Shown: positions 1 to 64,000 of the stretch, one piece after another | Layout: every line of letters starts with the position of its first letter | How positions within the stretch are numbered: position 1 is the first letter of the stretch | Source of the DNA: a virus | DNA: 64,000 nucleotides | Virus record (IMG/VR): IMGVR_UViG_3300022221_000006 | Span: 10,180 to 74,179 of that record | Reading direction: 5' to 3' (one strand) | Position numbers and translations under genes: made by a program | The notes under the pieces: generated by a model | The model's database searches: none | The model's input: the letters and a program-made list of their open reading frames with translations, nothing else | Told to the model about the DNA's origin: nothing

Positions 1-2
1 AA

Positions 3-1808
3 CTATCAATCTTCAAAAATATAACAAGTTCGAATAACTGGATTTTGCAGGGGAAAGATATCGGGAATTCTGAAAGCGGGGACTATATTCTTTTAAACGC
101 TACTAATACTCTCACGAACACTACATCGGTCAAGTCTATTTTTACGGAAGAAACCGTGAGTCTTGGAATAGCGAGCTATAATACTTCGGGTGTAAGTAAT
201 ATTGCTTACCATTTCTCTTCAGTAGAGGGTGTTTCTAAAGTTGGTAAGTATATTGGTACAGGCGCTATTGGCAATTACGTGGAATGTGGTTTTACACCAG
301 CATTTGTGATGATTAAAAATATAACAACTGCTGAAGATTGGCAAGTGTTAGATGTCATACGTGGAGGTGGAAACTTATTACAAGCCAATACTACTTCAGC
401 GGAACAATCTGTTGTGCTACTAACTATTAATGCTCAAGGTTTTATTCTACTTGGTAGTGGAGGGACTAATAAACTCAATGATGAATATATATTTTTAGCC
501 TTCTCCTTAGCCACTTCAGATGCTACAAAATCATGGACAAATTATAGTTATCCAACTACTGCTGATACACTCAGTATTGCACAAGATACGTTAATTTCAT
601 TTGCTGAAGGATTTAGCGCAGTTGGTCAAACAGATACTCAGGAGAATGTCGGTGCAGGTGTAACTCATACGCTTGGTGTCGGGCATGAAAATAAACACTA
701 CTATATCTACAAAGATAAAGCTGGCGCATTCGGTGTTACCGAGAATCGACCACTGGAAGACTCTGATAAGTGGGGTGATAGATCACCATCTGATGCTACC
801 TTACGTACTACCTCAAGGCATTTTGATTACGAGAGTGATACAGGAGTTGTGTTAGCAAGTGGCGAAAACTCTACTAACTATGCGTATAATGCATTTAATA
901 AAGATATAAATGACATTATTACAGTAGGTAGTTACTGGCAAATTGCGTCCTCTACAATATCTTGGTTACAGTACAAGCAAACCGAGAAACGAATTCTCAA
1001 ATCATGGAGAATAAAAGCACATGGAGACTCTACCGAATTACCTTCACGACTAATCATCCAAGGCTCAAATGATGGTCTTAATTGGATTAATATTGATACT
1101 ACGTATTCAGCTTCTAATTACGTTGGGAGTCTGCTTAATTTGTGGGGAGATCTGCAATCTACTGCAGACAATACTGTAGCCTATTTATACCATAGAATTT
1201 ATATCACAGCTAATAACGGTGATCCTACATATACAGGTTTTAGTGAGTTAGAATTTAACACTATTCTCCCATCAGATCGTTTTGATGTAGCTGAAGGTGT
1301 ACTTTATAACTCTGCTGGTTCTCCTATTGCTAGAACTTATCTCGCTGAGTTCCGTACTGATGACAATGGCGGCGTAATTAATAATACAATCCGTAACTTT
1401 ACTCCAGCTAAGCAAAAATTCACTGAAGCTGAGATTCAAGGGAAGTTAAAAGTTCATGATGAAATTGAGAATAGGGGTATCTGTACGGCATGGGTGAACT
1501 TCGATGGTACTCAGAATCCTCCTTTGATACTGGATAGTTACAATGTAAGCGATGTAGTTGATTTAGGTGTTGGAGCTTACAAAATTATATTTGAAACTCC
1601 GATGGATTTACCTGCTTATACAGTCGCTGGTTACGCACAACATGCGGAGAGTGTTACAGATTCTAGTTTCAATATACGTGGTTACGGGAATTCTATCACT
1701 AAACAGTCTGTGACTGTTCAATCAACTGTGGTAAACGAGACATCATCTGCGAGAACTGATTTAGGCGCAGTATGTGTATCTATATTTGGAGGTAAGAAAA
1801 TACTATGA
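3..1808 (+). CDS. Tail fibre/receptor-binding-like structural protein, 5' truncated by window
   Basis: Frame is open from position 3. Beta-rich. GFTPAFVMIKN..DW repeat, discoidin/F5-8-like segment (WRIK..P..LIIQGSNDG.NW), and C-terminal AWVNFDGT..DSYNVS.V.D.G.G.Y module typical of phage fibre ends. Confidence 0.65.
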   Translation, partial: LSIFKNITSSNNWILQGKDIGNSESGDYILLNATNTLTNTTSVKSIFTEETVSLGIASYNTSGVSNIAYHFSSVEGVSKVGKYIGTGAIGNYVECGFTPAFVMIKNITTAEDWQVLDVIRGGGNLLQANTTSAEQSVVLLTINAQGFILLGSGGTNKLNDEYIFLAFSLATSDATKSWTNYSYPTTADTLSIAQDTLISFAEGFSAVGQTDTQENVGAGVTHTLGVGHENKHYYIYKDKAGAFGVTENRPLEDSDKWGDRSPSDATLRTTSRHFDYESDTGVVLASGENSTNYAYNAFNKDINDIITVGSYWQIASSTISWLQYKQTEKRILKSWRIKAHGDSTELPSRLIIQGSNDGLNWINIDTTYSASNYVGSLLNLWGDLQSTADNTVAYLYHRIYITANNGDPTYTGFSELEFNTILPSDRFDVAEGVLYNSAGSPIARTYLAEFRTDDNGGVINNTIRNFTPAKQKFTEAEIQGKLKVHDEIENRGICTAWVNFDGTQNPPLILDSYNVSDVVDLGVGAYKIIFETPMDLPAYTVAGYAQHAESVTDSSFNIRGYGNSITKQSVTVQSTVVNETSSARTDLGAVCVSIFGGKKIL

Positions 1809-2191
1809 TAGCTTATAATCAAGGAAATGGGCAAATTGCTATTTGCTCTCAAGTATCCAGTGTGCCTGAGGGTGCTCAATATATTGAAACTCATGTAGCT
1901 CCCATGGATAAACTATTTCGATCAGCATGGAGACTAGGTGTTGATTCAATTGAGACTGATCTGTCCGGAGCTAAAATAATTGCTCATAATATGCGTCGAG
2001 CAAAACGAGAGATTGACTTTGCGCCTTATGACGAAATTATTGCTAAGCAGATTCCAGGACATGATGCAATAGCTGCTGAAGCTGCTAGAGCTGATATACG
2101 AACAGCAGATGCGTTACTGCAAAGTAACATAGATGCTTGTTTGGACGAGAACACCCTACGGGGTGTAATAGAACCACTAATAACTGTATAG
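1805..2191 (+). CDS. Putative tail fibre assembly/chaperone-like protein
   Basis: ATGA overlap with fibre gene. FRSAW...AKIIAHNMRR pattern resembles small proteins that follow phage fibres. Confidence 0.5.
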   Translation: MIAYNQGNGQIAICSQVSSVPEGAQYIETHVAPMDKLFRSAWRLGVDSIETDLSGAKIIAHNMRRAKREIDFAPYDEIIAKQIPGHDAIAAEAARADIRTADALLQSNIDACLDENTLRGVIEPLITV

Positions 2192-2200
2192 GAAAATAAA

Positions 2201-2455
2201 ATGGCTTTAACAGAAACAAGAATACCAGATCGAGTAATAACTCTTGAAGATGGGCAAATCGAAATACGTTACGCTAATCGAATCTTTCGGAACGGTAACT
2301 ACGTCACCACAGACTACGACGTCGAGCGTATCGATGTTGGCGAAGATGTGTCAGGGAAAGAAGCATTGGTTCGTGATGTAGTGAACGGAAACGTTTTCAC
2401 CGCCGAGCGTATAGCAGCTAGACAGGCAGTCAAAGATGCTGAAGATCGGCAGTAG
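2201..2455 (+). CDS. Small phage protein (fibre-associated hypothetical)
   Basis: AGGA SD, 84 aa, tightly packed after the fibre genes. Confidence 0.6.
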   Translation: MALTETRIPDRVITLEDGQIEIRYANRIFRNGNYVTTDYDVERIDVGEDVSGKEALVRDVVNGNVFTAERIAARQAVKDAEDRQ

Positions 2456-2819
2456 TGTACTACTATGCTCTCTGATGGGGACAGTCCTAGCGGATGACCT
2501 AGGGATAGGCTTCATAGATCGGACGGTCCATCTTCAAAGTTCAGACTCTGTCTTGAATGAAAACCATCATGGTCTCTACCTACGCTACAAGAGACTACGA
2601 ATAGGAGAATACCGAAATAGCTATAATATGCAAAGTAACCTGTTAAATTATGAACTCAGTGAGCATTCAAATTATAGTACATTTGCAGGCATTGCTGATG
2701 GGTATCCTCAGAATAGACATCTCGGAGAGTACCGAATGATGTTCGGAGTAAGGGTTCGCCTAGGATTCTTGCGACTATTGATAACACCTGCTTTTATTGC
2801 GAGCAGTTACGAATTTTAG
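2436..2819 (+). CDS. Secreted/outer-membrane beta-strand protein (loosely PagP-like)
   Basis: Signal-peptide-like N-terminus (..GTVLA-DD), alternating amphipathic strands, H..LNENHHGL..G.YRNSY pattern, C-terminal Phe (YEF). Confidence 0.45.
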   Translation: MLKIGSSVLLCSLMGTVLADDLGIGFIDRTVHLQSSDSVLNENHHGLYLRYKRLRIGEYRNSYNMQSNLLNYELSEHSNYSTFAGIADGYPQNRHLGEYRMMFGVRVRLGFLRLLITPAFIASSYEF

Positions 2820-2827
2820 GAGAACCT

Positions 2828-3205
2828 ATGGTTATTGTATGTGACGATGACATTTCATGGTTAACCTTCTTCAGCACTTGTGCAGAGAATACATTTGAAG
2901 ATCTTATAATGACACAGTCAGGGAACTCACTCCTTGAGGTGTTAGAAGCACGGGAAGAGCAACCTTGTCTTGTTTTTCTAGATTTGAATATGATTCGAAA
3001 GACAGGAATTGAAACGGCTATTGAAATTAAGAAAATAAATCCCACTATTCCTATAATAGTGATGAGTGCAGACATAACAAGAGATAGACTCAATGACGTC
3101 TACAAAACAGGTCTACAGATGTTCCTTCGAAAGGAGTATAATGTAGAGTATTTCTCACGGAGGTTGGCTAGTATCAAGGAGACCTACCTCCACCACTGTC
3201 AATAA
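2828..3205 (+). CDS. Stand-alone response regulator receiver (CheY-like REC) protein
   Basis: IVCDDD acidic pocket, VFLDLNM phospho-acceptor Asp, G.E.A..IK, PIIVMSA, FLRK Lys. AGGAG SD. Confidence 0.85.
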   Translation: MVIVCDDDISWLTFFSTCAENTFEDLIMTQSGNSLLEVLEAREEQPCLVFLDLNMIRKTGIETAIEIKKINPTIPIIVMSADITRDRLNDVYKTGLQMFLRKEYNVEYFSRRLASIKETYLHHCQ

Positions 3206-3218
3206 GCAGGACGGCGAT

Positions 3219-3647
3219 ATGTTTGAGACCCTATTTTCTGAGGTTAATAATGAAATCATAAAAACTATCGGAGTTGTACTGGTGGGTGTTGTTATTGTGT
3301 TCACCAAGAGCCTATATCGTCAAATTTTGAGGTTACAACTATATGTTTCTAGAAAATGTGAAGAACGTCGACACGCTCGACTCAAGAAACTTGCAAAACT
3401 TCTATGGGATTTGTCTATGGAGGATCAAGTGATGAATGCTCTTGAAGCAGTACAGCATAACAACGATAGAGAACATGAAAGAGTACGTAAGGACGGTGCT
3501 CGGACACTTATGATTTTAGAAGGATTCTTGACGGATAACAAAGCGGAGAACGTCGAAATACGACAAGCTCTCCTTGAAATAAACCAAACGCAACGTGAAA
3601 TAATGCGCCAACTTATGGCGGGTGTTGCAAACAAAGAGGCATATTAA
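3219..3647 (+). CDS. Single-TM membrane protein with coiled-coil C-terminus
   Basis: Hydrophobic IGVVLVGVVIVF segment followed by a charged heptad region. Confidence 0.6.
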   Translation: MFETLFSEVNNEIIKTIGVVLVGVVIVFTKSLYRQILRLQLYVSRKCEERRHARLKKLAKLLWDLSMEDQVMNALEAVQHNNDREHERVRKDGARTLMILEGFLTDNKAENVEIRQALLEINQTQREIMRQLMAGVANKEAY

Positions 3648-3651
3648 AAAG

Positions 3652-3825
3652 ATGAGTGCAGAACCATTAACTGTAAATGACTGTGAATTAATTGTACAGT
3701 TATTAGATCGAGTATCTATTACAGGACATCAAGAACGAGCGGCTATGAATCAAACAGTCGACAAGATCTTACGTCTTCGAGAGAGTCTAGCAAATCCTCC
3801 CGAAATCCCTGATCCCGACGCCTAA
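3652..3825 (+). CDS. Hypothetical protein
   Basis: GAGG upstream of ATG 3652; fills the gap between neighbours. Confidence 0.55.
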   Translation: MSAEPLTVNDCELIVQLLDRVSITGHQERAAMNQTVDKILRLRESLANPPEIPDPDA

Positions 3826-3891
3826 AAGGGGGTGATCAAAATCTACTGTGGAGAGGCCTCTCCATCTCTTTAACAAACCAGGATTATTTAA

Positions 3892-4215
3892 ATGTCTGAA
3901 CAAAAAGTAGCAATGCCGCAAGGTAAAATAAATCTAGAGGTGTCTACCTCTGATGAAAGTGACGTATCGCAGAAAGAGTCTAGCGATGCAATGAAGGCAA
4001 TGGAAGCGCTGGAAGAAGCGAAAGCAGCAGAAGCAAAGGCAATTGAAGAAGCAGCTGCCAATGCGGAACCCTTCACAAGCTCTTTAGATCGAATCCCTTC
4101 GAATTGGCATATTGTCGCAGGTAAGTACAAGAAGACTGTCGATGCCACCAACGAAGTCACAGGTAATACCTTCAGTGGTCCTATCCGTGAATTTAATGCC
4201 AAGCTAAGAGGTTAA
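3892..4215 (+). CDS. Hypothetical protein upstream of portal
   Basis: AGGA SD, Ala/Glu-rich, 107 aa. Confidence 0.7.
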   Translation: MSEQKVAMPQGKINLEVSTSDESDVSQKESSDAMKAMEALEEAKAAEAKAIEEAAANAEPFTSSLDRIPSNWHIVAGKYKKTVDATNEVTGNTFSGPIREFNAKLRG

Positions 4216-4219
4216 TCAA

Positions 4220-5830
4220 ATGACTGTAGCAAACGCCGCTGATGTCACCAGAACAGTAGCAGATCCTAACGCTGAATACCTATCAATGCGTGATATATGG
4301 GATCGAAACAGGGCTGTATGCGGCGGCGAGCGCTACGTAAAGGCCTTAGATCAACGCTTAAGTCCTAGCATGCAAAACATGCTTATTCCTTTTTCCCCAT
4401 CTATGACGCAGCCTCAATATGACTTCTATCGTTTAGAGGCTGAGTTACCTGGGATTGTGTCTCAATTTTCAAAGATGTTGGTAGGAGGTCTTCTGCGCAA
4501 GACCCCTGTACTAACTCTACCTGACGACATGCCTGAAGGTGTCCGTGAGGAGGCTCACGACTGGATCATGAATAGCTTCACCCAGGACAATTCATCAATC
4601 ACATCCTTTCTAGACACCGCCTTGTGGGAAGAGATTCAAACAGGACGTGCCTGGGTATATGTAGATTATCCTTTTGTTGAAGATGCAGATTCACTTACAA
4701 ATGCAGACTTCAGAGAACTTGCTCCATTTCCTATCCTATGGAAGCCTGAAGAGATTGTGAACTGGAAACTTGGAAAGGATGAGAAAGGAAATGCAGTCCT
4801 AAAACAGATCATTGTACGGACACTAGTCGAACAGTATGGTGATACTGAAGACACTGAATTTCATCCTACATTTAAAGATACAGTTTATGTTCATGAACTC
4901 GACAGCGTCGGATATTATCAGATTCGCGTATTCGAAAGAGCTGATGATGTACAAGACGCACCGGTCGTTAATGGAAATCCCTACAAGAAACAATCCGATA
5001 GTAAGGTGGCTTTTCCTCTTGTAGACACGATCACTGGGATCAAAGCAAATGGCGAACGTTTGACACGAATCCCTGCATGGCCTCTTAATGGTAGCATGAA
5101 GATTACTGATCCAATCATTTCCGCTATCGTAGACAAAGAAATCAGTCTATATAATAAAATCAGTCGCCGTAATCACTTACTATATGGTGCTGCTACATAC
5201 ACTCCTGTGATATTCTCCGACATGGGTGAAAAAGAGTTCGACGAAATTGTAGCGAGTGGACTGGGAAGTTGGCTGCGGTTACCTATGGAGGCTAAAGTAG
5301 AGGTTCTAAAGACTCCTACAGATGCTCTGAAAGATATGGAGAAAGCGATTGCAAGTGCTATTGAAGAGATGGCACGCTTAGGGATTCGTATGTTAAGTCC
5401 TGAGACTGCTCAATCAGGGATTGCTCTTGAGATTCGGAATGCTGCCCAGACTGCTCAGCTAGGCTCCTTAAATAACAAGGTGTCTGCGATCATGTCTAAG
5501 ATTATTGCTTTTATGCTGAATTGGCGGTATGATTTAGAATTGACAGATTCTGATGTTGAATTTGACCTTTCATCTGACTTTAATCCCATCCCACTAGGTG
5601 CTGACTGGATTAGACTAGCAACAGAATGGTATGAGAACGGTCTACTTCCACGTAGCGTTTGGCTTCAGATTCTGAAACAGAATGACATTGTCTCTCCTGA
5701 CTATGATGATGAAGACGGTCAGACAGAGATTATTGAAGACGACCTGATACAAGGTCAGGCGAAGGCCGAAAATGAAGATATCCAAGATCAACTTGACAAA
5801 GAACTGGAAGATGAAGATTTAGATGCCTAA
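4220..5830 (+). CDS. Portal protein (DUF4055-type)
   Basis: 536 aa with acidic C-terminus. Motifs Y..R, GRAWVYVDYP, EIVNW. First gene of the head module. Confidence 0.85.
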   Translation: MTVANAADVTRTVADPNAEYLSMRDIWDRNRAVCGGERYVKALDQRLSPSMQNMLIPFSPSMTQPQYDFYRLEAELPGIVSQFSKMLVGGLLRKTPVLTLPDDMPEGVREEAHDWIMNSFTQDNSSITSFLDTALWEEIQTGRAWVYVDYPFVEDADSLTNADFRELAPFPILWKPEEIVNWKLGKDEKGNAVLKQIIVRTLVEQYGDTEDTEFHPTFKDTVYVHELDSVGYYQIRVFERADDVQDAPVVNGNPYKKQSDSKVAFPLVDTITGIKANGERLTRIPAWPLNGSMKITDPIISAIVDKEISLYNKISRRNHLLYGAATYTPVIFSDMGEKEFDEIVASGLGSWLRLPMEAKVEVLKTPTDALKDMEKAIASAIEEMARLGIRMLSPETAQSGIALEIRNAAQTAQLGSLNNKVSAIMSKIIAFMLNWRYDLELTDSDVEFDLSSDFNPIPLGADWIRLATEWYENGLLPRSVWLQILKQNDIVSPDYDDEDGQTEIIEDDLIQGQAKAENEDIQDQLDKELEDEDLDA

Positions 5831-8800
5831 TGTAAATACAGCGATCTATGATGGTAAAGTAGATCGCGCTGCTATGCTACGCCTGTACGAACAGAATACC
5901 CATGGAAAGATAGAAGCTGTCTTTGATGGTCATGTAGTTCGTCTAGATAAGCTAGTGAAGAAGTCTAAAATTAATTCAAAGACTTTCAAAGACTTTCAAA
6001 AGAATCTTGATATCGAATTGAAGAAGACCTACAAGGAAGCCTTTAGTGTTTCTAAAAGGTCACTGCTTGACATGGCAGCAGATCAAATGTCGTTTACATA
6101 CCAGAATTTAGATGCTGCATTAAGTAAGGTGTGGCGCACAAAGAGACCCCAAAGACGTATCTCTGAAGATATTGTCTTAAAACAACCACTCTACGAGAAT
6201 AGAACTCTTGAGATGGGTTGGAAAGGGGTCTCTAAAAACGAACGAAAAAGACTTGCGCAAGTGATTCGTAAAGGTATTGCAGACGGTGATACCGAAGAGA
6301 TCATCGCCAGGAATATCAGAAGAGGCAATGTTCATAAAATAACCCGTAATCAATCGCGATCGTTAGTGACCACTGCAATGACGAGTGTTAATGCTCAGGT
6401 CGATCATAGTGTCTATGTCGAGAATGAAAAAGCACTTCAGGGTTGGCAGTATGTAGCTGTTCTTGACTCAAGTACTACACAGATATGTGCCTCCCGTGAT
6501 GGTAAGATATATGGCGTCGATGACACAGCGTACCTCCCTCCTGCTCATTGGCAGTGTCGTTCGACAATAATCCCTGTGGTTAAGAAGTGGGAAGATCTTG
6601 CAAGTCTAGAGAGCGTTGCTCAGCTGCGTAGAAGAAATATGGCAAAACTAAGCCCTGCTCAGATAGCTAGATACGATGGCCAGACGCCTCTGAAAGAAAC
6701 ATATAATGCCTGGCTCCTGAGACAGCCTTCAAAGATCCAATATACGCATCTAGGTGATTGGCAGAAAGTAGACCTTTTTAACAAAGGGAAGATACATCTT
6801 TCTAAATTTACTTCTCCGGACGGTAAAACATTAGGGATTCGTCAATTGCGTCGGATGACAGATTCTGAGTATGCACCTCCAACAGGTTCTCAACGTTTTG
6901 CATTAGCAAAGGAAAAACTAGATGCGATGAATCTTGGTGCTATCTCTCCTGATGATTTTATAAACGACCGTAAGATGACAAACACCCTAAAGAATTTCTA
7001 CATTCTTCAATCAAAAGAATTGGACGGTACTTTATCACTTACTAACTATAGAGGAAATCTCATAGGAACAAAGAGAGCACAGAAACGAAGAGTGCTTACA
7101 AGACCTCCCAGAGAAGAACAGGTGATTTTCAATCCGGTCACAGGTCGTTATGAAGATTCAAGAATGTTTCAGCCAACACCTTCTGTTCTCGTGAACAATA
7201 TGAGGCTTGTGAATGAGAGTAGTATTCTTAAGGTCGCAGATAAAGAATACATCGATCGTTTTATTGGAAGTCTCTCTGAGTATATGAGTGTAAATGAAAG
7301 AGCTGTCGTGGCTGATAATCTGAGAATTCTCTTCACAAGATATCGAAAGAACCCCGAGAATTGGGTTAACTTTAAAGCCATTTCACAAGCACAGATTAAG
7401 TTTGACGTAATGAATGTCTCTGACACAATCGAGACACAGCTCAGAAGCGATGCGAATCTACTGAAGAAGCTTAAGCAGGATAATTACATTGACCCTGTCC
7501 TAGGTCCTGTTACCTTTGAAGATCTTGACAAACACTTCATAAGTAATATATTAGAACGTAATAAATGGGAAGATCGTATTGCTCCTAAAATCTCAGAGGA
7601 ACTCCGTGACGTTTTCGATCACAACATACCATTTAAAATACGAAGACGTTTGAGTGATTCAAATTTACAGCAGTTCTATCTAAAATTTGCACATAGACTT
7701 TCTCTGGCAGACAGTCCTGATGTAGACCAGCTAGCGGCTGCTTTAGGTCGTGATCTGTACAATCTTGCGAACTATAATGGCAATCGTCGACAATGGTATG
7801 ACCTAGGTAAGAAACTTTTAGAGTCGAATAATAAATTCTTCGAACTAGAAACCTTTGGAGTTCAGAAAAGACGTATGAAAAGTAGAATGAGTGGTCAGCT
7901 ATTTGGACCTTATTACGACACGTTCTCTTACAACATTCGCATCACAGACCCTCGTATCCAGAGGTATTCTCAGCTAAATAGAAAGATTGAGGTAGGTCTC
8001 AGGATCGGTGTCACAGATGTCGGTAATCGACTGGTCTTTCGAGAAGGTTATAAAACGTACTTCATCAAAAACCGTCTTGGCCTCTACACAGACACTCGGA
8101 TACCAATTACGTCAACAAGCAGTTTTATGGACTTTCCAGAAGGTCTTATAGACAAAGAAATGGCCGCATCTTTGAACTGGGCAGCTAAGACTGAGTATCG
8201 AATCGATGAGGACTTCTACGACTCGATCATGCATATAATGAACTTCACAGACGATAAAGGTAAGGCAAAATACTTCGATGATATAAACGAGTACCGTAAA
8301 TATATAGCAGCTAGAGGTGATGCGTATGAAAGATTTAAAGCGATGGAGTGGTTTCGTAAGAGAGGAGTTGCTTTTAGTAATCATCCTTTTGTTGACCACC
8401 GTGTGCGTATCTATGACCGTGGCTTTATCGGTCCTCAGTCTGGTGAAACTTTTAGACCTTTCCTGAATACTGCCAAGGAGAAAGTCTTAGGCATCGATAA
8501 CTTTAGAAATCTGCAAGATCAAATTGGAGCTTTCTTAGGAGGTCTCGATGACTATTTTGAAGGTCGTTATAACTCTCTAAGTGTGACAGGGCGACAGAAG
8601 ATTGCAATAAAATGGCGTAAAGAGCTGGTTACTATTGGAAATCATATGATACGAAATAAGCCAAATGATGTCCGTAAGATTCTTCAGTCAGACATGGTGG
8701 CTAGAATCGAAGGTGAAGAATTAGGTAAGTTTCTCAGATTCGCAATTGAAGTTGCTAAGATAGATAATTATCTAGACGGTGTCTATAACAAAACCTCTCT

Positions 8801-10442
8801 TCAAAAGCTTTCTAAATACAAGACAGCTCTCGCTCTTGAACAAGACGCATCGTCTTCAGGTGCCCAGATCATTGCGCTAACCACACGAAATAAGCAATTA
8901 GCAGAGCTTAGTAATGTTGTCCCTACAAACCAGAAACGACGACTCTACGACGAAATAGCAGCTGCCACGTTCAACGATCCAGCGTTTAGAAAACTAAATG
9001 AGAAGTTTGGACTTACTGAGAAAGATTTACGCAAGGCTGCGAAGGCTCAGAACATGGTAACCTTTTATGGAGCAGGAGAGAAGACAGGGATTCTGAACGT
9101 TGAAGGTAAATTGGCAAAAGTTCTTGAGAGACAACCTGGTACTCTCGTTGTGAAGGCCTCTGATCGCGACGTTGTCCTCAGTGAGATATCAGCACGCATT
9201 GCTCGTTATGAACGCTTTGATCCTGCTATTGCTGAAGAATTGAAAGTCCTTAGAAGCAATGTACGTGACATATTCAACAAAGGTCTTCATGTAGGGGATG
9301 ACATCATGGAAGACTTATATTTCTTGGACCCCGCGACCAAAGATCTGGTGTTACAAATGACGCAAAACTACACAAAGGTCGTAACCCCTGATGATTTTCG
9401 GCAGATTGCTAAGATTATGAGTATGCATCTTGGCGAACAGGTTCCTATCTTGAAAGACTTTACAAAATATTTAGGGCGACTGGGTGAAGACTTTCTCATC
9501 AACGCTAAACCTTCTAAGAGTAGTTTTTCCTGGAAAGGTATTTTAAAGGAGCGGTTATTTGGTTCATCCCGTGATGGTTATAAGCTGTCGAAAGAAACCA
9601 GTAAGCTTCTGGGACTCCCTGCAAACACAGCTATCTCAAAGCAGATTCTGAGTAAGTTTGGCTTCTGGCGTCCTAATGGAACTCTCAGCCAGCTACTCTA
9701 TGGAGTAAAGGATCCAGGAGATCGCAGAATAGGAGCTAAGTATTTCAAGATTCAAATAACAAAATTTAAGAAAATCTTTTCAATCGAAGTTTTCAAAGCC
9801 AACAGATTGCCTAAAAGGTGGACAAACATCCCCTGGAAGAACTTCGATGGGAAGACAATTGAGCAGAACTTTACGCAGACCTTCGAAGAGCGTCTGTTGT
9901 ATAGAGATAAGGACGGTAACTGGGTTACGAATATTCTTCAAGTACCTCAAAAGACGCAGGCGACTTGGTGGGAACAAATTCTCAATGATGCAGGAAATAT
10001 TGACGATATTGCTGATGCTACAAAGGCTAGAACTGCCTATGCTGTAAATGGGAATCACTCCAATGATGCTGTGATTGTCAAGCGATTCCATTTGTGGGGT
10101 AAGTCTGAAGATGTTCCTACTTCTACAATTCATGACGCTTTCTTTACTAATATCGCGGATATGTTAAAAGCACGGTCGGCTCTGCGTAAAATATATGCTG
10201 ATGCTATGAAAACAAATGTTATAAAAGCAACTCTAGATGAGATGTTAGCGAGAGGTCTCCCTCGTGCACTTTATGACAAGTATTTGAATGAAGCCATTGA
10301 AATAGGCCTTATCCCTGTACCAGGAAGGTCTCGAGTAGGCGGCAAGCTACTAAAAGATACCGACATATTAAACTCTGAAGACATCTTAAAGAAGGTTAAT
10401 GAAGTCTTTCAGGAAGATGCTTATTGGTACGGCGTGGGGTAA
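5823..10442 (+). CDS. MuF/SPP1-gp7 minor head protein fused to T7-superfamily single-subunit RNA polymerase (candidate virion RNAP)
   Basis: N-terminal ~345 aa: WQYVAVLDSSTTQICASRDG...PPAHWQCRS (MuF). C-terminal: DHRVRIY (DxxGR-like), motif A QDASSSGAQ (D1008), motif B R1070-K1074-Y1082-G, NGNHSND, motif C IHDAF (D1438). Confidence 0.92.
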   Translation: MPNVNTAIYDGKVDRAAMLRLYEQNTHGKIEAVFDGHVVRLDKLVKKSKINSKTFKDFQKNLDIELKKTYKEAFSVSKRSLLDMAADQMSFTYQNLDAALSKVWRTKRPQRRISEDIVLKQPLYENRTLEMGWKGVSKNERKRLAQVIRKGIADGDTEEIIARNIRRGNVHKITRNQSRSLVTTAMTSVNAQVDHSVYVENEKALQGWQYVAVLDSSTTQICASRDGKIYGVDDTAYLPPAHWQCRSTIIPVVKKWEDLASLESVAQLRRRNMAKLSPAQIARYDGQTPLKETYNAWLLRQPSKIQYTHLGDWQKVDLFNKGKIHLSKFTSPDGKTLGIRQLRRMTDSEYAPPTGSQRFALAKEKLDAMNLGAISPDDFINDRKMTNTLKNFYILQSKELDGTLSLTNYRGNLIGTKRAQKRRVLTRPPREEQVIFNPVTGRYEDSRMFQPTPSVLVNNMRLVNESSILKVADKEYIDRFIGSLSEYMSVNERAVVADNLRILFTRYRKNPENWVNFKAISQAQIKFDVMNVSDTIETQLRSDANLLKKLKQDNYIDPVLGPVTFEDLDKHFISNILERNKWEDRIAPKISEELRDVFDHNIPFKIRRRLSDSNLQQFYLKFAHRLSLADSPDVDQLAAALGRDLYNLANYNGNRRQWYDLGKKLLESNNKFFELETFGVQKRRMKSRMSGQLFGPYYDTFSYNIRITDPRIQRYSQLNRKIEVGLRIGVTDVGNRLVFREGYKTYFIKNRLGLYTDTRIPITSTSSFMDFPEGLIDKEMAASLNWAAKTEYRIDEDFYDSIMHIMNFTDDKGKAKYFDDINEYRKYIAARGDAYERFKAMEWFRKRGVAFSNHPFVDHRVRIYDRGFIGPQSGETFRPFLNTAKEKVLGIDNFRNLQDQIGAFLGGLDDYFEGRYNSLSVTGRQKIAIKWRKELVTIGNHMIRNKPNDVRKILQSDMVARIEGEELGKFLRFAIEVAKIDNYLDGVYNKTSLQKLSKYKTALALEQDASSSGAQIIALTTRNKQLAELSNVVPTNQKRRLYDEIAAATFNDPAFRKLNEKFGLTEKDLRKAAKAQNMVTFYGAGEKTGILNVEGKLAKVLERQPGTLVVKASDRDVVLSEISARIARYERFDPAIAEELKVLRSNVRDIFNKGLHVGDDIMEDLYFLDPATKDLVLQMTQNYTKVVTPDDFRQIAKIMSMHLGEQVPILKDFTKYLGRLGEDFLINAKPSKSSFSWKGILKERLFGSSRDGYKLSKETSKLLGLPANTAISKQILSKFGFWRPNGTLSQLLYGVKDPGDRRIGAKYFKIQITKFKKIFSIEVFKANRLPKRWTNIPWKNFDGKTIEQNFTQTFEERLLYRDKDGNWVTNILQVPQKTQATWWEQILNDAGNIDDIADATKARTAYAVNGNHSNDAVIVKRFHLWGKSEDVPTSTIHDAFFTNIADMLKARSALRKIYADAMKTNVIKATLDEMLARGLPRALYDKYLNEAIEIGLIPVPGRSRVGGKLLKDTDILNSEDILKKVNEVFQEDAYWYGVG

Positions 10443-10446
10443 TAGA

Positions 10447-10463
10447 ACCCCGTTAAATTAACC
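10447..10463 (+). promoter_or_regulatory. Class II repeated motif ACCCCGTTAAATTAwCC (candidate phage late promoter)
   Basis: Near-identical copies at 31664 and 57855. Lies upstream of scaffold/capsid. Confidence 0.7.
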
Positions 10464-10546
10464 CTGTTATTTAGTGTAACAAGAGTCTTAACAATTAAAC
10501 GTGTTGCTGTGCGACACATAAATGAGCTGTGCTCAGGAAAAGAAAG

Positions 10547-11233
10547 ATGCCAGATGAAGATGACGATACCAAAATCAAGGATCCCAAGAAAATTGTGGTC
10601 GGTGATACTGATGAAGCGACAAAGCTTCTCATCGCCCAACAGATTCAAGATGGGATTGCTGAGTCTTTAAAACCTATCAAGGAAAATCTTGATAAGGCGT
10701 ATAAGGCTAAAGAAGAAGCTGAGGCCCGTGCTCTAGAGCTGGAAAATAAGCAGAAAGAACGCGAGCTTAAAGATTTGGAAGAAGCAGGAAAGCACAAAGA
10801 AGTTTACGAACAACGTCTTGCTGATAAGGAAAAAGAACTGGAAGACACCGCCCAGACTATGAAGTCTTTGGCTCAAAAGAACATCGAACTGACGAGAGAT
10901 ATTGAAGTTCGAAATGCTCTGCGAGAGTTTGACTTTAGAAACGCCAATGCTAGTGATATGGCATTTCGAGAAGTCATAGGAAGTCTTACACAGAACTCCT
11001 CTGGAACATGGGTAGACGGTCAAGGTAGATCTGTCCTGGAAGTTGTTAAAGGTTTCGTTGATAACGAGACAAATGCTTTTCTTCTTAAACCGAAATCATC
11101 ATCAGGCTCCGGCACACAACACGGGGACGAAACTCCACCTGCCATTACGAAGACAGATTCTCTCTTCGGGATGAAGCAGGCGGATGTACTAAAACTAGCC
11201 TCTGAGGGTAAACTACCCAGAACGAGGCGCTAA
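10547..11233 (+). CDS. Capsid scaffolding protein
   Basis: Charged coiled coil, AFLLK..SSGSG C-terminal motif, directly before the capsid gene. AGGA SD before ATG 10547. Confidence 0.8.
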   Translation: MPDEDDDTKIKDPKKIVVGDTDEATKLLIAQQIQDGIAESLKPIKENLDKAYKAKEEAEARALELENKQKERELKDLEEAGKHKEVYEQRLADKEKELEDTAQTMKSLAQKNIELTRDIEVRNALREFDFRNANASDMAFREVIGSLTQNSSGTWVDGQGRSVLEVVKGFVDNETNAFLLKPKSSSGSGTQHGDETPPAITKTDSLFGMKQADVLKLASEGKLPRTRR

Positions 11234-11248
11234 TAGAGGCAATTTTAA

Positions 11249-12466
11249 ATGCGTACTGACATACGAGTTAATGATACTGGTGGTTACACACCTTACGTTC
11301 TACAAGAAACTATCGGAGCCTACTCTGACGAGGCATACACCAATGCCCGTAAGTTATCAGGAACCGATATCGTCCAGGGCGATCCTGATATCGATACTGA
11401 TGGTGAGACCTATATTGGTCAAATGCGATGGTTCACCCCATTAAATCCTGTTGTTAATGTTGCATCTCTGACTGATGCGACCAATGGTACTCCTACCACT
11501 TACGGTTCACAGTTCTTGCAATATGTGAAATCGGCTCGTACACACGGTGCTGAGAAAGTTAACCTTTCAAAGATTGTCACTCAAGACGACGGTCTGGCAA
11601 AAGTAGGTCGTGATCTGGGTGAAACTCGTGCACAAGATGAGCATGATGCAATCCTGGCTATTCTGAAAGGCGTAGCCATCTCTGAGCTTATGTACGGTGC
11701 TGCTCAGGCTACCGGCGCTTCAGGTCTTGGTGGTCAGTCATTCTCAAATGACCCTTCCGATAATGCTTATGGCTTCTATGTCGATTTAGGTGCAAGCAAG
11801 GTTGTTACTGATGCAGCTGCTGCTAATATTGGTGCACAACGAGCTGCTGGCTTTCTGAATGCCTTTGGTCAAGCATATAAGGACCATGAGCCTGAGTACG
11901 CATACCTCGTTGCCAGTCCTGCTGTTATGGCTTCACTGCGCTCTGCTAATCTGGTAGATTCTGATCGTGTCACTGACGGTAATGTTGAGTTCAACACTAT
12001 CTTCCAGGGCAAGTTCCGATTGATCCAGACTCGTGCTACCCAGTCATTGACTGCAGCTGAACGAGCAATGTTTGCAGCCACTTCTGTAGCGTCTGAAGGT
12101 GTCGATATTGTCGGCACGTTAACTTCGTATATCGTACTGCCTGGTGCTCTTGCAATGGAGCCTTTGACTATCGATGAAGACGTTGAGATCGAACGAGCAG
12201 CTGCTGCCTACCAAGGTGGTGGTACTACTCAAATATGGTATCGTTGGGGTTACATCCTACATCCTGCTGGTTACAACTGGGCAGGTTCTCAGGATGCATT
12301 TCCTACCAATGCAAATTACCAGCAAATCACTGACGGAACTACTCCTGTAGCTGTTGACTCTATCGGTGCTGCTACCGTGAATGGCCTTGACGGCTTCACT
12401 GGTGTATGGCAGCGTAAGACAAGCTCAGCTCTGTCTCTGGGTATCCTCCCAGTCTTCCACTCTTAA
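11249..12466 (+). CDS. Major capsid protein
   Basis: 405 aa, follows scaffold, visibly biased codon usage (GCT/GGT-rich), HK97-like layout. Confidence 0.85.
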   Translation: MRTDIRVNDTGGYTPYVLQETIGAYSDEAYTNARKLSGTDIVQGDPDIDTDGETYIGQMRWFTPLNPVVNVASLTDATNGTPTTYGSQFLQYVKSARTHGAEKVNLSKIVTQDDGLAKVGRDLGETRAQDEHDAILAILKGVAISELMYGAAQATGASGLGGQSFSNDPSDNAYGFYVDLGASKVVTDAAAANIGAQRAAGFLNAFGQAYKDHEPEYAYLVASPAVMASLRSANLVDSDRVTDGNVEFNTIFQGKFRLIQTRATQSLTAAERAMFAATSVASEGVDIVGTLTSYIVLPGALAMEPLTIDEDVEIERAAAAYQGGGTTQIWYRWGYILHPAGYNWAGSQDAFPTNANYQQITDGTTPVAVDSIGAATVNGLDGFTGVWQRKTSSALSLGILPVFHS

Positions 12467-12487
12467 TCAACCTGGAGAGCATTACTA

Positions 12488-12970
12488 ATGGCTTTAATTA
12501 AGAATACAAATGCTTATGTAGACTTAGCTGAAGCCACAGCCTACTTTGCTGATCGTTTAGACGCCGCTGCATGGGACGACACTGTCGATGCTGAGAGAGA
12601 AAAGGCTCTGGTGACTGCCACGATGATGCTTGATAACCTGCGTTGGACAGGACAGGCTGCTAGTGATGCTCAACTACTTGCTTTCCCTAGGATAGGTGAG
12701 TACTTCGATCCTCGTAAAGGGACTTCTGTGACTTTAACGGAAGCGGAGGTCCCCTTACGAATTATTAAAGGAACCTATGAATTGGCATACCACTTGCTTA
12801 ATAACGATGGATTGTTAGATGATACAGGAAGTGTCGCCGAGATAGAAGTGGATGGTGCTGTTAAACTAAAAGGTGTACGAAGTGCTCCTGATATTCCTTC
12901 TGTTGTCTACACCACTATAAAACCTTTGTTGGAGAATAGAGGGATTTCTACATGGTGGAGGGCTAACTAA
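12488..12970 (+). CDS. Head-tail adaptor (DnaT-like family)
   Basis: NAYVDLAEA.AYFADR...W...EKALVTAT..LD...W.G...Q.LAFPR signature. Confidence 0.8.
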   Translation: MALIKNTNAYVDLAEATAYFADRLDAAAWDDTVDAEREKALVTATMMLDNLRWTGQAASDAQLLAFPRIGEYFDPRKGTSVTLTEAEVPLRIIKGTYELAYHLLNNDGLLDDTGSVAEIEVDGAVKLKGVRSAPDIPSVVYTTIKPLLENRGISTWWRAN

Positions 12971-13326
12971 TGAGCTACGCTGGATTAATCCGTAAGAGTG
13001 TAGACATGGCCTTTCAGTTATCAAGTGATATTCCTTCTACTGTCACCTTCACAAAAACTGCTGTGAGTGGTTTTGACTTTAATACAAAGGAAAAAATAGA
13101 GGGAGTTCCTGTAGTCAGCCCAATTGAGGCGTTTATTGTAGCCTCGAAAAAGAAGTCAAAGAAACGAAATACTATGCAGAAGCGGCTGATTATGAAAGCT
13201 GCTGATCTTGAGAGTGGAGTTTCCTTTTATGACTATGTAATGATTGATGGTCTCAAATGGTCCATCGGTCCTCCGATTGCAATCAATGAGGCTGTGATCT
13301 CAATAGAAGTATTTAGAGAGGTGTAA
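12970..13326 (+). CDS. Head closure/neck protein
   Basis: Size and position after the adaptor; beta-rich. Confidence 0.6.
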   Translation: MSYAGLIRKSVDMAFQLSSDIPSTVTFTKTAVSGFDFNTKEKIEGVPVVSPIEAFIVASKKKSKKRNTMQKRLIMKAADLESGVSFYDYVMIDGLKWSIGPPIAINEAVISIEVFREV

Positions 13327-13327
13327 G

Positions 13328-13723
13328 ATGTATACGGACATCGAAAGTGATATTTTCTCAGTATTTGGAGATGCTGCTTGGAGTGCTGAATCAGTCTCGA
13401 CTTATCCCTCAAATTTTATCCCTGAAAACCCTGGAAGCGAGTTTCTCCGAGTTACGATTCTATCGGCTGCTAGAGATATGCGTTCAGCATCCGGTCAATT
13501 GATTATCGACATATTTACCCCCGCAGGTGAAGGCCAATCACGAGCTATCGCTATTGCGGATATTCTGGATCGATTTTTTAGAAACAAGTCTTTAAAGACT
13601 GGCTTGGGTACTACTCAGTTCTTTCTCAGTAGTATTGTCCCCGCTGGTCCTGATATGGACAACCCTTCTTTATATCGCTCCAACTATTCAATTTCGTTTA
13701 ATTACTTTGGAGTTCAACAATGA
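13328..13723 (+). CDS. Tail terminator protein
   Basis: GQLIIDIFTPAGEG..RA..IAD.L motif; sits before the tail tube gene. Confidence 0.7.
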   Translation: MYTDIESDIFSVFGDAAWSAESVSTYPSNFIPENPGSEFLRVTILSAARDMRSASGQLIIDIFTPAGEGQSRAIAIADILDRFFRNKSLKTGLGTTQFFLSSIVPAGPDMDNPSLYRSNYSISFNYFGVQQ

Positions 13724-14301
13724 GTCACATTTCCTCAATTGGCGCAGGTATGTTTTCAGACCTCGCTATTTGCCGCGACACTACTGAAGTCGCTGCTGCC
13801 ATCGCCAACCCTTCAGAAGCAAACTTTAAAGCCTGTTTTGCAACTGAGCTAGCTAACGGTTCTCCTGTCACGGTAGCTGCTGGTGAATTTACGCGTATCA
13901 AAAATATTCGTGAATTTCCTGCAATGGGTACTCCTCCGAATGTTGTCAATGTACCGGTTTACGGTCAGAAGACTTCTTCGCAGATTCAGGGTCAGTCTGA
14001 TGCTCCTTCAATGGAAATTCAGATGAACTATGTAGGTACTGAATGGCAGGATGCTGCTGATTACCTAGGTAGCCTGGTCGGTGACGGTCTGCAATATGTA
14101 TTCCGATTTGCCTTGTTAAATGCCGAGCCTGAGTCTGGCTTTGCATCTGCTGTTGGTGAATTGGGTGCTGTTGAGAACAGCCAGTATTTCTGGATTGGTA
14201 AAATGGAAGCTATCCAAGTCAATCCTCAGCTGACTGATTCAAATACCGCCACTGTCACAATTACAGTTCAATCTGATTTCTATGGTGCTTTCACCAGCTA
14301 A
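13720..14301 (+). CDS. Major tail tube protein
   Basis: IREFPAMGTPPNVVNVPVYG...IQGQSDAP..E...NY pattern of siphovirus tail tubes. Followed by a terminator. Confidence 0.8.
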   Translation: MSHISSIGAGMFSDLAICRDTTEVAAAIANPSEANFKACFATELANGSPVTVAAGEFTRIKNIREFPAMGTPPNVVNVPVYGQKTSSQIQGQSDAPSMEIQMNYVGTEWQDAADYLGSLVGDGLQYVFRFALLNAEPESGFASAVGELGAVENSQYFWIGKMEAIQVNPQLTDSNTATVTITVQSDFYGAFTS

Positions 14302-14309
14302 TCAGCCAT

Positions 14310-14339
14310 AGGGGATATCTTCGGGTATCCCCTTTTATT
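14310..14339 (+). terminator. Intrinsic terminator
   Basis: GGGGATATC-TTCG-GGTATCCCC followed by TTTT. Confidence 0.8.
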
Positions 14340-14354
14340 AACCATACCAGAGCC

Positions 14355-14585
14355 ATGACCGACGATTATAAAAAGCCATTCGACAAATCATATGTGTTGA
14401 GAGTAACAGCAATGCATATGCTGGAAAGTATTGACATCAGTATCGGAAAGACCTTCGAAAGGGTCAAAGATTTTGATGGAGATATCGAAAAATCACGGGA
14501 AGTGTTTGAAACATTATCTGACTTACATGAAGTCCGTAGACAAGTTTTAACCTTCCAAAATTCAAATCTAAAAGCAGGAAATTAA
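14355..14585 (+). CDS. Hypothetical protein (tail region)
   Basis: 76-aa ORF packed between tail tube and chaperone. Confidence 0.65.
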   Translation: MTDDYKKPFDKSYVLRVTAMHMLESIDISIGKTFERVKDFDGDIEKSREVFETLSDLHEVRRQVLTFQNSNLKAGN

Positions 14586-14586
14586 T

Positions 14587-14985
14587 ATGTCAGACACACC
14601 AGTAGCCGCTGTGCCGGTACAATCAAATGTTTTCAAGAAATTGCTTGGAAAACGAATTACATCATCTCATAAATTCATGGGCGAGAATGTCACCATTCAG
14701 AAACTTTCTGTTGCAGAAGTGATGTCTATCCAGGAATCAGCTACAAAAGCTCAAGCGCTTGCGGATGATGCAAAGAACAAACAAACGATGGGCCAGGAAG
14801 TTACAGTAGATGATAAAGAGGGTTTTAACTCACTCAAGAATGTCATCCGTATGGGTGCCCCTGAATCAACAGGTCTCGATGATGAGGATTTCAACCAGTT
14901 TCCTTTGGAAGAGTTGATTTCATTATCACAGGCAATCATGAAGTTCTCCGGTATCGATCCTTCTAAAGAGGGAAACGAGAGCTAA
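14587..14985 (+). CDS. Tail assembly chaperone (lambda G-like)
   Basis: Position before the TMP; ends just after a G-GGA-AAC slippery heptamer. Confidence 0.8.
   Translation: MSDTPVAAVPVQSNVFKKLLGKRITSSHKFMGENVTIQKLSVAEVMSIQESATKAQALADDAKNKQTMGQEVTVDDKEGFNSLKNVIRMGAPESTGLDDEDFNQFPLEELISLSQAIMKFSGIDPSKEGNES
14970..14976 (+). other. Programmed -1 ribosomal frameshift site GGGAAAC
   Basis: In-frame X XXY YYZ heptamer. The -1 frame reads ELTPEEFVLYELAYNLGMT... and joins ORF 15030-15326. Confidence 0.85.
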
Positions 14986-15326
14986 CACCTGAAGAGTTCG
15001 TTCTTTATGAACTTGCTTACAATCTCGGGATGACAGCACACCAGGTGGTGTATGAAATGTCAAACGAGGAATTTACAAAATGGATGGCTTACTTTGAGAA
15101 GCGTCCTATTGGTTGGCGTGAAGATCAGCGAACCTACCAAATAATGGCGTCTTTCGGTACAAAAGAAAAGCCTGAAAATTTATTCGAATCTCTCAGGAAA
15201 ATGAGAACAGCTGCCACCCCTGCTGTTGAAGATGGGAAACTTAATGTGGCATCTTTTAAAGGAAGCTTGATGTTTTCTAAGATGATGTCAGCAAAAGGTG
15301 GAGACAAAATAGCTTATGATAATTAA
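14970..15326 (+). CDS. Frameshift extension of tail chaperone (GT-like)
   Basis: LYELA..LGMT....EMS..EF..W motif; open from the slippery site. Confidence 0.8.
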   Translation, partial: GKRELTPEEFVLYELAYNLGMTAHQVVYEMSNEEFTKWMAYFEKRPIGWREDQRTYQIMASFGTKEKPENLFESLRKMRTAATPAVEDGKLNVASFKGSLMFSKMMSAKGGDKIAYDN

Positions 15327-15627
15327 AGTGTCAGGCGTATCGGAAACAATCCGAGATATACGTCAACAAATGAAAAGAGAAGCGGAAAGAGAGAAGAGGA
15401 AAGTCCTCAAAGCTCTTCTCCAAGACATTAAAGAAGAGAACCCTGTAGATACTGGTAAGTCACGAAACGGCTGGTATATACTAGGGAACTCTATACGAAA
15501 CGATGTTGACTATGTCGAAGTCTTAAATAATGGTACAAGTACTCGCGAAGGTAGTCGTTTTGTGGAAAAAGCAGTTTTGAAAAACAGAAAAGTACGCCCT
15601 AGCGGTATTATTGTTAGAACTAAATAA
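15316..15627 (+). CDS. HK97-gp10-like tail completion protein
   Basis: NPVDTGKSRNGW...N.V.Y...LNNGTS motif. Confidence 0.75.
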   Translation: MIIKVSGVSETIRDIRQQMKREAEREKRKVLKALLQDIKEENPVDTGKSRNGWYILGNSIRNDVDYVEVLNNGTSTREGSRFVEKAVLKNRKVRPSGIIVRTK

Positions 15628-15633
15628 AGACAC

Positions 15634-15661
15634 AGCCCCACACAGCGTGGGGCTTTATTTT
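15634..15661 (+). terminator. Intrinsic terminator
   Basis: AGCCCCAC-ACAGC-GTGGGGCT followed by TTATTTT. Confidence 0.7.
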
Positions 15662-15678
15662 AAACAGGAGACTTAGGT

Positions 15679-18600
15679 ATGTCAGGTGTTATAGTTGATG
15701 TAGATGCCAGAACAGAGAAGGCTGAACGCGACTTACAACAGATAAATAAATCTCTTAGAGGTATAGAGACTTCAGCAAGTAATGCTGGTAAGACCATTTC
15801 ACGTGCGTTCGTTGGAATAGGTGCAGCCCTTACAGCTCATTTCTCAGTTTCACAAGTCAGTGGTATCTCAACCGAATTTACAAATCTGTCCAATCAAATA
15901 GCAGTTGTGACAGGTAGAACGCGAGAACTAAACAAGGTCCAGTCCGAGTTGTTCAACATTGCTGAGAACACTCGTGCCTCGATCTCTAACACAGTATCTA
16001 CCTTTGGTAGCCTAGGACGCTCACTGCGAGGTGTTGAATCGTCTAATACTAAAATACTGACGGTTACAAAGGCTATTCAACAAGCAACTGCCCTATCAGG
16101 TGCCTCTTCTGAATCCGCGAAAGCTGCCATTGTCCAGTTAGGACAGGGTCTCGCTGCAGGTGCTCTGAGAGGTCAAGAACTCATGTCTGTCATGGAACAG
16201 TTGCCACGTGCTGCTATAGCGATAGCCGACGGATTGGAGGTGCCTCTGGGTGCTCTGCGCAAGCTGGGCGAGTCCGGTAAATTGACGAGTGAACAAGTTT
16301 TTAATGCACTACTTCAACAGTCTGAGAAGATAGGCCAGGAATTCAAAAGCTTAGCACCTACTGTTCAGCAGTCAAAGAACCTTCTCACAGACAGCTTAAA
16401 AATCTATATAAGTGAGCTTGACAGGGGTATGGGTCTTTCCGATCGAATGGGCAGTTCCTTGCAAGGGTGGAGTAAAAAGATCAGAGAGGCATCTAAGGGC
16501 GCGTATGATCTCGGGAATAGAATTGCGTATAACTTGACTATCTTCAAGCGAGAAATCAAACAGTTTGTAGGCCCTTTCGCTAATATAGGTATTGCTATCG
16601 CAAAGCAATTTAAGAAGGCCCTCCCGAAGGCGTTTCTGACACTTACATTTGAAGCGATGTATAGAGATGTCATTCGAGACCTCGATAAGTTTACAGGGGG
16701 CTATATAAGTGCTTGGAAACGTTTCAAATTCATCGATATAATAAAGATTGAGAGTGATGTTGAAATAGCGATAAGAACCCTGAAAAGACTCCATCCTAAA
16801 TATTGGGCTGCAGGAGGTTTTGATGTACTGTCTCTGAAACATTTCTTTAGCGCCGAGAATTTAAATCTGTATCTACGTGCCTTACAATCACTTGCTGACG
16901 CTATTGAGAGTAACATACGTTCAGCTGCATCAGTTTTTAAGTCTCTTGCCATCAACATCAGGTTCGGAACAGAAGCAATGTTGAGGTTTGTAGGCATCAT
17001 ACCCGAATCTCTTGTCATGTTTCGAGTAGGACATTTAAAGCCTTTTCTGAAGACTGTTATTGAAATTGCACGTGCCATCACAGGTACATCTCTCGAATTC
17101 TATAGAGTAGGGCGCTTAATATCGGAAGGTCTGTTTCCAGACATCATCAGTGTCTTTAGAGCTATGGGCGATATTATGCAGCAACTGTTTGGACGTATTA
17201 CAAGCAGTTCTCGTCTAGCGAAGGCGATAGGTTACATCAAGACTTTCGCTGACTCTGTGATGAGGCTCTTTGAGAAAGTCTATATGAGCGTTGTCGGGGG
17301 CTCCACATGGACAGATACGATGAAAGGAATTTATGAGAAAGCTCGCTCATTTCTAGGTAAGACGCGAAAGGCCCTAGCATCTTTCGGAGAGTTTGTAATG
17401 ACGCAGTTTAAGAAACTTGCTGATAAAAACCTCTGGTCAAAAGTAGGCATAGCAATTCATACAGCTATCTTTTCAATAATCCCAGTAGCTGCATGGATTA
17501 TTAGGAGTGTTATTGATATTGTGACAACATCGATTGTTGCCTCATTAGGAATGATAGGATATCTATGGGCTAAAACTTTTAACAGCCTTGCAGAAGTTGC
17601 TCCTAAGTCTATCGCTAAAATGATACGTCGTGTAAGAGATTTTGGTCTTGAGCTAACTGTGTTATTCGCAGGTGTTGTTATTGCAGTAGGACGTCTTCTT
17701 AAGGCTCTTCTCTGGGTTGTAGCTGCTCTAGGTAAACTCTTCGTAATGGGTGCTGTTTTCTCATTTCATGCTCTTATCTATGAAATCTCACGACTGACAG
17801 AGTACCTCCGAGGGGATGCTGTACATGATATCATTGATTTTGGTAAAAAGGTTATTGACGTCTTCGCTGAAATCTATGACAAAGTTATAGGTAACTCGTA
17901 TTGGACTGATCTGATTGAGAATATTGTCAATACTTCAAACAGTCTCTGGGACTCTGTAAAAGGAGGCTTTTTCAAGTTCTACAATAACATTGTCAGTCTT
18001 TTTAAGTCCCTCAATAAAAGAGCTTCACTTCCAACATTCGAATTTAAAAGTTCCGTCAGTATTCCATTCATCGAGGATAAAAGTCTTCTTACACGAATGA
18101 AAGATAGAATACTTGAAATGTACGCTGATGTTGCAGAAAGGTTTCCTACGATGATAACAGGTGCCGTTCTCGCCGTCGCCGGTATCGCTGTCTCACTTTT
18201 ATTTCCAGCAGGTGAGATAAAGAAAGCATTACTGAGCGGTATCTTTCTTGCCCTTATAAAGGCCGGTACCTTGATCGCTAGCGCGTTAGGCAAGGGTGTA
18301 CTAGATGTTAACTTTGTAACGTCGCTGGCCAGGTCTGCAGGTAACGCTGTGGGTAACTTCATTGGAGGCATTCTTAGAGACCTCCCTGCTACATTTGACC
18401 TCTTGTTAGGCGCTGCCATTAACTTCATCCGTGGTGTCTTTGAAGCAGTCCTTACACAAATTCCAATTTTAGGAACCGCTATTAAGGGTATCTTTGGTAT
18501 CTTAGATGCAACAGGGACTTCAGGAGTAGCTGGTGTCATAGGGACATTGTTTCTAGGAAAATATATTGCAAACGTTCTTGGATTCTTTGGCCTCTTTACA

Positions 18601-21600
18601 ACACCTATGGCAAAGATGAAAGGGATCATGGGTAAACTATATACCGTTGTCTCGGGTAAAGGGGGAGTTCTTTCCCAGTTGGTCTTCGGTAGACTAGGAC
18701 CAACAGCTGGTATCGCAATGGTCTTAGGTGTCTTGGATATATTAGGAGCCTTTGATACATTATTTGAAGACTCCCCTTTGTTCCACTTAGCAGCACAGGG
18801 CGGTATCGTGGCTCTCATGTTAGGAGGTAATGGAGCAATCCAGTATGCGAAAAACTTTGCGATTGATAAAATCTTATCACCTATAGGTGACGCACTTCGT
18901 AGAGGGGCGATCAATATGGGGTTTGGTCAAATCCTTGCGAATGCGATGGTTACAGGCCAGGAAGGGTTTGTTGCCTCTACTCTTGCCTTTGTGACATCAG
19001 CGATTCAATCAGTAGGTTCCCGAATTGTAAGTTTTGTAGCACCTCTCGCTAGTAAAACATACGACTATTTACAGATACTGCTGTTAGGTCCTGATCCTGC
19101 TGCGACTATCGCAAAAATGAAATTATACCTTATCGCAGCAATGGATTCAGGGAAAGCACTCTTGAGTGGGATTGGTGCCTTCTTATCGCCTCTATTAGCT
19201 AGTATGGGTTCTTTCTTTAAAGGATTAGGAGCACAAGTCTCTGGTTTGTTTTCCCAAGTGCAGACCGCCAGTGTGAGAGCAGCTTCCACAGCAACAAGTG
19301 TCGGTGGTCGTAACGGAATCTTTGGGAGAGTGATCTTCGGAGCTGCCGGTAGAACAGGTCTTGTCCTGGCCATCATTGCACTCTTGACACTTTTCAGCTC
19401 TTCAGCAAGTGCTGCTGATAAAGAAATTACAAACTTAGCAGGCAATAACCGTATTGGTCAGGCAGCTTCCTCCTTGAAGCAAGATTGGGAAGATATCCGC
19501 GACAACAATCCTCTGGCAGCTGCAGGTATTACAGCTCTAGGTGTGTTTACCACACTAGGTGTCTTCCTCGCGTATAAATTTAGACGTGATGTACTGACCT
19601 CTATGTTGAGTGCTTTTAACCCTAAAATTGCTTACAACTTCGGCTTTTCAAGTCTTAAAACAATCGCTAAAATCAAGTCGGCGATGCTGTCCTTGGGCCG
19701 TGTTATTGCAACATCTTTTGTTGCTTTTGAAGCAGGTTCTGCTATAGGTGAAGCTTTTGGAGGAGAAGAAGGAAGTATGATTGGGGGTACCATAGGTGTC
19801 CTCATCGCTGAAGGCCTGATACGAGCCTTTGGAGGCACTTTCAAGAAGATCTTTTCATGGCGGTTAATATGGCCGATTATCACAGGAGCTTTTGCATTTA
19901 TAGGTAAAGCACTGATAGGTCTTATCTTCTCTAAAATCGCAGCTGTTGTTTCTATTGTAGGTATTTTGGGTCTGCTCCTATTCGGAAAGAAAGGAGAGTT
20001 CTGGAATGATATTGGAAAGGCAATTCAATGGGTCAAAGAATTAATAGGGCTCAGTACAGAGGCTTCTAGAATAGATTCAAAGTCAGGGATTTCAAATGAA
20101 GCTCTTGGATTTGCAAACCTCAATCAGATAGATGTCGCTCATTCTTTAGAAGGTATCGACTTTGATAAGATAAGTGACCGTCAGACTGAACGACTGGAAG
20201 CAAAGCTTAATGAGGTGAATGATGCAATTCTAGAAGCACAAGAGGAAGCTTCATTTACAAAGGATGGTAAGATTGTTGAAGATACAAAGAAATCTCTTGA
20301 GATACTCCTAAAGGGTACAAAGAACTATGTCGACAAACTAACAAGCCAGAGCCTTCCTAGCTATGATGAAATAGGTGCTGCCTTAGACTCTTTTAAGTTT
20401 ACAAAGGAAGCAACCCTCTTCGATTCCATCCTCTTAAATTATCGCCAGGGAGCCTTAGATGTTCTCTATGGCTTAAAAGATGTCGCTATTTCTCTGAAGG
20501 GATTACCTGATGATATAGAGAAGCGTGAACGAGCAATTCTTGCAGACTCAAAGCTCACCAAGTTCAACGCTCGATTCGTTGATGATGATCCAATTCTGAA
20601 TAGCATTATCAAGGCTCAGAAAGATTTCGGTGAACCAGGTAAAGATGCAAACATCACATCTGAAGAAGAACAGAAGTTAGTCGATCTCACAGCAGCATAT
20701 ATACGTAATTTGAAGATTGCTTCAGAAGAACGCATAGGACTGTTTGGGAACCGACAGGCATTCAATGTCGAGGCAGATAGTTATAAACAGATGGCCGAAA
20801 GCGCTGCTGTTTTAAACTCAGAATTCGCGAAGTTAAAGCGTCTCTCAGATCGCCGCAATGAAGTAGAAGCCTTCAATAAAGATATCAAGCAGATCAGCAA
20901 TAATCTCTCACTTATTGGGATTAATATAAAGACCTCTGAACTATTTGCCGAGGACTCTGATGCTCTAGACCGTGTACGTATATTAGGGCAGACCGCTCGA
21001 GATGTGACAGAGAATCTAAAGAATCTTGCAAGTGTTGAAGAGATGAGAGAATACCTTATCACACTTTCTAGTGTAAAGAAAGAGCTAGGGGAAATCAAAG
21101 AGCGAGCTGAGAATGCAGGTAAGTCAATGCAGACCATTGCTTTACAAAGTCTTGAGGGTCTAGGCGATAGTCTTTTCTCAGAGGAAACTGTTAGACGTCT
21201 TCCTGAAACACTTTCAAAGGCTATTACCGAGCTATCGCGTGAGTATAAGGATAACAGTGGATTTCTAGATCTTGAGTTCAGACCGGATGCCGTGAGTACT
21301 GCTAAGTTCAGACGAGACACTGAGCTGAAGATGCTCAATCTGAAGAAGTCTATACATGAAATAATGTTAGACCCTTCAAATATAGGTGGTGCCAAAGAGC
21401 TTGCCGAAGGTTTGGGTCTTGACTTTGATTCGTTACTCAAGCACAAAGGTATTCCAGGCATTGTAGACGCTTTGTCAGACGTCCTTGCTCTGCAACACGA
21501 TATCGATCTTTCAAAACTATTAGGTGATGGTGAAAAATATCGAGACGCCTCTCTAGCTCTGAAGAAATATATGGAGCTACTGACTAAGGCTCCTCAGACA

Positions 21601-23400
21601 TTAGATACACTCTTGAGCGATTTTAGCACATTGGGTGGTGATCTTAGTGTGGGTGACTTTGTGACTCTAGACTCTAGTACATTGTCTAGGATGCGTGAAC
21701 TCTCTACAGGTCTCCATGAACTCAATTATGAACTGGCTGAAATGGGTGAGAATTTTACTTCTGAAGAACTCAAACAGAAAATGGAAGATCGTCTAAACTT
21801 AATGGCAGAAGCTTCGAAGTTAAATCTTGAAAACCTGTATACAACACCTCAGCGTATTTTAGATGGTCTAGGTCGCGCAGGTATCTCAGATGAGAAGCTT
21901 GTAGCGCTTCTTCCAGAAGGTACATTCCGGGAGTTTCTTGCATTAGATACAACTATTGAGGACCTACGAGCTAAACTCCAAGACCCTCGCAATGCTGACA
22001 GTTTTGAAACTATTGCAAAGCAACTACGAGATGCACTTCTGACTGTTGACTCTCTTGAAAATAGACTTAAGCATGCGAATTTAAGTATCGCTGATGAGAG
22101 AGATACTGTCAATAGTCTCACAAGGTCTGAAACAATTGGAAAGATTACAGAAGTCTTTCCTCAAATGCAAGGCTTTACAGACTCTCTAAATCAATTACCT
22201 CTTACAGATCTTCGAAATCTATTAACATCCTCGCTAGACTTTAAACAAAAGTTCAGTGATGCTGACTTCGGTGTTGATGAGTTGTCAGCAGAGCAAGAGA
22301 AACAAATACGAGATGCCTTTGTCAAGGCGTTTGCGGTGTCACAAGAGGCTTCGAATTTTGGTCTTACTGCAAAGAGCCTACTGCTAGATTCAGGAGTGGA
22401 TTTCAAGGAATCAGCTTACAATCTTGTCACCGAGACTGCTGATAAGCAAATTCAACAATTAGCCACCGAACTACGTGATGCAAAAGCTCAACTGAGTGCA
22501 GGTGGTAACGCAGCTACTAGAATTGCTGCGCAACAGTTGGTAAATCAAAAGAGTCGTGAACTTAGTGACGCTCTTGAAGCAGCTACCTACGATGTCAAAG
22601 AAGAAGCTTATAAGGCAGGTGGAACGTATTTCGGAAATATAAAGAGTGGATTTCAGTCAGCCTTTACAGATGGACTTAAAGGAACAAAATCGGAAGAAGC
22701 CTCAACGTGGGTAACATTCCGTGACTCTATTCTTGACATGTTTACCTCTAATGTAATAGAGACATTCTCTGGCGGCTTTTCTGACTCCATGTTCGCCCCT
22801 ATAAAAGATTCAATCATGTCAGCAGGTGCTGAACTGTTCTCAGCTGGAAGTGCAGAAGGTGAAGGTCTTACAGATACATTTGCTGATGGAATGGGTGCTG
22901 TATTTTCAAGTATGAAGACAACATTGGCGGATGGGGCATCCAGTATCTATGACTATCTGTCTGAGATCGATTGGAGTCAAGTATGGTCAACAGTGACAAG
23001 CTTCTTTGGCTTCTCAGGTGGTGGTAGTATTCTCACCGCTGCTACAGGTGGTCGATTGGTAGGCCCTGGTACTGGCACTTCTGATTCAATGCTGGCAAGA
23101 GTGTCAAATGGTGAATATATCATTAACGCTGCAGCAACACGTCGCAATCTTGACTTGTTAGAGGCAATTAACAGTGGATCTGTTAGCAGTTATGCTACAG
23201 GAGGTCTTGTAGGACCAAATCCAACGATGACTGATAATGCTAGAAAGTCGTCAGTCAATATTAATAGTAAATCGAAGACATCACAAGTCTTTAATCTTAA
23301 TGTAACAGGGGATATCTCAAGACAGACCCGTAGTGAGATTGTACAAATGATTCCCCAAATCGCGCAGGGTGTTGGCGCATATAACAATGAATTCGGATAA
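15679..23400 (+). CDS. Tape measure protein (2573 aa)
   Basis: AAIVQLGQGLA.GALRGQEL.SVMEQLP tape-measure domain, hydrophobic middle, C-terminal ATGG...GPGTGTSDS.LARVSNGEYIINA motif. Confidence 0.92.
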   Translation: MSGVIVDVDARTEKAERDLQQINKSLRGIETSASNAGKTISRAFVGIGAALTAHFSVSQVSGISTEFTNLSNQIAVVTGRTRELNKVQSELFNIAENTRASISNTVSTFGSLGRSLRGVESSNTKILTVTKAIQQATALSGASSESAKAAIVQLGQGLAAGALRGQELMSVMEQLPRAAIAIADGLEVPLGALRKLGESGKLTSEQVFNALLQQSEKIGQEFKSLAPTVQQSKNLLTDSLKIYISELDRGMGLSDRMGSSLQGWSKKIREASKGAYDLGNRIAYNLTIFKREIKQFVGPFANIGIAIAKQFKKALPKAFLTLTFEAMYRDVIRDLDKFTGGYISAWKRFKFIDIIKIESDVEIAIRTLKRLHPKYWAAGGFDVLSLKHFFSAENLNLYLRALQSLADAIESNIRSAASVFKSLAINIRFGTEAMLRFVGIIPESLVMFRVGHLKPFLKTVIEIARAITGTSLEFYRVGRLISEGLFPDIISVFRAMGDIMQQLFGRITSSSRLAKAIGYIKTFADSVMRLFEKVYMSVVGGSTWTDTMKGIYEKARSFLGKTRKALASFGEFVMTQFKKLADKNLWSKVGIAIHTAIFSIIPVAAWIIRSVIDIVTTSIVASLGMIGYLWAKTFNSLAEVAPKSIAKMIRRVRDFGLELTVLFAGVVIAVGRLLKALLWVVAALGKLFVMGAVFSFHALIYEISRLTEYLRGDAVHDIIDFGKKVIDVFAEIYDKVIGNSYWTDLIENIVNTSNSLWDSVKGGFFKFYNNIVSLFKSLNKRASLPTFEFKSSVSIPFIEDKSLLTRMKDRILEMYADVAERFPTMITGAVLAVAGIAVSLLFPAGEIKKALLSGIFLALIKAGTLIASALGKGVLDVNFVTSLARSAGNAVGNFIGGILRDLPATFDLLLGAAINFIRGVFEAVLTQIPILGTAIKGIFGILDATGTSGVAGVIGTLFLGKYIANVLGFFGLFTTPMAKMKGIMGKLYTVVSGKGGVLSQLVFGRLGPTAGIAMVLGVLDILGAFDTLFEDSPLFHLAAQGGIVALMLGGNGAIQYAKNFAIDKILSPIGDALRRGAINMGFGQILANAMVTGQEGFVASTLAFVTSAIQSVGSRIVSFVAPLASKTYDYLQILLLGPDPAATIAKMKLYLIAAMDSGKALLSGIGAFLSPLLASMGSFFKGLGAQVSGLFSQVQTASVRAASTATSVGGRNGIFGRVIFGAAGRTGLVLAIIALLTLFSSSASAADKEITNLAGNNRIGQAASSLKQDWEDIRDNNPLAAAGITALGVFTTLGVFLAYKFRRDVLTSMLSAFNPKIAYNFGFSSLKTIAKIKSAMLSLGRVIATSFVAFEAGSAIGEAFGGEEGSMIGGTIGVLIAEGLIRAFGGTFKKIFSWRLIWPIITGAFAFIGKALIGLIFSKIAAVVSIVGILGLLLFGKKGEFWNDIGKAIQWVKELIGLSTEASRIDSKSGISNEALGFANLNQIDVAHSLEGIDFDKISDRQTERLEAKLNEVNDAILEAQEEASFTKDGKIVEDTKKSLEILLKGTKNYVDKLTSQSLPSYDEIGAALDSFKFTKEATLFDSILLNYRQGALDVLYGLKDVAISLKGLPDDIEKRERAILADSKLTKFNARFVDDDPILNSIIKAQKDFGEPGKDANITSEEEQKLVDLTAAYIRNLKIASEERIGLFGNRQAFNVEADSYKQMAESAAVLNSEFAKLKRLSDRRNEVEAFNKDIKQISNNLSLIGINIKTSELFAEDSDALDRVRILGQTARDVTENLKNLASVEEMREYLITLSSVKKELGEIKERAENAGKSMQTIALQSLEGLGDSLFSEETVRRLPETLSKAITELSREYKDNSGFLDLEFRPDAVSTAKFRRDTELKMLNLKKSIHEIMLDPSNIGGAKELAEGLGLDFDSLLKHKGIPGIVDALSDVLALQHDIDLSKLLGDGEKYRDASLALKKYMELLTKAPQTLDTLLSDFSTLGGDLSVGDFVTLDSSTLSRMRELSTGLHELNYELAEMGENFTSEELKQKMEDRLNLMAEASKLNLENLYTTPQRILDGLGRAGISDEKLVALLPEGTFREFLALDTTIEDLRAKLQDPRNADSFETIAKQLRDALLTVDSLENRLKHANLSIADERDTVNSLTRSETIGKITEVFPQMQGFTDSLNQLPLTDLRNLLTSSLDFKQKFSDADFGVDELSAEQEKQIRDAFVKAFAVSQEASNFGLTAKSLLLDSGVDFKESAYNLVTETADKQIQQLATELRDAKAQLSAGGNAATRIAAQQLVNQKSRELSDALEAATYDVKEEAYKAGGTYFGNIKSGFQSAFTDGLKGTKSEEASTWVTFRDSILDMFTSNVIETFSGGFSDSMFAPIKDSIMSAGAELFSAGSAEGEGLTDTFADGMGAVFSSMKTTLADGASSIYDYLSEIDWSQVWSTVTSFFGFSGGGSILTAATGGRLVGPGTGTSDSMLARVSNGEYIINAAATRRNLDLLEAINSGSVSSYATGGLVGPNPTMTDNARKSSVNINSKSKTSQVFNLNVTGDISRQTRSEIVQMIPQIAQGVGAYNNEFG

Positions 23401-23412
23401 TAGAGGATTATT

Positions 23413-24129
23413 ATGTTTGGTATTTTAAATGTAACTGATAACACGAGTGACACAGGAGACGACAGTCTTTTGAATGCTGTTTTTACAGCGCCTGTGTCAA
23501 TTAGATCACATCGTATAAGGTCTTCATCTGACACGCTAAGCCTAAAGGTACGGCGCGCAGAGGGAACAGCTCAGAGATGGGAGTTCCAGACAGGTGCTCA
23601 CATTATAAATAGCACAGGTCACCATCTCTTCACACAGCGACTCATCCAGGGGATTTCTAATTCTGTTTACATCAGACCTCCTTTGCCCTTGAAAAAAGAG
23701 AGTCACACAGTAGGCCTCCTTCGAAAAAGCTCAGAAGTAGTTCCTTCAGAAGTCTCTCCTACAGATTCATCAGAGTATGCCTTTTCTGAGGGAACTGCGA
23801 AGACAAACGCTGCCTACTCTGCTGCGGCTTCTACTTTTGCGGTGACCTTGGATATTTCCTCAAAGATCTTTGAATCTGATTTTATTCGGTTCGCAGGGCA
23901 TGATAAGCTGTATCTGATCCATAATTTAGCTGTTAATAAAGACACGCATGTGGTTACCTTTGCAACAATCCCAGGGCTTGTAGCTCCAGTGGCAAATGCG
24001 GAGACAGTCTATCTAGGTAAGAATGCTACAGCAAAGTGTATACTAGATATGGATGCAGCTTCAGGAATGACTTATGGAGATGGTATTCTTGAAGACCTTG
24101 GTAACATAATCCTGGTGGAAGATCTATGA
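23413..24129 (+). CDS. Distal tail protein (putative)
   Basis: First gene after the TMP; DFIRFAGHDKLY motif, ends LVEDL. Confidence 0.6.
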   Translation: MFGILNVTDNTSDTGDDSLLNAVFTAPVSIRSHRIRSSSDTLSLKVRRAEGTAQRWEFQTGAHIINSTGHHLFTQRLIQGISNSVYIRPPLPLKKESHTVGLLRKSSEVVPSEVSPTDSSEYAFSEGTAKTNAAYSAAASTFAVTLDISSKIFESDFIRFAGHDKLYLIHNLAVNKDTHVVTFATIPGLVAPVANAETVYLGKNATAKCILDMDAASGMTYGDGILEDLGNIILVEDL

Positions 24130-24974
24130 AAACTATATCAGATGCAATGCGTGATCTCTTACAACGAGAAGCTACTGAGTCATTTCTTCTTGTTGAGATT
24201 GGTCCAAATCTAGCCTCTCAGTATTTCAGGTACGTAACACTTCCCTACGACTTTACTCATGAAACTAATGTATATTCAGCAAACCATAATATTGTTTCAA
24301 TGGATGCACCTCGGCTTTCTAACTCTGTCGATAAATCTACCTTCAAAATAACGCTAAGCGACTCCAACTTTGCAATGCGTCCTTATTTTGACGCCGGTGC
24401 TCAGGGTCAACTTTCTGGAATCCCTATCACAGTAAAGGGAGGTTTTGTCAATAATACAGGTCAAATCGAGTATGGAACACCTCCAGGCTTTCCCTATGAT
24501 GAGTTTTTCATAATATATAGCGGTGATCTTAATGGTGCGAACTACGCAATTACTCTTGAAGAAGAAGTTATGCTTGTCATTGAAGGTGCATCTCCGATGG
24601 CTGCTCTCGATATGTCACGCTCAATGATGATCTCGAAAAGCTATATGTCAAAGAAATTCAACGGTGACACCTCTTATGATGAGATATATGAAGGTTCTGA
24701 CTCTATTAGTCTTGCTTGGGGGATGACTCCAAACAATTCTGTAAAGAAGGCAAGACAAGCATCCATGAACGGTGGCACTCTTAAGAAGCTTGTCAAGGTA
24801 CGTGATGGCCGTGATGGCCGTGGAGATGGTCGTAGTAGTTATTATAGTCCTAACACAGGTGGCCATAGTAGTGGTAGTCCAGGCCACGGAAGTGGAGGAG
24901 GCGGCAGCGACCGAGGCGGTTCCACTGCAGGTGGTGGTGGTGGTGAAACAGGTGATATGGGGAGTTCTTTCTAA
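24126..24974 (+). CDS. Tail tip/hub protein with Gly/Ser-rich C-terminal extension
   Basis: Position; core ends ...ISLAWG, then a low-complexity tail. Confidence 0.6.
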   Translation: MKTISDAMRDLLQREATESFLLVEIGPNLASQYFRYVTLPYDFTHETNVYSANHNIVSMDAPRLSNSVDKSTFKITLSDSNFAMRPYFDAGAQGQLSGIPITVKGGFVNNTGQIEYGTPPGFPYDEFFIIYSGDLNGANYAITLEEEVMLVIEGASPMAALDMSRSMMISKSYMSKKFNGDTSYDEIYEGSDSISLAWGMTPNNSVKKARQASMNGGTLKKLVKVRDGRDGRGDGRSSYYSPNTGGHSSGSPGHGSGGGGSDRGGSTAGGGGGETGDMGSSF

Positions 24975-27900
24975 TGAGTGTAATAGCAGCAGTAGTTGGG
25001 TTAAGCGCTTATATCGGAGGTGCCACAATTCTCACCGCCGTAATGTTAGGCGCTTCTATAAAGTACCAACAGTACAAACAACAAAAAGCCTTGGACGCTA
25101 TGGAGGCAGCAGCTGATGAAGCAAAAGGTTTTGAGGTTGTAACTGAGGGGGAAATTGATAGCGTCAAACTTGTATACGGTCGTGCAAAGATAGGTGGAAC
25201 GAGAGTCTTGCATAGATTAAAGAGTAATTATGTCTATGCCGCCCCTGCTTTAGGTGGCGAAGTATTTGTCACGGAAGGTGATACTAGACTGGCAAGCTCT
25301 GTAGATAGTGTCCCTGTTCTAGGTACCATTAAGGTTATTTCAAACACAACTAGCTTCAACGGTGCTGTCGATGGTACTTGGGATAGCGACAACGAGACAA
25401 TCACACAGCTAACTGTCTCAAGTGAAATCAGCAGATCATCTCCAACCGGTCCTTTTACAGTGACCACTGAGGTTGGTAAAGCAGCTATCTTCGGTAGTGC
25501 ATACGTCGCGGTCAAGATAGGGCATACACCTTTCGATACCTACGGTGATTGGTCTGTTGAAGAAGGCAATGCTGAAGAGCCTATTGCGACTGTATTTAAT
25601 TACAGAGTGGACTCGTATAATAACACGACAGGTCTCTTAACACTAAAATTTCATTCCGCTACAAATCCTGAGTATCTATCAGGTACTAGAACCGCATCTC
25701 TTTCTGCAAACAAGAATGGTAGTAAGAATGAATTTCTCTTTATAAATCAGGTAATCTGTCATAAAGGTATCTCAGCCGTCCATTCTATTGATATAGACGG
25801 TCGTGACTTTAGACATCCTGATTTCGGAGCTTCAGGGCGTATCCATGTGTATCGTGATGGTGGTATAGGTGATCCTATGCTGAATGCAAACATTACGGGA
25901 CAAGCTGCCTCGTTGTTTCCTGAGACAGCGTATGCTTCGATGGTATTTAAACTAAATCGAGACGAACCACAGTACAGAGGAATCCCCGAGGTTGTCTTCT
26001 ACGTTGATGGTTTCGAGTTAAGTCGCATTGATGAATCATTAGGAGTTTACACAAAGAGCTCTACAAAATATAGTTCAAATAACCCTGTATATGTGCTACT
26101 TGACTATCTAACAGCTGAGTACGGTCGCAACTTAGATATTTCAAAAATTGACCTGGCTTCTTTTCATGCAGCAGCTCAGTTGTGTGAGAAGCAAGTCGAT
26201 GCAGGATCTCTCGAAGATATCGATATCAATGGTGCATTATGGAATGAGAAAGTAAAGACTACAGGCACTCGTAATATTAAGCTATATGAATGTAATTTAG
26301 TACTTGATACAGCTGACGACTTTCGAAGCAATGTCAACAAGATTCTAGGAAGCATTCCTGAAGCTCACTTCATGTGGTCTGATGGTACCTATAAAATCAG
26401 CTTGAAATATCCAGAGGTTTGGAGCGCTGGGACTTGGCCTGCCGGTTCCATAGTTCAGTATGAGACTGGTGGTGTTATTGACTTATACCGCTCTACTGTA
26501 TCAACAATCGAAGTTCCCGGAGCTGGAGTAGAGTGGGAGACAGGGCCTGACCCTCAACTTGTATCAGCCTATCTCACAGATGATGATATAATTCTTGAGA
26601 ATGAGATAACAATGTCTTGGCCTGATCTTTCAAGTCGTCTCAACTACTGTACAATTACCTTTGTGAATGAATCTAAGGACTTTGAAAAGGATACCGTAAG
26701 TTGGCCTAATCGCTATGGACCTGGTCTTACTACAGTCTACGACACGTATCTCGCAGAAGACAACGGTATTGAATTAGAGACTTCTAAGAGTCCACATGGG
26801 ATAACTACTGAGTACCACGCGACAGCTTATGCTGAGATGATTGTCCGTAAATCCAGACATGCGCATGTTCTAGGGATGACTGTTACGAATGAATTCATGT
26901 ACTTAGAACCAGGAGATGTAATCCATCTCAACAGTACAGAGCTTAAGGTTCCTTCAGAGATATACCTTATCGATTCTCTAAAAGTCTCTGCACAAGGAAA
27001 TATCGATATTCAATTGACAAAGTTCGATGCTCGCATTCTTGCCTGGAATGCTAAAGATATGGAAGTTGTCTCTAAGCGTTCTATCTATTCAGGTGATCTA
27101 CCACAGGTGACGGGTCTTGCATACACTCCTCCTGCTCCTGGAAAGGCTACGTTGACAGGCGGAAACCTTACATGGGATCCTTCTACATATAAAACAGCTC
27201 TTAAATATAATGCGTATATTGCAGGTGGTCCGGCTGATATCCAAGACTTTAATACGGTTTGGGAATTTCTAGGTTCTTCTACTTCGAACAGTCTCACAAT
27301 GCCTCCCTTTACGCCAGGTCGTTATACATTGACTGTTGTCGCTGAGGCTCTTAGCGGTAAGGTTCCTCCGGTGTACAATCTCACAACCGGTTCTCGATGG
27401 CCTTTACTTACCGTGGATATTGCTGATAGCTTACTAGGCGGTAATCAGTTTGCACTGACACTTTATAAATACTCCACAACAGATCTTACAGGAACTTCTG
27501 TAGAAGGTGGATCCTTTGATTTCACAAATCATGTGACAACACCACCAGTAGGGTATTATGTATCCGAGGGTGTTGCACGTGAAAACGCAACTGATCCTTT
27601 ACAGCCGGGCGATCTATATGTATCTACGGCTGTAGCTTCTGTAAACCACCCTGCTACAATCGATATAAGTCTAGCCTGGACAGCCTTGGAACTCTTCGAT
27701 CCAAAGACCACTCAGAAGACCATTAAGTTCTATGCACGAGTTCCTGCTGCTGAACCAAATCCTTCAGCTCCTTCAGGCGGCTCCTATTTATTTCCAGAAG
27801 GCCCTGTCACACCTCCCTCCTCTGCACTTGCATCAGGTAGTTACACAGGTAAGAGTTTTTCAGTGGCGACTCAGATCAATGGTTCACCTACCGATCTTGC

Positions 27901-30637
27901 ATCAGCAATAATAAGTGTAGATGGATTACACATGTATGTGTCAAATAATGATGGTAGCATTTTTGAGTATGATCTGTCGGAACCTTTTGATGTTTCGTCT
28001 GCAACTTATACATCGAGAACTATTAGATTCGCAACGACACTAGGAACGTCTCAATACACATCATTAGCCTTATCTCCTGATGGTAGTAAAATATTTGGAA
28101 ACAATGCCAGTACTAAGAAAATACACTCCTTTAGTTTTGGTACTAACTTTGATATCTCAACTCTTACAGAAGATGCAGGCTCTCTTAGTGTGCTTACCCA
28201 ATTCGGAGCGAATGGCTTTATTAACTATGTAATAAATAGTACAGGAACACGTGTATTTGCCCTCCATACATTGTCACCTTTCCGAATACATCAATACAAT
28301 CTGAGTACTCCTTGGGATCTTTCAACAGGCGTTTACGCAGCTACTTATATAAGTGCTGTTACAAATACTACACAAGGTCTTGCGATTTCTAGTGACGACA
28401 CTAAGTTATATGTCGGTGACAATACGACCAAGACTATTTTAGAGCTTTCAATATCAGCTTCGGGAGATGTCACTACATGTTCTCTCACAGGTGCCGCTAC
28501 TGATTTCTCGGATACAAATGTATATGTTGTTGATTTTACATTTGCAAATGAAACACTGATTGTATGTGGTGCTGCTATCCCCTATTTTATATATCAGTAT
28601 GCAAGTAGCATTGAGTGGGCGACAGAAGACCCTGGTACTGAAGGTTCTTCGTGGATCACTGAAGCATCTTTCTCAAGGATGGGTAGCTATGGAATAAATA
28701 CTAATACGCCTGCTTATTTAGCGCCTGTCTTAGCGCATAGTCCTGGTACGCAGGTAACGAAGCAGAGAGTCTATCAGTGGTCAACAGTAGCGCCTACTTT
28801 CCTTCCAAATGCCCAGACTACTTATAACTGGCTGAATGGTACACAGGGAAATGCGACGAACATGGGCTCATGGACGTTGGGTGTCACAGCCAGTCCAGGA
28901 GGCGTCGGTATTAGATTATGGGTTGCTGAGATTTCTACATCAGCCCCGAATGGCACAGTCTCTACCACTCTCGCGTGGGATACAGGAAATCCAAATATAT
29001 ACGCAGGTGACATTACAAACTTACCCGATGGTAAGACACAGGTAGTATCTATTTACCGATGGGATACAGCTATTCCTACTATTGTAGGTTCCAGTACCTA
29101 TACCTGGGAAACGGATATCCTTTCTGTAATTCCAACAGGCTGGTCAGATACGATACCTGCCACTGTTTCAGGCTATACACTATATGAAGCTCGTATTACA
29201 CTTGTTGACATAAAAGAGGCTGTCACAACGTCTGTTGATTGGTCTGCTGCTAAACGTCTTGCAATCAACTATGCTGGTGGTGAAGGTATTAATGCTCGCC
29301 GCGCCTACGTGTCCACCGTTCAAATAAATTCAGATGAGTCATTAGTTCTGAGTTCCGGTACAGGCTCCCTACCAGATTCTGAGGCCTGGGATTTCACCGG
29401 TGTTACTTGGAGCGATACGTTACCTACAGCAGGCGCTGGTGAAGTTGTTTACCAATCCGATGGAATGTACGATGAGAATACCACTAATGTGACATGGTCT
29501 CCCCCTTATGTTGCTGCTTTTAAAGTAGGTGATCTTAGTGCAATATCTGCTTCGATGGGTACCCTGAATGTAACTTCATCACTCACGATGCAAAATTCGG
29601 GTGTCATTAAGTCGGAAGATGCTACTTCTCTAGTTGCAGGCGCAGGTCTTTGGATGAGCGGTGGAACAAGTGCACAGTCTGAGTTTAGAGTAGGGGACCC
29701 AGCTGCTAGCAACTACTTAGCTTGGTCTCCTGCTCTAGGTGTGCAGGCAAGAGGTGCTGGACTCTCCATAAATGGAGCAGCCGGAGCGATATCTCTCAAT
29801 GATGAAACCTTTGGAAATAAGGGGGTACAGCTTGAGTATAATGTAGGATCTCCTCGGATATATATCGGAAATGGCGAGGGTAGTTCTATCAGTTATGAAA
29901 ATAATGCATTGACACTCGGCGCTGGCGTGCATATAGATGGCGCAGATTCCATATCAGCTGTTTCCAACTTCTATCGCTCACACGATTGCACTGACACTGT
30001 TGGTTGGGGTACTTTCTTAGGTGGACCGACTCTGACCCAGTTTGACTATGGTTGGAGAGTCACTATACCAAATACTGACACCGCAGAGTTCTGGGTCTAC
30101 AACACGAGGCTTTTTCTAAATAATACTGCACAATGGGGTAGTGACAGAAAAGTCTACTTTGATATAAGCCTCGCGCCTACTCCTACAGAACCTAATCTTC
30201 GAATGGAGATTGGCATGGGATATATGCGGACGAATGTCGTATATAGAAACGGAGTGTGGTTTTCCATAATCTATGATGATACCTCACCGATAGCGGTGCG
30301 AGGTGTGTGCTATAGATGGGGTGTTCCTACTTACACAGCAGCTATGCCTTTTGATATCATGGATCCATCGCGCAGTGATCGCATTCAATTTTTCATAGAC
30401 TACAAGCCCTCGATCAACGTCTGCGACTTCTACATAAATGGTATCTATCAAGATTCTCTCCCAATGGGTAGCGGAGATAGACCTACTACTGAAAATAGCA
30501 GCGAGACATACATGGCCGGTCTTCGGACTTACAATGCAGGAACACTTACAGGACTTCTGAATCGAAATTTCTTCATTACCCAAATTAAATGGTGGGTTGC
30601 ACTTACTGGAGGAGCTTTTGCTGGGTACCCTCGTTAA
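24974..30637 (+). CDS. Central tail fibre / host-specificity protein (J-like) with beta-propeller repeats
   Basis: LVYGRAKIGG, NNPVYVLLDYLT..YG, LEPGDVI, FN3-like segment, repeated YDLSEPFDVSSA/YNLSTPWDLSTG propeller blades, LSAISASMG. Confidence 0.85.
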   Translation: MSVIAAVVGLSAYIGGATILTAVMLGASIKYQQYKQQKALDAMEAAADEAKGFEVVTEGEIDSVKLVYGRAKIGGTRVLHRLKSNYVYAAPALGGEVFVTEGDTRLASSVDSVPVLGTIKVISNTTSFNGAVDGTWDSDNETITQLTVSSEISRSSPTGPFTVTTEVGKAAIFGSAYVAVKIGHTPFDTYGDWSVEEGNAEEPIATVFNYRVDSYNNTTGLLTLKFHSATNPEYLSGTRTASLSANKNGSKNEFLFINQVICHKGISAVHSIDIDGRDFRHPDFGASGRIHVYRDGGIGDPMLNANITGQAASLFPETAYASMVFKLNRDEPQYRGIPEVVFYVDGFELSRIDESLGVYTKSSTKYSSNNPVYVLLDYLTAEYGRNLDISKIDLASFHAAAQLCEKQVDAGSLEDIDINGALWNEKVKTTGTRNIKLYECNLVLDTADDFRSNVNKILGSIPEAHFMWSDGTYKISLKYPEVWSAGTWPAGSIVQYETGGVIDLYRSTVSTIEVPGAGVEWETGPDPQLVSAYLTDDDIILENEITMSWPDLSSRLNYCTITFVNESKDFEKDTVSWPNRYGPGLTTVYDTYLAEDNGIELETSKSPHGITTEYHATAYAEMIVRKSRHAHVLGMTVTNEFMYLEPGDVIHLNSTELKVPSEIYLIDSLKVSAQGNIDIQLTKFDARILAWNAKDMEVVSKRSIYSGDLPQVTGLAYTPPAPGKATLTGGNLTWDPSTYKTALKYNAYIAGGPADIQDFNTVWEFLGSSTSNSLTMPPFTPGRYTLTVVAEALSGKVPPVYNLTTGSRWPLLTVDIADSLLGGNQFALTLYKYSTTDLTGTSVEGGSFDFTNHVTTPPVGYYVSEGVARENATDPLQPGDLYVSTAVASVNHPATIDISLAWTALELFDPKTTQKTIKFYARVPAAEPNPSAPSGGSYLFPEGPVTPPSSALASGSYTGKSFSVATQINGSPTDLASAIISVDGLHMYVSNNDGSIFEYDLSEPFDVSSATYTSRTIRFATTLGTSQYTSLALSPDGSKIFGNNASTKKIHSFSFGTNFDISTLTEDAGSLSVLTQFGANGFINYVINSTGTRVFALHTLSPFRIHQYNLSTPWDLSTGVYAATYISAVTNTTQGLAISSDDTKLYVGDNTTKTILELSISASGDVTTCSLTGAATDFSDTNVYVVDFTFANETLIVCGAAIPYFIYQYASSIEWATEDPGTEGSSWITEASFSRMGSYGINTNTPAYLAPVLAHSPGTQVTKQRVYQWSTVAPTFLPNAQTTYNWLNGTQGNATNMGSWTLGVTASPGGVGIRLWVAEISTSAPNGTVSTTLAWDTGNPNIYAGDITNLPDGKTQVVSIYRWDTAIPTIVGSSTYTWETDILSVIPTGWSDTIPATVSGYTLYEARITLVDIKEAVTTSVDWSAAKRLAINYAGGEGINARRAYVSTVQINSDESLVLSSGTGSLPDSEAWDFTGVTWSDTLPTAGAGEVVYQSDGMYDENTTNVTWSPPYVAAFKVGDLSAISASMGTLNVTSSLTMQNSGVIKSEDATSLVAGAGLWMSGGTSAQSEFRVGDPAASNYLAWSPALGVQARGAGLSINGAAGAISLNDETFGNKGVQLEYNVGSPRIYIGNGEGSSISYENNALTLGAGVHIDGADSISAVSNFYRSHDCTDTVGWGTFLGGPTLTQFDYGWRVTIPNTDTAEFWVYNTRLFLNNTAQWGSDRKVYFDISLAPTPTEPNLRMEIGMGYMRTNVVYRNGVWFSIIYDDTSPIAVRGVCYRWGVPTYTAAMPFDIMDPSRSDRIQFFIDYKPSINVCDFYINGIYQDSLPMGSGDRPTTENSSETYMAGLRTYNAGTLTGLLNRNFFITQIKWWVALTGGAFAGYPR

Positions 30638-30653
30638 CAATTGCGCCATATGT

Positions 30654-30683
30654 GGTATCTTATATGAATAGGAATAATCCTAT
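30654..30683 (+). promoter_or_regulatory. Class I repeated motif GGTATCTTATATGAATAGGAATAATCCTAT, copy 1
   Basis: Exact 30-bp copies at 32770 and 33186. Each lies just upstream of an SD and start codon. Confidence 0.8.
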
Positions 30684-30705
30684 TATAATAATCAGGAGAT
30701 ACTCG

Positions 30706-30990
30706 ATGAAATATTTAATTATAATAATAGCTCTACTAACAACCCCCGCGTTTGCCTGTAATTCTCATGATACTAATGGGTATATATGGATTGGGGCTGG
30801 ACTTCATGACAGTCCACACGATGTAGCATTTGGAAAAGAGATAGCAGAGTGGGGTGTGAGCTTCAATTTACACCAGATCAGTCCTATCAACAGCCTCCGT
30901 TTCATCCTTAAGCACGATTCAGGGATATGGACGAGGGAGAGAGACTATGGCTACAACACTGCAACCTTCAGGCTACAAGCTAACTTCTAA
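30706..30990 (+). CDS. Small secreted/outer-membrane protein
   Basis: AGGAG SD, signal peptide MKYLIIIIALLTTPAFA, H-D-S..GYN pattern, C-terminal Phe. Start re-called from 30589. Confidence 0.65.
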   Translation: MKYLIIIIALLTTPAFACNSHDTNGYIWIGAGLHDSPHDVAFGKEIAEWGVSFNLHQISPINSLRFILKHDSGIWTRERDYGYNTATFRLQANF

Positions 30991-31538
30991 TGAAACTTTC
31001 AGAAATATCACGTAAAAAGTCACTGGCACGGATCGTCAGTGGCTTCATGAACATGGATGTTCCCGTAAAGGAGCGTATAGAGTCTCTTGAGAGATACCTA
31101 TGCACTCTCCCTCAACAAGAAGCACCAGTTGAAGAACTCTGGGGCAAAGATGTATATGTTCGGGAACTTATAATCCCTGCAGGTTCTTTTGTAATAGGGC
31201 GTATTCACAAATATGATCATGTAAGTATTATGATCGAAGGCGAACTTTTAATGTGGACAGAATTCGACGAGACAATACACTTAAGTGGCTACAATAAAGT
31301 CATTGCAAAAGCAGGTATTAAACGAGTCGGTTATGTTCTACAAGAAACGAAATGGATTACCGCTCACGGTGTCACCGAGACAGACAACTTTAAAAACCCC
31401 GTCGAGGCTTTAACCGTTGCAACATATGGAGAGTATAGCACATTCAAGGATGCTGAGATGGTATGCATCGAGGGCAACTCCATAGAACAAAACCTGAGTC
31501 TGCCGGTGTCAAAATCGGTCTCCAGAACGCCAGACTAG
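30990..31538 (+). CDS. Cupin-fold phage protein
   Basis: VYVRELIIPAGSFVIGRIHKYDH...G...AGIKRVGY....WITAH. Confidence 0.7.
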   Translation: MKLSEISRKKSLARIVSGFMNMDVPVKERIESLERYLCTLPQQEAPVEELWGKDVYVRELIIPAGSFVIGRIHKYDHVSIMIEGELLMWTEFDETIHLSGYNKVIAKAGIKRVGYVLQETKWITAHGVTETDNFKNPVEALTVATYGEYSTFKDAEMVCIEGNSIEQNLSLPVSKSVSRTPD

Positions 31539-31663
31539 CACCACGATCTCAGGGTCACCCTTATGGGAGTGTGCCTGAAAAAACGACAGCAGAGACGGCC
31601 AGTCTGGAAGCCGTCCTCAAAAAATCCTTTAGAATCAAGGGGTTAGGGCGGTCGTCACCTCAG

Positions 31664-31680
31664 ACCCCGTTAAATTATCC
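31664..31680 (+). promoter_or_regulatory. Class II repeated motif (ACCCCGTTAAATTATCC)
   Basis: Copy of the 10447/57855 motif, upstream of the lysis genes. Confidence 0.7.
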
Positions 31681-31849
31681 CTGTAGGCTCCCCCGTAATG
31701 TAGTATTTATAACTCCCTATCACCACTGTTGTAAATCTATAACAATAAAGGATTAAAGAATAGAATAAGGATATCCCCTCAAGACCTTCTCTAAAGAGGT
31801 CACTCAATAGTCCCTAGGGCTAACTAAAATATAAATAAAGAGGTATATC

Positions 31850-32386
31850 ATGGTTCCAATTGTAGCAGGTCTTCTAAAAGGAGGACTCTCGCTTGTCGCA
31901 AATGCATTTCTTGCAAAAGGTAAGGAATGGGTCGAAGAGAAAGCGGGTATCACTCTCGATCCTAAAGAACCACTCTCAGAAGAGCAGTTGGTTGCTCTAC
32001 GAAAGTTTGAGATGGATAATGAAGTGGAATTGCGTAAGCTACAAATTGAAGATAATCGTCTCGCAAAAGAAATCGACGAGATGTATCTAAAAGACACTCA
32101 GAGCGCACGTCAAATGCAGATGACGGCGTTAGAACAAGACGACGTATTCGCTAAGCGTTTCGTTTATTACTTTGCATCTTTTTGGTCACTAGGCGCTGCT
32201 ATATACATTGCAGCTATAACTTTTATGGCAATCCCAGAGGCAAATACTCGCTTTGCTGACACAATATTGGGCTTTCTCTTGGGTACAATTGTCGCCCAGA
32301 TCATCTCATACTTCTATGGTTCTAGCAAATCATCACAGAATAAGGATAAACTGAAAGATGAGATGCTGAAGAAGGTATTGAAATGA
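31850..32386 (+). CDS. Holin-like membrane protein
   Basis: D..SAR.MQ motif, two TM helices, YFYGSS; adjacent to endolysin. Confidence 0.7.
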   Translation: MVPIVAGLLKGGLSLVANAFLAKGKEWVEEKAGITLDPKEPLSEEQLVALRKFEMDNEVELRKLQIEDNRLAKEIDEMYLKDTQSARQMQMTALEQDDVFAKRFVYYFASFWSLGAAIYIAAITFMAIPEANTRFADTILGFLLGTIVAQIISYFYGSSKSSQNKDKLKDEMLKKVLK

Positions 32387-32712
32387 GGCTTGGTCAACAC
32401 CAGGAAGCATTTTTCAGAGACCTCCTCAAACTGGGTATCCACGCATTATCCCTGGGATATGAGATACGTGGCGGCGAATTACAACGCCCAATAGAGATGC
32501 AAGAGCTCTATATTAAGATGGGACGCTCTAAGACGATGCGGAGTGAGCATCTCAACAAGTGTGCGATAGATCTTTATTTCACGAAGAAAGGTAAGCTTGT
32601 GTATCCCGAGGAACTCGGACGATACTGGGAGAGCCTTGACACTCGAAATTCAGCAGGGATGTTCTGGAAGTCTTTCAAAGACGGACCTCATTATCAACGT
32701 TCAACCCGATAG
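32383..32712 (+). CDS. Endolysin, M15 family peptidase
   Basis: R...Q, S.H....A.D, and D.PH Zn-peptidase motifs. Confidence 0.85.
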   Translation: MRLGQHQEAFFRDLLKLGIHALSLGYEIRGGELQRPIEMQELYIKMGRSKTMRSEHLNKCAIDLYFTKKGKLVYPEELGRYWESLDTRNSAGMFWKSFKDGPHYQRSTR

Positions 32713-32720
32713 TACCGATG

Positions 32721-32752
32721 ACCCCTTATGTTCTTAGGAATATAGGGGGTTT
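32721..32752 (+). terminator. Terminator-like hairpin after lysis genes
   Basis: ACCCCTTATGTTC-TTAG-GAATATAGGGGGT followed by a short T run. Confidence 0.6.
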
Positions 32753-32769
32753 AAAACTGCGCAAAAATG

Positions 32770-32799
32770 GGTATCTTATATGAATAGGAATAATCCTAT
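32770..32799 (+). promoter_or_regulatory. Class I repeated motif, copy 2
   Basis: Exact 30-bp repeat. Shares AACTGCGCAAAAA upstream and CACAACAA downstream with copy 3. Confidence 0.8.
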
Positions 32800-32820
32800 C
32801 ACAACAACTGAGGTAATATT

Positions 32821-33132
32821 ATGAACAAGCAATTTGCAGAAATGATCGAAAAAAGTCTTTCAGGTTTTAGTAAGTACGGTTTGGAGGCGTTGGCAAAACG
32901 TAAGCTGACGGCTTCGGATATCCTTGCGAGAGCTACAAAACGGGTTGTCTCACGGGAAGATGAAGAGTATTACGTTCTTGTACGTAGTCCTACGAACGAC
33001 CAGATAAAAGCCCGTATTACTGACCGCACACGGGTAGGTGATTTGGAAGGTATAATCGATGGTCTGCTGGACCGACTTAATGACAGTATGGAAACTGACA
33101 TCCACGGCAAGAAGCCAAAAGCTAAAGCCTAG
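32821..33132 (+). CDS. Hypothetical early protein
   Basis: GAGGT SD, directly downstream of a class I motif. Confidence 0.75.
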   Translation: MNKQFAEMIEKSLSGFSKYGLEALAKRKLTASDILARATKRVVSREDEEYYVLVRSPTNDQIKARITDRTRVGDLEGIIDGLLDRLNDSMETDIHGKKPKAKA

Positions 33133-33146
33133 TAATTGCTCTACTG

Positions 33147-33168
33147 TACGGGGTGTAAAAACCCCGTA
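33147..33168 (+). terminator. Hairpin between early units
   Basis: TACGGGGT-GTAAAA-ACCCCGTA; no U-tract. Confidence 0.45.
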
Positions 33169-33185
33169 TGAACTGCGCAAAAACA

Positions 33186-33215
33186 GGTATCTTATATGAA
33201 TAGGAATAATCCTAT
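33186..33215 (+). promoter_or_regulatory. Class I repeated motif, copy 3
   Basis: Exact 30-bp repeat; heads the gene run leading to the second RNAP. Confidence 0.8.
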
Positions 33216-33236
33216 CACAACAAACGAGGTAACACT

Positions 33237-33527
33237 ATGAAAAATCAAGAAGTATTAAAGAAAATCCCAGAAGCCATCCTTTGGTATTTAAAGACAATGC
33301 TCGTAAATATGCTGATGCTTTTATGCGGAATCTTTCTTGTGTATGAAATTCAGCTTTTGATCCTCTATCCGATCTTAATTGCACAAGCTTTTATGTATGC
33401 TGCTTTCTTCGCAGCTATAATGACTGCTGGTCAATATATAGCTGCTAGTGTATATGAGTGGGTCAGCCGCTGTAAATATGATCGTGAGCATGGTATCATC
33501 AACGGCAAATGCCAGGCGGCTGTCTAA
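33237..33527 (+). CDS. Membrane protein (early)
   Basis: GAGGT SD; two hydrophobic segments. Confidence 0.7.
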   Translation: MKNQEVLKKIPEAILWYLKTMLVNMLMLLCGIFLVYEIQLLILYPILIAQAFMYAAFFAAIMTAGQYIAASVYEWVSRCKYDREHGIINGKCQAAV

Positions 33528-33694
33528 TGTTTAGTCTAGCAACGATCGCATTGATAGTGAGCGGTATAAGTCTTATCACATCAGTCTTTGTAGTCCCTTA
33601 TGTGATTGTTTCTTTCTTTATTAAGCTTGTACTTATTGCCATGGTCTTCGGGCTGGTGATGTATGCTATTAAGAGAGCTTTCGCAAACAGGTAA
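33527..33694 (+). CDS. Small membrane protein
   Basis: TAATG overlap; almost entirely hydrophobic. Confidence 0.6.
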   Translation: MFSLATIALIVSGISLITSVFVVPYVIVSFFIKLVLIAMVFGLVMYAIKRAFANR

Positions 33695-33725
33695 TCAACA
33701 AATCTTTTTTCGAAGGAGGAAAGGT

Positions 33726-34130
33726 ATGTCATCAACAATTGTAGCAATCCCAGGGTACTTCTGTATAAGTGATAAATATCCAACATCTCTGGGAAATATC
33801 AACTTGAGCTTCGAACACTATGCAGAAGGTGTTCAGCGGCTCGATTTAGCAGGGCTTGAACCTGTAGAAGTGACGTCGATTTGGAATCATGAAAAGAAAC
33901 CAATGAGACGCCGGTGGGGTGGATTTGTATTCAACCTTCAAGTCTTTGGTGTGATTGATACAAAGGCGAAATCAAAAGAGAAACCTGCGTCAAAACAGGG
34001 GAATCAAAAGACGGAACAAACGAAAACAACAAAAGGGTCTCTTATCCCATTCTTTGTGGAAAAAAGAATATATGATTATATCGTACAACAAACCAACTAT
34101 GCGAGACCTGCGGATGTAATAAGATTATAG
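33726..34130 (+). CDS. Hypothetical protein
   Basis: AGGAGG SD before ATG 33726. Confidence 0.65.
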   Translation: MSSTIVAIPGYFCISDKYPTSLGNINLSFEHYAEGVQRLDLAGLEPVEVTSIWNHEKKPMRRRWGGFVFNLQVFGVIDTKAKSKEKPASKQGNQKTEQTKTTKGSLIPFFVEKRIYDYIVQQTNYARPADVIRL

Positions 34131-34190
34131 CTGCTACCCCATATGACACCTTCGGGTGTTGTATGGGGGCGTGTAGCTTTATTTTTTCTT
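34130..34190 (+). terminator. Long-stem intrinsic terminator
   Basis: CCCCATATGACACC-TTCG-GGTGTTGTATGGGG followed by a T-rich tract. Confidence 0.75.
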
Positions 34191-34201
34191 CCGGAGGAAC
34201 A

Positions 34202-34336
34202 ATGGCTTCAACAAAGCTCAAAATCGTTCACTATGTTTTAATATTTAGTGTATTAGCCTTATTTTCAAAGCTGCGCCCTGAGACAATGCTTGTCGGTGCA
34301 ATCGCGATCTACCTCTATCAGAAGGTAACTTCATGA
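34202..34336 (+). CDS. Small membrane protein (44 aa, below ORF-track cutoff)
   Basis: GGAGG SD; MASTKLKIVHYVLIFSVLALFS... Confidence 0.55.
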   Translation: MASTKLKIVHYVLIFSVLALFSKLRPETMLVGAIAIYLYQKVTS

Positions 34337-34384
34337 TAAAATTTATAGTGGGTCTATATTTGATATCGTTAATCCCAAAGGTTA

Positions 34385-36658
34385 TTGAGAAAATTGAAAG
34401 CTATGATAAAACAAAAGATAATTCTGACAACAACAAAAAGGATAGCAAAGGAAATTGCACCACAAAACCCCCTAATATATCTAAAAGAACATGATGTCGA
34501 AAAGTATATTAATGAATTAATCTCGACAGTCTATCTGTTCACACGCCCTAAGAAGGGTTCATCGGACCCTCTCTATATGGTTGAAATTATATCGGCTATC
34601 GGACATCGGGTCAGAGGAAAGTTAGGACTTAGAAAAGACTCAGCGTTAGCAGCTAAAACAGGAGCGTTTCTTTTATATACATTCGAAGTACTTAATATCA
34701 TCCATGTTATCCTTGGAGCTGGTAGACGTGGACATAATGCGTACATTGTAGATGTTTTGGACGATGCTACGATAAATGAACTATGGAAGGAGCTAGGTGA
34801 CCGCGAGATCGAGAAGTTACCTGCGCTACAGCCGCATCAGGATTGGAAGCATTCAAGGCATCCTACAGGAATGCTTATGGTAAAAACAGGATGTAAAGAG
34901 ACACTTGAATCACTAACACCTCAAACACATCCTATCGTCTTCAACGTCCTGAACAGAGCTCAACAAGTAGGTTGGCGAATAAATACGGAGATTCATCACT
35001 TACAACAATGGGCACTAAAGTACAAAACAGTCGCCTTTGCAGATATATGGGAACAACAAAACCCTGAAGCGCGTGCTACAAAATTAAGAGAGGCTCGATC
35101 TATTGACTCGATTGCGAGTAAATACCTAGGGACAACCTTCTATCATCTCTATTACTATGACTTCAGAGGTCGTAAGTATGCAGCCACTGCTTATCTACAC
35201 GAACAAGGAAGTGATGTAGCGAAAGGTCTCTTGCTCAGAGATGATAAGAAGCGAATAGGAAAAGAAGGATTTTTCTGGCTACTTGTGAGTATCGCCTCTA
35301 ACTGGGGCGGTGAGAGTGGTCGTGAAGATGGATTGAAAACAGATAAAATACCTCTTGAAGAAAGGTATCAATGGGCGCTCGCAAATGAGGATATTTTATT
35401 GTCCTACGCGAAATCACCTAAAGTGAATCAGGGATGGATGAAAGCTGATAAGCCCTGGCAATTTATAGCAGCGTGTTTTGAGCTAAGGTCTTGTTACCGA
35501 TGGGCTAAGTATGACCATACTAAGCATGATCACCTAAAGGAGGAAATCTATGAATATGAGTCTCATCTTGAGTGCTTTATTGATGGTAGTAACAATGGCT
35601 CTCAGCATCTATGTGCGCTTACACGCGACGAAGTTACGGCTCCTCACGTTAATCTTGTGCCACTTGATTATCCTGGGGACCTCTATAAATATGTTGCAGA
35701 TCATGTTTGGGACAGCTTAGAGGCTCAAGTTAATCTCCTGACAGAAGCTGAAGTTGAAATTTGTGAAAAGTTCATAGATGATCTGGTCGTGCACAAAAAG
35801 CGAATAAACAGTGCGCCCCGTGGTAGCGAAATCAAAAGGCTCCTTGTGGATAAGATACGAAAGTTTAAGGAGGAACATGGACTTTTAATGGTGCTTGTAG
35901 CTCCTGTATTTTGGTTTAGAATCCAGGATGCTAAGGAGAAACGTAAGATTGTGAAGAGAAACACAATGACGCTTCCCTATGGCGGAACACCCTATGGACT
36001 TGGACAACAGATCATTGATGATGCTAAGAAACATGGGATTGAACAACTCCTATATATGGAACATAGCTGGGGCGCTTTCTTAGGAAGAGAAGTATTTAAA
36101 AACTGCCAGGAAGCTCTTAAACGACCTATGCAACTCCTTGATATCTTTGAGAAGGCAGGGAAGCTAGCAGAAGCCGAAGAGAGATTCTTAAAATGGACTG
36201 TACCAATAACAAACTTCCCGGTAGTGCAGCACTACACGGAAGGTCGTGTGAAGAAGATATGGGTTCAGTACGGACCGCCTAAAGGAACCAGAAATTCAAC
36301 AGGTTACTTTACAAACACCTTACAATTGCATATTTGCTTTGTAGAAGATCCACAACCATCGAAGCGCAAACAAGCACAGGGAGCTTCTCCTAATGCCATT
36401 CACAGCCTAGATGCAGCACACTTAATGCTTACAGTAGATGAGGCACCTTTTCCAATAACAACTGTTCATGATTCTTTTGGATGTTTGTTAGCTGATATGC
36501 CTGAACTGTACAAACTAATACGTGAAACATTCGTAGAACTCCATGAGGTCAATCCACTCTATTCATTGTTTGAACAGATAGGAGGCGACATCTCAGACGT
36601 TGATCTGGGGAATCTTGATATCAATTTGATACTTGATTCAGAATATTGTTTTTCATAG
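34385..36658 (+). CDS. T7-family single-subunit DNA-directed RNA polymerase (non-virion)
   Basis: YYDFRGRKY, motif A IDGSNNGSQH, motif B RKIVKRNTMTLPYG, SPNAIHSLDAAH, motif C VHDSFG. Confidence 0.95.
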   Translation: MRKLKAMIKQKIILTTTKRIAKEIAPQNPLIYLKEHDVEKYINELISTVYLFTRPKKGSSDPLYMVEIISAIGHRVRGKLGLRKDSALAAKTGAFLLYTFEVLNIIHVILGAGRRGHNAYIVDVLDDATINELWKELGDREIEKLPALQPHQDWKHSRHPTGMLMVKTGCKETLESLTPQTHPIVFNVLNRAQQVGWRINTEIHHLQQWALKYKTVAFADIWEQQNPEARATKLREARSIDSIASKYLGTTFYHLYYYDFRGRKYAATAYLHEQGSDVAKGLLLRDDKKRIGKEGFFWLLVSIASNWGGESGREDGLKTDKIPLEERYQWALANEDILLSYAKSPKVNQGWMKADKPWQFIAACFELRSCYRWAKYDHTKHDHLKEEIYEYESHLECFIDGSNNGSQHLCALTRDEVTAPHVNLVPLDYPGDLYKYVADHVWDSLEAQVNLLTEAEVEICEKFIDDLVVHKKRINSAPRGSEIKRLLVDKIRKFKEEHGLLMVLVAPVFWFRIQDAKEKRKIVKRNTMTLPYGGTPYGLGQQIIDDAKKHGIEQLLYMEHSWGAFLGREVFKNCQEALKRPMQLLDIFEKAGKLAEAEERFLKWTVPITNFPVVQHYTEGRVKKIWVQYGPPKGTRNSTGYFTNTLQLHICFVEDPQPSKRKQAQGASPNAIHSLDAAHLMLTVDEAPFPITTVHDSFGCLLADMPELYKLIRETFVELHEVNPLYSLFEQIGGDISDVDLGNLDINLILDSEYCFS

Positions 36659-36670
36659 GAAACGTAACGA

Positions 36671-37315
36671 ATGAAGCAAATCAAACACACGCGTGAATTA
36701 AACAAAGAGGAGCTAGGACCTCTATATGACTATATCCTAGGGCTGAATGAACAGCTGCCTCTGGATATTGAGCTTGGACTTTATATCGAAATGGATCAAT
36801 ACCTGGGAGGCGACCTGTTTATTGTCGACAACGTTCGAGACTTTCGTCTGATAGGTGCCGCAGGTCTGGTAGATAGTCTGGATTTCTTAACCGAACCAAA
36901 TCTTGCAACTGTGCCCCAGGCGTATGATCACGCAGAATATATCCTGGAAGGAGCCTACGCGGTCTTATGGGTTTTGTGCAATAATGCAGGAGGACCGAAC
37001 TTTATTATCCCTCGTTACTTTGCGCAGATGGAACCTAATGTACATCGTTCAATACGTCTCACTGAGAATTCATTGGCAGCTGACGTAGTCCCTGATAAAG
37101 AGACTGAAAGAGAAGTGATAGTTGAAAGTCACGAGGAGCCTTCTGACGAAGTTATAGACTCTCGAAAAGAAAGAGCGATGGATGATGGACCTGATTATGA
37201 AGATGGACCTGAGTTTGAAGGATATGAAGAGCGTTGTGACAATGACGCATCTGACCCTTTCGAAGGAATGAGCGATAGAAACGAAGAGGATCAAAAGACT
37301 GATCCCGAACTATAA
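36671..37315 (+). CDS. Hypothetical acidic protein
   Basis: AGGA SD; very acidic C-terminus. Confidence 0.7.
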   Translation: MKQIKHTRELNKEELGPLYDYILGLNEQLPLDIELGLYIEMDQYLGGDLFIVDNVRDFRLIGAAGLVDSLDFLTEPNLATVPQAYDHAEYILEGAYAVLWVLCNNAGGPNFIIPRYFAQMEPNVHRSIRLTENSLAADVVPDKETEREVIVESHEEPSDEVIDSRKERAMDDGPDYEDGPEFEGYEERCDNDASDPFEGMSDRNEEDQKTDPEL

Positions 37316-37318
37316 GCA

Positions 37319-37528
37319 ATGATGCTGATAACACGAAAAGATCCATTCACCGGCGTAGTGAATGAGATGACACTTGATATTACTCGCAAACAATTGGACA
37401 GATGGGAGAAAGGAGGAGAACTGATACAGAATGTATTTCCAACTTTGTCCCCTGATGAACGCGAATTTCTCATGACTGGAATAACACCAGATTCGTGGGA
37501 TGAACACTTAGGTAATGATCAAGAATGA
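37319..37528 (+). CDS. Small phage hypothetical protein
   Basis: G.LIQ..FP.LSPDEREFLMTGITP..W pattern typical of small phage proteins. Confidence 0.7.
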   Translation: MMLITRKDPFTGVVNEMTLDITRKQLDRWEKGGELIQNVFPTLSPDEREFLMTGITPDSWDEHLGNDQE

Positions 37529-38139
37529 GTAGAACAATAATAGTAGAGAACTGTGAACTTTGGTACTGTAAACTGGACCCAAAGTTCCCCAATAAAAAGT
37601 TCAGCAAAAAGAATCCGGCTTGGGAAATACAAATCCGGACAAAAGTAAAAGAGGTCGCTGATTTATGGCGGGAATCAGACCTCCGCGTCAAAAGGATTAT
37701 TCCTGAAGATGCTGATGAGAATCCAATCATTGAGGATGCTTATTGGCGTGTGAATCTCAGGAAACGATCCATCAAGGCCGATGGAGACCCAGCAAATCCA
37801 GTGGATGTTGTCGATGGTAATCTAGACGAGATCGATGCAAGATCGTTAGGAAACGGTTCAGTCGGAAACCTTCGTATCTTTCAATATGAATACGAGAATG
37901 ACGACGATGATAAAGGTATTGCAAACATGCTCATGGGTATCCAGGTAACAAAGCATGTTGTGTACAAACCTAAAGAACAGGCGGCTTTTGGTCAAACTAC
38001 GACTGAAGTCATAACGCCAGTTGAAGACCCAGATGAGAAAGAAAATCCCTGGGATAGTTCTGACGATGAGTCAGAAGATGCTAAAGAAAAGAAACCTATT
38101 AAAGTGGGATCGAAAGACGATGAGACTAAAGACTTCTAA
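37525..38139 (+). CDS. Single-stranded DNA-binding protein (T7 gp2.5-like)
   Basis: OB-like core with LGNGS.G....L.GIQV; acidic tail ending in Phe. Confidence 0.75.
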   Translation: MSRTIIVENCELWYCKLDPKFPNKKFSKKNPAWEIQIRTKVKEVADLWRESDLRVKRIIPEDADENPIIEDAYWRVNLRKRSIKADGDPANPVDVVDGNLDEIDARSLGNGSVGNLRIFQYEYENDDDDKGIANMLMGIQVTKHVVYKPKEQAAFGQTTTEVITPVEDPDEKENPWDSSDDESEDAKEKKPIKVGSKDDETKDF

Positions 38140-38202
38140 AGTCTAGCTCGTTATCTCGATGCCTGCTAAAATACATACTGTAAAATGCACCTAAAAGGCA
38201 TG

Positions 38203-38218
38203 CCGGAATCGTAACCGG
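38203..38218 (+). repeat. CCGG-A(2-3 nt)(C/A)GTAA-CCGG hairpin element, copy 1
   Basis: CCGGAATCGTAACCGG preceded by an ATGCCT...AGGCAT stem. Confidence 0.65.
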
Positions 38219-38255
38219 TAAATTTAATTAAATCAATTAAAGCAGGAAAATACGA

Positions 38256-38756
38256 ATGAGTGAATATAAAATATGCTTTATCAAGGGTGATGAAGTATTA
38301 AGAACTGTAAAGGCAACCTGTCTCGAAGGTATCAAAGCTTCAGATGTCCAGGGAAAGAAACGTGTCGAAGTCTACGAGACGGTATCAAGAAAAGAATATC
38401 ATGTCGCAACCATCGTAGGATCGATTTCGTTGAATTTCTGGAAGTCAAAGTTGGCTACGCCAGACCTGCCGAGCGACGAAAAAGACAATCTAGCAATAAA
38501 TCCTGGACATTACCAGGGATACATTGCCGATATGCAATGGTGGGAGACGGAGCAGTATCTTGCAAAGGATTTTCAAAGTGTCTCTCTCAATCAGGTACGT
38601 AAGTACATTGCGCGAGTCGGTAAGAAGGATGATGAGCTGCAGGAGCTTTTAAAGGCAAAATGGTATCTTGACTTCCAAATTGCGAAGATGATCAATAACA
38701 ATGAACCTATTCGAGTTGCAGATGTCCAATCGCTGATTGCCAGCTATAAGGTATAA
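38256..38756 (+). CDS. DUF3310 / T7 gp1.7-like domain protein
   Basis: INPGHY...KYIARVGKKD...LLKAKWYLD. Confidence 0.75.
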   Translation: MSEYKICFIKGDEVLRTVKATCLEGIKASDVQGKKRVEVYETVSRKEYHVATIVGSISLNFWKSKLATPDLPSDEKDNLAINPGHYQGYIADMQWWETEQYLAKDFQSVSLNQVRKYIARVGKKDDELQELLKAKWYLDFQIAKMINNNEPIRVADVQSLIASYKV

Positions 38757-38769
38757 CACCTAGGAGGCT

Positions 38770-38952
38770 GTGATGATCAGTGACGACAGAAAAGCTTTTG
38801 AAGAATGGATACAGAAACCGCCTTATGAGGAAAATACTCCGAGATACACAGAAAAGGATAGCTGGCCTGGTCAATACCAGAGTATCAATGTGCAACTCGC
38901 ATGGGAGGCTTGGCAAGCGGGTCAAAACTTAGGACATGCAGGAGAAAACTAA
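38770..38952 (+). CDS. Hypothetical protein
   Basis: GGAGG SD; R..FE.W...Y....VQLAWEAWQA phage motif. Confidence 0.7.
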   Translation: MMISDDRKAFEEWIQKPPYEENTPRYTEKDSWPGQYQSINVQLAWEAWQAGQNLGHAGEN

Positions 38953-40958
38953 TGTTCAGACTGGTTTTTGATATTGAAGGCGATGGGTTCCTAAGAGATG
39001 TAACACGGATGTGGACGATCATTATCCATAACTTAACCACAGGCGAGCGCGTGGAATTCCTTGAGAATGACCTAGGCTGGCAGGATTATTTTAATAATAA
39101 TGTGGGGATTGTAGTTGGGCATAACATTTTAGGATATGATGTTCCTGTCCTAGAAAAACTCTTTGGGTATAAATTCCCAAAAGAAACTCAATTTCATGAC
39201 ACGCTTTTGATGTCACAGATTCTTGACTACCGGCGATTCGGCTACCAAGGGCACTCACTAGCGGTGTGGGGTAAATCACTAAATTATCCAAAAATTGACT
39301 TCCACGACTTCTCAAAATGGACTCCTGAGATGTCTAAGTATTGTCACCAAGACGTAAATCTTAACGTTGAGGTGTATAAAATTCTAATACAAGAATATTA
39401 TGATTTGTTTGACAAACTTGAGAAAGATGAGGGAACAGGTCATAGAATAAAAACATTTCTTCAGGCTGAACATGCTGCCACTACTTGGCAAGCTCAGGCT
39501 GAATTGCACGGCTGGCCCTTCGACAAAGAAGGAGCTATTGAACTCTTCGGTAAGTTAGAGGAGGAACTGACTGAAATTCGGGATAAATTAGAAGGAGTCT
39601 TAGGCTCAAAGTCAATTGCAATCGACAAGGTAAAAGGAATTGTGCCTCACAAAGAACCTAAGTGGGTTGCTACAGGGTACTATCATGCACATACTGCGCA
39701 GTGGTTTGGTATCGATCCTCGCTGCGGTTCTGATCTTTCTACAAAAGAGGCTCGTATGATCATAGCCTCCGGCGAATATGAGGAGGAAGATGAAATAATG
39801 AAGATGGCTCAGGCTATCCTGACGCATGGTGAGCGACCGATTACAGGCCCGTATTGTAGAGTAGACTTCCAGAAACTAAAGTTAAGCTCTGTCGCAGATG
39901 TTAAAATTTATCTATATCGACATGGATGGGAACCCTCCGAATGGAACACTAAATGGAATCCTGCTACTAAAAAGAATGAAAACACTTCACCTAAAATCAT
40001 TGATGACGATCTCGATCTTTTAGGCGAAAACGGAAGGTTGTATCGAGCCTTTACAACAGCAGAATCTCGATACAGTATAGTAAAAACATGGATTGAAAAC
40101 GTTGATGACAATGGAATGCTTCATGGAAACTCAAGGATGATAGGAACGCCGAGTATGCGCGCTACACACCAGATCATTGTAAATGTACCCTCTGGAGAGC
40201 TTAAGGATGATGGAACTCCTGTTAGTAAATGGGGTCCTGAGATGAGAGCCTTGTTTAGGTCAAAGCCAGGCTGGAAATGCATAGGATGTGATTCAAAAGG
40301 CAACCAGGCGCGAGGTCTCGCACACTATCTAGGAGATCAGGAGTTTATAGACGTAATCCTGCACGGTGATATTCATGCATACAACGCCGTTAAATTAACC
40401 GAAGCATTGTCGAAGATGGGTGTACAGCACACGGTACCAAGAAGTGCCGCAAAGAGAATCCTGTATGCCTTCCTATTTGGAGCTTCAGGTAAGAAGCTGT
40501 GGAGCTATATATTTGGCACCTTCAATGCAACTAAAGGAAATAAGTTAAAAAAGGAGTTTATTAAAGCAGTACCTGGGTTTGAAGACCTTAACAAAAAGCT
40601 GGAGAATATCTATGGAAGCACCTCAAAGTTTGGATACGGCTACATTCCTTCAATGGTTGGTAATAGAATTTATGTTGATTCTTTTCATAAACTTCTTGTA
40701 TATTTACTACAATCCCTTGAAAAGATTACATGTAGCACTGCGGTTATGCTCACTATGCAGCGTCTGGAGGAAGAAAGTATTCCATACATCCCTCTCATCT
40801 ACTATCATGATGAGGAGGATTTCATGGTACCAGAAGAATTTGCAGAACGTGCAGCTGAAATAGGTTCAGGCGCCTTCAAGGATGCGGCGCTCCTATATGA
40901 TATCAAAATAATGGATGGTGATGCAAAGATCGGCGACAGCTGGCTAGATATTCATTAA
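38952..40958 (+). CDS. Family A DNA polymerase with 3'-5' exonuclease (T7 gp5-like)
   Basis: Exonuclease FDIEGD, GHNILGYD, YCHQDV. Polymerase motif A CDSKGNQAR, motif B RSAAKRILYAFLFG, motif C YHDE. Confidence 0.95.
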   Translation: MFRLVFDIEGDGFLRDVTRMWTIIIHNLTTGERVEFLENDLGWQDYFNNNVGIVVGHNILGYDVPVLEKLFGYKFPKETQFHDTLLMSQILDYRRFGYQGHSLAVWGKSLNYPKIDFHDFSKWTPEMSKYCHQDVNLNVEVYKILIQEYYDLFDKLEKDEGTGHRIKTFLQAEHAATTWQAQAELHGWPFDKEGAIELFGKLEEELTEIRDKLEGVLGSKSIAIDKVKGIVPHKEPKWVATGYYHAHTAQWFGIDPRCGSDLSTKEARMIIASGEYEEEDEIMKMAQAILTHGERPITGPYCRVDFQKLKLSSVADVKIYLYRHGWEPSEWNTKWNPATKKNENTSPKIIDDDLDLLGENGRLYRAFTTAESRYSIVKTWIENVDDNGMLHGNSRMIGTPSMRATHQIIVNVPSGELKDDGTPVSKWGPEMRALFRSKPGWKCIGCDSKGNQARGLAHYLGDQEFIDVILHGDIHAYNAVKLTEALSKMGVQHTVPRSAAKRILYAFLFGASGKKLWSYIFGTFNATKGNKLKKEFIKAVPGFEDLNKKLENIYGSTSKFGYGYIPSMVGNRIYVDSFHKLLVYLLQSLEKITCSTAVMLTMQRLEEESIPYIPLIYYHDEEDFMVPEEFAERAAEIGSGAFKDAALLYDIKIMDGDAKIGDSWLDIH

Positions 40959-40999
40959 TCTAGGGAAACTAAATTTGAACCTTTTTAACAGGACATTTT

Positions 41000-41248
41000 G
41001 TGGCTAAATTTAAAAAAGTACGCAAGGCTCGACTTTTCAGGGCACTTGCAATAAAACTTACGATGATGCGATCGTACAAGCACATGTACCCAGCACCTAT
41101 GCGTCTCAAGCTCATTGAAGCGATAAATGAGTTAGGGAACTCGGGACATCGTATTCGTATGGACCTCTATCGAAAGCTCACTGAGCCAGTTCTCAAAGAT
41201 GAGTTTTACAGGCCTCTCCGCGTGGCGTACCACAAGCGCGGGCGTTAA
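41000..41248 (+). CDS. Basic hypothetical protein
   Basis: AGGA SD, GTG start, Arg/Lys-rich. Confidence 0.6.
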   Translation: MAKFKKVRKARLFRALAIKLTMMRSYKHMYPAPMRLKLIEAINELGNSGHRIRMDLYRKLTEPVLKDEFYRPLRVAYHKRGR

Positions 41249-41327
41249 ATCCAACAGTTCGTATAAAAGTTGGTCACACTCCAGGTATGCTCTGGAATTG
41301 TGTAAGAAGCTATCGCTAGCAACGATG

Positions 41328-41343
41328 CCGGAAAAGTAACCGT
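41328..41343 (+). repeat. CCGG hairpin element, copy 2
   Basis: ATCG-CTAGCAA-CGAT stem followed by CCGGAAAAGTAACCGT. Confidence 0.6.
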
Positions 41344-41525
41344 GCTTTTAACCAGGAAACTATTTGGAGGAAATAATATGCCTGAATAATAAGTAACTGC
41401 AACGAAGTGCAGCTCTCTAAAACAAATACTACTAGCTAGCATAGGGCGCAATCCACAGGGGATATCTATGCAGAAACACCTACCAAAAATCTCATGCGAT
41501 GTCTAGAAAATCCCGCGCTGACATC

Positions 41526-41542
41526 CCGGATAACGTAACCGG
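41526..41542 (+). repeat. CCGG hairpin element, copy 3
   Basis: GATGTC...GACATC stem followed by CCGGATAACGTAACCGG. Confidence 0.65.
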
Positions 41543-41577
41543 GGCTAATCAATTATACAATCCGTATGGAGAGCATT

Positions 41578-42333
41578 ATGGCTGAAAATGTAGATGATGG
41601 CGGCTTTTCGTCAATTCTATCAAATAACAGAGAGAGGATGGATGAAATATCAACTCTCAAAAATAGCAAGGTAACAGGAAAGGCTCGCAATGTTGGGTTC
41701 GGCATTATTCTTATTGGGATTCTCCTAATGTTTATTGTCTTTGCAGCCCAAATTATCACAGGAATGTTTGCTCTGGTTCTTACACTAGTTGTAAGTGTCG
41801 GCGGGTTTCTGGGACTCCGGTGGTTGAAAACAATGGATCCTCTCATTCGACAGAAGACATTGAATATGCGCCTGGAGAAGATGATAGGAGAAGCCAGGGA
41901 GAGGGCGATGGAGCAGTTGCAGAATCAGGTGATGAAGAATGCTGATCGTCTGGCAAATGCGAAGGAAGCGATTATTAAAGTAGGAGCACTTATTAATAAG
42001 ATGGAAAGTAAAATAAATCCTGCCGACGCTGGCTCTGCAAAGCACACTAAAAAGCTTAAAATGAAAGCAAAGATAGAAGAAGCTCACGATGCTATGAAAC
42101 AAAACTATGTAGCAGCGCAGGACGCCGATCTTGCCTTTAAAGCAAAAGTACATGAGTACCGTGAAATGGATGAATTTGCAGATATCGTTTCAGACGCACA
42201 GTCTATAATGAATTCAGCAGCAGACGGTGAGCTGGAAGAACTTCTATCACTGGAAGCTTTCGGACAGATCGAAACTAACTTTCATACTGCGGTAAGCTCT
42301 TTAGAAGCTTCTGCACTAGAATTTAAAGGGTAA
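41578..42333 (+). CDS. Two-TM membrane-anchored coiled-coil protein
   Basis: Two TM helices followed by a long heptad region. Confidence 0.7.
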   Translation: MAENVDDGGFSSILSNNRERMDEISTLKNSKVTGKARNVGFGIILIGILLMFIVFAAQIITGMFALVLTLVVSVGGFLGLRWLKTMDPLIRQKTLNMRLEKMIGEARERAMEQLQNQVMKNADRLANAKEAIIKVGALINKMESKINPADAGSAKHTKKLKMKAKIEEAHDAMKQNYVAAQDADLAFKAKVHEYREMDEFADIVSDAQSIMNSAADGELEELLSLEAFGQIETNFHTAVSSLEASALEFKG

Positions 42334-42336
42334 CAC

Positions 42337-42489
42337 ATGGGTAAGTCAACAGATATTCAATCATCTACACGTTGGATGTTGATCATCATTGGAATAGGTC
42401 TGGCGGCAATTGTGCTGGTAGGGCTCTCTAATGCATTTATCGGCGGATCATCTTCGCCATCCTCTTCAACTGAAGAACCATTGTTCTAA
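42337..42489 (+). CDS. Small single-TM protein (50 aa, below cutoff)
   Basis: MGKSTDIQSSTRWMLIIIGIGLAAIVLVGL...; exactly fills the gap. Confidence 0.6.
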   Translation: MGKSTDIQSSTRWMLIIIGIGLAAIVLVGLSNAFIGGSSSPSSSTEEPLF

Positions 42490-42498
42490 GGTATTACT

Positions 42499-43446
42499 AT
42501 GAAAAAATCAAGAAAAATGTTAACAGCATTCTGTGTAGCAGCGATGCTTATTGCGAATGTTCATGCAGGACAAACACTCCGTATCGGTACAGGTTCTGAA
42601 GCCGGTACATATTTCCCTCTAGGAAACGATATCAAGGATTTCTGTGGAGGTGCTACAAGCAAGGAACTCGATGTACAGGTCAGTGGCGGCGCCATTGATA
42701 ACTTGTTGGGACTCATCGAAAAGAGATACGATGCAGGTATTGTTCAGATCGATGTGTTGAAGTTTTATGAAACAAAAATAATGCCAACAAAAGTGAATGA
42801 AAACAGACTCAAGGTTGTAATGGGACTGCACGCTGAGTCGGGACACCTTCTGATTCCAAAAGGCTATAAACCATCAGGAGGCGGCTTTGGGAGTCTTCTT
42901 TCTAGCATAGGCGAAAATATTGGCGTCAATGATAAGAAAGGTATTAGTATCGATCTTATCAAAGGTCAAGAAGTAGCCGCCTGGGGAGGGAGCACGCTTA
43001 GTTTAAAGGCTTTAAGTTCTTTCCTGAAACTAGGAGTCAAGCCTGTTGATATAAAGAAAGGTCAGGCTGTGAATATGCCGATTCTTGTTATTGAAGGACA
43101 GCCTAGTTCTGTTGTACAGGGATACCTTGACAGTGGTAAATATACGTTGGTCCCGATAGATCCTACAAGCGTGTCATCTGTTGCGCCTTTTTACTCTGCA
43201 ACAACATTGACGTATATGTCAAAGGGCAAACAGTTCTCTGTGAAATCTTTTGCAGTGCGGGCTGTCTTAATAGGGAAGGCTTCAAGGAAAGCCGAAAGGA
43301 ATGTAGCGTTCTCTGAACTAGCGACATGCCTCTCTAGTAGTTTAGAGGACCTTGCAGACGATTCAGCTACAAACCCGAATTGGGAAACGATCTTCGAACT
43401 TGTAGATGAAGGTCAAATCAATTGGGGCTATTTCCCACTCCTTTAG
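42499..43446 (+). CDS. TAXI-family TRAP-type periplasmic solute-binding protein
   Basis: Signal peptide; LRIGTGSEAGTYFPLG, SGGAIDNL, DAGIVQID, LH.E..HL. Confidence 0.8.
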   Translation: MKKSRKMLTAFCVAAMLIANVHAGQTLRIGTGSEAGTYFPLGNDIKDFCGGATSKELDVQVSGGAIDNLLGLIEKRYDAGIVQIDVLKFYETKIMPTKVNENRLKVVMGLHAESGHLLIPKGYKPSGGGFGSLLSSIGENIGVNDKKGISIDLIKGQEVAAWGGSTLSLKALSSFLKLGVKPVDIKKGQAVNMPILVIEGQPSSVVQGYLDSGKYTLVPIDPTSVSSVAPFYSATTLTYMSKGKQFSVKSFAVRAVLIGKASRKAERNVAFSELATCLSSSLEDLADDSATNPNWETIFELVDEGQINWGYFPLL

Positions 43447-43461
43447 AAAACATAACTACGG

Positions 43462-43491
43462 AGAGCCGCTGATAAGGGCGGCTCTTTCTTT
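43462..43491 (+). terminator. Intrinsic terminator
   Basis: AGAGCCGC-TGATAAGG-GCGGCTCT followed by TTCTTT. Confidence 0.75.
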
Positions 43492-43512
43492 AATAAATCA
43501 TTGAGAAATAAA

Positions 43513-43833
43513 ATGGCTGAATATTTAGATGAACACGTGGATTTACTAATGATAACTTTCGGAACACAAGAAGGTATCTTTAAGGATGGTATCCCGAAAT
43601 TGATCAAGGCAATTGTAGCAAACAATCCTGCGTGGTTTGTTGGTCCTGCTCTTCTTATACACTACTCATGGGTGCCGGTAATCAAGGATAGAATTAGTAC
43701 AGAAGGAGGGCGTATCTTCTTCGACGGTATGCAAATGATACCTACTGAGCAGGTTGAGGAATTTACAATAGCGCTTGTTGATGCAGGGACGGTATCGGAA
43801 GAGCCATCAGAAAACCCTAAGGAGCACCATTGA
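43513..43833 (+). CDS. Hypothetical protein
   Basis: Packed + strand ORF. Confidence 0.6.
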   Translation: MAEYLDEHVDLLMITFGTQEGIFKDGIPKLIKAIVANNPAWFVGPALLIHYSWVPVIKDRISTEGGRIFFDGMQMIPTEQVEEFTIALVDAGTVSEEPSENPKEHH

Positions 43834-43834
43834 G

Positions 43835-44437
43835 ATGGATACTACTGATACTAGTTGGCGCTTCGAAGGTGCCGGTGAAGATTTCAAAAATCTCTGTTTA
43901 GCTTATCTAGGAGCAGCTTCTGAAGCAGAGCTAGCCGAGAAGGAAATGTATTGGATCCTTCCACACGGTAAACATTGTGAAGAGCTCTGGGAAATCCCTC
44001 CTGCTATCAATATTGAACTTGAATTCAAAGATGTTGGAAGACCGGCTGCGTATGATGAGAATGGTCTGCTAGAAGACGCAGGCTTTAGTATCGGATACGT
44101 AGCGTTTTGCACCTACAAAGGACGTAAGGTTATTCTTGAATGCAACGCGAGTCCTTATTGTATTCACTGGAAGAAGTCCGACTTTCCCGAAGTCTTTGAA
44201 AGCGATACTTCGACTGATCCACTAAAGGAAGCAGACCAATTATCCTATGAGGAGCGTTGTAAGCAATACCATATATATGAAGAAAGGGCGCATACACTAC
44301 AGCATCTCGTAAATATCGTAGGGAAAGCCGTCAATAATCTGCCAATCTCCAAAGTGACCTCTGATGGAATACTGTGCATGAGTGTTAGCTCGTATAATGC
44401 CTTGCTTGATACCTTGGACGAATTTGTTACGGAGTGA
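43835..44437 (+). CDS. Hypothetical protein
   Basis: Packed + strand ORF; start re-called from 43775. Confidence 0.6.
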   Translation: MDTTDTSWRFEGAGEDFKNLCLAYLGAASEAELAEKEMYWILPHGKHCEELWEIPPAINIELEFKDVGRPAAYDENGLLEDAGFSIGYVAFCTYKGRKVILECNASPYCIHWKKSDFPEVFESDTSTDPLKEADQLSYEERCKQYHIYEERAHTLQHLVNIVGKAVNNLPISKVTSDGILCMSVSSYNALLDTLDEFVTE

Positions 44438-44631
44438 TTACTATGGAGGACCCGGAAGAGATATATCTGCAACCAGAATGTTGCATTGAATCTAACACAG
44501 GGAGGTTGTGGTGTGAAGACGATATTGATGATTGTCGCGAAGGAAATCCGTGGGTTCGATATATCCGTGCCGATCTCGTTGAGAGACGCGCTACAGAGAT
44601 ATCGGAGCTGCAAGAAGTCGTAAAAGAATGA
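44434..44631 (+). CDS. Hypothetical protein
   Basis: PEEIYLQ...WCED....YIRADL, a small phage-protein motif. Confidence 0.65.
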   Translation: MITMEDPEEIYLQPECCIESNTGRLWCEDDIDDCREGNPWVRYIRADLVERRATEISELQEVVKE

Positions 44632-44891
44632 GTGAAAGAGTAAAAAGATATGACCATCTGCTCACTAGGGTAGAGTATCCGAGAGAAAGAGGTTACCGCA
44701 TGGAGGCTATCCGCCTGCCGAAATGGATTCATATACGTATCACTGACACGGAACACCATAAATACTTAACAGTACATTCTCGTATACATGTCAACAAAGA
44801 AGTCAGAGTTGGACCTAGCTATAGCTTAGCCTTTACTGACCATGAAATTATCAAGGAGCTGAGCAGCGACATAAGCTATCGGTTCCTTTAA
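44628..44891 (+). CDS. Hypothetical protein
   Basis: ATGA overlap. Confidence 0.55.
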   Translation: MSERVKRYDHLLTRVEYPRERGYRMEAIRLPKWIHIRITDTEHHKYLTVHSRIHVNKEVRVGPSYSLAFTDHEIIKELSSDISYRFL

Positions 44892-44908
44892 CTATTAGGA
44901 GACACTGA

Positions 44909-45379
44909 ATGCCAAGTGTAAAAGAAGAATGTCCTCTTTGCGAGGCTCGCAAAACTATGAAACGACTCCACGCTGAAAATAAGGATCTGATTAGCCGCAA
45001 TGCGTTTCTAAGACAGCGTCCAGATCTACCTGTCGACAGGATTCCTGCGTATGAAGAAATGAACAAGAAGATATCAGAGCTGGAGTGGAGGCTTATGATT
45101 GATACTCTGAATCCAAATAGACGACTACATCTTGAGGCGTTAGTGGCAAAGAATAAAAAGCTTGAAGAGGAACTGGAAAAGCTGAAAACACTGGTGGATA
45201 ATTCAGCAGATGCCTTTGAGTACTTTGAAACCATTGAAGCGATGGGTGACGATGGAACTATCGTCGGAGGTGAACATATAGAACTTCTCGTTAAGGCAGC
45301 TAGAATTTCCAAGGAGTATGTTTTAGAGGAGCAAGATAACGTTTTGTATGTAGTAGATTCAACACAGGAGAAACAGTAG
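44909..45379 (+). CDS. Hypothetical coiled-coil protein with CxxC
   Basis: AGGAG SD. Confidence 0.65.
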   Translation: MPSVKEECPLCEARKTMKRLHAENKDLISRNAFLRQRPDLPVDRIPAYEEMNKKISELEWRLMIDTLNPNRRLHLEALVAKNKKLEEELEKLKTLVDNSADAFEYFETIEAMGDDGTIVGGEHIELLVKAARISKEYVLEEQDNVLYVVDSTQEKQ

Positions 45380-45381
45380 TA

Positions 45382-45720
45382 ATGGATATCACGACGTTAA
45401 AGATAATTCCTCTCCTGGATGTCCTTTATGATCTGCAAGAGCTAGAATGTAAGACGTTTGGAATGGAAACTCCTCCAAAAGGACACTCCTTTAAATTACC
45501 AAACGGAGAGACTGGTATTAAGCAGAGACTATGGGAGATACTTCGAGAGCGTCACTGGGGAAATCAAGACTTTGGAAACGACAGACTCTATATAATTCCT
45601 GTAGAAGAGCTGGCGGAACTTCCCGGAGACATGTTAGTACTCATTACACGTTGCGTCGATGCTATCAATGAGCCTACGGACTCTCTACCCGCATGTCTCG
45701 TCTTTTATATTAGCTGGTAG
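45382..45720 (+). CDS. Hypothetical protein
   Basis: AGGAG SD. Confidence 0.65.
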   Translation: MDITTLKIIPLLDVLYDLQELECKTFGMETPPKGHSFKLPNGETGIKQRLWEILRERHWGNQDFGNDRLYIIPVEELAELPGDMLVLITRCVDAINEPTDSLPACLVFYISW

Positions 45721-45726
45721 GTATTT

Positions 45727-46143
45727 ATGAATACTATACACATCGCAACGTTGGTTGACTTCGCAGAAGCGATAGAGTCTGGAAAGAAACTTTTCTATAC
45801 AAACGGACTTCCTGTAGGTGAGAAAACACCATTAGGTGATATTAGAAACGCCATTGAGATGAAAAGGATCATACAATCGCCGTGGACCATTAACTTCGAG
45901 GACTATCGAGGATTTCTACCCACACCTATCCTTAAGGAACCTATTAAAGGAAGCCTCTACTATACTATTGTTGACGGTCGAGCCTCTGTAAAAGAATGGA
46001 CAGACTCAAATGCTGATTGGAGACTTCTCACTACAGGTTTTGTCTGGTATACAGATGAAGATGCAAACGGATTTCTGAAAGGAATGAAATTGCTTGTAGC
46101 TCATGTAGCAGGGGTTCCCTTACGAAAATCCAACGCGCAGTAA
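45727..46143 (+). CDS. Hypothetical protein
   Basis: AGGT SD; packed ORF. Confidence 0.65.
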   Translation: MNTIHIATLVDFAEAIESGKKLFYTNGLPVGEKTPLGDIRNAIEMKRIIQSPWTINFEDYRGFLPTPILKEPIKGSLYYTIVDGRASVKEWTDSNADWRLLTTGFVWYTDEDANGFLKGMKLLVAHVAGVPLRKSNAQ

Positions 46144-46208
46144 GTCGGGGTTGGTTGCACTTGTGTCTGCGGACAAGTAATATTATAAAACTATCGCTCG
46201 CATCGATC

Positions 46209-46224
46209 CCGGAAAAGTAACCGG
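46209..46224 (+). repeat. CCGG hairpin element, copy 4
   Basis: CTATCGCTCGCATCGATC followed by CCGGAAAAGTAACCGG; ~34 bp nearly identical to 41311-41342. Confidence 0.65.
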
Positions 46225-46509
46225 AGTCTCTGACTTAGAGACAGACCACGTCCTAATAAAATGGGAGAATAAAATGTGAATCAGGGGAGGACTGCGGCCT
46301 AGATGTCCGTAGATAGCCGTTTTTAAGATAGTAGGCGAACAATAAAAACAAGAGACCTGTTGAGGTTTCGATAATATGACTTCGAGTCTGCAGCAACTAG
46401 GCAGATCAAGTACGTATTTTCAACTGTGAAAGAAGCCTCCTTCTGGTCGATGTCTGCTAGCGGCATTCAGAAGGAGGTTGTATTAACTTAAAATAAATAG
46501 GAGCGTACG

Positions 46510-46674
46510 ATGATACGTGCAGTACTTGTAGGTGGTAGATGGTTAGCATTACAGATAAGAGACGTTGAAGATGACATTCAGAACATCAATACTTTTCTTG
46601 AATCTAGTGAATGCGTTTTATTAGTAGAAGATCTAGAGGATATACCTCCTGGCTTTGAAGTGGAGATGGTGTAG
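46510..46674 (+). CDS. Small hypothetical protein (54 aa, below cutoff)
   Basis: AGGAG SD; stop overlaps the next start. Confidence 0.55.
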   Translation: MIRAVLVGGRWLALQIRDVEDDIQNINTFLESSECVLLVEDLEDIPPGFEVEMV

Positions 46675-47309
46675 TGATAGATTCATTTTCATTACCCACG
46701 AGGGCAGCAGAAGTAAATAGATGGGCAGGAAAGCATCTCATAGGGCGTCGAATGAATATTAGCGAACATAGTTTCGAGGTCGCCTTTTACTCACTTCTTC
46801 TCTATCAATTAGTGGAACAGCATCTGGAGGACGCTGTTTCCTGTAAGAGAGAAGCTGATAAGGCTCACTATATAGGAAATAGAGCTATGTTGAAAATTGT
46901 CCAGGCGATGCAGGGAGAGGTACTAGAATATGCGCTGGTGCATGACATCGCTGAGATCGTCACAGGAGATATTCCTCATGATGTGAAAAAGTCATATCCT
47001 GAGTTTAAATCTCTCCTGAAACAAATTGAGGCAGATTTTATGCGCAAGCACTTGCCTGCGTTTATGAAAACGTATGATCCTCTGGTAGTATTCATTGTTA
47101 AGGCCGCTGATACATATGCGGCCTTTCGGGAGTACTTGCAAGAAGAAAAGTATGGAAATACACTACCGGATGTCTATGAAAATATTATAGAGGCCTTTGA
47201 GACTCTATTCGACACGGAACCGGATGTACCTCAGATATGCAAAAAATCTATCTGGGGAATTCTTCTTGAACTGGGTGCTCCTGTACCCTCTCAATTACAA
47301 CTCGGATGA
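46674..47309 (+). CDS. HD-domain deoxynucleotide phosphohydrolase (YfbR/DatZ superfamily)
   Basis: RW...NISEHSF.VA, ALVHDIAEIVTGDIP..VK, VKAAD. Confidence 0.85.
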   Translation: MIDSFSLPTRAAEVNRWAGKHLIGRRMNISEHSFEVAFYSLLLYQLVEQHLEDAVSCKREADKAHYIGNRAMLKIVQAMQGEVLEYALVHDIAEIVTGDIPHDVKKSYPEFKSLLKQIEADFMRKHLPAFMKTYDPLVVFIVKAADTYAAFREYLQEEKYGNTLPDVYENIIEAFETLFDTEPDVPQICKKSIWGILLELGAPVPSQLQLG

Positions 47310-47316
47310 GAAAACT

Positions 47317-48171
47317 ATGGCAGTTCGGTTAATAATAGATGGCGATGTTCAATGTCATTCTGCATGTCGATACTCAGACTGGATAAGTCTTGTAAAAAAG
47401 ATTGAAGGCGAATTCAAAGAAGTTCGACAGTATGACAGTGAGGGTGCATTCATTCCTCCTAAGCACACACGCCCTGAAGAAAGAAAGTATATGGAGGATT
47501 CTTGGAAAAATTTCAAGAAGGATCTTGATGGTATCTTGAAGAAGTTTTTCACAAACGACTTTAAAATGGCCGTAAAGGGTGAGGGTAATTTCAGAGATGA
47601 TATGTATCCTGACTACAAACAAAACCGAAAGAATCAAGAAGCGGTATTAAAGGCTAAGGGTGAAACACGACGTAAGTATGTAAACGGTGTTCGCGACTTA
47701 GCAATAATGGAAGGACTTGCAGTACCTGCTGATGGGATGGAGGCAGATGACTACGTCAGAATATGGGCTGAAGAGGCTCGACAAGAAGGACAAGACTTCA
47801 TTATCGTCACAATCGATAAGGATCTTAAATGCATCCCAGGACGACATTACAATCCTTCAAAGAAAGAACTCATTACAATGTCAGAAGCAGATTCACTCCG
47901 GTTCTTCTATCAACAATTACTCAGTGGAGACCCTACTGATAATATCCCAGGAATCCCAGGAATAGCTGAGAAGACTGCAACTAAGGAATTAATGCATTGT
48001 ATGTCTGAAGAGGAGTTTCAGGAAAATGTTGTAGGAAATTATATCGCGGCGTATCAGGAAGAGTGGTATGCAGCATTGACGTTTAATGGTGCTCTTCTGT
48101 ATATTTTAAAATCAGCCGATGACAAATTTACCATCGATCATTGGCCTATCGTCAAGGAGTTAACGAGTTAA
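47317..48171 (+). CDS. 5'-3' exonuclease (T7 gp6/FEN-like)
   Basis: LIIDGD, NFR....PDYKQNR, EADD, DKDL, GDPTDNIPGIPGI. Confidence 0.9.
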   Translation: MAVRLIIDGDVQCHSACRYSDWISLVKKIEGEFKEVRQYDSEGAFIPPKHTRPEERKYMEDSWKNFKKDLDGILKKFFTNDFKMAVKGEGNFRDDMYPDYKQNRKNQEAVLKAKGETRRKYVNGVRDLAIMEGLAVPADGMEADDYVRIWAEEARQEGQDFIIVTIDKDLKCIPGRHYNPSKKELITMSEADSLRFFYQQLLSGDPTDNIPGIPGIAEKTATKELMHCMSEEEFQENVVGNYIAAYQEEWYAALTFNGALLYILKSADDKFTIDHWPIVKELTS

Positions 48172-48636
48172 ATGTCTGATATATCTGTTCCCGGTGTAAA
48201 GAAGAAAAGAGCTCTATACCATAACGGTCATTGGAAGTTTCCTAAGAAGATGGGAAACGGTGTTGGTTTTATCTATGTCATCCGAGACAACGCTTTGAAG
48301 CGATTCTATCTCGGTAAGAAACTATATATCTCAAATTCAGGCAAGAAACTGAATTGGAAGTACTACAAGTCGTCTTCAACGCTGCTTCACGATATGTTCG
48401 AGGCACGAGGCGAGAATGAGTTCGATTTCATCGTGCTCGACGAGTACAAAACAAGAAGCGGTCTTTCGTATGCAGAAACATGGTCTCTTTGTTTCGTAGA
48501 TTCACCCCTCTCGAATACCTGGTTTAATACCCGCATCGAGAGAATTACATGGAATGTCACGGAACCTGTGACGGATACACATAAGCGTAGACTACATAGG
48601 TCTATCGCACTTGAAAATAGTTTAGAGGAATACTGA
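48172..48636 (+). CDS. GIY-YIG endonuclease
   Basis: GFIYVI.......YLGKK, WKYYKSSS, E, WFN. Confidence 0.75.
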   Translation: MSDISVPGVKKKRALYHNGHWKFPKKMGNGVGFIYVIRDNALKRFYLGKKLYISNSGKKLNWKYYKSSSTLLHDMFEARGENEFDFIVLDEYKTRSGLSYAETWSLCFVDSPLSNTWFNTRIERITWNVTEPVTDTHKRRLHRSIALENSLEEY

Positions 48637-48878
48637 TGTTTCAATTTATTGTACACAAGCTGCTAGCTCTCACAGCAGTTGTAATAATGTTCAGCCAAGG
48701 GTTTTCGGCTTTTCAGGCCGGTCTTGAAATAGGGTTCAGCGAAATAGATCGACTGGATTGGTTGTTTCTGGCTATCTCAGCGGTAATGATATCCGCTATG
48801 TCTGAGCCACCTAAAAAGGGAGGTGTTGAGGGTGAGCCACCTAAAAAGGGAGGTGTTGAGGGTAAGCCAAATGAGTAA
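48636..48878 (+). CDS. Small membrane protein with tandem decapeptide repeat
   Basis: Two hydrophobic segments; EPPKKGGVEG x2. Confidence 0.6.
   Translation: MFQFIVHKLLALTAVVIMFSQGFSAFQAGLEIGFSEIDRLDWLFLAISAVMISAMSEPPKKGGVEGEPPKKGGVEGKPNE
48804..48863 (+). repeat. 30-bp perfect tandem duplication
   Basis: GAGCCACCTAAAAAGGGAGGTGTTGAGGGT x2. Confidence 0.95.
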
Positions 48879-50562
48879 TATCGTCCTGAAGAACCAGCCG
48901 TGTGTAGATACCGAGGGCTGTGGATCGAGTGACGCCTTGCAAATCTATGAAGCAGGGGACGGCTTTTGTTTCTCCTGTAGTAAGAAGTTTAAGAAAGAAG
49001 AAATAGCGGGAGCCTCTACAGGGGTGGTGTTCAAAAAGAAACCTTCAAATCAAATGATTAAATGGGACCCTGACGAGGAACTCGAAAAAGTAAAGGATTA
49101 TCCCATCAGAGGTTTCGTGGAGCGAAATATCAATAAACCTATTACAACCTTCTATGGAGTAAAGGTGTCGTATAACGGTGACGGTGATATAAATAAACAT
49201 TACTATCCGTATGACGGAGGTCTTGCATACCACGTCAGAAAGGTATTACCTGACAAAGACTTCTTCTGGATAAAAGAGTCGAAAAGTCTCTTCGGTAAGG
49301 AGTTATTCAATCCCGGAGGAAAACGACTCGTAATCTGTGAAGGTGAAATTGACACAATGGCTGTGGCAAAAGCATCTTATGAGAAATATGGAAAATTCTA
49401 CCCTGTCATTGGTATTGCAGGATCTTCTATGACAGAAGCTCTTCTAGAAGCGCGCGATTGGATACGCTCGTTTCAGGAAGTTATTATATGTTTTGACGAG
49501 GATGAGCCTGGTCAAAAAGCTGTCTCAAAAGCCCTTAAAATCATAGGGCTTGATAAGGCAAAAATTACACGCCTTCCTGAGAATGATGCAGGCGCTGTAT
49601 TGTTAGAACACGGTCACAAGGCCTTAATGCAATGTATTTTTGATGCAGCCTCTTTTGTACCGTCAGGATTTATTACCAAAGAAGCTCTTTGGGACTCTTT
49701 GGTTGAGTATAACTCAAAAGTTTCCACACCTTATCCCTTCTGTATTAATTCACTTAATGAGAAACTTAAAGGGCGTAGAGGAGGTGATATTGCATTATTT
49801 ATTTCTGGAACAGGTTCAGGAAAGAGTACCCTGATCCGAGAGATAGGATTAGATATAATTCAAAACTCAGATGAGAAGATAGGAATTGTAAATCTTGAAG
49901 AGTCTCCTCATGAGACTGCCCGAAAATTTGCAGGAATGGCTCTTATGAGAAATCCTGCTGATGAAGAGATTCCTATCGATGAGTTGAAGCCAGGCTTTGA
50001 TGAAGTGTTTGGAGATGATAGATGCCTTGTATTAGATCATCAAGGCTCCATGAATGATAGTTCAATCATTGATAAACTTGAATATATGGCACTGTCAGGG
50101 TACACCAGTATCTTTATTGACCATATCACAATTCTAGTCTCAGAAGGAGTTGAGAATCTAACAGGCAACGAGGCTCAGGACAAAGTAATGAATGACCTAT
50201 TGAGGCTTGTCAAGCGATATCCAGATGTTTGGATAGGTCTTGTAAGTCATCTAAGGAAAGTACCTGGTGGTACTGTGTCATTTGAAGAAGGCAAGATGCC
50301 TACAATGGATGATATTCGAGGCTCTGGCTCAATAAAGCAGGTATCAATGGATATTATTGCTTTCGCCAGAAATATGGTAGCTGAGACCGTTGAGGAAAGA
50401 AATAGAATTGATATGAGAGTGCTCAAATGTCGCTTTACAGGGCTTACTGGTGATGTAGACCCTGCATTCTATGACTTCCCAACTGGAAGGCTTACAGCTG
50501 ATGTTCCAGATATCCCCGAGAAAGAGGAAACATCAGAACAAACTGAGTTTACAAAGGTTTAA
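48871..50562 (+). CDS. Primase-helicase (T7 gp4-like)
   Basis: Zn ribbon C..CGSSD..FCFSC, TOPRIM EGEID and FDED, Walker A GTGSGKST, IDHI, LVSHL, RGSGSIKQ, LKCRFTG. Confidence 0.95.
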   Translation: MSNIVLKNQPCVDTEGCGSSDALQIYEAGDGFCFSCSKKFKKEEIAGASTGVVFKKKPSNQMIKWDPDEELEKVKDYPIRGFVERNINKPITTFYGVKVSYNGDGDINKHYYPYDGGLAYHVRKVLPDKDFFWIKESKSLFGKELFNPGGKRLVICEGEIDTMAVAKASYEKYGKFYPVIGIAGSSMTEALLEARDWIRSFQEVIICFDEDEPGQKAVSKALKIIGLDKAKITRLPENDAGAVLLEHGHKALMQCIFDAASFVPSGFITKEALWDSLVEYNSKVSTPYPFCINSLNEKLKGRRGGDIALFISGTGSGKSTLIREIGLDIIQNSDEKIGIVNLEESPHETARKFAGMALMRNPADEEIPIDELKPGFDEVFGDDRCLVLDHQGSMNDSSIIDKLEYMALSGYTSIFIDHITILVSEGVENLTGNEAQDKVMNDLLRLVKRYPDVWIGLVSHLRKVPGGTVSFEEGKMPTMDDIRGSGSIKQVSMDIIAFARNMVAETVEERNRIDMRVLKCRFTGLTGDVDPAFYDFPTGRLTADVPDIPEKEETSEQTEFTKV

Positions 50563-50567
50563 AATAA

Positions 50568-52541
50568 ATGATAACAGTTGAAGATCTACCCGAAATTGAT
50601 ACCCCTTGGAGCACTGTGGGGTACCTAACATTTAAGAGAACTTACGCTCGTAAGTTTGAAGACATATCAGAAGAAGAGGCCGATGAGTCCCTTCTTGACA
50701 TGAACGCCCCTACAGAAGAATTCGAAGACACGGTCGTTCGCGTAATTAACGGATGCGATAAGCAATTCGGTTGCGGATTTACGCAAGAAGAAGAGATACG
50801 TCTTGCTACATATTTCTTGGAGTTAAAGGCAAGTGTAGCGGGTAGAATGTGGTGGCAGGCTGGTACAAAGACAGTCGATAAATATGGATTAGCATCGATG
50901 CAGAATTGTGCATTCACAGTAGTGGATCACCCTATAAGACCCTTTACATGGTGTATGGATATGCTGGCAGTAGGGGCAGGTGTTGGGTATAATATTCAAC
51001 AGAAACATGTAGATAAAATACCTGCAGTAAAGGAGTGGTTTGAAGCTCCTACACGATTTGATGATGGCGGCGCTGACTTCATTGTCCCCGACTCACGTGA
51101 AGGCTGGGTAAGACTATTAGGGAAAACCCTGAAGGCGGCATTTCTGTCACACTCAGAAGAAAAAGGAACATTCACTTATTCAACGCAAGTAATACGTGGG
51201 AAGGGGACACCTATTAAAGGGTTCGGTGGTACAGCCAGTGGTCCTGAAGACCTTGTATGGGGAATTGGAGAAATTAGCAAAATCCTCAGTAAAAGAAAAG
51301 GAGCGCGTATACGGCCTATAGACGCTCTTGATATCATGAACATCATCGGCTACATCATTGTGGCTGGGAATGTACGGAGATCAGCTCAAATTGCGATAGG
51401 TGACCCTGATGATGTTGAATTCCTCCTTGCAAAGAGGTGGGACCTAGATGACGTAATGATTCCGAAATGGAGAAGTATGTCAAATAATAGTGTAGCTTGT
51501 AGCGATATTGACGATCTACACCCTTTCTTTTGGGAAGGCTATTCTGGCAATGGAGAGCCATATGGTCTGATCAATCTCCCATTGTCACGAGGTTGCGGTC
51601 GATTGGGTGAGACTCAGTATCCTGACCCCAAGGTTGAGGGCTACAACCCGTGTGCGGAGCAGTCGCTTGAGCCTTACGAGACATGTTGTCTTGCAGAGGT
51701 ATTTCTTCCGAATGTAGAATCAAAGGAAGAATTGATGGATATTACAAAGTTGTTATATCGTATCAATAAGCATTCACTGATGTTACCTTCGCACCATCCA
51801 GAAACCACGGAAGTTGTACATAGAAATCTACGGATGGGAATAGGGTTGACAGGTATTATGCAAGCCCTACCTGAGCAGCTCGAATGGCTTGATGACGTCT
51901 ATAGTGAGCTTCGACGATTCGATGAGTATTATTCAAAGAAAAACAATCTGTCAAAGTCTATAAAGTTGACAACAATAAAACCTAGCGGCACACTCTCGCT
52001 ACTACCTGGAGTTACTCCCGGAGCACATCCAGGGTATGCTCGTTTTATGTACAGACGTATCAGCATTGGTGCTGATAATTCACTCGTAAAGGTCTGTAAG
52101 GATCACGGATATCCTATTGAGTTTAAAAGGAACATGGATGGCACAGAAGACTACGGAACTGTCATCGTTACATTTCCTTTTAAGTTTCCTTCGCATGCAA
52201 TACTTGCGGACGATGTTGACGTAATTCAGCAGTTAAAGACAGTTAAGCTGTTACAGACTGTATGGTCTGATAACAGTGTCTCCTGCTCAATATATTACAA
52301 CAAGGATGACGTACCACGAATAAAGGAATATTTAAAAGAAAACTATAGAAACTGCCACAAAAGTCTCTCCTTTCTATTACAGAGAGGGCATGGTTTTGAC
52401 CAGGCTCCTTACGAGGAAATCTCTGAGGAGACCTATAATAAACTTGCAGCAGAGACCCAACCGATCTCTAATATTAGCTCCGTCGGGAGTTTGGATATCG
52501 GTGACGAAGAATGCGAAGGGGGTGCTTGTCCCATTCGTTGA
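50568..52541 (+). CDS. nrdJ: Class II (B12-dependent) ribonucleotide reductase
   Basis: RTYAR, QNC, GNVRRSA, NPCAE, TTIKPSGT, C-terminal CEGGACPIR; no R2 subunit gene adjacent. Confidence 0.9.
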   Translation: MITVEDLPEIDTPWSTVGYLTFKRTYARKFEDISEEEADESLLDMNAPTEEFEDTVVRVINGCDKQFGCGFTQEEEIRLATYFLELKASVAGRMWWQAGTKTVDKYGLASMQNCAFTVVDHPIRPFTWCMDMLAVGAGVGYNIQQKHVDKIPAVKEWFEAPTRFDDGGADFIVPDSREGWVRLLGKTLKAAFLSHSEEKGTFTYSTQVIRGKGTPIKGFGGTASGPEDLVWGIGEISKILSKRKGARIRPIDALDIMNIIGYIIVAGNVRRSAQIAIGDPDDVEFLLAKRWDLDDVMIPKWRSMSNNSVACSDIDDLHPFFWEGYSGNGEPYGLINLPLSRGCGRLGETQYPDPKVEGYNPCAEQSLEPYETCCLAEVFLPNVESKEELMDITKLLYRINKHSLMLPSHHPETTEVVHRNLRMGIGLTGIMQALPEQLEWLDDVYSELRRFDEYYSKKNNLSKSIKLTTIKPSGTLSLLPGVTPGAHPGYARFMYRRISIGADNSLVKVCKDHGYPIEFKRNMDGTEDYGTVIVTFPFKFPSHAILADDVDVIQQLKTVKLLQTVWSDNSVSCSIYYNKDDVPRIKEYLKENYRNCHKSLSFLLQRGHGFDQAPYEEISEETYNKLAAETQPISNISSVGSLDIGDEECEGGACPIR

Positions 52542-52551
52542 TCCATAACAA

Positions 52552-52575
52552 GAGCCCCTCTCCATGGAGGGGCTT
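52552..52575 (+). terminator. Terminator-like hairpin
   Basis: AGCCCCTC-TCCATG-GAGGGGCT. Confidence 0.6.
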
Positions 52576-52598
52576 AAAATTTTAAAGGGTAAGAATAG

Positions 52599-52841
52599 AT
52601 GGAAGACATCTTTATAGAAGAAGCATGGGAACTGTATTGTTACGAAATGGAAGGTATTGAAGAGACTGTGAGTAAGTTTAGTGACCTAGCACCGAGAGTT
52701 CAAGGTTACTATTTATGGCGATCTATTATGGGAGGTGATATGAGCTATAATCAATATTCGCACACAGGCACTTTACCAAAATCACATCGTGACTTACCGA
52801 GTCCCAAAGTTGTTCTTCGAAAGAAAAAATCAAAAATCTAA
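52599..52841 (+). CDS. Hypothetical protein
   Basis: Packed + strand ORF. Confidence 0.55.
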   Translation: MEDIFIEEAWELYCYEMEGIEETVSKFSDLAPRVQGYYLWRSIMGGDMSYNQYSHTGTLPKSHRDLPSPKVVLRKKKSKI

Positions 52842-52854
52842 GGGTATAAATTAA

Positions 52855-53664
52855 ATGACAAACAATGTATTAATTGAAGGGCTAACCTGCTATAGATGTG
52901 AAAGTAAGAGCGTAAGTCTCTACTCAGACCGTTCTGGGTTCTGCTTCTCTTGCACAAGCAAATTATATGGAGTACGTACGTCCATAACGACGGTTGTATG
53001 TTTACACTTCATAGAAACTGTGGCCGCCTTATCAACGAAAAAACTGCTCTCCGCTCGTTCTGTGAGGCATATGCCAGGAGGACGTCGCCTGTGGACTGTT
53101 TGCAATCGACTTGGTTTTATAAACTTCGGGAGGTGGACACAGGGAGAACCTACGATGGAAATGGCTAAACATCTGCACTCTGAGTATCATGAGTATAAAT
53201 CTACTGCCCCTATTATATCAAAGGTAGGCTCTCCTGAGCACGTACAGAAATGGACAGAGAATGCTCTGAAATGGTTGGAGGAAGTATATATTCGTGCGCT
53301 TATGGATAAGGACGGGCAATACAAATGTAGTGACGTCTCAGGACTGTCAGGAGGTCCTTCCTTCAATGTCTGCGCAGCTCGTATAGGTCTTATCAATAAG
53401 GTGGGTGGAGAATTTTTCTGGCCAGACCTCCAGACTGAACCTACCGAAGAGGACGCTGAGCGGCTGGCAAGAGCGTATATCGCCTATCAACATAAACGTC
53501 CCGTTGCCGCTGAGAGGGTCACAGAAGAAGTGGCTCCCGTTGAGGTAGCAGAGCTTGAACGTTCTGTGTTTGAACCTAAGGATTATTCAGGTATAGGTGC
53601 TCTTGAAAAAGTTGACTTAATGCTCGAAAAATTAGACCGTATACTGTTTCACATATACGAGTAA
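52855..53664 (+). CDS. Protein with primase-like Zn ribbon and internal repeat
   Basis: CYRC...Y....FCFSC; repeated RLGFIN..EPT.E / RIGLIN..EPT.E. Confidence 0.65.
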   Translation: MTNNVLIEGLTCYRCESKSVSLYSDRSGFCFSCTSKLYGVRTSITTVVCLHFIETVAALSTKKLLSARSVRHMPGGRRLWTVCNRLGFINFGRWTQGEPTMEMAKHLHSEYHEYKSTAPIISKVGSPEHVQKWTENALKWLEEVYIRALMDKDGQYKCSDVSGLSGGPSFNVCAARIGLINKVGGEFFWPDLQTEPTEEDAERLARAYIAYQHKRPVAAERVTEEVAPVEVAELERSVFEPKDYSGIGALEKVDLMLEKLDRILFHIYE

Positions 53665-53749
53665 TTCTCGGTCAATAATTAATAAAAACAGTTAGGATTA
53701 AGGGTATGGGGCACCCCTTTTAAGTGCCCCTAACATTAGGAGAAAAACT

Positions 53750-54139
53750 ATGGAGATTGAAATATCCCCAAAGCAAGCCACCCTGTTCATGAAACTTGGG
53801 TATTCTATAAAATGTTTCGTTGACGTACCTTCGGCGGAGGAAGGGCAGAGACTTCTGGAACATAAAACTAAAAGAAAAGGAGGTAAAAGGATTCCACCTG
53901 ATACTCTCATCATGTATTCATCTGATGGTGAAATTCCTACTGTGGGAATGATGGCGGAAATCTGGAAAAAGATTGAAAAGAAACTCTGGAAGAATGATGT
54001 CACAAAAGCATACACCAGAAAAGCTTTCGACACTGCATGGATGAAGGAAGTTATGGCCTTAGGCTATAAATTCGACCCTTCCACATTTTCCTATCTTCTG
54101 AACCGAAAGCGTTGTATTCGGATTGCTGAAGAGCGTTAG
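53750..54139 (+). CDS. Hypothetical basic protein
   Basis: AGGAG SD; followed by a hairpin at 54149-54175. Confidence 0.65.
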   Translation: MEIEISPKQATLFMKLGYSIKCFVDVPSAEEGQRLLEHKTKRKGGKRIPPDTLIMYSSDGEIPTVGMMAEIWKKIEKKLWKNDVTKAYTRKAFDTAWMKEVMALGYKFDPSTFSYLLNRKRCIRIAEER

Positions 54140-54190
54140 AAAAACCAAAAGGGCGGCTTAAGGAGGTCGCCCTTCTATCGAGAAAATAAA

Positions 54191-54625
54191 ATGATCAATA
54201 GTATAGATGATTATCAGTCACGTATCCGGCAGTTAGGGATGGTTGACTATGAGCCAGAATTAGCGGCTCTCAAGGAAGAACTTGTGACAAAGGCGTGTCA
54301 GGAAATGGGCTATTTTGACCAGATGAACAATACAGTGCAATATACATTGTCAGGTATAGCCATACATTACTGGGGCGAGTTCAGAGAGGAAGCATACGAC
54401 AAGCTTCTTTCGTCTGTATACACTGTCCCTTCACACGATCTCGTGTTTGCATGTTCAATTTGTATTGAAAAAGAAATAGGTGAAGTTCTCCTACAAAACT
54501 ACTATTCGGTCTCTTTCGACTTAGCACCTGATGACATAGCGACACTTGAAAGTCTCGGCAAGATCCATCGCGAAGTAGAGACACAACGAATTGAAAGAAC
54601 AGGCATTATCTGTTCACTATATTAA
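54191..54625 (+). CDS. Hypothetical protein
   Basis: Packed + strand ORF. Confidence 0.6.
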   Translation: MINSIDDYQSRIRQLGMVDYEPELAALKEELVTKACQEMGYFDQMNNTVQYTLSGIAIHYWGEFREEAYDKLLSSVYTVPSHDLVFACSICIEKEIGEVLLQNYYSVSFDLAPDDIATLESLGKIHREVETQRIERTGIICSLY

Positions 54626-54628
54626 CCA

Positions 54629-55951
54629 ATGGATATTACAATGATCACGAGTTACGAAGTATATCAGTTTTTAGAAATAATTAGCGGATCGGACTCAAAG
54701 AAAGTAAAAATAGCTTTCTTAGAAGAGTTCTTAGACAATTCTCTGTTCAAGATGGTCTGTCAATACGCCTATCAACCAGGTCGTACGTATGGTGTCTTGA
54801 GGGTCCCTCCTTGTCCTCCCGGTTCCCAACGTTTCACTCCTGAGACTTTCTACCTCCTGGATGATTTAGCAAATAGAAAAATCACTGGTAACGCAGCTTT
54901 GGAAGCAATTTCTGAAGAGTTAACCGGCATGGATGAGTTCTCTCAGATGCTATTTGAGCGAATTTTAAAGAAAGATCTACGGGCAGGTATCACCGCAAAG
55001 TCTATCAACAAGGCCTGGCCTGGAACAATTGACACATTCGATTACATGCGGTGCAGTACATTAAAGGAACGCCCATTGTCGACAATTGAATGGGAAGAGG
55101 GAGTATACAGCCAGGAAAAGCTGGATGGAATGTTCTTAAATTTAAATGTAAAGCCTTCAGGTGTCTCCGCTCACACACGTGTCGGAACTCCTTTCCCTGT
55201 TCAGTATTTCAAGGTAGGCTCAGTACCTGCTTCTCGGTCCCGCCTTAATGTCCAGTTACACGGTGAGGTGTTGGTCTATAAGGATGAAAAATTACTTGAG
55301 CGCCGGACTGGAAACGGTCTATTGAACAGTCTCTTACAAGGTAATACTATTCCTTACGACTACAATCTTGTCTTCAAGGCCTGGGATATGATAGAGTTAG
55401 GCAGCGAGATTGGAGGTTTTGGACCCAGACCCTACAAGGAGAGATTTGAGATGCTGACGATGTTGCTGAATAACTTTCCAGGAAACGTCAAAGTAATTGA
55501 CACACGAGTCGTTTTCAAAAGAGTAGATGCCGAACAACACTTTGAGGAAGTTATTACGAGAGGTGGTGAGGGCACTGTTCTGAAAATAGCCTCAGGTTTT
55601 TGGAAAAATGGAACATCCCGTGATCAGATTAAGCTGAAGAGTGAAAGGGAATGCGAGCTGAAGGTCGTAAAACTTTTAGAAGGAAAAGGGAAATATGAAC
55701 ATTCACTAGGCTCCATTCTGGCTGCATCCTGTGACGGTCAGCTAGAGGTGAAAGTGTCAGGGTTTACGGATAAAGACCGAGACTATATTTGGAATAATGG
55801 AGTACCTTCTCAAATCATGACGGTTCGGTTCAATGAAGTCATAACCAATAAACAAGATCCTCAGAAACTCTCTCTATTCCTACCACGGTTTGTAGAGTTC
55901 CGAAGTGACAAGGTTAGGGCTGACACTGCAGAGTATATAGTATCACTATGA
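54629..55951 (+). CDS. ATP-dependent DNA ligase
   Basis: QEKLDG motif I, LHGEV, AWD, EGTVLK, IKLK, SLFLPRFVEFRSDK. Confidence 0.95.
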   Translation: MDITMITSYEVYQFLEIISGSDSKKVKIAFLEEFLDNSLFKMVCQYAYQPGRTYGVLRVPPCPPGSQRFTPETFYLLDDLANRKITGNAALEAISEELTGMDEFSQMLFERILKKDLRAGITAKSINKAWPGTIDTFDYMRCSTLKERPLSTIEWEEGVYSQEKLDGMFLNLNVKPSGVSAHTRVGTPFPVQYFKVGSVPASRSRLNVQLHGEVLVYKDEKLLERRTGNGLLNSLLQGNTIPYDYNLVFKAWDMIELGSEIGGFGPRPYKERFEMLTMLLNNFPGNVKVIDTRVVFKRVDAEQHFEEVITRGGEGTVLKIASGFWKNGTSRDQIKLKSERECELKVVKLLEGKGKYEHSLGSILAASCDGQLEVKVSGFTDKDRDYIWNNGVPSQIMTVRFNEVITNKQDPQKLSLFLPRFVEFRSDKVRADTAEYIVSL

Positions 55952-56199
55952 ATAAAATGAACCCCCGACACCGTATGATTTTACATCTCATGAGTGCTTG
56001 TGCACTGAGTGGGGAACTTGATGGAGAGAAGGAACCTCCCATCTTCAAAAGTATCCGAGCCTTCTTGAACAAAGGGGATTTATCGGAGCTGATGAGACTA
56101 GAGGCTAGGAAACCTGTAGGTCAGGTCATAAAGAAAGAACCTGTTGCGATATCTATACCGAAACCAAAATCAGCACTTAATATCAAAATAGGAGACTAA
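55948..56199 (+). CDS. Hypothetical protein
   Basis: ATGA overlap. Confidence 0.55.
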   Translation: MNKMNPRHRMILHLMSACALSGELDGEKEPPIFKSIRAFLNKGDLSELMRLEARKPVGQVIKKEPVAISIPKPKSALNIKIGD

Positions 56200-56200
56200 A

Positions 56201-57157
56201 ATGCAGTGTTCAAACTGCCGCCCTTTGCCTCGTTCAGGGCGTAAGCTGAAGAAAATAAGAGAAATTCTTAGAACCAAGATTGATGAGTGGCTTAGAACAA
56301 TCACTGACGAACGCGTCAGGGATCTTGCCTTCCGTCATGCAATCGTCTCAGGAGGGAGTATCGCGTCTATGCTTTCAGGAGAGAAAGTGAATGACTACGA
56401 CATCTACTTCCAGACCAAAGAAACCGCGTTAGCTGTGGCTGAATATTATGTAAATATATTCAATAAGAACACTGGCTACGAAGACGGTGACTCGGATACA
56501 TACATGCCTACCGTTGTTGAAGATTCGATCCAGAATATCAAAGGAGAGGTTGAGGAACGTGTCACAATTTATATGAGGTCCGAAGGCGTCGCTGCTGAAT
56601 CTGAGACAGTCGCGCGAGGCTTGTCGTTTGATGACGATGACGATGCTGAAGAGGATCTGAAGGCTGTAGAAGGTCTGGTCAATGAGGAGGACTATCGGCC
56701 TGTATTTCTATCCCGTAATGCTATAACACTTACAAATCGTGTGCAAATCATTATTCGGTTCTTTGGTGCTCCGGAGGAGATTCATAAGAACTTTGATTTT
56801 GCTCACACACTCTGCTGGTGGAGAGCCAGAGACGGTAAACTACATATTGAGCAGGAAGCTCTTCAGTGTATGATGTCAAGAGTATTACTCTATAGAGGTT
56901 CTTTATATCCTCTTGCAAGTATTTTCAGAGTACGTAAATTCCTACGGAGGGGATGGCGCATTACTGCAGGTCAGTTATTGAAGATCATGTGGCAAATCTC
57001 TGAGGTCGATCTGAGTGACAGGACTATTCTTGAAGAACAACTTATCGGTGTCGATGCTGCTTATATGCACCAACTCATCCATGCGCTGCGAGCAAATGAG
57101 AGCGACACTATCGATAGTAACTACGCAGCAACTTTAATTGACAGGATTTTTGAATAA
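56201..57157 (+). CDS. Pol-beta-superfamily nucleotidyltransferase-like protein
   Basis: IVSGGSIASML....NDYDIYF, IQ/II...NFDF.H, R..KF..RGW. Confidence 0.75.
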   Translation: MQCSNCRPLPRSGRKLKKIREILRTKIDEWLRTITDERVRDLAFRHAIVSGGSIASMLSGEKVNDYDIYFQTKETALAVAEYYVNIFNKNTGYEDGDSDTYMPTVVEDSIQNIKGEVEERVTIYMRSEGVAAESETVARGLSFDDDDDAEEDLKAVEGLVNEEDYRPVFLSRNAITLTNRVQIIIRFFGAPEEIHKNFDFAHTLCWWRARDGKLHIEQEALQCMMSRVLLYRGSLYPLASIFRVRKFLRRGWRITAGQLLKIMWQISEVDLSDRTILEEQLIGVDAAYMHQLIHALRANESDTIDSNYAATLIDRIFE

Positions 57158-57777
57158 TGCCAGATAGAAGAAGTAATACCCAATTTGTCCGCGATATGAT
57201 CTTCATGTATGAAGACAAGACGCTCCCTCTGTATCCTGTCTCACATTCATTTGTGATAGAGAGTATGGATCATTATTCCAAGATCATACTCTTCCAGGAC
57301 TATGAAAAGCTGTTAAAGGAGGAAAATCCAAATGCATTCTTTTCAGCCGCAAACTGGTATAAAATAGCGGAGGATATTCAGGAGACTTTACAAAAGGATT
57401 TGTCAGTAAAGAGTCAGTGTCTTAACAAGAGAGCGAATCTCTCAAAATTTATATTCAACCTAATGCAATTTAACTCACCGCTCCATCAGTCTTTTGTGAT
57501 TGAATCGTTGCGGCGCTACTCCGAGTTTGTATTAGAAGGTGATAAAGATATCAACTATGATACCTTTGTCTGCTGTAACCCAAGATATATCTGGGCACAA
57601 ACAGCCAAATACGTCTTAGAGGAGTTGCAGAAGAAGTATGATGTAGCTCCTACAAAGAAGGAGGAAGAAACGAATAAGGAGGTTCCGACTTCGGATAGTC
57701 CGAATGTCAAACAGGAGGTCGCCGGAAAGGCACCTCTCGCATCGTCAGGCCCCGTCTCTGCTCCCGTTTCGGAGTAG
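57157..57777 (+). CDS. Hypothetical protein with tandem-duplicated domain
   Basis: SFVIES..YS...W...A.....LQK occurs twice. Confidence 0.65.
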   Translation: MPDRRSNTQFVRDMIFMYEDKTLPLYPVSHSFVIESMDHYSKIILFQDYEKLLKEENPNAFFSAANWYKIAEDIQETLQKDLSVKSQCLNKRANLSKFIFNLMQFNSPLHQSFVIESLRRYSEFVLEGDKDINYDTFVCCNPRYIWAQTAKYVLEELQKKYDVAPTKKEEETNKEVPTSDSPNVKQEVAGKAPLASSGPVSAPVSE

Positions 57778-57854
57778 CGGTCCAGAGGTCTGGCTAAAAC
57801 AGTCGTATTGAGGGTGGCCACCTAGGCACCCCATGAAGCCATTTGTCGCGGGTT

Positions 57855-57871
57855 ACCCCGTTAAATTAACC
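57855..57871 (+). promoter_or_regulatory. Class II repeated motif (ACCCCGTTAAATTAACC)
   Basis: Identical to 10447-10463. Confidence 0.7.
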
Positions 57872-57976
57872 TATGTCTCACGTAGAGAATAGCGTCTTAG
57901 ACCCATTCTAAGGCATCTAGGGAGTACAATATCGTGCTCCCTTTTGTTAATTTATTATCTCGAGGATAAGCAACAA

Positions 57977-58621
57977 ATGACTGAATATACACAGGTTTTT
58001 CGAACAGAAGACGGCAAAATTTTTGATTCAAAGGCAGAACTGAATGATTACATTCGTCGGCCAAAGATTAAGGAAGCTCTCACTCTTCTGACGGACGGCC
58101 ATGACAAATTAAGTGATTGGCTGATCGAAAACCAGGAAGCTGTTCAGAATGCTTTTGACACAGGTACTATTCGCCGTGTCACAAAGTCCGAACGGAAGAA
58201 ATTACGAAAGGCTTTGGATGCCATCGTGGAAGCCGGTAACAAGGAGTTCGATTTCATTATTACAAACGCTGATGCCATGTATGATGGTTTTCGCTGGCCT
58301 ACAGTTAAGCGTATGACGGATGAAGAAAAAGAGATTGCTGCCAAGGAAGCGATTCTAGAAATCGAAGGTAGCAGTGAAGATCTCGCTGACTGGGCTATTG
58401 ACAACAGGGAAGCTGTCCTGAAATGCTTTGAAGCCGGTAAACAAAAGCGTAAAGTATCACCAAAGGCCACTGAGGCCCTTGCTGAATGGCGTGCTGCTCA
58501 AAAGGCTGCTAAAGAAGCTGCTGCTGAAGCTGATTCCGGCGTGGCTGATGCTGCTGGAACTGCTGTGGCAGAAGAAGCTGTAGCTGAAGAAGCTGTGGCC
58601 GAAGAGCCTGCCGCTGAATAA
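57977..58621 (+). CDS. Hypothetical protein, likely highly expressed, Ala/Glu-rich tail
   Basis: GAGG SD; class II motif upstream; GCT-rich codons; AVAEE x3. Confidence 0.75.
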   Translation: MTEYTQVFRTEDGKIFDSKAELNDYIRRPKIKEALTLLTDGHDKLSDWLIENQEAVQNAFDTGTIRRVTKSERKKLRKALDAIVEAGNKEFDFIITNADAMYDGFRWPTVKRMTDEEKEIAAKEAILEIEGSSEDLADWAIDNREAVLKCFEAGKQKRKVSPKATEALAEWRAAQKAAKEAAAEADSGVADAAGTAVAEEAVAEEAVAEEPAAE

Positions 58622-58651
58622 GAAGAAAGGAATCTTCTTTGTTTGACCAAG

Positions 58652-58676
58652 AAGAGCCCTTTCGAGGGCTCTTTTT
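58652..58676 (+). terminator. Intrinsic terminator
   Basis: AAGAGCCCT-TTCG-AGGGCTCTT followed by TTT. Confidence 0.85.
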
Positions 58677-58744
58677 ATACAACAACACCCCAGTTGTTGG
58701 AAACGGTTTTCTAACTGGCTTCCGTAAAAAGCCAGTCTTATTAT

Positions 58745-58776
58745 ATCCCGTAGATTAACGTCTACGGGATTTTTTT
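58745..58776 (+). terminator. Intrinsic terminator
   Basis: ATCCCGTAGA-TTAACG-TCTACGGGAT followed by TTTTTT. Confidence 0.8.
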
Positions 58777-58794
58777 CGTATGGGAGAGTACTAA

Positions 58795-59052
58795 ATGATA
58801 ACAATTAATATCGATAAACGATATATTTATTGTAAGATAAAGGACCCGCACGAGGCCTATTACTTACTATTACGTGTTTGGTTTTCCTGGAAGCTTTTGA
58901 CCAAGTTTGCATTTCCAATCCGAGCGCACTTTACAGCGAAGGCTCTCCAAGGGAAAGCTCCAGGTGATGTATCTCTATTCAGTCTGCGAGGTGGCGGTCA
59001 GAAGGTAGTAGCCATCACGACTATAGAGGGGTGGCATCTTGAACGCGCTTGA
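58795..59052 (+). CDS. Hypothetical protein
   Basis: GGAG SD. Confidence 0.55.
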   Translation: MITINIDKRYIYCKIKDPHEAYYLLLRVWFSWKLLTKFAFPIRAHFTAKALQGKAPGDVSLFSLRGGGQKVVAITTIEGWHLERA

Positions 59053-59377
59053 CATCTTAACAGAACTAGGGAAACCTGAGAATATTACACTTCTAGAAGC
59101 TGCAACTAAGGAGTGGGGTGTTGAATCCCAAGAGGACATGTGTATTGAAGAAGCTGCAGAGCTAATTGTTGCCATATGTCATAAAAGAAGAGAACGTACC
59201 GCTGCCCTAGATATTCTTGAAGAATGTGTAGATAGTATGCTAACTGCTTTCCAGCAAGTACTAGTTCTTGAACAACGTTATGGGATGCATATATACGACG
59301 AATATAGCCGCCTTCTAAATAAGAAACTGGAAAGATTAGAAAGGCGTGTACGCGAGGGGCACCTGAATGGGAACTGA
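59039..59377 (+). CDS. MazG-like nucleoside triphosphate pyrophosphohydrolase
   Basis: WG...Q.....EEAAEL..AI......EE..D motif. Confidence 0.75.
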   Translation: MNALDILTELGKPENITLLEAATKEWGVESQEDMCIEEAAELIVAICHKRRERTAALDILEECVDSMLTAFQQVLVLEQRYGMHIYDEYSRLLNKKLERLERRVREGHLNGN

Positions 59378-59957
59378 GCTTAAATACGTCGATGAGTATC
59401 AATATCTCAAACCGATGCCTGATAGACCTCGTATGAGACCTTGCTTTGACAAGCGTCTACGGTTCTCGCAGGAGATTCATTGTCCAGGATGTGATTATGA
59501 TTGTCCTTCAAAAATCAGCATCAAACCTATAATAACTGACGAAATGAAATTAATGAAAATCTCGACACCTATTGATGTTGAGATTGAATGGGAAGAGGCC
59601 TTCGGTCTCATGATGGACCTATTAGAAAATGCAAACTATCAAGCTCGTAAAAGAGGCTGTGCAGGCCTTGCGGCTAATCAAATTGGACATCTACGAAGGA
59701 TTGTTGTAGTGTACTATGGAGGGCTTTTTAAACCTTTTATTAATCCTGTCATTATTGAATCTTTTGGAGGAAAAGATCGACAGAAAGAGGGTTGTCTATC
59801 AAGACCTGGGAGACGACCTGCAGTATCACGTAGTAAGAAAATAAGGGTTAGTTTTTATGATGAGGCTCAAATATATCATGAAAATGTACTCTTTACAGGT
59901 CATACTGCGCGTGTCTTGCAGCATGAGATAGCGCATTTAGATGGTAAATACATATAG
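59367..59957 (+). CDS. def: Peptide deformylase
   Basis: GLAANQIG, EGCLS, QHEIAHLDG. Confidence 0.92.
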   Translation: MGTELKYVDEYQYLKPMPDRPRMRPCFDKRLRFSQEIHCPGCDYDCPSKISIKPIITDEMKLMKISTPIDVEIEWEEAFGLMMDLLENANYQARKRGCAGLAANQIGHLRRIVVVYYGGLFKPFINPVIIESFGGKDRQKEGCLSRPGRRPAVSRSKKIRVSFYDEAQIYHENVLFTGHTARVLQHEIAHLDGKYI

Positions 59958-59966
59958 GGCTAAACT

Positions 59967-60119
59967 ATGAGTAAAACAAATCTATGGGAGAGAGTTACAA
60001 AGGAGTGGAATTTGTTCGTGAGAGGTAATGCAACCCTTGAGAGTGTCTTTGGGATACTCGTGGGTCTCTTTCTTATCACGGCAATTATCGCCTTTCAATG
60101 TCTATTTGGAGGGAACTGA
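59967..60119 (+). CDS. Small membrane protein (50 aa, below cutoff)
   Basis: C-terminal TM segment; stop overlaps the next ATG. Confidence 0.5.
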   Translation: MSKTNLWERVTKEWNLFVRGNATLESVFGILVGLFLITAIIAFQCLFGGN

Positions 60120-60310
60120 TGGTAAATCCTAGGGCAATAAAAATAGGAACACCTTCAAAGGAAGTAGTGTCGGATGCTCTGTTCAAACGTCTAATGGCCC
60201 TTTTATGGCCGGGAAGCGTTTCACAGGTGGATAGACCCACAGCAAAAGACACATTAGAAAAAGAGTTCGTTAAAGACAAGAAATGGATTCTTGACTATTT
60301 TCGAAACTAA
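60119..60310 (+). CDS. Hypothetical protein
   Basis: GGAGG SD before ATG 60119. Confidence 0.55.
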   Translation: MVNPRAIKIGTPSKEVVSDALFKRLMALLWPGSVSQVDRPTAKDTLEKEFVKDKKWILDYFRN

Positions 60311-60339
60311 TCTGTAATACAATAACTGGGGCATTAAAA

Positions 60340-60516
60340 ATGTTACAAGACCAAAAGAACTTCGAAGCGATATACAGCGATCGAAATGATGAAAATCCAA
60401 TAGATGTACATGCATTCTGTAATGAGGTGGAATTGTATGATATACCGGAGGTTTCCTCATCGCATTCAGAGTTTGAAGCTTTGAATGAACTATTGCCACG
60501 AAGGAGTGTGACATGA
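60340..60516 (+). CDS. Small acidic hypothetical protein (58 aa, below cutoff)
   Basis: Fills the gap; ATGA overlap with the next gene. Confidence 0.45.
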   Translation: MLQDQKNFEAIYSDRNDENPIDVHAFCNEVELYDIPEVSSSHSEFEALNELLPRRSVT

Positions 60517-60725
60517 TGGAAATAATCTACATAGCCATAGGCATTACAGCCATTCTTGTTTGTATCAAGACAATACAAGTGTTGCTTCTGAAGCCATATC
60601 GAACTCTCACAAAAGAAAAATTAGTAAAGGAAGTGAAGAGTATTTTGCAAGAGGATAATTCTTGCGAAGCTATCGTTGATAAACTGGAGAGGAAGGTAGC
60701 AACCTGGACGTTGGGGTGTGAATGA
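60513..60725 (+). CDS. Small membrane-anchored protein
   Basis: AGGAG SD; N-terminal TM. Confidence 0.6.
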   Translation: MMEIIYIAIGITAILVCIKTIQVLLLKPYRTLTKEKLVKEVKSILQEDNSCEAIVDKLERKVATWTLGCE

Positions 60726-61207
60726 GCACTTTCAAAACACCCGGATATCGATTCAAAATAGGGTATAATACCTATATTGTAGCCGATATCAGTTACTTTG
60801 TTGAGGCACTTAGCTTGACAGATATGATACATGATCAAAGGCACCTCTTGAAACATTCTGTGTTTGATAAAGAACCGACTCCCTTAGAAAAGGAATCAAA
60901 AGTACTAGTAGTCAATGTACAAAACGGGGCTCTTTCTTTTCAAATACCTAGCGTCAGTATCGAGTGGACAAGCCTAGCATCACCCTGGAAACCGTCTACA
61001 TTAAATTTCCAGGGCACATATAGAGGATCTCTTTTTGAAATACCAGACACCTATTTGGAGGGTATTTCAGGAGGTATGTTTCATTCTATCAACAAAGGCT
61101 CTTTCTATTGGGACGGAAAGAATACGGAAATACTTAAGACAAGATTGGGATTCCTAATCGAGAGAATAATAGGGGCCTCGGTTGGCTGGTCCCTCCCTCC
61201 TCCTTGA
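60722..61207 (+). CDS. Hypothetical protein
   Basis: ATGA overlap. Confidence 0.55.
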   Translation: MSTFKTPGYRFKIGYNTYIVADISYFVEALSLTDMIHDQRHLLKHSVFDKEPTPLEKESKVLVVNVQNGALSFQIPSVSIEWTSLASPWKPSTLNFQGTYRGSLFEIPDTYLEGISGGMFHSINKGSFYWDGKNTEILKTRLGFLIERIIGASVGWSLPPP

Positions 61208-61225
61208 AAGAGCCAACCATCGATT

Positions 61226-61256
61226 GCCCCCTTTTGGATCCAAAGGGGGCTTTTTT
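61226..61256 (+). terminator. Intrinsic terminator
   Basis: GCCCCCTTT...AAAGGGGGC followed by TTTTTT. Confidence 0.8.
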
Positions 61257-61275
61257 ATTAACAAGAGGTATCTTT

Positions 61276-61461
61276 ATGCAACATCACAAAGCTAAGAAAA
61301 ACTGCCATAAGGTAGGATATAAATCAGCTGGTGAGGCTAGAGAAGCTTTAAACACGTTCGGCAGAGGGCGAGGGGCAGTTCGCTTCTATAAATGTCCCTA
61401 CCCTGCATGTAAAGATCGACCTTACCACCTTACAAGTGAAGCTTCCGAGAAGGCTTCGTAA
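61276..61461 (+). CDS. Small Zn-finger-like phage protein
   Basis: C.K..Y.....A......R.YKCP..C....YHLT; GAGGT SD. Start re-called from 61204. Confidence 0.65.
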   Translation: MQHHKAKKNCHKVGYKSAGEAREALNTFGRGRGAVRFYKCPYPACKDRPYHLTSEASEKAS

Positions 61462-61483
61462 TTATCAAGATATAGGAGGCCTT

Positions 61484-61819
61484 ATGGCTGAAAAGAAATT
61501 GGGAGCGTTTGCAAGCTCCCTACAAAGAAACAACAAACAAATCAGAAATGATCGTGCGGAGGCAATGACTGACTCGGCGCATATGATCATGCGTCGTAAA
61601 ATTGAAGACCTTCAAGTAGATATCAAGACCTTAAACAGAGACCGTGAAGCTCTGTTAGATTTGTCGCCTGAGAGTGCTACTAGTCTGATGCTTAAAAAGG
61701 ATTTTAATGCAGAGCTCTATGTCGAGAAGGAGATGGAGTATGGTATTCAAATTCGTCAAAAAGAGATTCTGCTGGACCTTATGCAGAAGCGCTATACATA
61801 TTTATTCGGAGAAGTATAA
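61484..61819 (+). CDS. Coiled-coil protein, first gene of vWA-PurA-like cluster
   Basis: AGGAGG SD; stop overlaps the vWA start. Confidence 0.7.
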   Translation: MAEKKLGAFASSLQRNNKQIRNDRAEAMTDSAHMIMRRKIEDLQVDIKTLNRDREALLDLSPESATSLMLKKDFNAELYVEKEMEYGIQIRQKEILLDLMQKRYTYLFGEV

Positions 61820-62718
61820 TGGGTGGTGGTACGTATTCAGTAGAAACAGCAACGACACGCAGAGCGGTATCTGATTATCATACAAAGAGTAATGATGAGA
61901 TTTTCCAGTCTAGAATGGTTGATCCTGGAATGGATCCTCGGGCATTCACCATGAGAGAGTCCAGAGATTCAGACGAGCATCCTGAATCTTTTGCAATTTG
62001 TATAGGGTTAGATGTCACAGGCTCAATGGGTTCTGTCCCCCAAGAGCTAGTGCGTGACGGTCTTCCTCGGTTGATGGGGCGTATACTTCAGAATGGAGAA
62101 CCAGACCCTCAGATTCTTTTCATGGGTATCGGAGATCACGAGTGTGATGAAGGTCCTCTTCAAATAGGTCAATTTGAGTCTGATGACGAGATGATTGACA
62201 AGTGGTTACTAGCGACGTGGCTTGAGGGTGGCGGTGGCGGTAACATGGGAGAGAGCTATCTCCTAGCCTGGTATGCAGCCCTTCGTACTCAAATAGACTG
62301 CCTCGAAAAGAGAGGCCGTAAGGGTCTTCTGTTCACCATCGGGGATGAACCTTGTCTGCCGAGCATTCATAACCGAAGACTTGGGGCAATAGTAGGTGAT
62401 CCTCAGCTTGCAAAATCTGATGGGTTTATCAACGCGAATGAGTTGCTATATCAAGCACGTGAGGTGTATGATATCTACCACATTCATGTACTGTCTACTC
62501 GAGCGGGACAAAGATTTCATAGAGATCCTGGATGGTTAGAAGCAATGGGTGATAATCTCCTAACAGCACGTAATGCATCTGATGTCATTGATGTTATCGC
62601 CGAAGTTTGTGTTCAAAATCGTGAGAAATGGATAGCTCAGAAAGATGTTGGGGTGGAATCTCAACAAACTGAAGAAACGCCGGAGATCAAGGAGGAAGAC
62701 ACTCCGATGTTTCTATAA
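61819..62718 (+). CDS. von Willebrand factor A (vWA) domain protein
   Basis: MIDAS LDVTGSMG, GIGD, QIGQFES, EGGGGGN..ESY, TIGDE. Confidence 0.85.
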   Translation: MGGGTYSVETATTRRAVSDYHTKSNDEIFQSRMVDPGMDPRAFTMRESRDSDEHPESFAICIGLDVTGSMGSVPQELVRDGLPRLMGRILQNGEPDPQILFMGIGDHECDEGPLQIGQFESDDEMIDKWLLATWLEGGGGGNMGESYLLAWYAALRTQIDCLEKRGRKGLLFTIGDEPCLPSIHNRRLGAIVGDPQLAKSDGFINANELLYQAREVYDIYHIHVLSTRAGQRFHRDPGWLEAMGDNLLTARNASDVIDVIAEVCVQNREKWIAQKDVGVESQQTEETPEIKEEDTPMFL

Positions 62719-62723
62719 CCAAT

Positions 62724-62748
62724 GAGGGGTACCTTCGGGTACCCCTTT
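62724..62748 (+). other. UUCG hairpin between vWA and PurA-like genes
   Basis: AGGGGTACC-TTCG-GGTACCCCT followed by TT. Confidence 0.65.
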
Positions 62749-62763
62749 AAACGAGGTATTAAA

Positions 62764-63885
62764 ATGGGTACATACGCAGTAATCGGTCTAGCTTTCGGTG
62801 ACGAAGGAAAAGGCCTTGTAACAAACGCTCTCTGTCAATCTCTAGAGAACCCTTTGGTGATTCGCTATAGTGGAGGTCAACAAGCAGGACATACAGTAGT
62901 AACCAATAAGGCGAAACATGTCTTTTCAAACTTTGGGAGTGGTACACTGGCGGATGCGCCTACGCATTGGTCAGGTACTTGCACATTTGATCCACAAGGG
63001 ACTCTAAAGGAATTTCATGTCTTGAAGACCAAAGGGATAAATCCTCGCCTTTATATTGATAGTGAGTGTCCTGTGACAACACCTTTTGAGAAGATGATAA
63101 ATCAGACTTGTCAAAAGACCCTCATGGATGGAACCTGTGGAGCAGGTGTCGGCGCTACTCACGAAAGGGAAGCAAAAGGGTTCTCTCTAAAGGCTATTGA
63201 CTTAGTTCACCCTATTGTATTTAATATGAAAGTGGAGCGGTTGTGGGATTTCTACAAGGGTCTTACGTTACATGCAAAAGTGGTAGCAAAGATGACTGAG
63301 TTCAAATTAGATGTACTCACTCTGATGCAGAAAGAAAGTATTCATGTACTAGCGAATGACTATGATGAACGTTTCGATAACATCATTTTTGAAGGGTCGC
63401 AGGGACTTCTTTTAGATGCTGAATATGGATTTTATCCTCATGTGACACGTTCACGGACAGGGACTGAGGCTTTTAGAGGATTTGATGTAGATCGATATTA
63501 TCTAGTAACAAGAGCATATCAAACACGACACGGTAATGGACCTATGACAAATCTGGATATTCCTCTTTCTATTATGAACAACCCAGACGAGACGAACGTA
63601 GCAAATCAGTATCAAGGGTTATTTCGAAAGACGGTTCTTGATGTATCTCTACTGAAGTATGCGGTAGAAAGGGACCCTCGCTTAGTTGAGTCTCATCATA
63701 AGTCTACACTAGTCATCACTTGCTGTGATCAATTGATAGCCCCTTATACTTTTACAGAGAATGGGAAGTTGCATAGCTACAGGACGCTAGAAGAGTTCGC
63801 AACGGCTATTTGTTGCCGTCTCAAGCTTCAAGACTACGTCATCGTAAACAGCCCGGATCAGAAAGATTTAGTGAGGAAGCTTTAA
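62764..63885 (+). CDS. Divergent adenylosuccinate synthetase (PurA-superfamily)
   Basis: FGDEGKG P-loop, RYSGGQQAGHT, FEGSQGLLLD...YPHVT.S, RAYQTRHGNGP. Confidence 0.85.
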   Translation: MGTYAVIGLAFGDEGKGLVTNALCQSLENPLVIRYSGGQQAGHTVVTNKAKHVFSNFGSGTLADAPTHWSGTCTFDPQGTLKEFHVLKTKGINPRLYIDSECPVTTPFEKMINQTCQKTLMDGTCGAGVGATHEREAKGFSLKAIDLVHPIVFNMKVERLWDFYKGLTLHAKVVAKMTEFKLDVLTLMQKESIHVLANDYDERFDNIIFEGSQGLLLDAEYGFYPHVTRSRTGTEAFRGFDVDRYYLVTRAYQTRHGNGPMTNLDIPLSIMNNPDETNVANQYQGLFRKTVLDVSLLKYAVERDPRLVESHHKSTLVITCCDQLIAPYTFTENGKLHSYRTLEEFATAICCRLKLQDYVIVNSPDQKDLVRKL

Positions 63886-64000
63886 ATGTTCATACAAAGG
63901 TGTCTAAAGGCACAGGAGAAAAGACGTATGGAAAAGTTAGATCATCTTATACGCTGGGTTGCCAGTGGAGGGAAGATGGCTGGACATGATTCTAAGGACA

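Follow-up and report, generated by a model that had tools for sequence, protein, structure and literature searches.

Capsid-carried RNA polymerases (RNAPs) have been characterized in N4-like and crAss-like phages, which are short-tailed and in which the enzyme is each time a giant protein of its own. The crAss-like phage phi14:2 has a podovirus-like virion and carries gp66, an RNAP with a two-barrel, RNAi-polymerase-like core that starts early transcription. N4 is a podovirus as well, and its RNAPII consists of two subunits. In T7, the RNAP is soluble and is synthesized early, from mRNA transcribed by the host. In N4, the virion RNAP gp50 belongs to the T7 superfamily, and a second T7-like RNAP serves the later genes (PMC4496689, PMC5512222). 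gp50 is a stand-alone protein of ~3500 aa that has a zincin-like domain and relies on N- and C-terminal regions of its own for injection and encapsidation (PMC5512222).

A few copies of the MuF-type head protein gp7 of SPP1 enter procapsids through the portal, and the protein supports the start of infection (PMC6316719, PMC5512222). MuF domains have been proposed to carry C-terminal cargo into the capsid for delivery (PMC6316719, PMC5512222). The cargo domains described include RNases, 2H phosphoesterases, RelA/SpoT, PRTases, and zeta-toxin-like kinases (PMC5512222), and C-terminal toxins are found on the MuF proteins of lysogenic phages (PMC6316719). In our literature search, we found neither an RNA polymerase described as MuF cargo nor a paper describing a MuF-RNAP fusion, in line with the first-pass annotation of this DNA, which knew of no characterized example.

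The window analyzed here, a stretch of 64,000 nt of phage DNA, harbors such a fusion gene at positions 5823-10442 (+ strand), a single open frame of 1539 codons without an internal stop. Upstream lies the portal protein gene (4220-5830, +; phrog_145, E = 4e-59; PF13264 in homologues), the 3' end of which overlaps the start of the fusion gene by 8 nt. Downstream come the scaffold gene (10529-11233) and, directly after it, the major head protein gene (11249-12466). Frame and neighbors confirm what had been claimed initially, namely, an unbroken 1539-aa ORF in the MuF slot between portal and scaffold. The resulting portal-MuF-scaffold-capsid order matches the habit of MuF genes of adjoining the portal gene, and it is the same in the head module of DSS3_VP1, a cultured member of the Naomviridae. 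The fusion protein is the only MuF copy on the phage contig, and Pfam detects on it only the MuF (PF04233) and RNA_pol (PF00940) domains, both above cut-off. Its layout resembles that of MuF cargo proteins in that an N-terminal MuF domain, encoded beside the portal gene, leads through a hinge to a C-terminal enzymatic module. Unlike in the MuF polymorphic toxins, this module is a polymerase of ~980 aa, the phages are apparently virulent, and no immunity gene is evident, the gene after the fusion gene being that of the scaffold. The tape measure protein of this phage is 2573 aa long, i.e., the tail is very long.

The MuF half corresponds to aa 1-345 (5823-6857, +). Phage_Mu_F (PF04233) matches residues 144-250 with 50.3 bits, compared to a curated cut-off of 29.6, and the PHROGs head morphogenesis family phrog_241 matches residues 2-408 (E = 2e-55). 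The residues of the MuF signature (LD..T..C..DG; PPxHxxCRS), D215, C222, P239, P240, H242, and C245-R246-S247, are invariant in all 21 sequences compared. These data agree with the earlier assignment of residues ~1-345 to a complete MuF protein. Ordinary MuF proteins were the only ones returned when prokaryote genomes were scanned with a single MuF pattern, and their matches stop at residues 342-347. In the structural model, the MuF domain has a pLDDT of ~90, and residues 350-355 (pLDDT < 50) are predicted to be a flexible hinge. The hinge belongs to a linker region, aa 346-562 (6858-7508, +), which lies outside the range aligned to T7 RNAP and in which residues ~356-562 are modeled as confidently folded helices without a known fold. 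A Foldseek search of the PDB with residues 1-600 gave no match at E ≤ 0.001 for either the MuF domain or the linker.

The remaining residues, 563-1539 (7509-10439, +), form a full T7/mitochondrial-type single-subunit RNAP module according to an AlphaFold2 (AF2) model, Foldseek, VIA-align, and a family profile. Pfam RNA_pol (PF00940) scores 34.5 bits (cut-off, 22), and the PHROGs RNA polymerase family phrog_414 matches with an E value of 3e-21. Structure prediction, which had been suggested as a check, gave a T7-type RNAP: the AF2 model of residues 350-1539 (pLDDT 82.8, pTM 0.79) matched POLRMT and T7 RNAP in Foldseek with E values of 1e-17 to 1e-18, and VIA-align placed 560 residues on T7 RNAP residues 30-882 with a Z score of 30.4. 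Mitochondrial RNAPs gave Z scores of 28-30, while the N4 mini-vRNAP, at about 21, is farther from the fused enzyme. Similarly, the family profile searched against PDB sequences found T7 RNAP at 6e-23 and did not match the N4 vRNAP; the profile was required here, as phmmer with a single sequence gave a chance match only. Identity to the T7 and mitochondrial enzymes is ~17-18% over the aligned residues. The structural match covers the N-terminal promoter-binding domain of T7 RNAP, and a beta-hairpin (model residues 1004-1026) falls on the specificity-loop region of that enzyme. Because the alignment extends over T7 residues 30-882, the polymerase spans ~977 aa rather than the C-terminal ~750 aa assigned to it at first.

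To assess conservation, 21 full-length relatives sharing 23-63% identity were aligned. R862, D1008, K1071, K1074, Y1082, G1083, D1415, and D1438 are invariant, and motifs A, B, and C, the equivalents of T7 H784/D787, and DxRxR are invariant or nearly so. The motifs named by the first-pass annotation are present. Of the T7 motif residues in them, D1008, K1074, Y1082, and D1438 are upheld, whereas R1070, which should correspond to T7 R627, is an arginine in only 4 of the 21 sequences. Its neighbor K1071 is present in all 21 and may replace the motif B arginine, at i+3 instead of i+4 from K1074. The fused enzyme shares with the T7 and mitochondrial RNAPs (PF00940) the near-whole fold, motifs A, B, and C, DxRGR, H784/D787, and the specificity-loop hairpin, and it differs from T7 RNAP in being preceded by a head protein and a linker, together ~560 residues. 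The T7/pol I fold found here also sets it apart from phi14:2 gp66, the catalytic core of which lacks this fold. The module is a complete and, judging from these residues, apparently active T7-type RNAP. That the MuF signature persists down to 23% identity, and the motifs of the polymerase with it, argues for selection on both functions.

A search of databases for the same fusion, likewise suggested at the outset, returned more than 450 independent metagenomic homologues, most of them ~1540 aa long and harboring both Pfam domains. The fusion is also present in DSS3_VP1, the host of which is the alphaproteobacterium Ruegeria pomeroyi, and it is kept in clades at 28-34% identity (P0155, P0158, and P0170). 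Some homologues, e.g., P0063, carry an insertion of ~160 aa, in which Pfam detected neither an intein nor an endonuclease domain. The published descriptions of the Naomviridae consulted here do not mention an RNA polymerase and contain no virion proteomics. A search of sequencing runs for the gene listed no RNA run; the single run listed comes from the probable source DNA sample. This genome also encodes PurA-like and DatZ-like proteins, and DSS3_VP1 has dU-DNA. A family-wide tie between the fusion and non-canonical DNA was considered and dropped, the PurA-like gene being missing from five relatives and its product coming closest, among solved structures, to bacterial PurA and not to PurZ.

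The phage encodes a second, free T7-like RNAP of 757 aa (34385-36658, +; phrog_414, E = 3e-113; PF00940, 228.8 bits), which aligns to the fused polymerase solely near motifs A and C. A free T7-like RNAP of ~750 aa accompanies the fused one in all four complete genomes checked, i.e., this one, two complete IMG/VR relatives, and DSS3_VP1. A third IMG/VR relative, without recognized termini, also has both, and in the partial record of EBPR siphovirus 1 only the fused enzyme was seen, so that the two occur together in this genome and in four of the five relatives examined. The locus thus resembles N4 in having a single-subunit RNAP among late/virion genes, a second phage RNAP, and a proposed relay logic in which an injected RNAP reads the early genes that yield the next one. 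The fused protein does not match gp50 in size or regions, being 1539 aa long, MuF-tagged, and associated with a long tail, and the free RNAP is one chain, in contrast to the two-subunit RNAPII. From the comparison with N4 drawn earlier, the relay logic therefore holds, but the kinship of the polymerases does not, the T7 and mitochondrial enzymes being closer.

Two classes of promoter-like elements were found, both strongly conserved in the clade. Class I occurs three times, at 30638-30669 (position weight matrix [PWM] score 26.5, with a weaker upstream half), 32754-32785 (44.3), and 33170-33201 (38.8), all on the + strand, and an exact 30-mer is common to the three copies. Its consensus, TGCGgaAAaa-N2-gGTATCTTATATGA, recurs at 58 unique sites in ~50 related phages and comprises 14 contiguous invariant bases and a 9-base upstream box. 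The information content of class I is thus much higher than that of a sigma-70 promoter. The elements lack a conserved TTG, and sigma-70 matches are not enriched in the class I region (22 compared to 20.9 expected). Two of the three sites head a ~5-kb operon of small genes and the free 757-aa RNAP, while copy 1 precedes a tail-fibre-like gene. In the ~50 relatives, a distance of 1-4 kb separates class I sites from the free RNAP gene downstream; two relatives have an additional class I site at a different place, following a class II site. Since class I stands upstream of the free RNAP gene, the polymerase that reads it must exist before the free RNAP is synthesized, and by this logic the reader would be the fused enzyme. 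In DSS3_VP1, the clade PWMs gave no matches. A bipartite repeat of this phage, TGAGAAAACTAA-GGCATCTATAATGA, top-ranked in 60 kb, resembles class I at 16 of 24 informative positions, a marginal likeness given a background maximum of 15/24 by consensus-match count. It occupies the homologous site, between the tail genes and the small genes that precede the free RNAP. Covariation between promoters and polymerases was uninformative, because promoters vary as much within a genome as between genomes.

Class II, with the consensus CCCGTTAAATTAACCC, is a candidate promoter of ~17 nt, compared to ~30 nt for class I. One element, ACCCCGTTAAATTAACCCT (10447-10465, +), lies 4 nt past the stop codon of the fusion gene, ahead of the scaffold and capsid genes. 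Others lie at 31664-31682 (+), at 57855-57873 (+), and at contig position 4066, the fusion gene being downstream of the last; a weaker match inside the DNA polymerase ORF (40384-40402, +; PWM score 19.7) is of doubtful function. A class II site directly behind the fusion gene is also present in three IMG/VR relatives (two of them complete) and in EBPR siphovirus 1. Class II sites head late and other units, and all genes and promoter-like elements point in one direction along the genome.

As the only MuF protein of the phage is fused to a complete T7-type RNAP, it is probably a transcription enzyme carried in the capsid. We somewhat favor a model in which this MuF-tagged, capsid-borne RNAP starts a two-polymerase relay, first through class I and then through class II. 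By analogy with SPP1 gp7, the MuF domain of a low-copy head protein would dock on the portal during procapsid assembly and so carry the catalytically competent C-terminal polymerase into the capsid. At infection, the fusion protein would leave with the DNA or just ahead of it and transcribe the early operon, including the free 757-aa RNAP, from class I promoters. The free RNAP would then read the class II promoters in front of the units for replication, packaging, capsid, and lysis, and the class II element behind the fusion gene would raise the output of scaffold and capsid above that of portal and fusion protein. The layout fits an N4-like relay begun by a capsid-borne polymerase. The features that can be tested in the sequence all agree with a MuF-tagged, capsid-borne RNAP and partly support it; portal binding, packaging, ejection, enzymatic activity, and the pairing of polymerases with promoters are what we infer from them. 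Against this model, a protein of 1539 aa would have to traverse a very long tail (tape measure, 2573 aa), R1070 is not conserved, class I copy 1 precedes a tail-fibre-like gene, and extra class I sites exist.

The fusion protein could instead be portal-bound or packaged while its polymerase works in the producer cell, on late genes or in coupling transcription to the maturation and packaging of DNA at the portal, with host RNAP starting the early operon. Indeed, the fusion gene belongs to the late head module downstream of the class II element at 4066, a class II site stands right behind it in every genome checked, a role of T7 RNAP in concatemer processing has been reported, and ejection is a step that we infer. 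We nevertheless consider this unlikely: class I is unlike sigma-70 promoters and is kept beyond the need of a host promoter, possibly across hosts; there would be no benefit in anchoring a soluble late polymerase to a head protein present in few copies; and the free RNAP already supplies a late enzyme. Alternatively, the enzyme might be injected mainly for transcription-driven genome entry of the T7 type or to make replication primers. The uniform direction of genes and promoter-like elements would suit such entry, and single-subunit RNAPs prime replication in T7 and in mitochondria. As a main job this seems to us quite improbable, and it overlaps the capsid-borne relay rather than excluding it; the class I elements in front of the free RNAP operon make gene expression at least one task. 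Very improbable is a catalytically dead module serving as a DNA-binding or pilot domain that holds the DNA end at the portal. SPP1 gp7 does bind DNA (PMC6316719), and the canonical motif B arginine is not conserved here. However, both aspartates, K1074, Y1082, G1083, the H/D pair, and DxRxR are invariant or nearly so, and dead enzymes normally lose catalytic residues. Finally, an assembly or frameshift artefact joining two genes, for which the first-pass annotation had left room and for which we found no support beyond the origin of the window in a metagenome-assembled bin, is of negligible probability, since the ~1540-aa architecture recurs across hundreds of separate assemblies as well as in sequenced isolates, and its presence in more than 450 independent homologues excludes chance or assembly error.

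If the capsid-borne relay is correct, MuF cargo would extend from toxins to core gene-expression machinery, and a MuF tag would offer long-tailed phages a simple modular route to a virion RNAP. We see an even chance that this is a third, independently evolved kind of virion RNAP, a MuF-tethered T7-type enzyme with its own bipartite promoter and a relay independent of host RNAP. New orthogonal tools for transcription could be built from the two polymerase-promoter pairs. The model would also explain the self-contained transcription program of a large group of environmental phages with a cultured member infecting R. pomeroyi: these widespread long-tailed phages, including the Naomviridae, would do without the RNA polymerase of the host from the first minute of infection on.

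The 1539-aa product of the gene at 5823-10442 (plus strand) is both a bona fide MuF protein and a bona fide T7-type RNA polymerase (RNAP). An ORF check found one open frame of 1539 codons, and Pfam identified Phage_Mu_F at residues 144-250 (50.3 bits against a cut-off of 29.6) as well as RNA_pol PF00940 (34.5 bits against a cut-off of 22). Similarly, PHROGs assigned residues 2-408 to the head-morphogenesis family phrog_241 (E 2e-55) and the protein also to the RNA polymerase family phrog_414 (E 3e-21). The portal gene (4220-5830) overlaps the start of the fusion gene, which is followed by the scaffold gene (10529-11233), the major head protein gene (11249-12466) and, in that order, the genes for the adaptor, the tail tube and a tape measure protein of 2573 aa. 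These matches and neighbors bear out the first-pass annotation, which had placed both domains in a protein occupying the MuF slot. It is the only MuF on the contig, and the large terminase gene lies upstream of the window. Since the tape measure protein is very long, the tail is expected to be unusually long; a distal tail protein of 1887 aa is encoded after it (window 15679-23400 and 24974-30637, respectively).

We then modeled the two parts of the protein. In the model of residues 1-600 (pLDDT 85.9), the MuF domain was well folded and followed by a further helical domain, with confidence dropping below 50 at a hinge at residues 350-355. Ordinary MuFs of prokaryote genomes align to the fusion protein up to residues 342-347. 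For the model of residues 350-1539 (pLDDT 82.8, pTM 0.79), Foldseek retrieved T7 RNAP and mitochondrial RNAPs at E 1e-17 to 1e-18, and VIA-align superimposed it on T7 RNAP over 560 residues (Z 30.4, rmsd 4.7), model residues 214-1189 corresponding to T7 residues 30-882. Model confidence, the ends of the MuF alignments and the T7-aligned range together give the layout MuF (aa 1-345), hinge, helical linker (about aa 356-562; no PDB match in Foldseek) and complete T7-type RNAP (aa 563-1539). By VIA-align, the yeast and human mitochondrial RNAPs scored Z 28-30 and the N4 mini-vRNAP about 21. Additionally, a profile of the fusion family matched T7 RNAP at 6e-23, in an alignment spanning the DxRGR motif, motif A, the specificity-loop region, the HSxD motif and motif C, and gave no match to N4 vRNAP. 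The fusion protein thus lacks the similarity and the architecture features of the N4-type vRNAP family.

Residue conservation was read from 21 full-length relatives of 23-63% identity. D215, C222, P239, P240, H242, C245, R246 and S247 were invariant in the MuF part, and R862, D1008, K1071, K1074, Y1082, G1083, D1415 and D1438 in the polymerase; H1412 was kept in 18 and H1437 in 17 of the 21. R1070, previously equated with T7 R627, did not hold up, being an arginine in only 4 of the 21 relatives. The neighboring invariant K1071 is the more likely counterpart, a slight departure from the canonical R-x3-K. Because purifying selection acts on both halves over this depth, sequence conservation argues that both of them work.

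To see how far the fusion extends, we searched for homologues. With residues 700-1539 as the query, 453 proteins were found and, among the matches listed, most were 1520-1575 aa long with both Pfam domains. An exhaustive HMMER search with residues 350-1539 returned only 165 clusters (50% identity level), including full-length relatives at 20-35% identity. Three long, distant metagenomic homologues (P0155, P0158 and P0170; 32-34% identity to the query) contained both MuF and RNA_pol. The fusion gene is also carried by EBPR siphovirus 1 (58% identity), as two ORFs divided by an HNH endonuclease gene (JF412302.1 25771-31144), and by the cultured roseophages DSS3_VP1 and DSS3_PM1 (Naomviridae; 29% identity, 90% of the length), where it is annotated as head or minor head protein only. 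In DSS3_VP1, which infects Ruegeria pomeroyi DSS-3, the gene product is gp108 (YP_010105321). An assembly artefact is excluded as the source of the fusion, because the same architecture recurs in metagenomic homologues and in deposited and cultured phages. Several metagenomic homologues (P0063, P0077, P0085 and similar) harbor an insertion of ~160 aa, free of Pfam domains, ~20 residues before motif A. Together with the HNH split, these insertions suggest that the gene is targeted by mobile elements.

The window spans positions 10180-74179 of a contig (74,179 bp) that represents a closed phage genome of ~74.0 kb, since its first 100 bases recur at position 74,046, giving a 133-bp terminal overlap. 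The G+C content of the contig is 42.4% versus 48.9% in the rest of the bin, and bin placement therefore says little about the host. Nearly all genes lie on one strand. The tail genes are followed by small ORFs, a free T7-like RNAP of 757 aa (34385-36658; phrog_414 E 3e-113; PF00940 228.8 bits) and genes for a family A DNA polymerase, exonuclease, primase/helicase, ribonucleotide reductase and ligase. The fused and free RNAPs can be aligned around motifs A and C only and are thus not recent duplicates. A fused RNAP and a free one of ~750 aa are both present in DSS3_VP1, whose genome is syntenic with this phage, and in all three IMG/VR relatives examined (two classed as complete, one without recognised termini); the partial EBPR siphovirus 1 record holds the fused enzyme only.

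Several other genes were noted. A SegE-like GIY-YIG homing endonuclease gene (48172-48636) lies just 5' of the primase/helicase gene, whose annotated start is spanned by a perfect 30-nt tandem duplication (48803-48862), and the phage encodes a peptide deformylase (59367-59957; phrog_2890, E 3e-27). An adenylosuccinate-synthetase-like gene (62722-63885; phrog_1211, annotated as PurZ-type; PF00709) and a DatZ-like HD dATPase (46674-47309; phrog_7076; S-2L DatZ 6zpa, E 4e-5) could form a 2-aminoadenine (Z-genome) kit. Among solved structures, though, the former is closest to bacterial PurA enzymes, and the gene is missing from five related phages.

Repeat searches of the window revealed two strong classes of intergenic motif, both on the coding strand. 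Class I occurs as an exact 30-mer in three copies (starts 30654, 32770 and 33186), the 32-nt elements running from 30638, 32754 and 33170. From 70 IMG/VR relatives we compared the 10 kb flanking the free RNAP gene on each side and found 58 unique class I sites in about 50 phages with RNAPs 52-68% identical (consensus aaa.tGCGgaAAaa..gGTATCTTATATGAaa); each phage has two or three, located 1-4 kb ahead of that gene. Class II (consensus A.CCCGTTAAaTTAACCCt; 52 unique sites) precedes the packaging block (contig position 4066, plus strand) and is found, 4 nt after the fusion stop and ahead of scaffold and capsid genes (10447), at 31664 and 57855, and, in a weaker form, inside the DNA polymerase gene. 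A minus-strand class II element at contig position 4307 faces the plus-strand copy at 4066. In the whole genomes of the three IMG/VR relatives, pattern searches located five or six class II sites per genome, of which one directly follows the fusion gene in all three, and one to three class I sites, mainly before the free RNAP gene. EBPR siphovirus 1 likewise has a class II site just 3' of the fusion gene. In the two complete relatives, an extra class I site lies 50-70 nt downstream of class II and far from the free RNAP gene (G001 54262/54332; G003 69033/69080), a tandem order pointing to transcription of some genes by both polymerases. Three CGATGCCGGAAAAGTAACCG-like intergenic elements in the replication block (38198-38217, 41323-41342 and 46204-46223), each preceded by a variable small hairpin and matching 11 of 16 class II positions, had no counterpart in relatives; their candidate roles are as variant promoters, as processing sites or as terminators.

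We next asked which polymerase reads class I. Class II sites delimit the early unit, in which two class I sites accompany small ORFs and the free RNAP gene, so that the reader of class I must pre-date the free RNAP. Class I looks unlike a sigma-70 promoter: it lacks a conserved TTG, its candidate hexamers are wrongly spaced and the would-be spacer holds 14 contiguous invariant bases. A sigma-70 scan of the region showed no enrichment (22 matches versus 20.9 ± 4.2 expected). By analogy with T7-type promoters, the 3' end of class I (TATAT|GA) may combine an AT-rich stretch for melting with a starting purine. A short hairpin directly follows TATATGA at about half of 61 sites (here at 30668-30690, 32784-32806 and 33200-33222), its sequence varying among phages while pairing is kept; mean downstream folding energy was -3.9 kcal/mol versus -2.0 in shuffles (p = 5.5e-6). 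The hairpin may belong to the promoter itself or form a stem-loop at the 5' end of early transcripts. In DSS3_VP1, an internal repeat, TGAGAAAACTAA-GGCATCTATAATGA, lies between the tail genes, which it closely follows, and the small genes 5' of the free RNAP. This repeat agrees with class I at 16 of 24 informative positions and keeps its spacing; it is the top match in about 60 kb, both strands included, where the background reaches 15 of 24, and as a class I counterpart it is suggestive only. Downstream of its RNAP, DSS3_VP1 also carries a fivefold repeat (core GCGTTAAAG) that recalls class II. Conservation of a promoter among phages that infect different hosts is easier to reconcile with a phage-borne enzyme than with the polymerase of a host.

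SPP1 gp7 docks on the portal during procapsid assembly, is incorporated in a few copies and helps infection to start, and MuF domains have been proposed to bring in C-terminal cargo likewise (PMC6316719, PMC5512222). We consider it somewhat probable that the fused RNAP follows this route: its MuF domain would dock it on the portal at procapsid assembly, and the polymerase would exit with the DNA and read class I to produce the free RNAP, which would then read class II. Placed immediately 3' of the fusion gene, one class II site would lift scaffold and capsid expression above that of portal and fusion protein, in agreement with the expected copy numbers. Less probably, the fused polymerase works in the producing cell, in late transcription or packaging coupling, or it is injected and serves mainly in genome entry or priming. 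A polymerase module reduced to a dead DNA-binding domain is at odds with the purifying selection on both halves. The architecture is confirmed, and the reading as an injected RNAP, put forward in the first-pass annotation, is plausible but unproven.

A survey of injected polyvalent proteins reports many MuF fusions, with no RNA polymerase among them, and N4-like vRNAP modules in N4-like phages only (PMC5512222). Neither of the two Naomviridae papers mentions an RNA polymerase, and full-text literature searches found no description of a MuF-RNAP fusion. The design is widespread and apparently undescribed. Although the fusion protein is not itself an N4-type vRNAP, the model shares its logic with N4. 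Overall, the MuF-RNAP fusion represents a variant of a known strategy, in a group that includes cultured phage.

Follow-up and report, generated by a model that had tools for sequence, protein, structure and literature searches.

The siphovirus genome analyzed here encodes two T7-type RNA polymerases (RNAPs) and carries two repeated, promoter-like motifs. Their arrangement leads us to lean toward a transcription relay in which a packaged MuF-RNAP fusion would read class I motifs to produce a second enzyme, RNAP2, which would then read class II motifs. The wiring is reciprocal, class I with RNAP2 and class II with the fusion; it is conserved across the phage's clade, and the same arrangement occurs with altered motifs in the phage DSS3_VP1. 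From this layout we infer which enzyme pairs with which motif, virion packaging of the fusion, and independence from host RNAP. We found no published description of this relay.

The window, a stretch of 64,000 nucleotides from an IMG/VR virus record, is most of a complete ~74-kb siphovirus genome. Its source contig spans 74,179 bp with a 134-bp terminal overlap and has a GC content of 42.4%, against 48.7% for the bin. The phage's clade is widespread, uncultured, and distantly related to Naomviridae. Gene order and both polymerases are common to the phage and the Naomviridae DSS3_VP1 and DSS3_PM1; because identity is just 29–35%, we place the phage as a relative outside that family. Both RNAPs lie on the same contig in at least six near-complete genomes, and also in DSS3_VP1.

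The portal gene (4220–5830) overlaps the start of the fusion gene, whose product opens with a MuF/SPP1-gp7-like head domain (aa 1–408; 5823–7046) followed by a linker. Pfam recognized two domains only, Phage_Mu_F (PF04233; 50.3 bits, cut-off 29.6, aa 144–250) and RNA_pol (PF00940; 34.5 bits, cut-off 22), the latter covering just aa 991–1100, and the PHROG head morphogenesis match spans aa 2–408 (phrog_241, 1.9e-55). By profile and portal-adjacent position, the N-terminus is a MuF/SPP1 gp7 minor head protein. The C-terminal part (aa ~600–1539; 7620–10442) holds motif A, DASSSG (8844–8861, aa 1008), motif B, KAAKAQNM..FYG (9033–9071), and motif C, HDAF (10131–10142), with the string VNGNHSND at aa 1408. 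The fusion is a single ORF of 1528–1573 aa in 19/19 relatives checked, and the catalytic D, K, K, Y, G and D are invariant among 25 family members, down to 21% identity. An AlphaFold model (pLDDT 81.5) matched T7 RNAP in Foldseek (E 7.5e-18) and aligned with T7 and mitochondrial RNAPs at Z 28–30 over 525–637 residues, for T7 from residues 85–103 through residue 883. The MuF-fused module is a complete, very divergent T7-type RNAP with putative promoter-specific synthesis.

RNAP2 scored far above the PF00940 cut-off (1.5e-67; 228.8 bits against 22) and matched T7 RNAP in the PDB (4e-46). It has intact motifs A, B and C and an intact C-terminal foot (DGSNNGSQH, KRNTMTLPYGG, HDSFG and SEYCFS align to T7/T3), with DGSNNG at aa 400 and PNAIHSLD at aa 669, making RNAP2 a T7-like single-subunit RNAP with putative promoter-specific RNA synthesis. 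Its likelier start is ATG 34403 (751 aa), because relatives align from residue 4–9. An earlier note on this DNA had described two divergent T7-type RNAPs, a reading that Pfam, the PDB match and the motifs confirm, and all four motif strings it quoted are present. Its further claim that the two are not recent duplicates is upheld because BLASTP similarity is limited to the motif A and motif C neighborhoods (24–28% over 53–66 aa, E ~6e-4). In the phylogeny that it had proposed as a check, the fusion family forms a separate, long-stemmed clade, RNAP2 groups with the DSS3_VP1 and Kolga RNAPs as sister to T7-like enzymes, and N4 is another separate long branch. Both polymerases are intact T7-type enzymes from separate old lineages.

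We also considered the fusion as an N4 gp50-family virion RNAP, a family defined by a zincin-like peptidase fusion of ~3500 aa (PMC5512222). This was rejected: the fusion-family HMM found T7 RNAP (4.7e-26) and RNAP2 (7e-19) and gave no match to N4 mini-vRNAP (N4 aa 998–2103) at E ≤ 10, the model's Z against the latter (21–22) is below that for T7, the tree branches are separate, and the protein has 1539 aa.

Table 1. Polymerase genes and repeated elements in the window.
Feature	Coordinates	Strand	Remarks
MuF-RNAP fusion gene	5823..10442	+	1539 aa; Pfam and PHROG matches
RNAP2, free canonical T7-like RNAP	34385..36658	+	757 aa from TTG 34385
Class I copy 1	30639..30669	+	relatives-only matrix score 30.6, shuffle maximum 7.9
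Class I copy 2	32755..32785	+	score 42.9; before ORF 32821-33132
Class I copy 3	33171..33201	+	score 39.8; heads unit 33237 ... RNAP2 ... SSB (to 38139)
Class II	10446..10466	+	score 33.5; 4 nt after MuF-RNAP stop codon, before scaffold and major capsid genes
Class II	31663..31683	+	before lysis genes 31850-32712; lysis/terminase subtype
Class II	57854..57874	+	before ORF 57944-58621
Weak class II-like match, 2 mismatches	40383..40403	+	inside DNA polymerase gene; score 21.4, shuffle maximum 20.3
Class III copy 1	38182..38218	+	before kinase and DNA polymerase genes
Class III copy 2	41307..41343	+	
Class III copy 3	41505..41545	+	just before ORF 41566
Class III copy 4	46188..46224	+	before exonuclease, primase-helicase, RNR, ligase block

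The conserved class I element reads TGCGGAAAA-N3-GGTATCTTATATGA, and the consensus used in the proposed relay is TGCGC/GAAAA-N3-GGTATCTTATAT; three copies sharing an identical 30-nt core (30654, 32770, 33186) occur against 0 expected. Class II reads A-N-CCCGTTAAATTAACCC, with four matches in the window (10448, 31665, 57856, and a two-mismatch match at 40385) against 0.08 expected. Position matrices for both classes, built from relatives only and then applied to the phage, scored the class I sites at 30.6–42.9 (shuffle maximum 7.9) and the three intergenic class II sites at 26–33.5 (shuffle maximum 20.3); the match inside the DNA polymerase gene may be chance. Copy counts and matrices are far beyond chance, and the two motif classes of the earlier note are real.

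Dozens of uncultured relatives retain both motifs: they yielded 60 class II sites and 63 genuine class I sites, the latter after three false positives in coding sequence were struck from the 66 listed. In 33/34 relatives the motif closest to RNAP2 on its upstream side is class I, and in 14/19 a class II site follows the fusion stop codon within ~12 nt; the fusion gene itself sits in a class II unit. Each of three complete relatives has 5–6 class II and 2–4 class I matches, which lie on the coding strand but for a single class II copy, and a reversed-pattern control in the same three genomes returned 0 matches to either class. The cultured Naomviridae phage DSS3_VP1 carries altered forms: class I-like GCATCTATAATGA three times, twice upstream of its RNAP gene and once before another gene, and class II-like GGTGCGTTAAAGAGG twelve times, with three copies ahead of its portal and fusion genes.

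Hairpins begin at the 3′ edge of class I (mean MFE −3.23 against −1.72 ± 0.19) and of class II (−5.47 against −3.10 ± 0.18), values reached by 0/200 shuffles in either case. The hairpins vary in sequence, a pattern expected where a promoter yields transcripts that open with a 5′ stem-loop. Class I ends in an initiation-like TATAT-G, and transcription probably starts at this G. Both motifs are conserved ~20-bp blocks, directional and intergenic, that head gene blocks, and we regard them as putative promoters. To the alternative that they bind proteins or act in the RNA, for example as operators, processing sites or packaging signals, we give hardly any credence. Such elements would suit the 5+1+5 palindrome GTTAAATTAAC, the one inverted class II copy, and the terminator-like hairpin (57919–57942) between the third class II site and its ORF. 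They would not suit the strict gene co-orientation in the phage and three complete relatives, the asymmetric conservation, in which the left half-site varies and the right half is constant, or the intergenic placement ahead of gene blocks and variable 5′ hairpins.

Class I had been placed before early-type genes leading to RNAP2. This holds for copy 3, but copy 1 heads a 94-aa ORF (30706–30990) and then a 182-aa tail-fiber-like ORF (30990–31538). A hairpin (32721–32750) and then TTT precede copy 2, and in relatives class I often directly follows a terminator-like GGGG-TTTT sequence.

Class I could in principle be read by host RNAP, alone or with an early factor, as in a T7-like scheme; RNAP2 would then read class II, and the MuF-RNAP would serve elsewhere, for example in transcription-driven DNA entry, priming, or a late-transcription boost before packaging. 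T7 and T3 do begin in this way, from host promoters that precede gene 1 (the T3 record annotates them), a perfect TATAAT lies inside the DSS3_VP1 class I-like core, TTGCGG...TATGAT is readable at a 16-nt spacer in some relatives, and class I copy 1 overlaps a TTAACA-16-TGgTATCTT match. We nevertheless consider host reading of class I unlikely. Ten consecutive positions, including the would-be sigma-70 spacer, are invariant in the 63 genuine sites, with deviations confined to the three false positives in coding sequence, and a relative of high GC content, L020, keeps the motif unaltered. The invariant core, ATCTTATATGA, contains no hexamer with both A-11 and T-7; the aligned clade hexamers (TTATAT or TATATG) lack one or the other. 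Without a role at entry, moreover, it is hard to see why a packaged-type fusion would keep its active site fully conserved. Sigma-70-like matches showed no enrichment (40 against 38.3 ± 5.9, and 15 against 13.5 ± 4.7).

Class II had been placed before capsid genes, lysis genes and one isolated gene. These sites stand, and to them we add copies before the terminase unit (contig 4066, +) and, pointing against all genes, at contig 4290 (−), both outside the window, besides the weak match in the DNA polymerase gene. Its treatment as purely late does not hold, as it also heads the replication block in most relatives; the phage itself lacks class II ahead of its replication genes. Class II carries AATTAACCCT, a sequence also found at positions −17 to −8 of the annotated T3 consensus, and where C comes next, as at the relatives' replication-block sites, the match extends to −7. 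The T3 likeness implies a start 8 nt downstream of CCC, and the hairpins suggest one right at CCC.

The lysis/terminase subtype of class II has a C-run and a downstream TAnnnT box, found 14–21 nt after TTAACC in 17/19 such sites, mostly at a 16–17-nt spacer; no such box was seen in the capsid or replication subtypes. The phage's own lysis site has TAATGT at sigma-70-like spacing. This −10-like box leaves room for an N4-like ending, in which the virion enzyme reads class I, RNAP2 reads middle and capsid class II, and host RNAP uses the lysis/terminase subtype as a promoter, its core serving as a −35 substitute or activator box. The MotA box of T4 is an analogue of such an activator box. We judge this ending quite unlikely, since units that have no such box are headed by the same core, which at 18 nt far exceeds a −35 element, and no sigma or activator gene was recognized among the scanned proteins, although most early genes had no match at all. 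The box's sigma-70 geometry, the two differing class II start estimates, the reversed class II copy, and replication genes without class II are observations that run against the proposed relay.

A further observation against it is that class I looks no less T7-like than class II does. The assignment could therefore be the other way round, with RNAP2 reading class I and the MuF-fused enzyme class II. Class I indeed ends TATA-like plus G, as canonical T7/SP6 promoters do, and RNAP2 is the canonical enzyme. A swap is very improbable all the same: production of RNAP2 would require RNAP2 itself, the injected enzyme would turn on capsid, tail and lysis genes first, and many relatives have terminator-like sequences that shield their first class I site from the class II unit lying upstream of it.

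In the favored relay, a few MuF-RNAP copies would dock at the portal through the MuF domain, be packaged, and be ejected with the DNA. MuF-RNAP would start at the three class I promoters, giving early RNAs that include the RNAP2 mRNA, and RNAP2 would then read class II promoters ahead of the terminase-portal-fusion unit, the scaffold-capsid-tail unit, the lysis genes and one further gene. Because class II heads the terminase-portal-fusion unit, the fusion protein would be made late, in time for packaging, and the loop would close. The relay proposed in the earlier note gains support from the clade-wide wiring, but it omitted, and leaves unexplained, two parts of the genome. One is class III, CCGG-N-GTAACCGG with two hairpins, which occurs four times before the phage's replication genes. 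The other is the last ~15-kb block (window 58795 to contig 3954), in which terminators but no recognized promoter signal were found.

The relay is partly supported as a variant of the N4 and P23-45 type. N4 runs from virion RNAP gp50 through RNAPII (gp15/gp16) to host RNAP with N4 SSB, and its early region encodes the second polymerase (PMC4496689). N4 and this phage both have two single-subunit T7-superfamily RNAPs, one virion-carried in N4 and proposed to be so here, and a small set of early promoters, numbering three in each (class I here), and in both the second polymerase is encoded in the early region. The differences are several: a ~940-aa T7/mitochondrial-type module behind MuF instead of a 3500-aa gp50 with peptidase domains, RNAP2 as one full-length chain whose promoter motif is strongly conserved, late units bearing a phage-specific motif and not plain host promoters, and a siphovirus particle. 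Class I also lacks a conserved promoter hairpin upstream of the start; the phage's own dyad lies downstream of the conserved block, with neither sequence nor upstream position conserved, and hairpins start at the presumed +1.

The Thermus phage P23-45 has a tape-measure-fused virion RNAP, gp96, and a non-virion RNAP, gp64 (bioRxiv 10.1101/2022.12.01.518664). It shares with our proposal a long tail, a structural-protein-fused RNAP that transcribes the second RNAP gene, and two distinct motifs that direct the two enzymes. Its enzymes, however, are two-barrel RNAPs with a tape-measure partner, whereas both are T7-type here with a portal-docked MuF, and P23-45 uses host RNAP for middle and late genes. 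T7 and T3 likewise have a free T7-like RNAP from an early unit and ~20-bp later-gene promoters, including before scaffold/capsid, that share the 10-mer with class II, but they use host sigma-70 promoters first, their virions carry no polymerase, and start geometry relative to the 10-mer seems different.

Virion entry of the fusion is suggested by the MuF domain and the late-operon position. The portal targets SPP1 gp7 to the inside of the procapsid, and the toxins that gp7-like proteins bear at their C-termini are believed to reach the host (PMC6316719). Such MuF-toxin fusions resemble ours in an N-terminal MuF by the portal gene and C-terminal cargo presumed to travel with the DNA (PMC6316719, PMC5512222), except that the cargo here is a complete RNA polymerase. 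In a 2017 survey of polyvalent proteins, N4-like phages were the only ones with virion RNAP modules (PMC5512222). Speaking against the relay, a 940-aa polymerase joined to MuF would have to leave through a long tail, a route that no MuF cargo is known to take.

If the relay is true, MuF can bring a large ~940-aa enzyme into cells, beyond toxins, and a compact T7-type enzyme delivered by a common head protein would join the virion-carried RNAPs, which to our knowledge are known from few phage groups only: N4-like, phiKZ-like, crAss-like and P23-45. The siphoviruses concerned number hundreds of related contigs in IMG/VR. Should the assignment hold, two small RNAPs with two sharp promoters would make an orthogonal pair for synthetic biology.

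DSS3_VP1 and DSS3_PM1 are Naomviridae roseophages, siphoviruses with dU-DNA, whose description mentions neither RNA polymerase (PMC8323127). They share with the phage the order portal, MuF-RNAP, scaffold, capsid, tail, lysis, early genes, RNAP, replication, both polymerases (29% and 34.5% identity), and related versions of both motifs; the motif sequences differ, and their fusion is annotated just as head morphogenesis. Growing on Ruegeria pomeroyi, they make the relay directly testable. More tentatively, the clade including cultured Naomviridae might run its whole gene programme without host RNAP, a MuF-tethered T7-type RNAP threaded through the tail reading class I and a second T7-type RNAP all else. 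Such autonomy may be linked to non-canonical DNA, perhaps poorly read by host polymerase: dU in Naomviridae and possibly 2-aminoadenine in this phage, because it carries PurZ-like and HD-hydrolase genes.

The window covers 10180-74179 of a contig of 74,179 bp that ends in a repeat of its initial 134 bp. This terminal repeat makes the contig a complete, circularly assembled phage genome of ~74,045 bp. All long ORFs in the window lie on the + strand, and scanning the window for tRNAs and Rfam families returned none. The GC content of the contig is 42.4%, versus 48.7% for the 3-Mb MAG bin that contains it, so the bin offers no reliable host assignment.

Genes and candidate signals of the phage, with the downstream sequences that define the class II subtypes
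Feature	Position in window (strand)	Details
Terminase		on contig, beyond window limits
Tail fibre		structural; precedes portal
Portal	4220-5830	structural
MuF-RNAP fusion	5823-10442 (+)	structural region
Scaffold, then major capsid		structural
Tape measure		2573 aa; structural
Tail protein		1887 aa; structural
Small insert	30706-31538	
Lysis genes	31850-32712	followed by small genes without assigned function
RNAP2	34385-36658 (+)	followed by SSB
Kinase, DNA polymerase, exonuclease, primase-helicase, RNR, ligase		replication and nucleotide metabolism
Small-gene block		spans contig junction
Class I	30639-30669, 32755-32785, 33171-33201 (+)	
Class II	10446-10466, 31663-31683, 40383-40403 (weak), 57854-57874 (+)	
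Class III	38182-38218, 41307-41343, 41505-41545, 46188-46224	two-hairpin element
Class II, capsid subtype		downstream AGGTGTGA
Class II, replication subtype		downstream CCCTC-N4-5-GAGGG
Class II, lysis/terminase subtype		downstream C-run, then TAnnnT
DSS3_VP1 class II-like sites		GGTGCGTTAAAG

The 1539-aa MuF-RNAP fusion carries its MuF domain at the N terminus and a weak PF00940 match in its C-terminal half. By sequence alone, this C-terminal part scarcely matches T7 RNAP (E 0.48). An AlphaFold model of residues 600-1539 (pLDDT 81.5, pTM 0.80) matches T7 RNAP over its full length (Foldseek E 7.5e-18), and VIA-align returned Z 28-30 against the RNAPs of T7 and mitochondria, with T7 covered from residues 85-103 through to 883, versus only 21-22 against N4 mini-vRNAP. 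An HMM of the fusion family found T7 RNAP (4.7e-26), the DSS3_VP1 RNAP, RNAP2 (7e-19) and N4 gp15/gp16, with no match to N4 mini-vRNAP. An alignment of 25 family members, reaching down to 21% identity, shows no variation at Asp in motif A, Lys/Lys/Tyr/Gly in motif B or Asp in motif C.

Fusion-related clusters number only 164 among 1.8 billion representatives searched, and their full-length members (1264-2073 aa) place the polymerase part at the C terminus. In IMG/VR, 390 stretches match the polymerase part, and each of 19 relatives checked encodes the fusion as a single ORF, 1528-1573 aa long, in which a MuF domain is recognisable; a related-loci search with P0079, one of the most distant fusion-family proteins, returned no match. 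Sequenced isolates with the fusion are EBPR siphovirus 1 and two Naomviridae phages, DSS3_VP1 and DSS3_PM1, only. The published partial genome of EBPR siphovirus 1 (L073, 25771-31144) splits the fusion gene into three annotated genes, for a head protein, an HNH endonuclease and a hypothetical product, so an insert carrying HNH, probably an intron, breaks up the polymerase part. Virion RNAP modules were confined to N4-like phages in a survey of polyvalent virion proteins (PMC5512222), and the literature we searched, with most subscription journals outside its scope, held no MuF-fused or siphovirus virion T7-type RNAP.

RNAP2 is a T7-like enzyme of the ordinary kind: its catalytic motifs are all present, as is the C-terminal foot. 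Owing to an insertion, its specificity-loop residues give no reliable alignment to T7 R746, N748, R756 and Q758, so promoter specificity is not readable from the sequence. The earlier note had described two T7-type RNAPs with differing motif wording, which was borne out down to every quoted motif string. The phylogeny it called for placed the two enzymes in separate clades, with pairwise alignment limited to the neighbourhoods of motifs A and C. In this tree, built by a quick search and with long branches, the fusion family forms its own long-stemmed clade, and RNAP2 falls together with the RNAPs of DSS3_VP1 and Kolga, adjoining T7-like enzymes. RNAP2 relatives occur at 70 IMG/VR loci, ~55 of which show 41-75% identity, and at least six near-complete genomes carry fusion and RNAP2 on one contig. 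Several of the IMG/VR RNAP2 matches (L034, L037-L041) are ~0.7 kb longer than usual.

In this phage a 30-nt core is identical in all three class I copies, where chance would give 0. In relatives, 63 of 66 listed candidate sites are genuine and define the consensus tGCGgaAAa-N3-gGTATCTTATATGA(a/t)a, in which the spacing does not vary and ten positions in a row are invariant; the dyad ATAGGA-ATAA-TCCTAT of this phage's copies is not conserved there in sequence. The 32 nt 3' of TATATG are more stably folded than shuffles (mean MFE -3.23 versus -1.72 +/- 0.19), and stems often begin within 3 nt of the G, the pattern expected of a promoter with a 5'-terminal stem-loop behind it. These stems lie downstream of TATATG, unlike the promoter hairpin of N4, which lies upstream. 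In 33 of 34 distinct relatives, no recognisable motif upstream of RNAP2 lies closer to it than class I, and in relatives the first copy is often directly preceded by a GGGG-TTTT terminator-like sequence. The earlier placement of class I ahead of RNAP2 stands. Its restriction to early-type genes does not, because copy 1 of this phage, situated between the tail and lysis modules, heads genes for a 94-aa product and a 182-aa tail-fibre-like product. At 58720-58745, a degenerate stretch resembling class I was rejected for mismatches at positions invariant in the 63 genuine sites.

Class II, with consensus A-N-CCCGTTAAATTAACCCt, occurs in nearly every related locus. A matrix built from relatives only located six sites in this genome, five on the + strand and one on the - strand, scoring 21-33.5 (shuffle mean 10, maximum 20.3); two of the six, before the terminase unit, fall beyond the window. 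Three complete relatives have 5-6 matches each, all but one on the coding strand, with 0 for a reversed-pattern control. In 14 of 19 relatives, and likewise in this phage, a site follows the fusion stop codon by at most ~12 nt. Class II had been cast as a signal for capsid and lysis genes and one isolated gene. It is found there, and in relatives it also sits 0.4-1.3 kb downstream of RNAP2, heading replication genes; hence it is not a late-only signal.

The 35 nt from CCC onward in class II fold better than shuffles (-5.47 versus -3.10 +/- 0.18), with stems mostly beginning at CCC. Within the motif, AATTAACCCT reproduces the annotated T3 promoter consensus exactly from -17 to -8, and a C after it in relatives' replication-block sites extends the match to -7. 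This stretch is a lead that may point to a T7-like enzyme reading class II; the hairpins, however, suggest a start nearer CCC than under T3 geometry.

On this phage's contig (L002), the region 3960-4310 holds two tandem terminator-like hairpins behind the final gene of the small-gene block, together with a convergent pair of class II copies, forward at 4066 and reversed at 4290; a suspected ~90-nt homology between the lysis class II leader and the reversed copy does not extend past the core. One complete relative, G003, has a single reversed copy near its lysis genes. In the window, 57854-57942 holds a class II site and, ~45 nt later, a 9-bp terminator-like hairpin with a T-run, ahead of an ORF starting with TTG (57944-58621); the unit may be attenuated or may yield a short RNA. 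In two complete relatives, class II and class I(-like) motifs stand in tandem 46-69 nt apart (G001 63341/63410, G003 69034/69080), an arrangement that would fit genes needed early and late alike.

DSS3_VP1, a member of the Naomviridae infecting Ruegeria pomeroyi DSS-3, has a gene order identical to this phage's. It carries three copies of GCATCTATAATGA, two of them upstream of its RNAP gene and sharing a longer upstream block in register with class I, and 12 GGTGCGTTAAAGAGG-like sites on the coding strand, three in tandem before the portal and fusion genes. Each polymerase gene thus stands behind the other motif class; because DSS3_VP1 shows this reciprocal wiring too, it predates the split of this clade and Naomviridae, and between the two both motifs have changed along with the enzymes. 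None of these sites is annotated in the published genome, the RNA polymerase within its 1463-aa 'head morphogenesis' protein (gp108, YP_010105321) is likewise without annotation, and the Naomviridae paper mentions neither polymerase (PMC8323127). An RNAP2-clade enzyme is also encoded by Pelagibacter phage Kolga, whose MuF protein, at 633 aa, leaves no room for an RNAP module; searching the Kolga genome (30% GC) for class I and II gave matches at chance level only, and two AATTAAC..TATAGGAGA sites overlap ribosome-binding sites.

The anatomy of two enzymes and their motifs is solid. The most economical reading of it is the relay proposed earlier, in which a packaged MuF-RNAP would read class I and yield RNAP2, which would then read class II. 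Sigma-70-like matches are at chance level in 30-48 kb and 57-64 kb, and the invariant class I core has no hexamer combining A-11 and T-7, which would argue against a plain host promoter. We favour the relay because RNAP2 cannot make itself, a host-type promoter is not evident, and an active-site-conserved fusion of packaged type would be available at entry; enzyme-promoter assignment, fusion packaging and host independence are inferred. Among the closest known systems, N4 has the enzyme superfamily and the first two steps in common with the proposed relay, and in P23-45 a structural-protein-fused polymerase switches on a second polymerase (bioRxiv 10.1101/2022.12.01.518664).

Some features do not fit the relay: class III before replication genes, an unsignalled block, the inverted class II copy, the hairpin after the 57855 site, and the -10-like TAnnnT box of the lysis/terminase subtype, which would allow an N4-like late role for host RNAP. 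The four class III copies before this phage's replication genes combine a variable first stem with CCGG-N-GTAACCGG. Among 2.3 Mb of relatives, only locus L042 has the element, in two copies whose first stems differ in sequence yet pair; in this phage, folding is no better than shuffles. Class III may act as a middle promoter or as a processing site, or may be a mobile element; alternatively, the genes behind it would be reached by read-through from class I. Its derivation from class II (11/15 identical by eye) is unsupported, given its own two-hairpin form and its confinement, among the 2.3 Mb of relatives, to L042. The unsignalled block runs from 58795 across the junction to contig 3954; strong terminator-like hairpins occur there several times, and no promoter was recognised.

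The phage also encodes a peptide deformylase (59367-59957; PF01327, 1.2e-25), and its primase-helicase ORF begins with a 30-nt perfect tandem duplication (48803-48862; TGAGCCACCTAAAAAGGGAGGTGTTGAGGG twice). Phages with 2-aminoadenine DNA are marked by PurZ and an HD dATPase. Here, an adenylosuccinate-synthetase-family protein (62722-63885; PF00709, 3e-46; top PHROG, PurZ family) co-occurs with an HD YfbR-like phosphohydrolase (46674-47309), so this genome may be base-modified.
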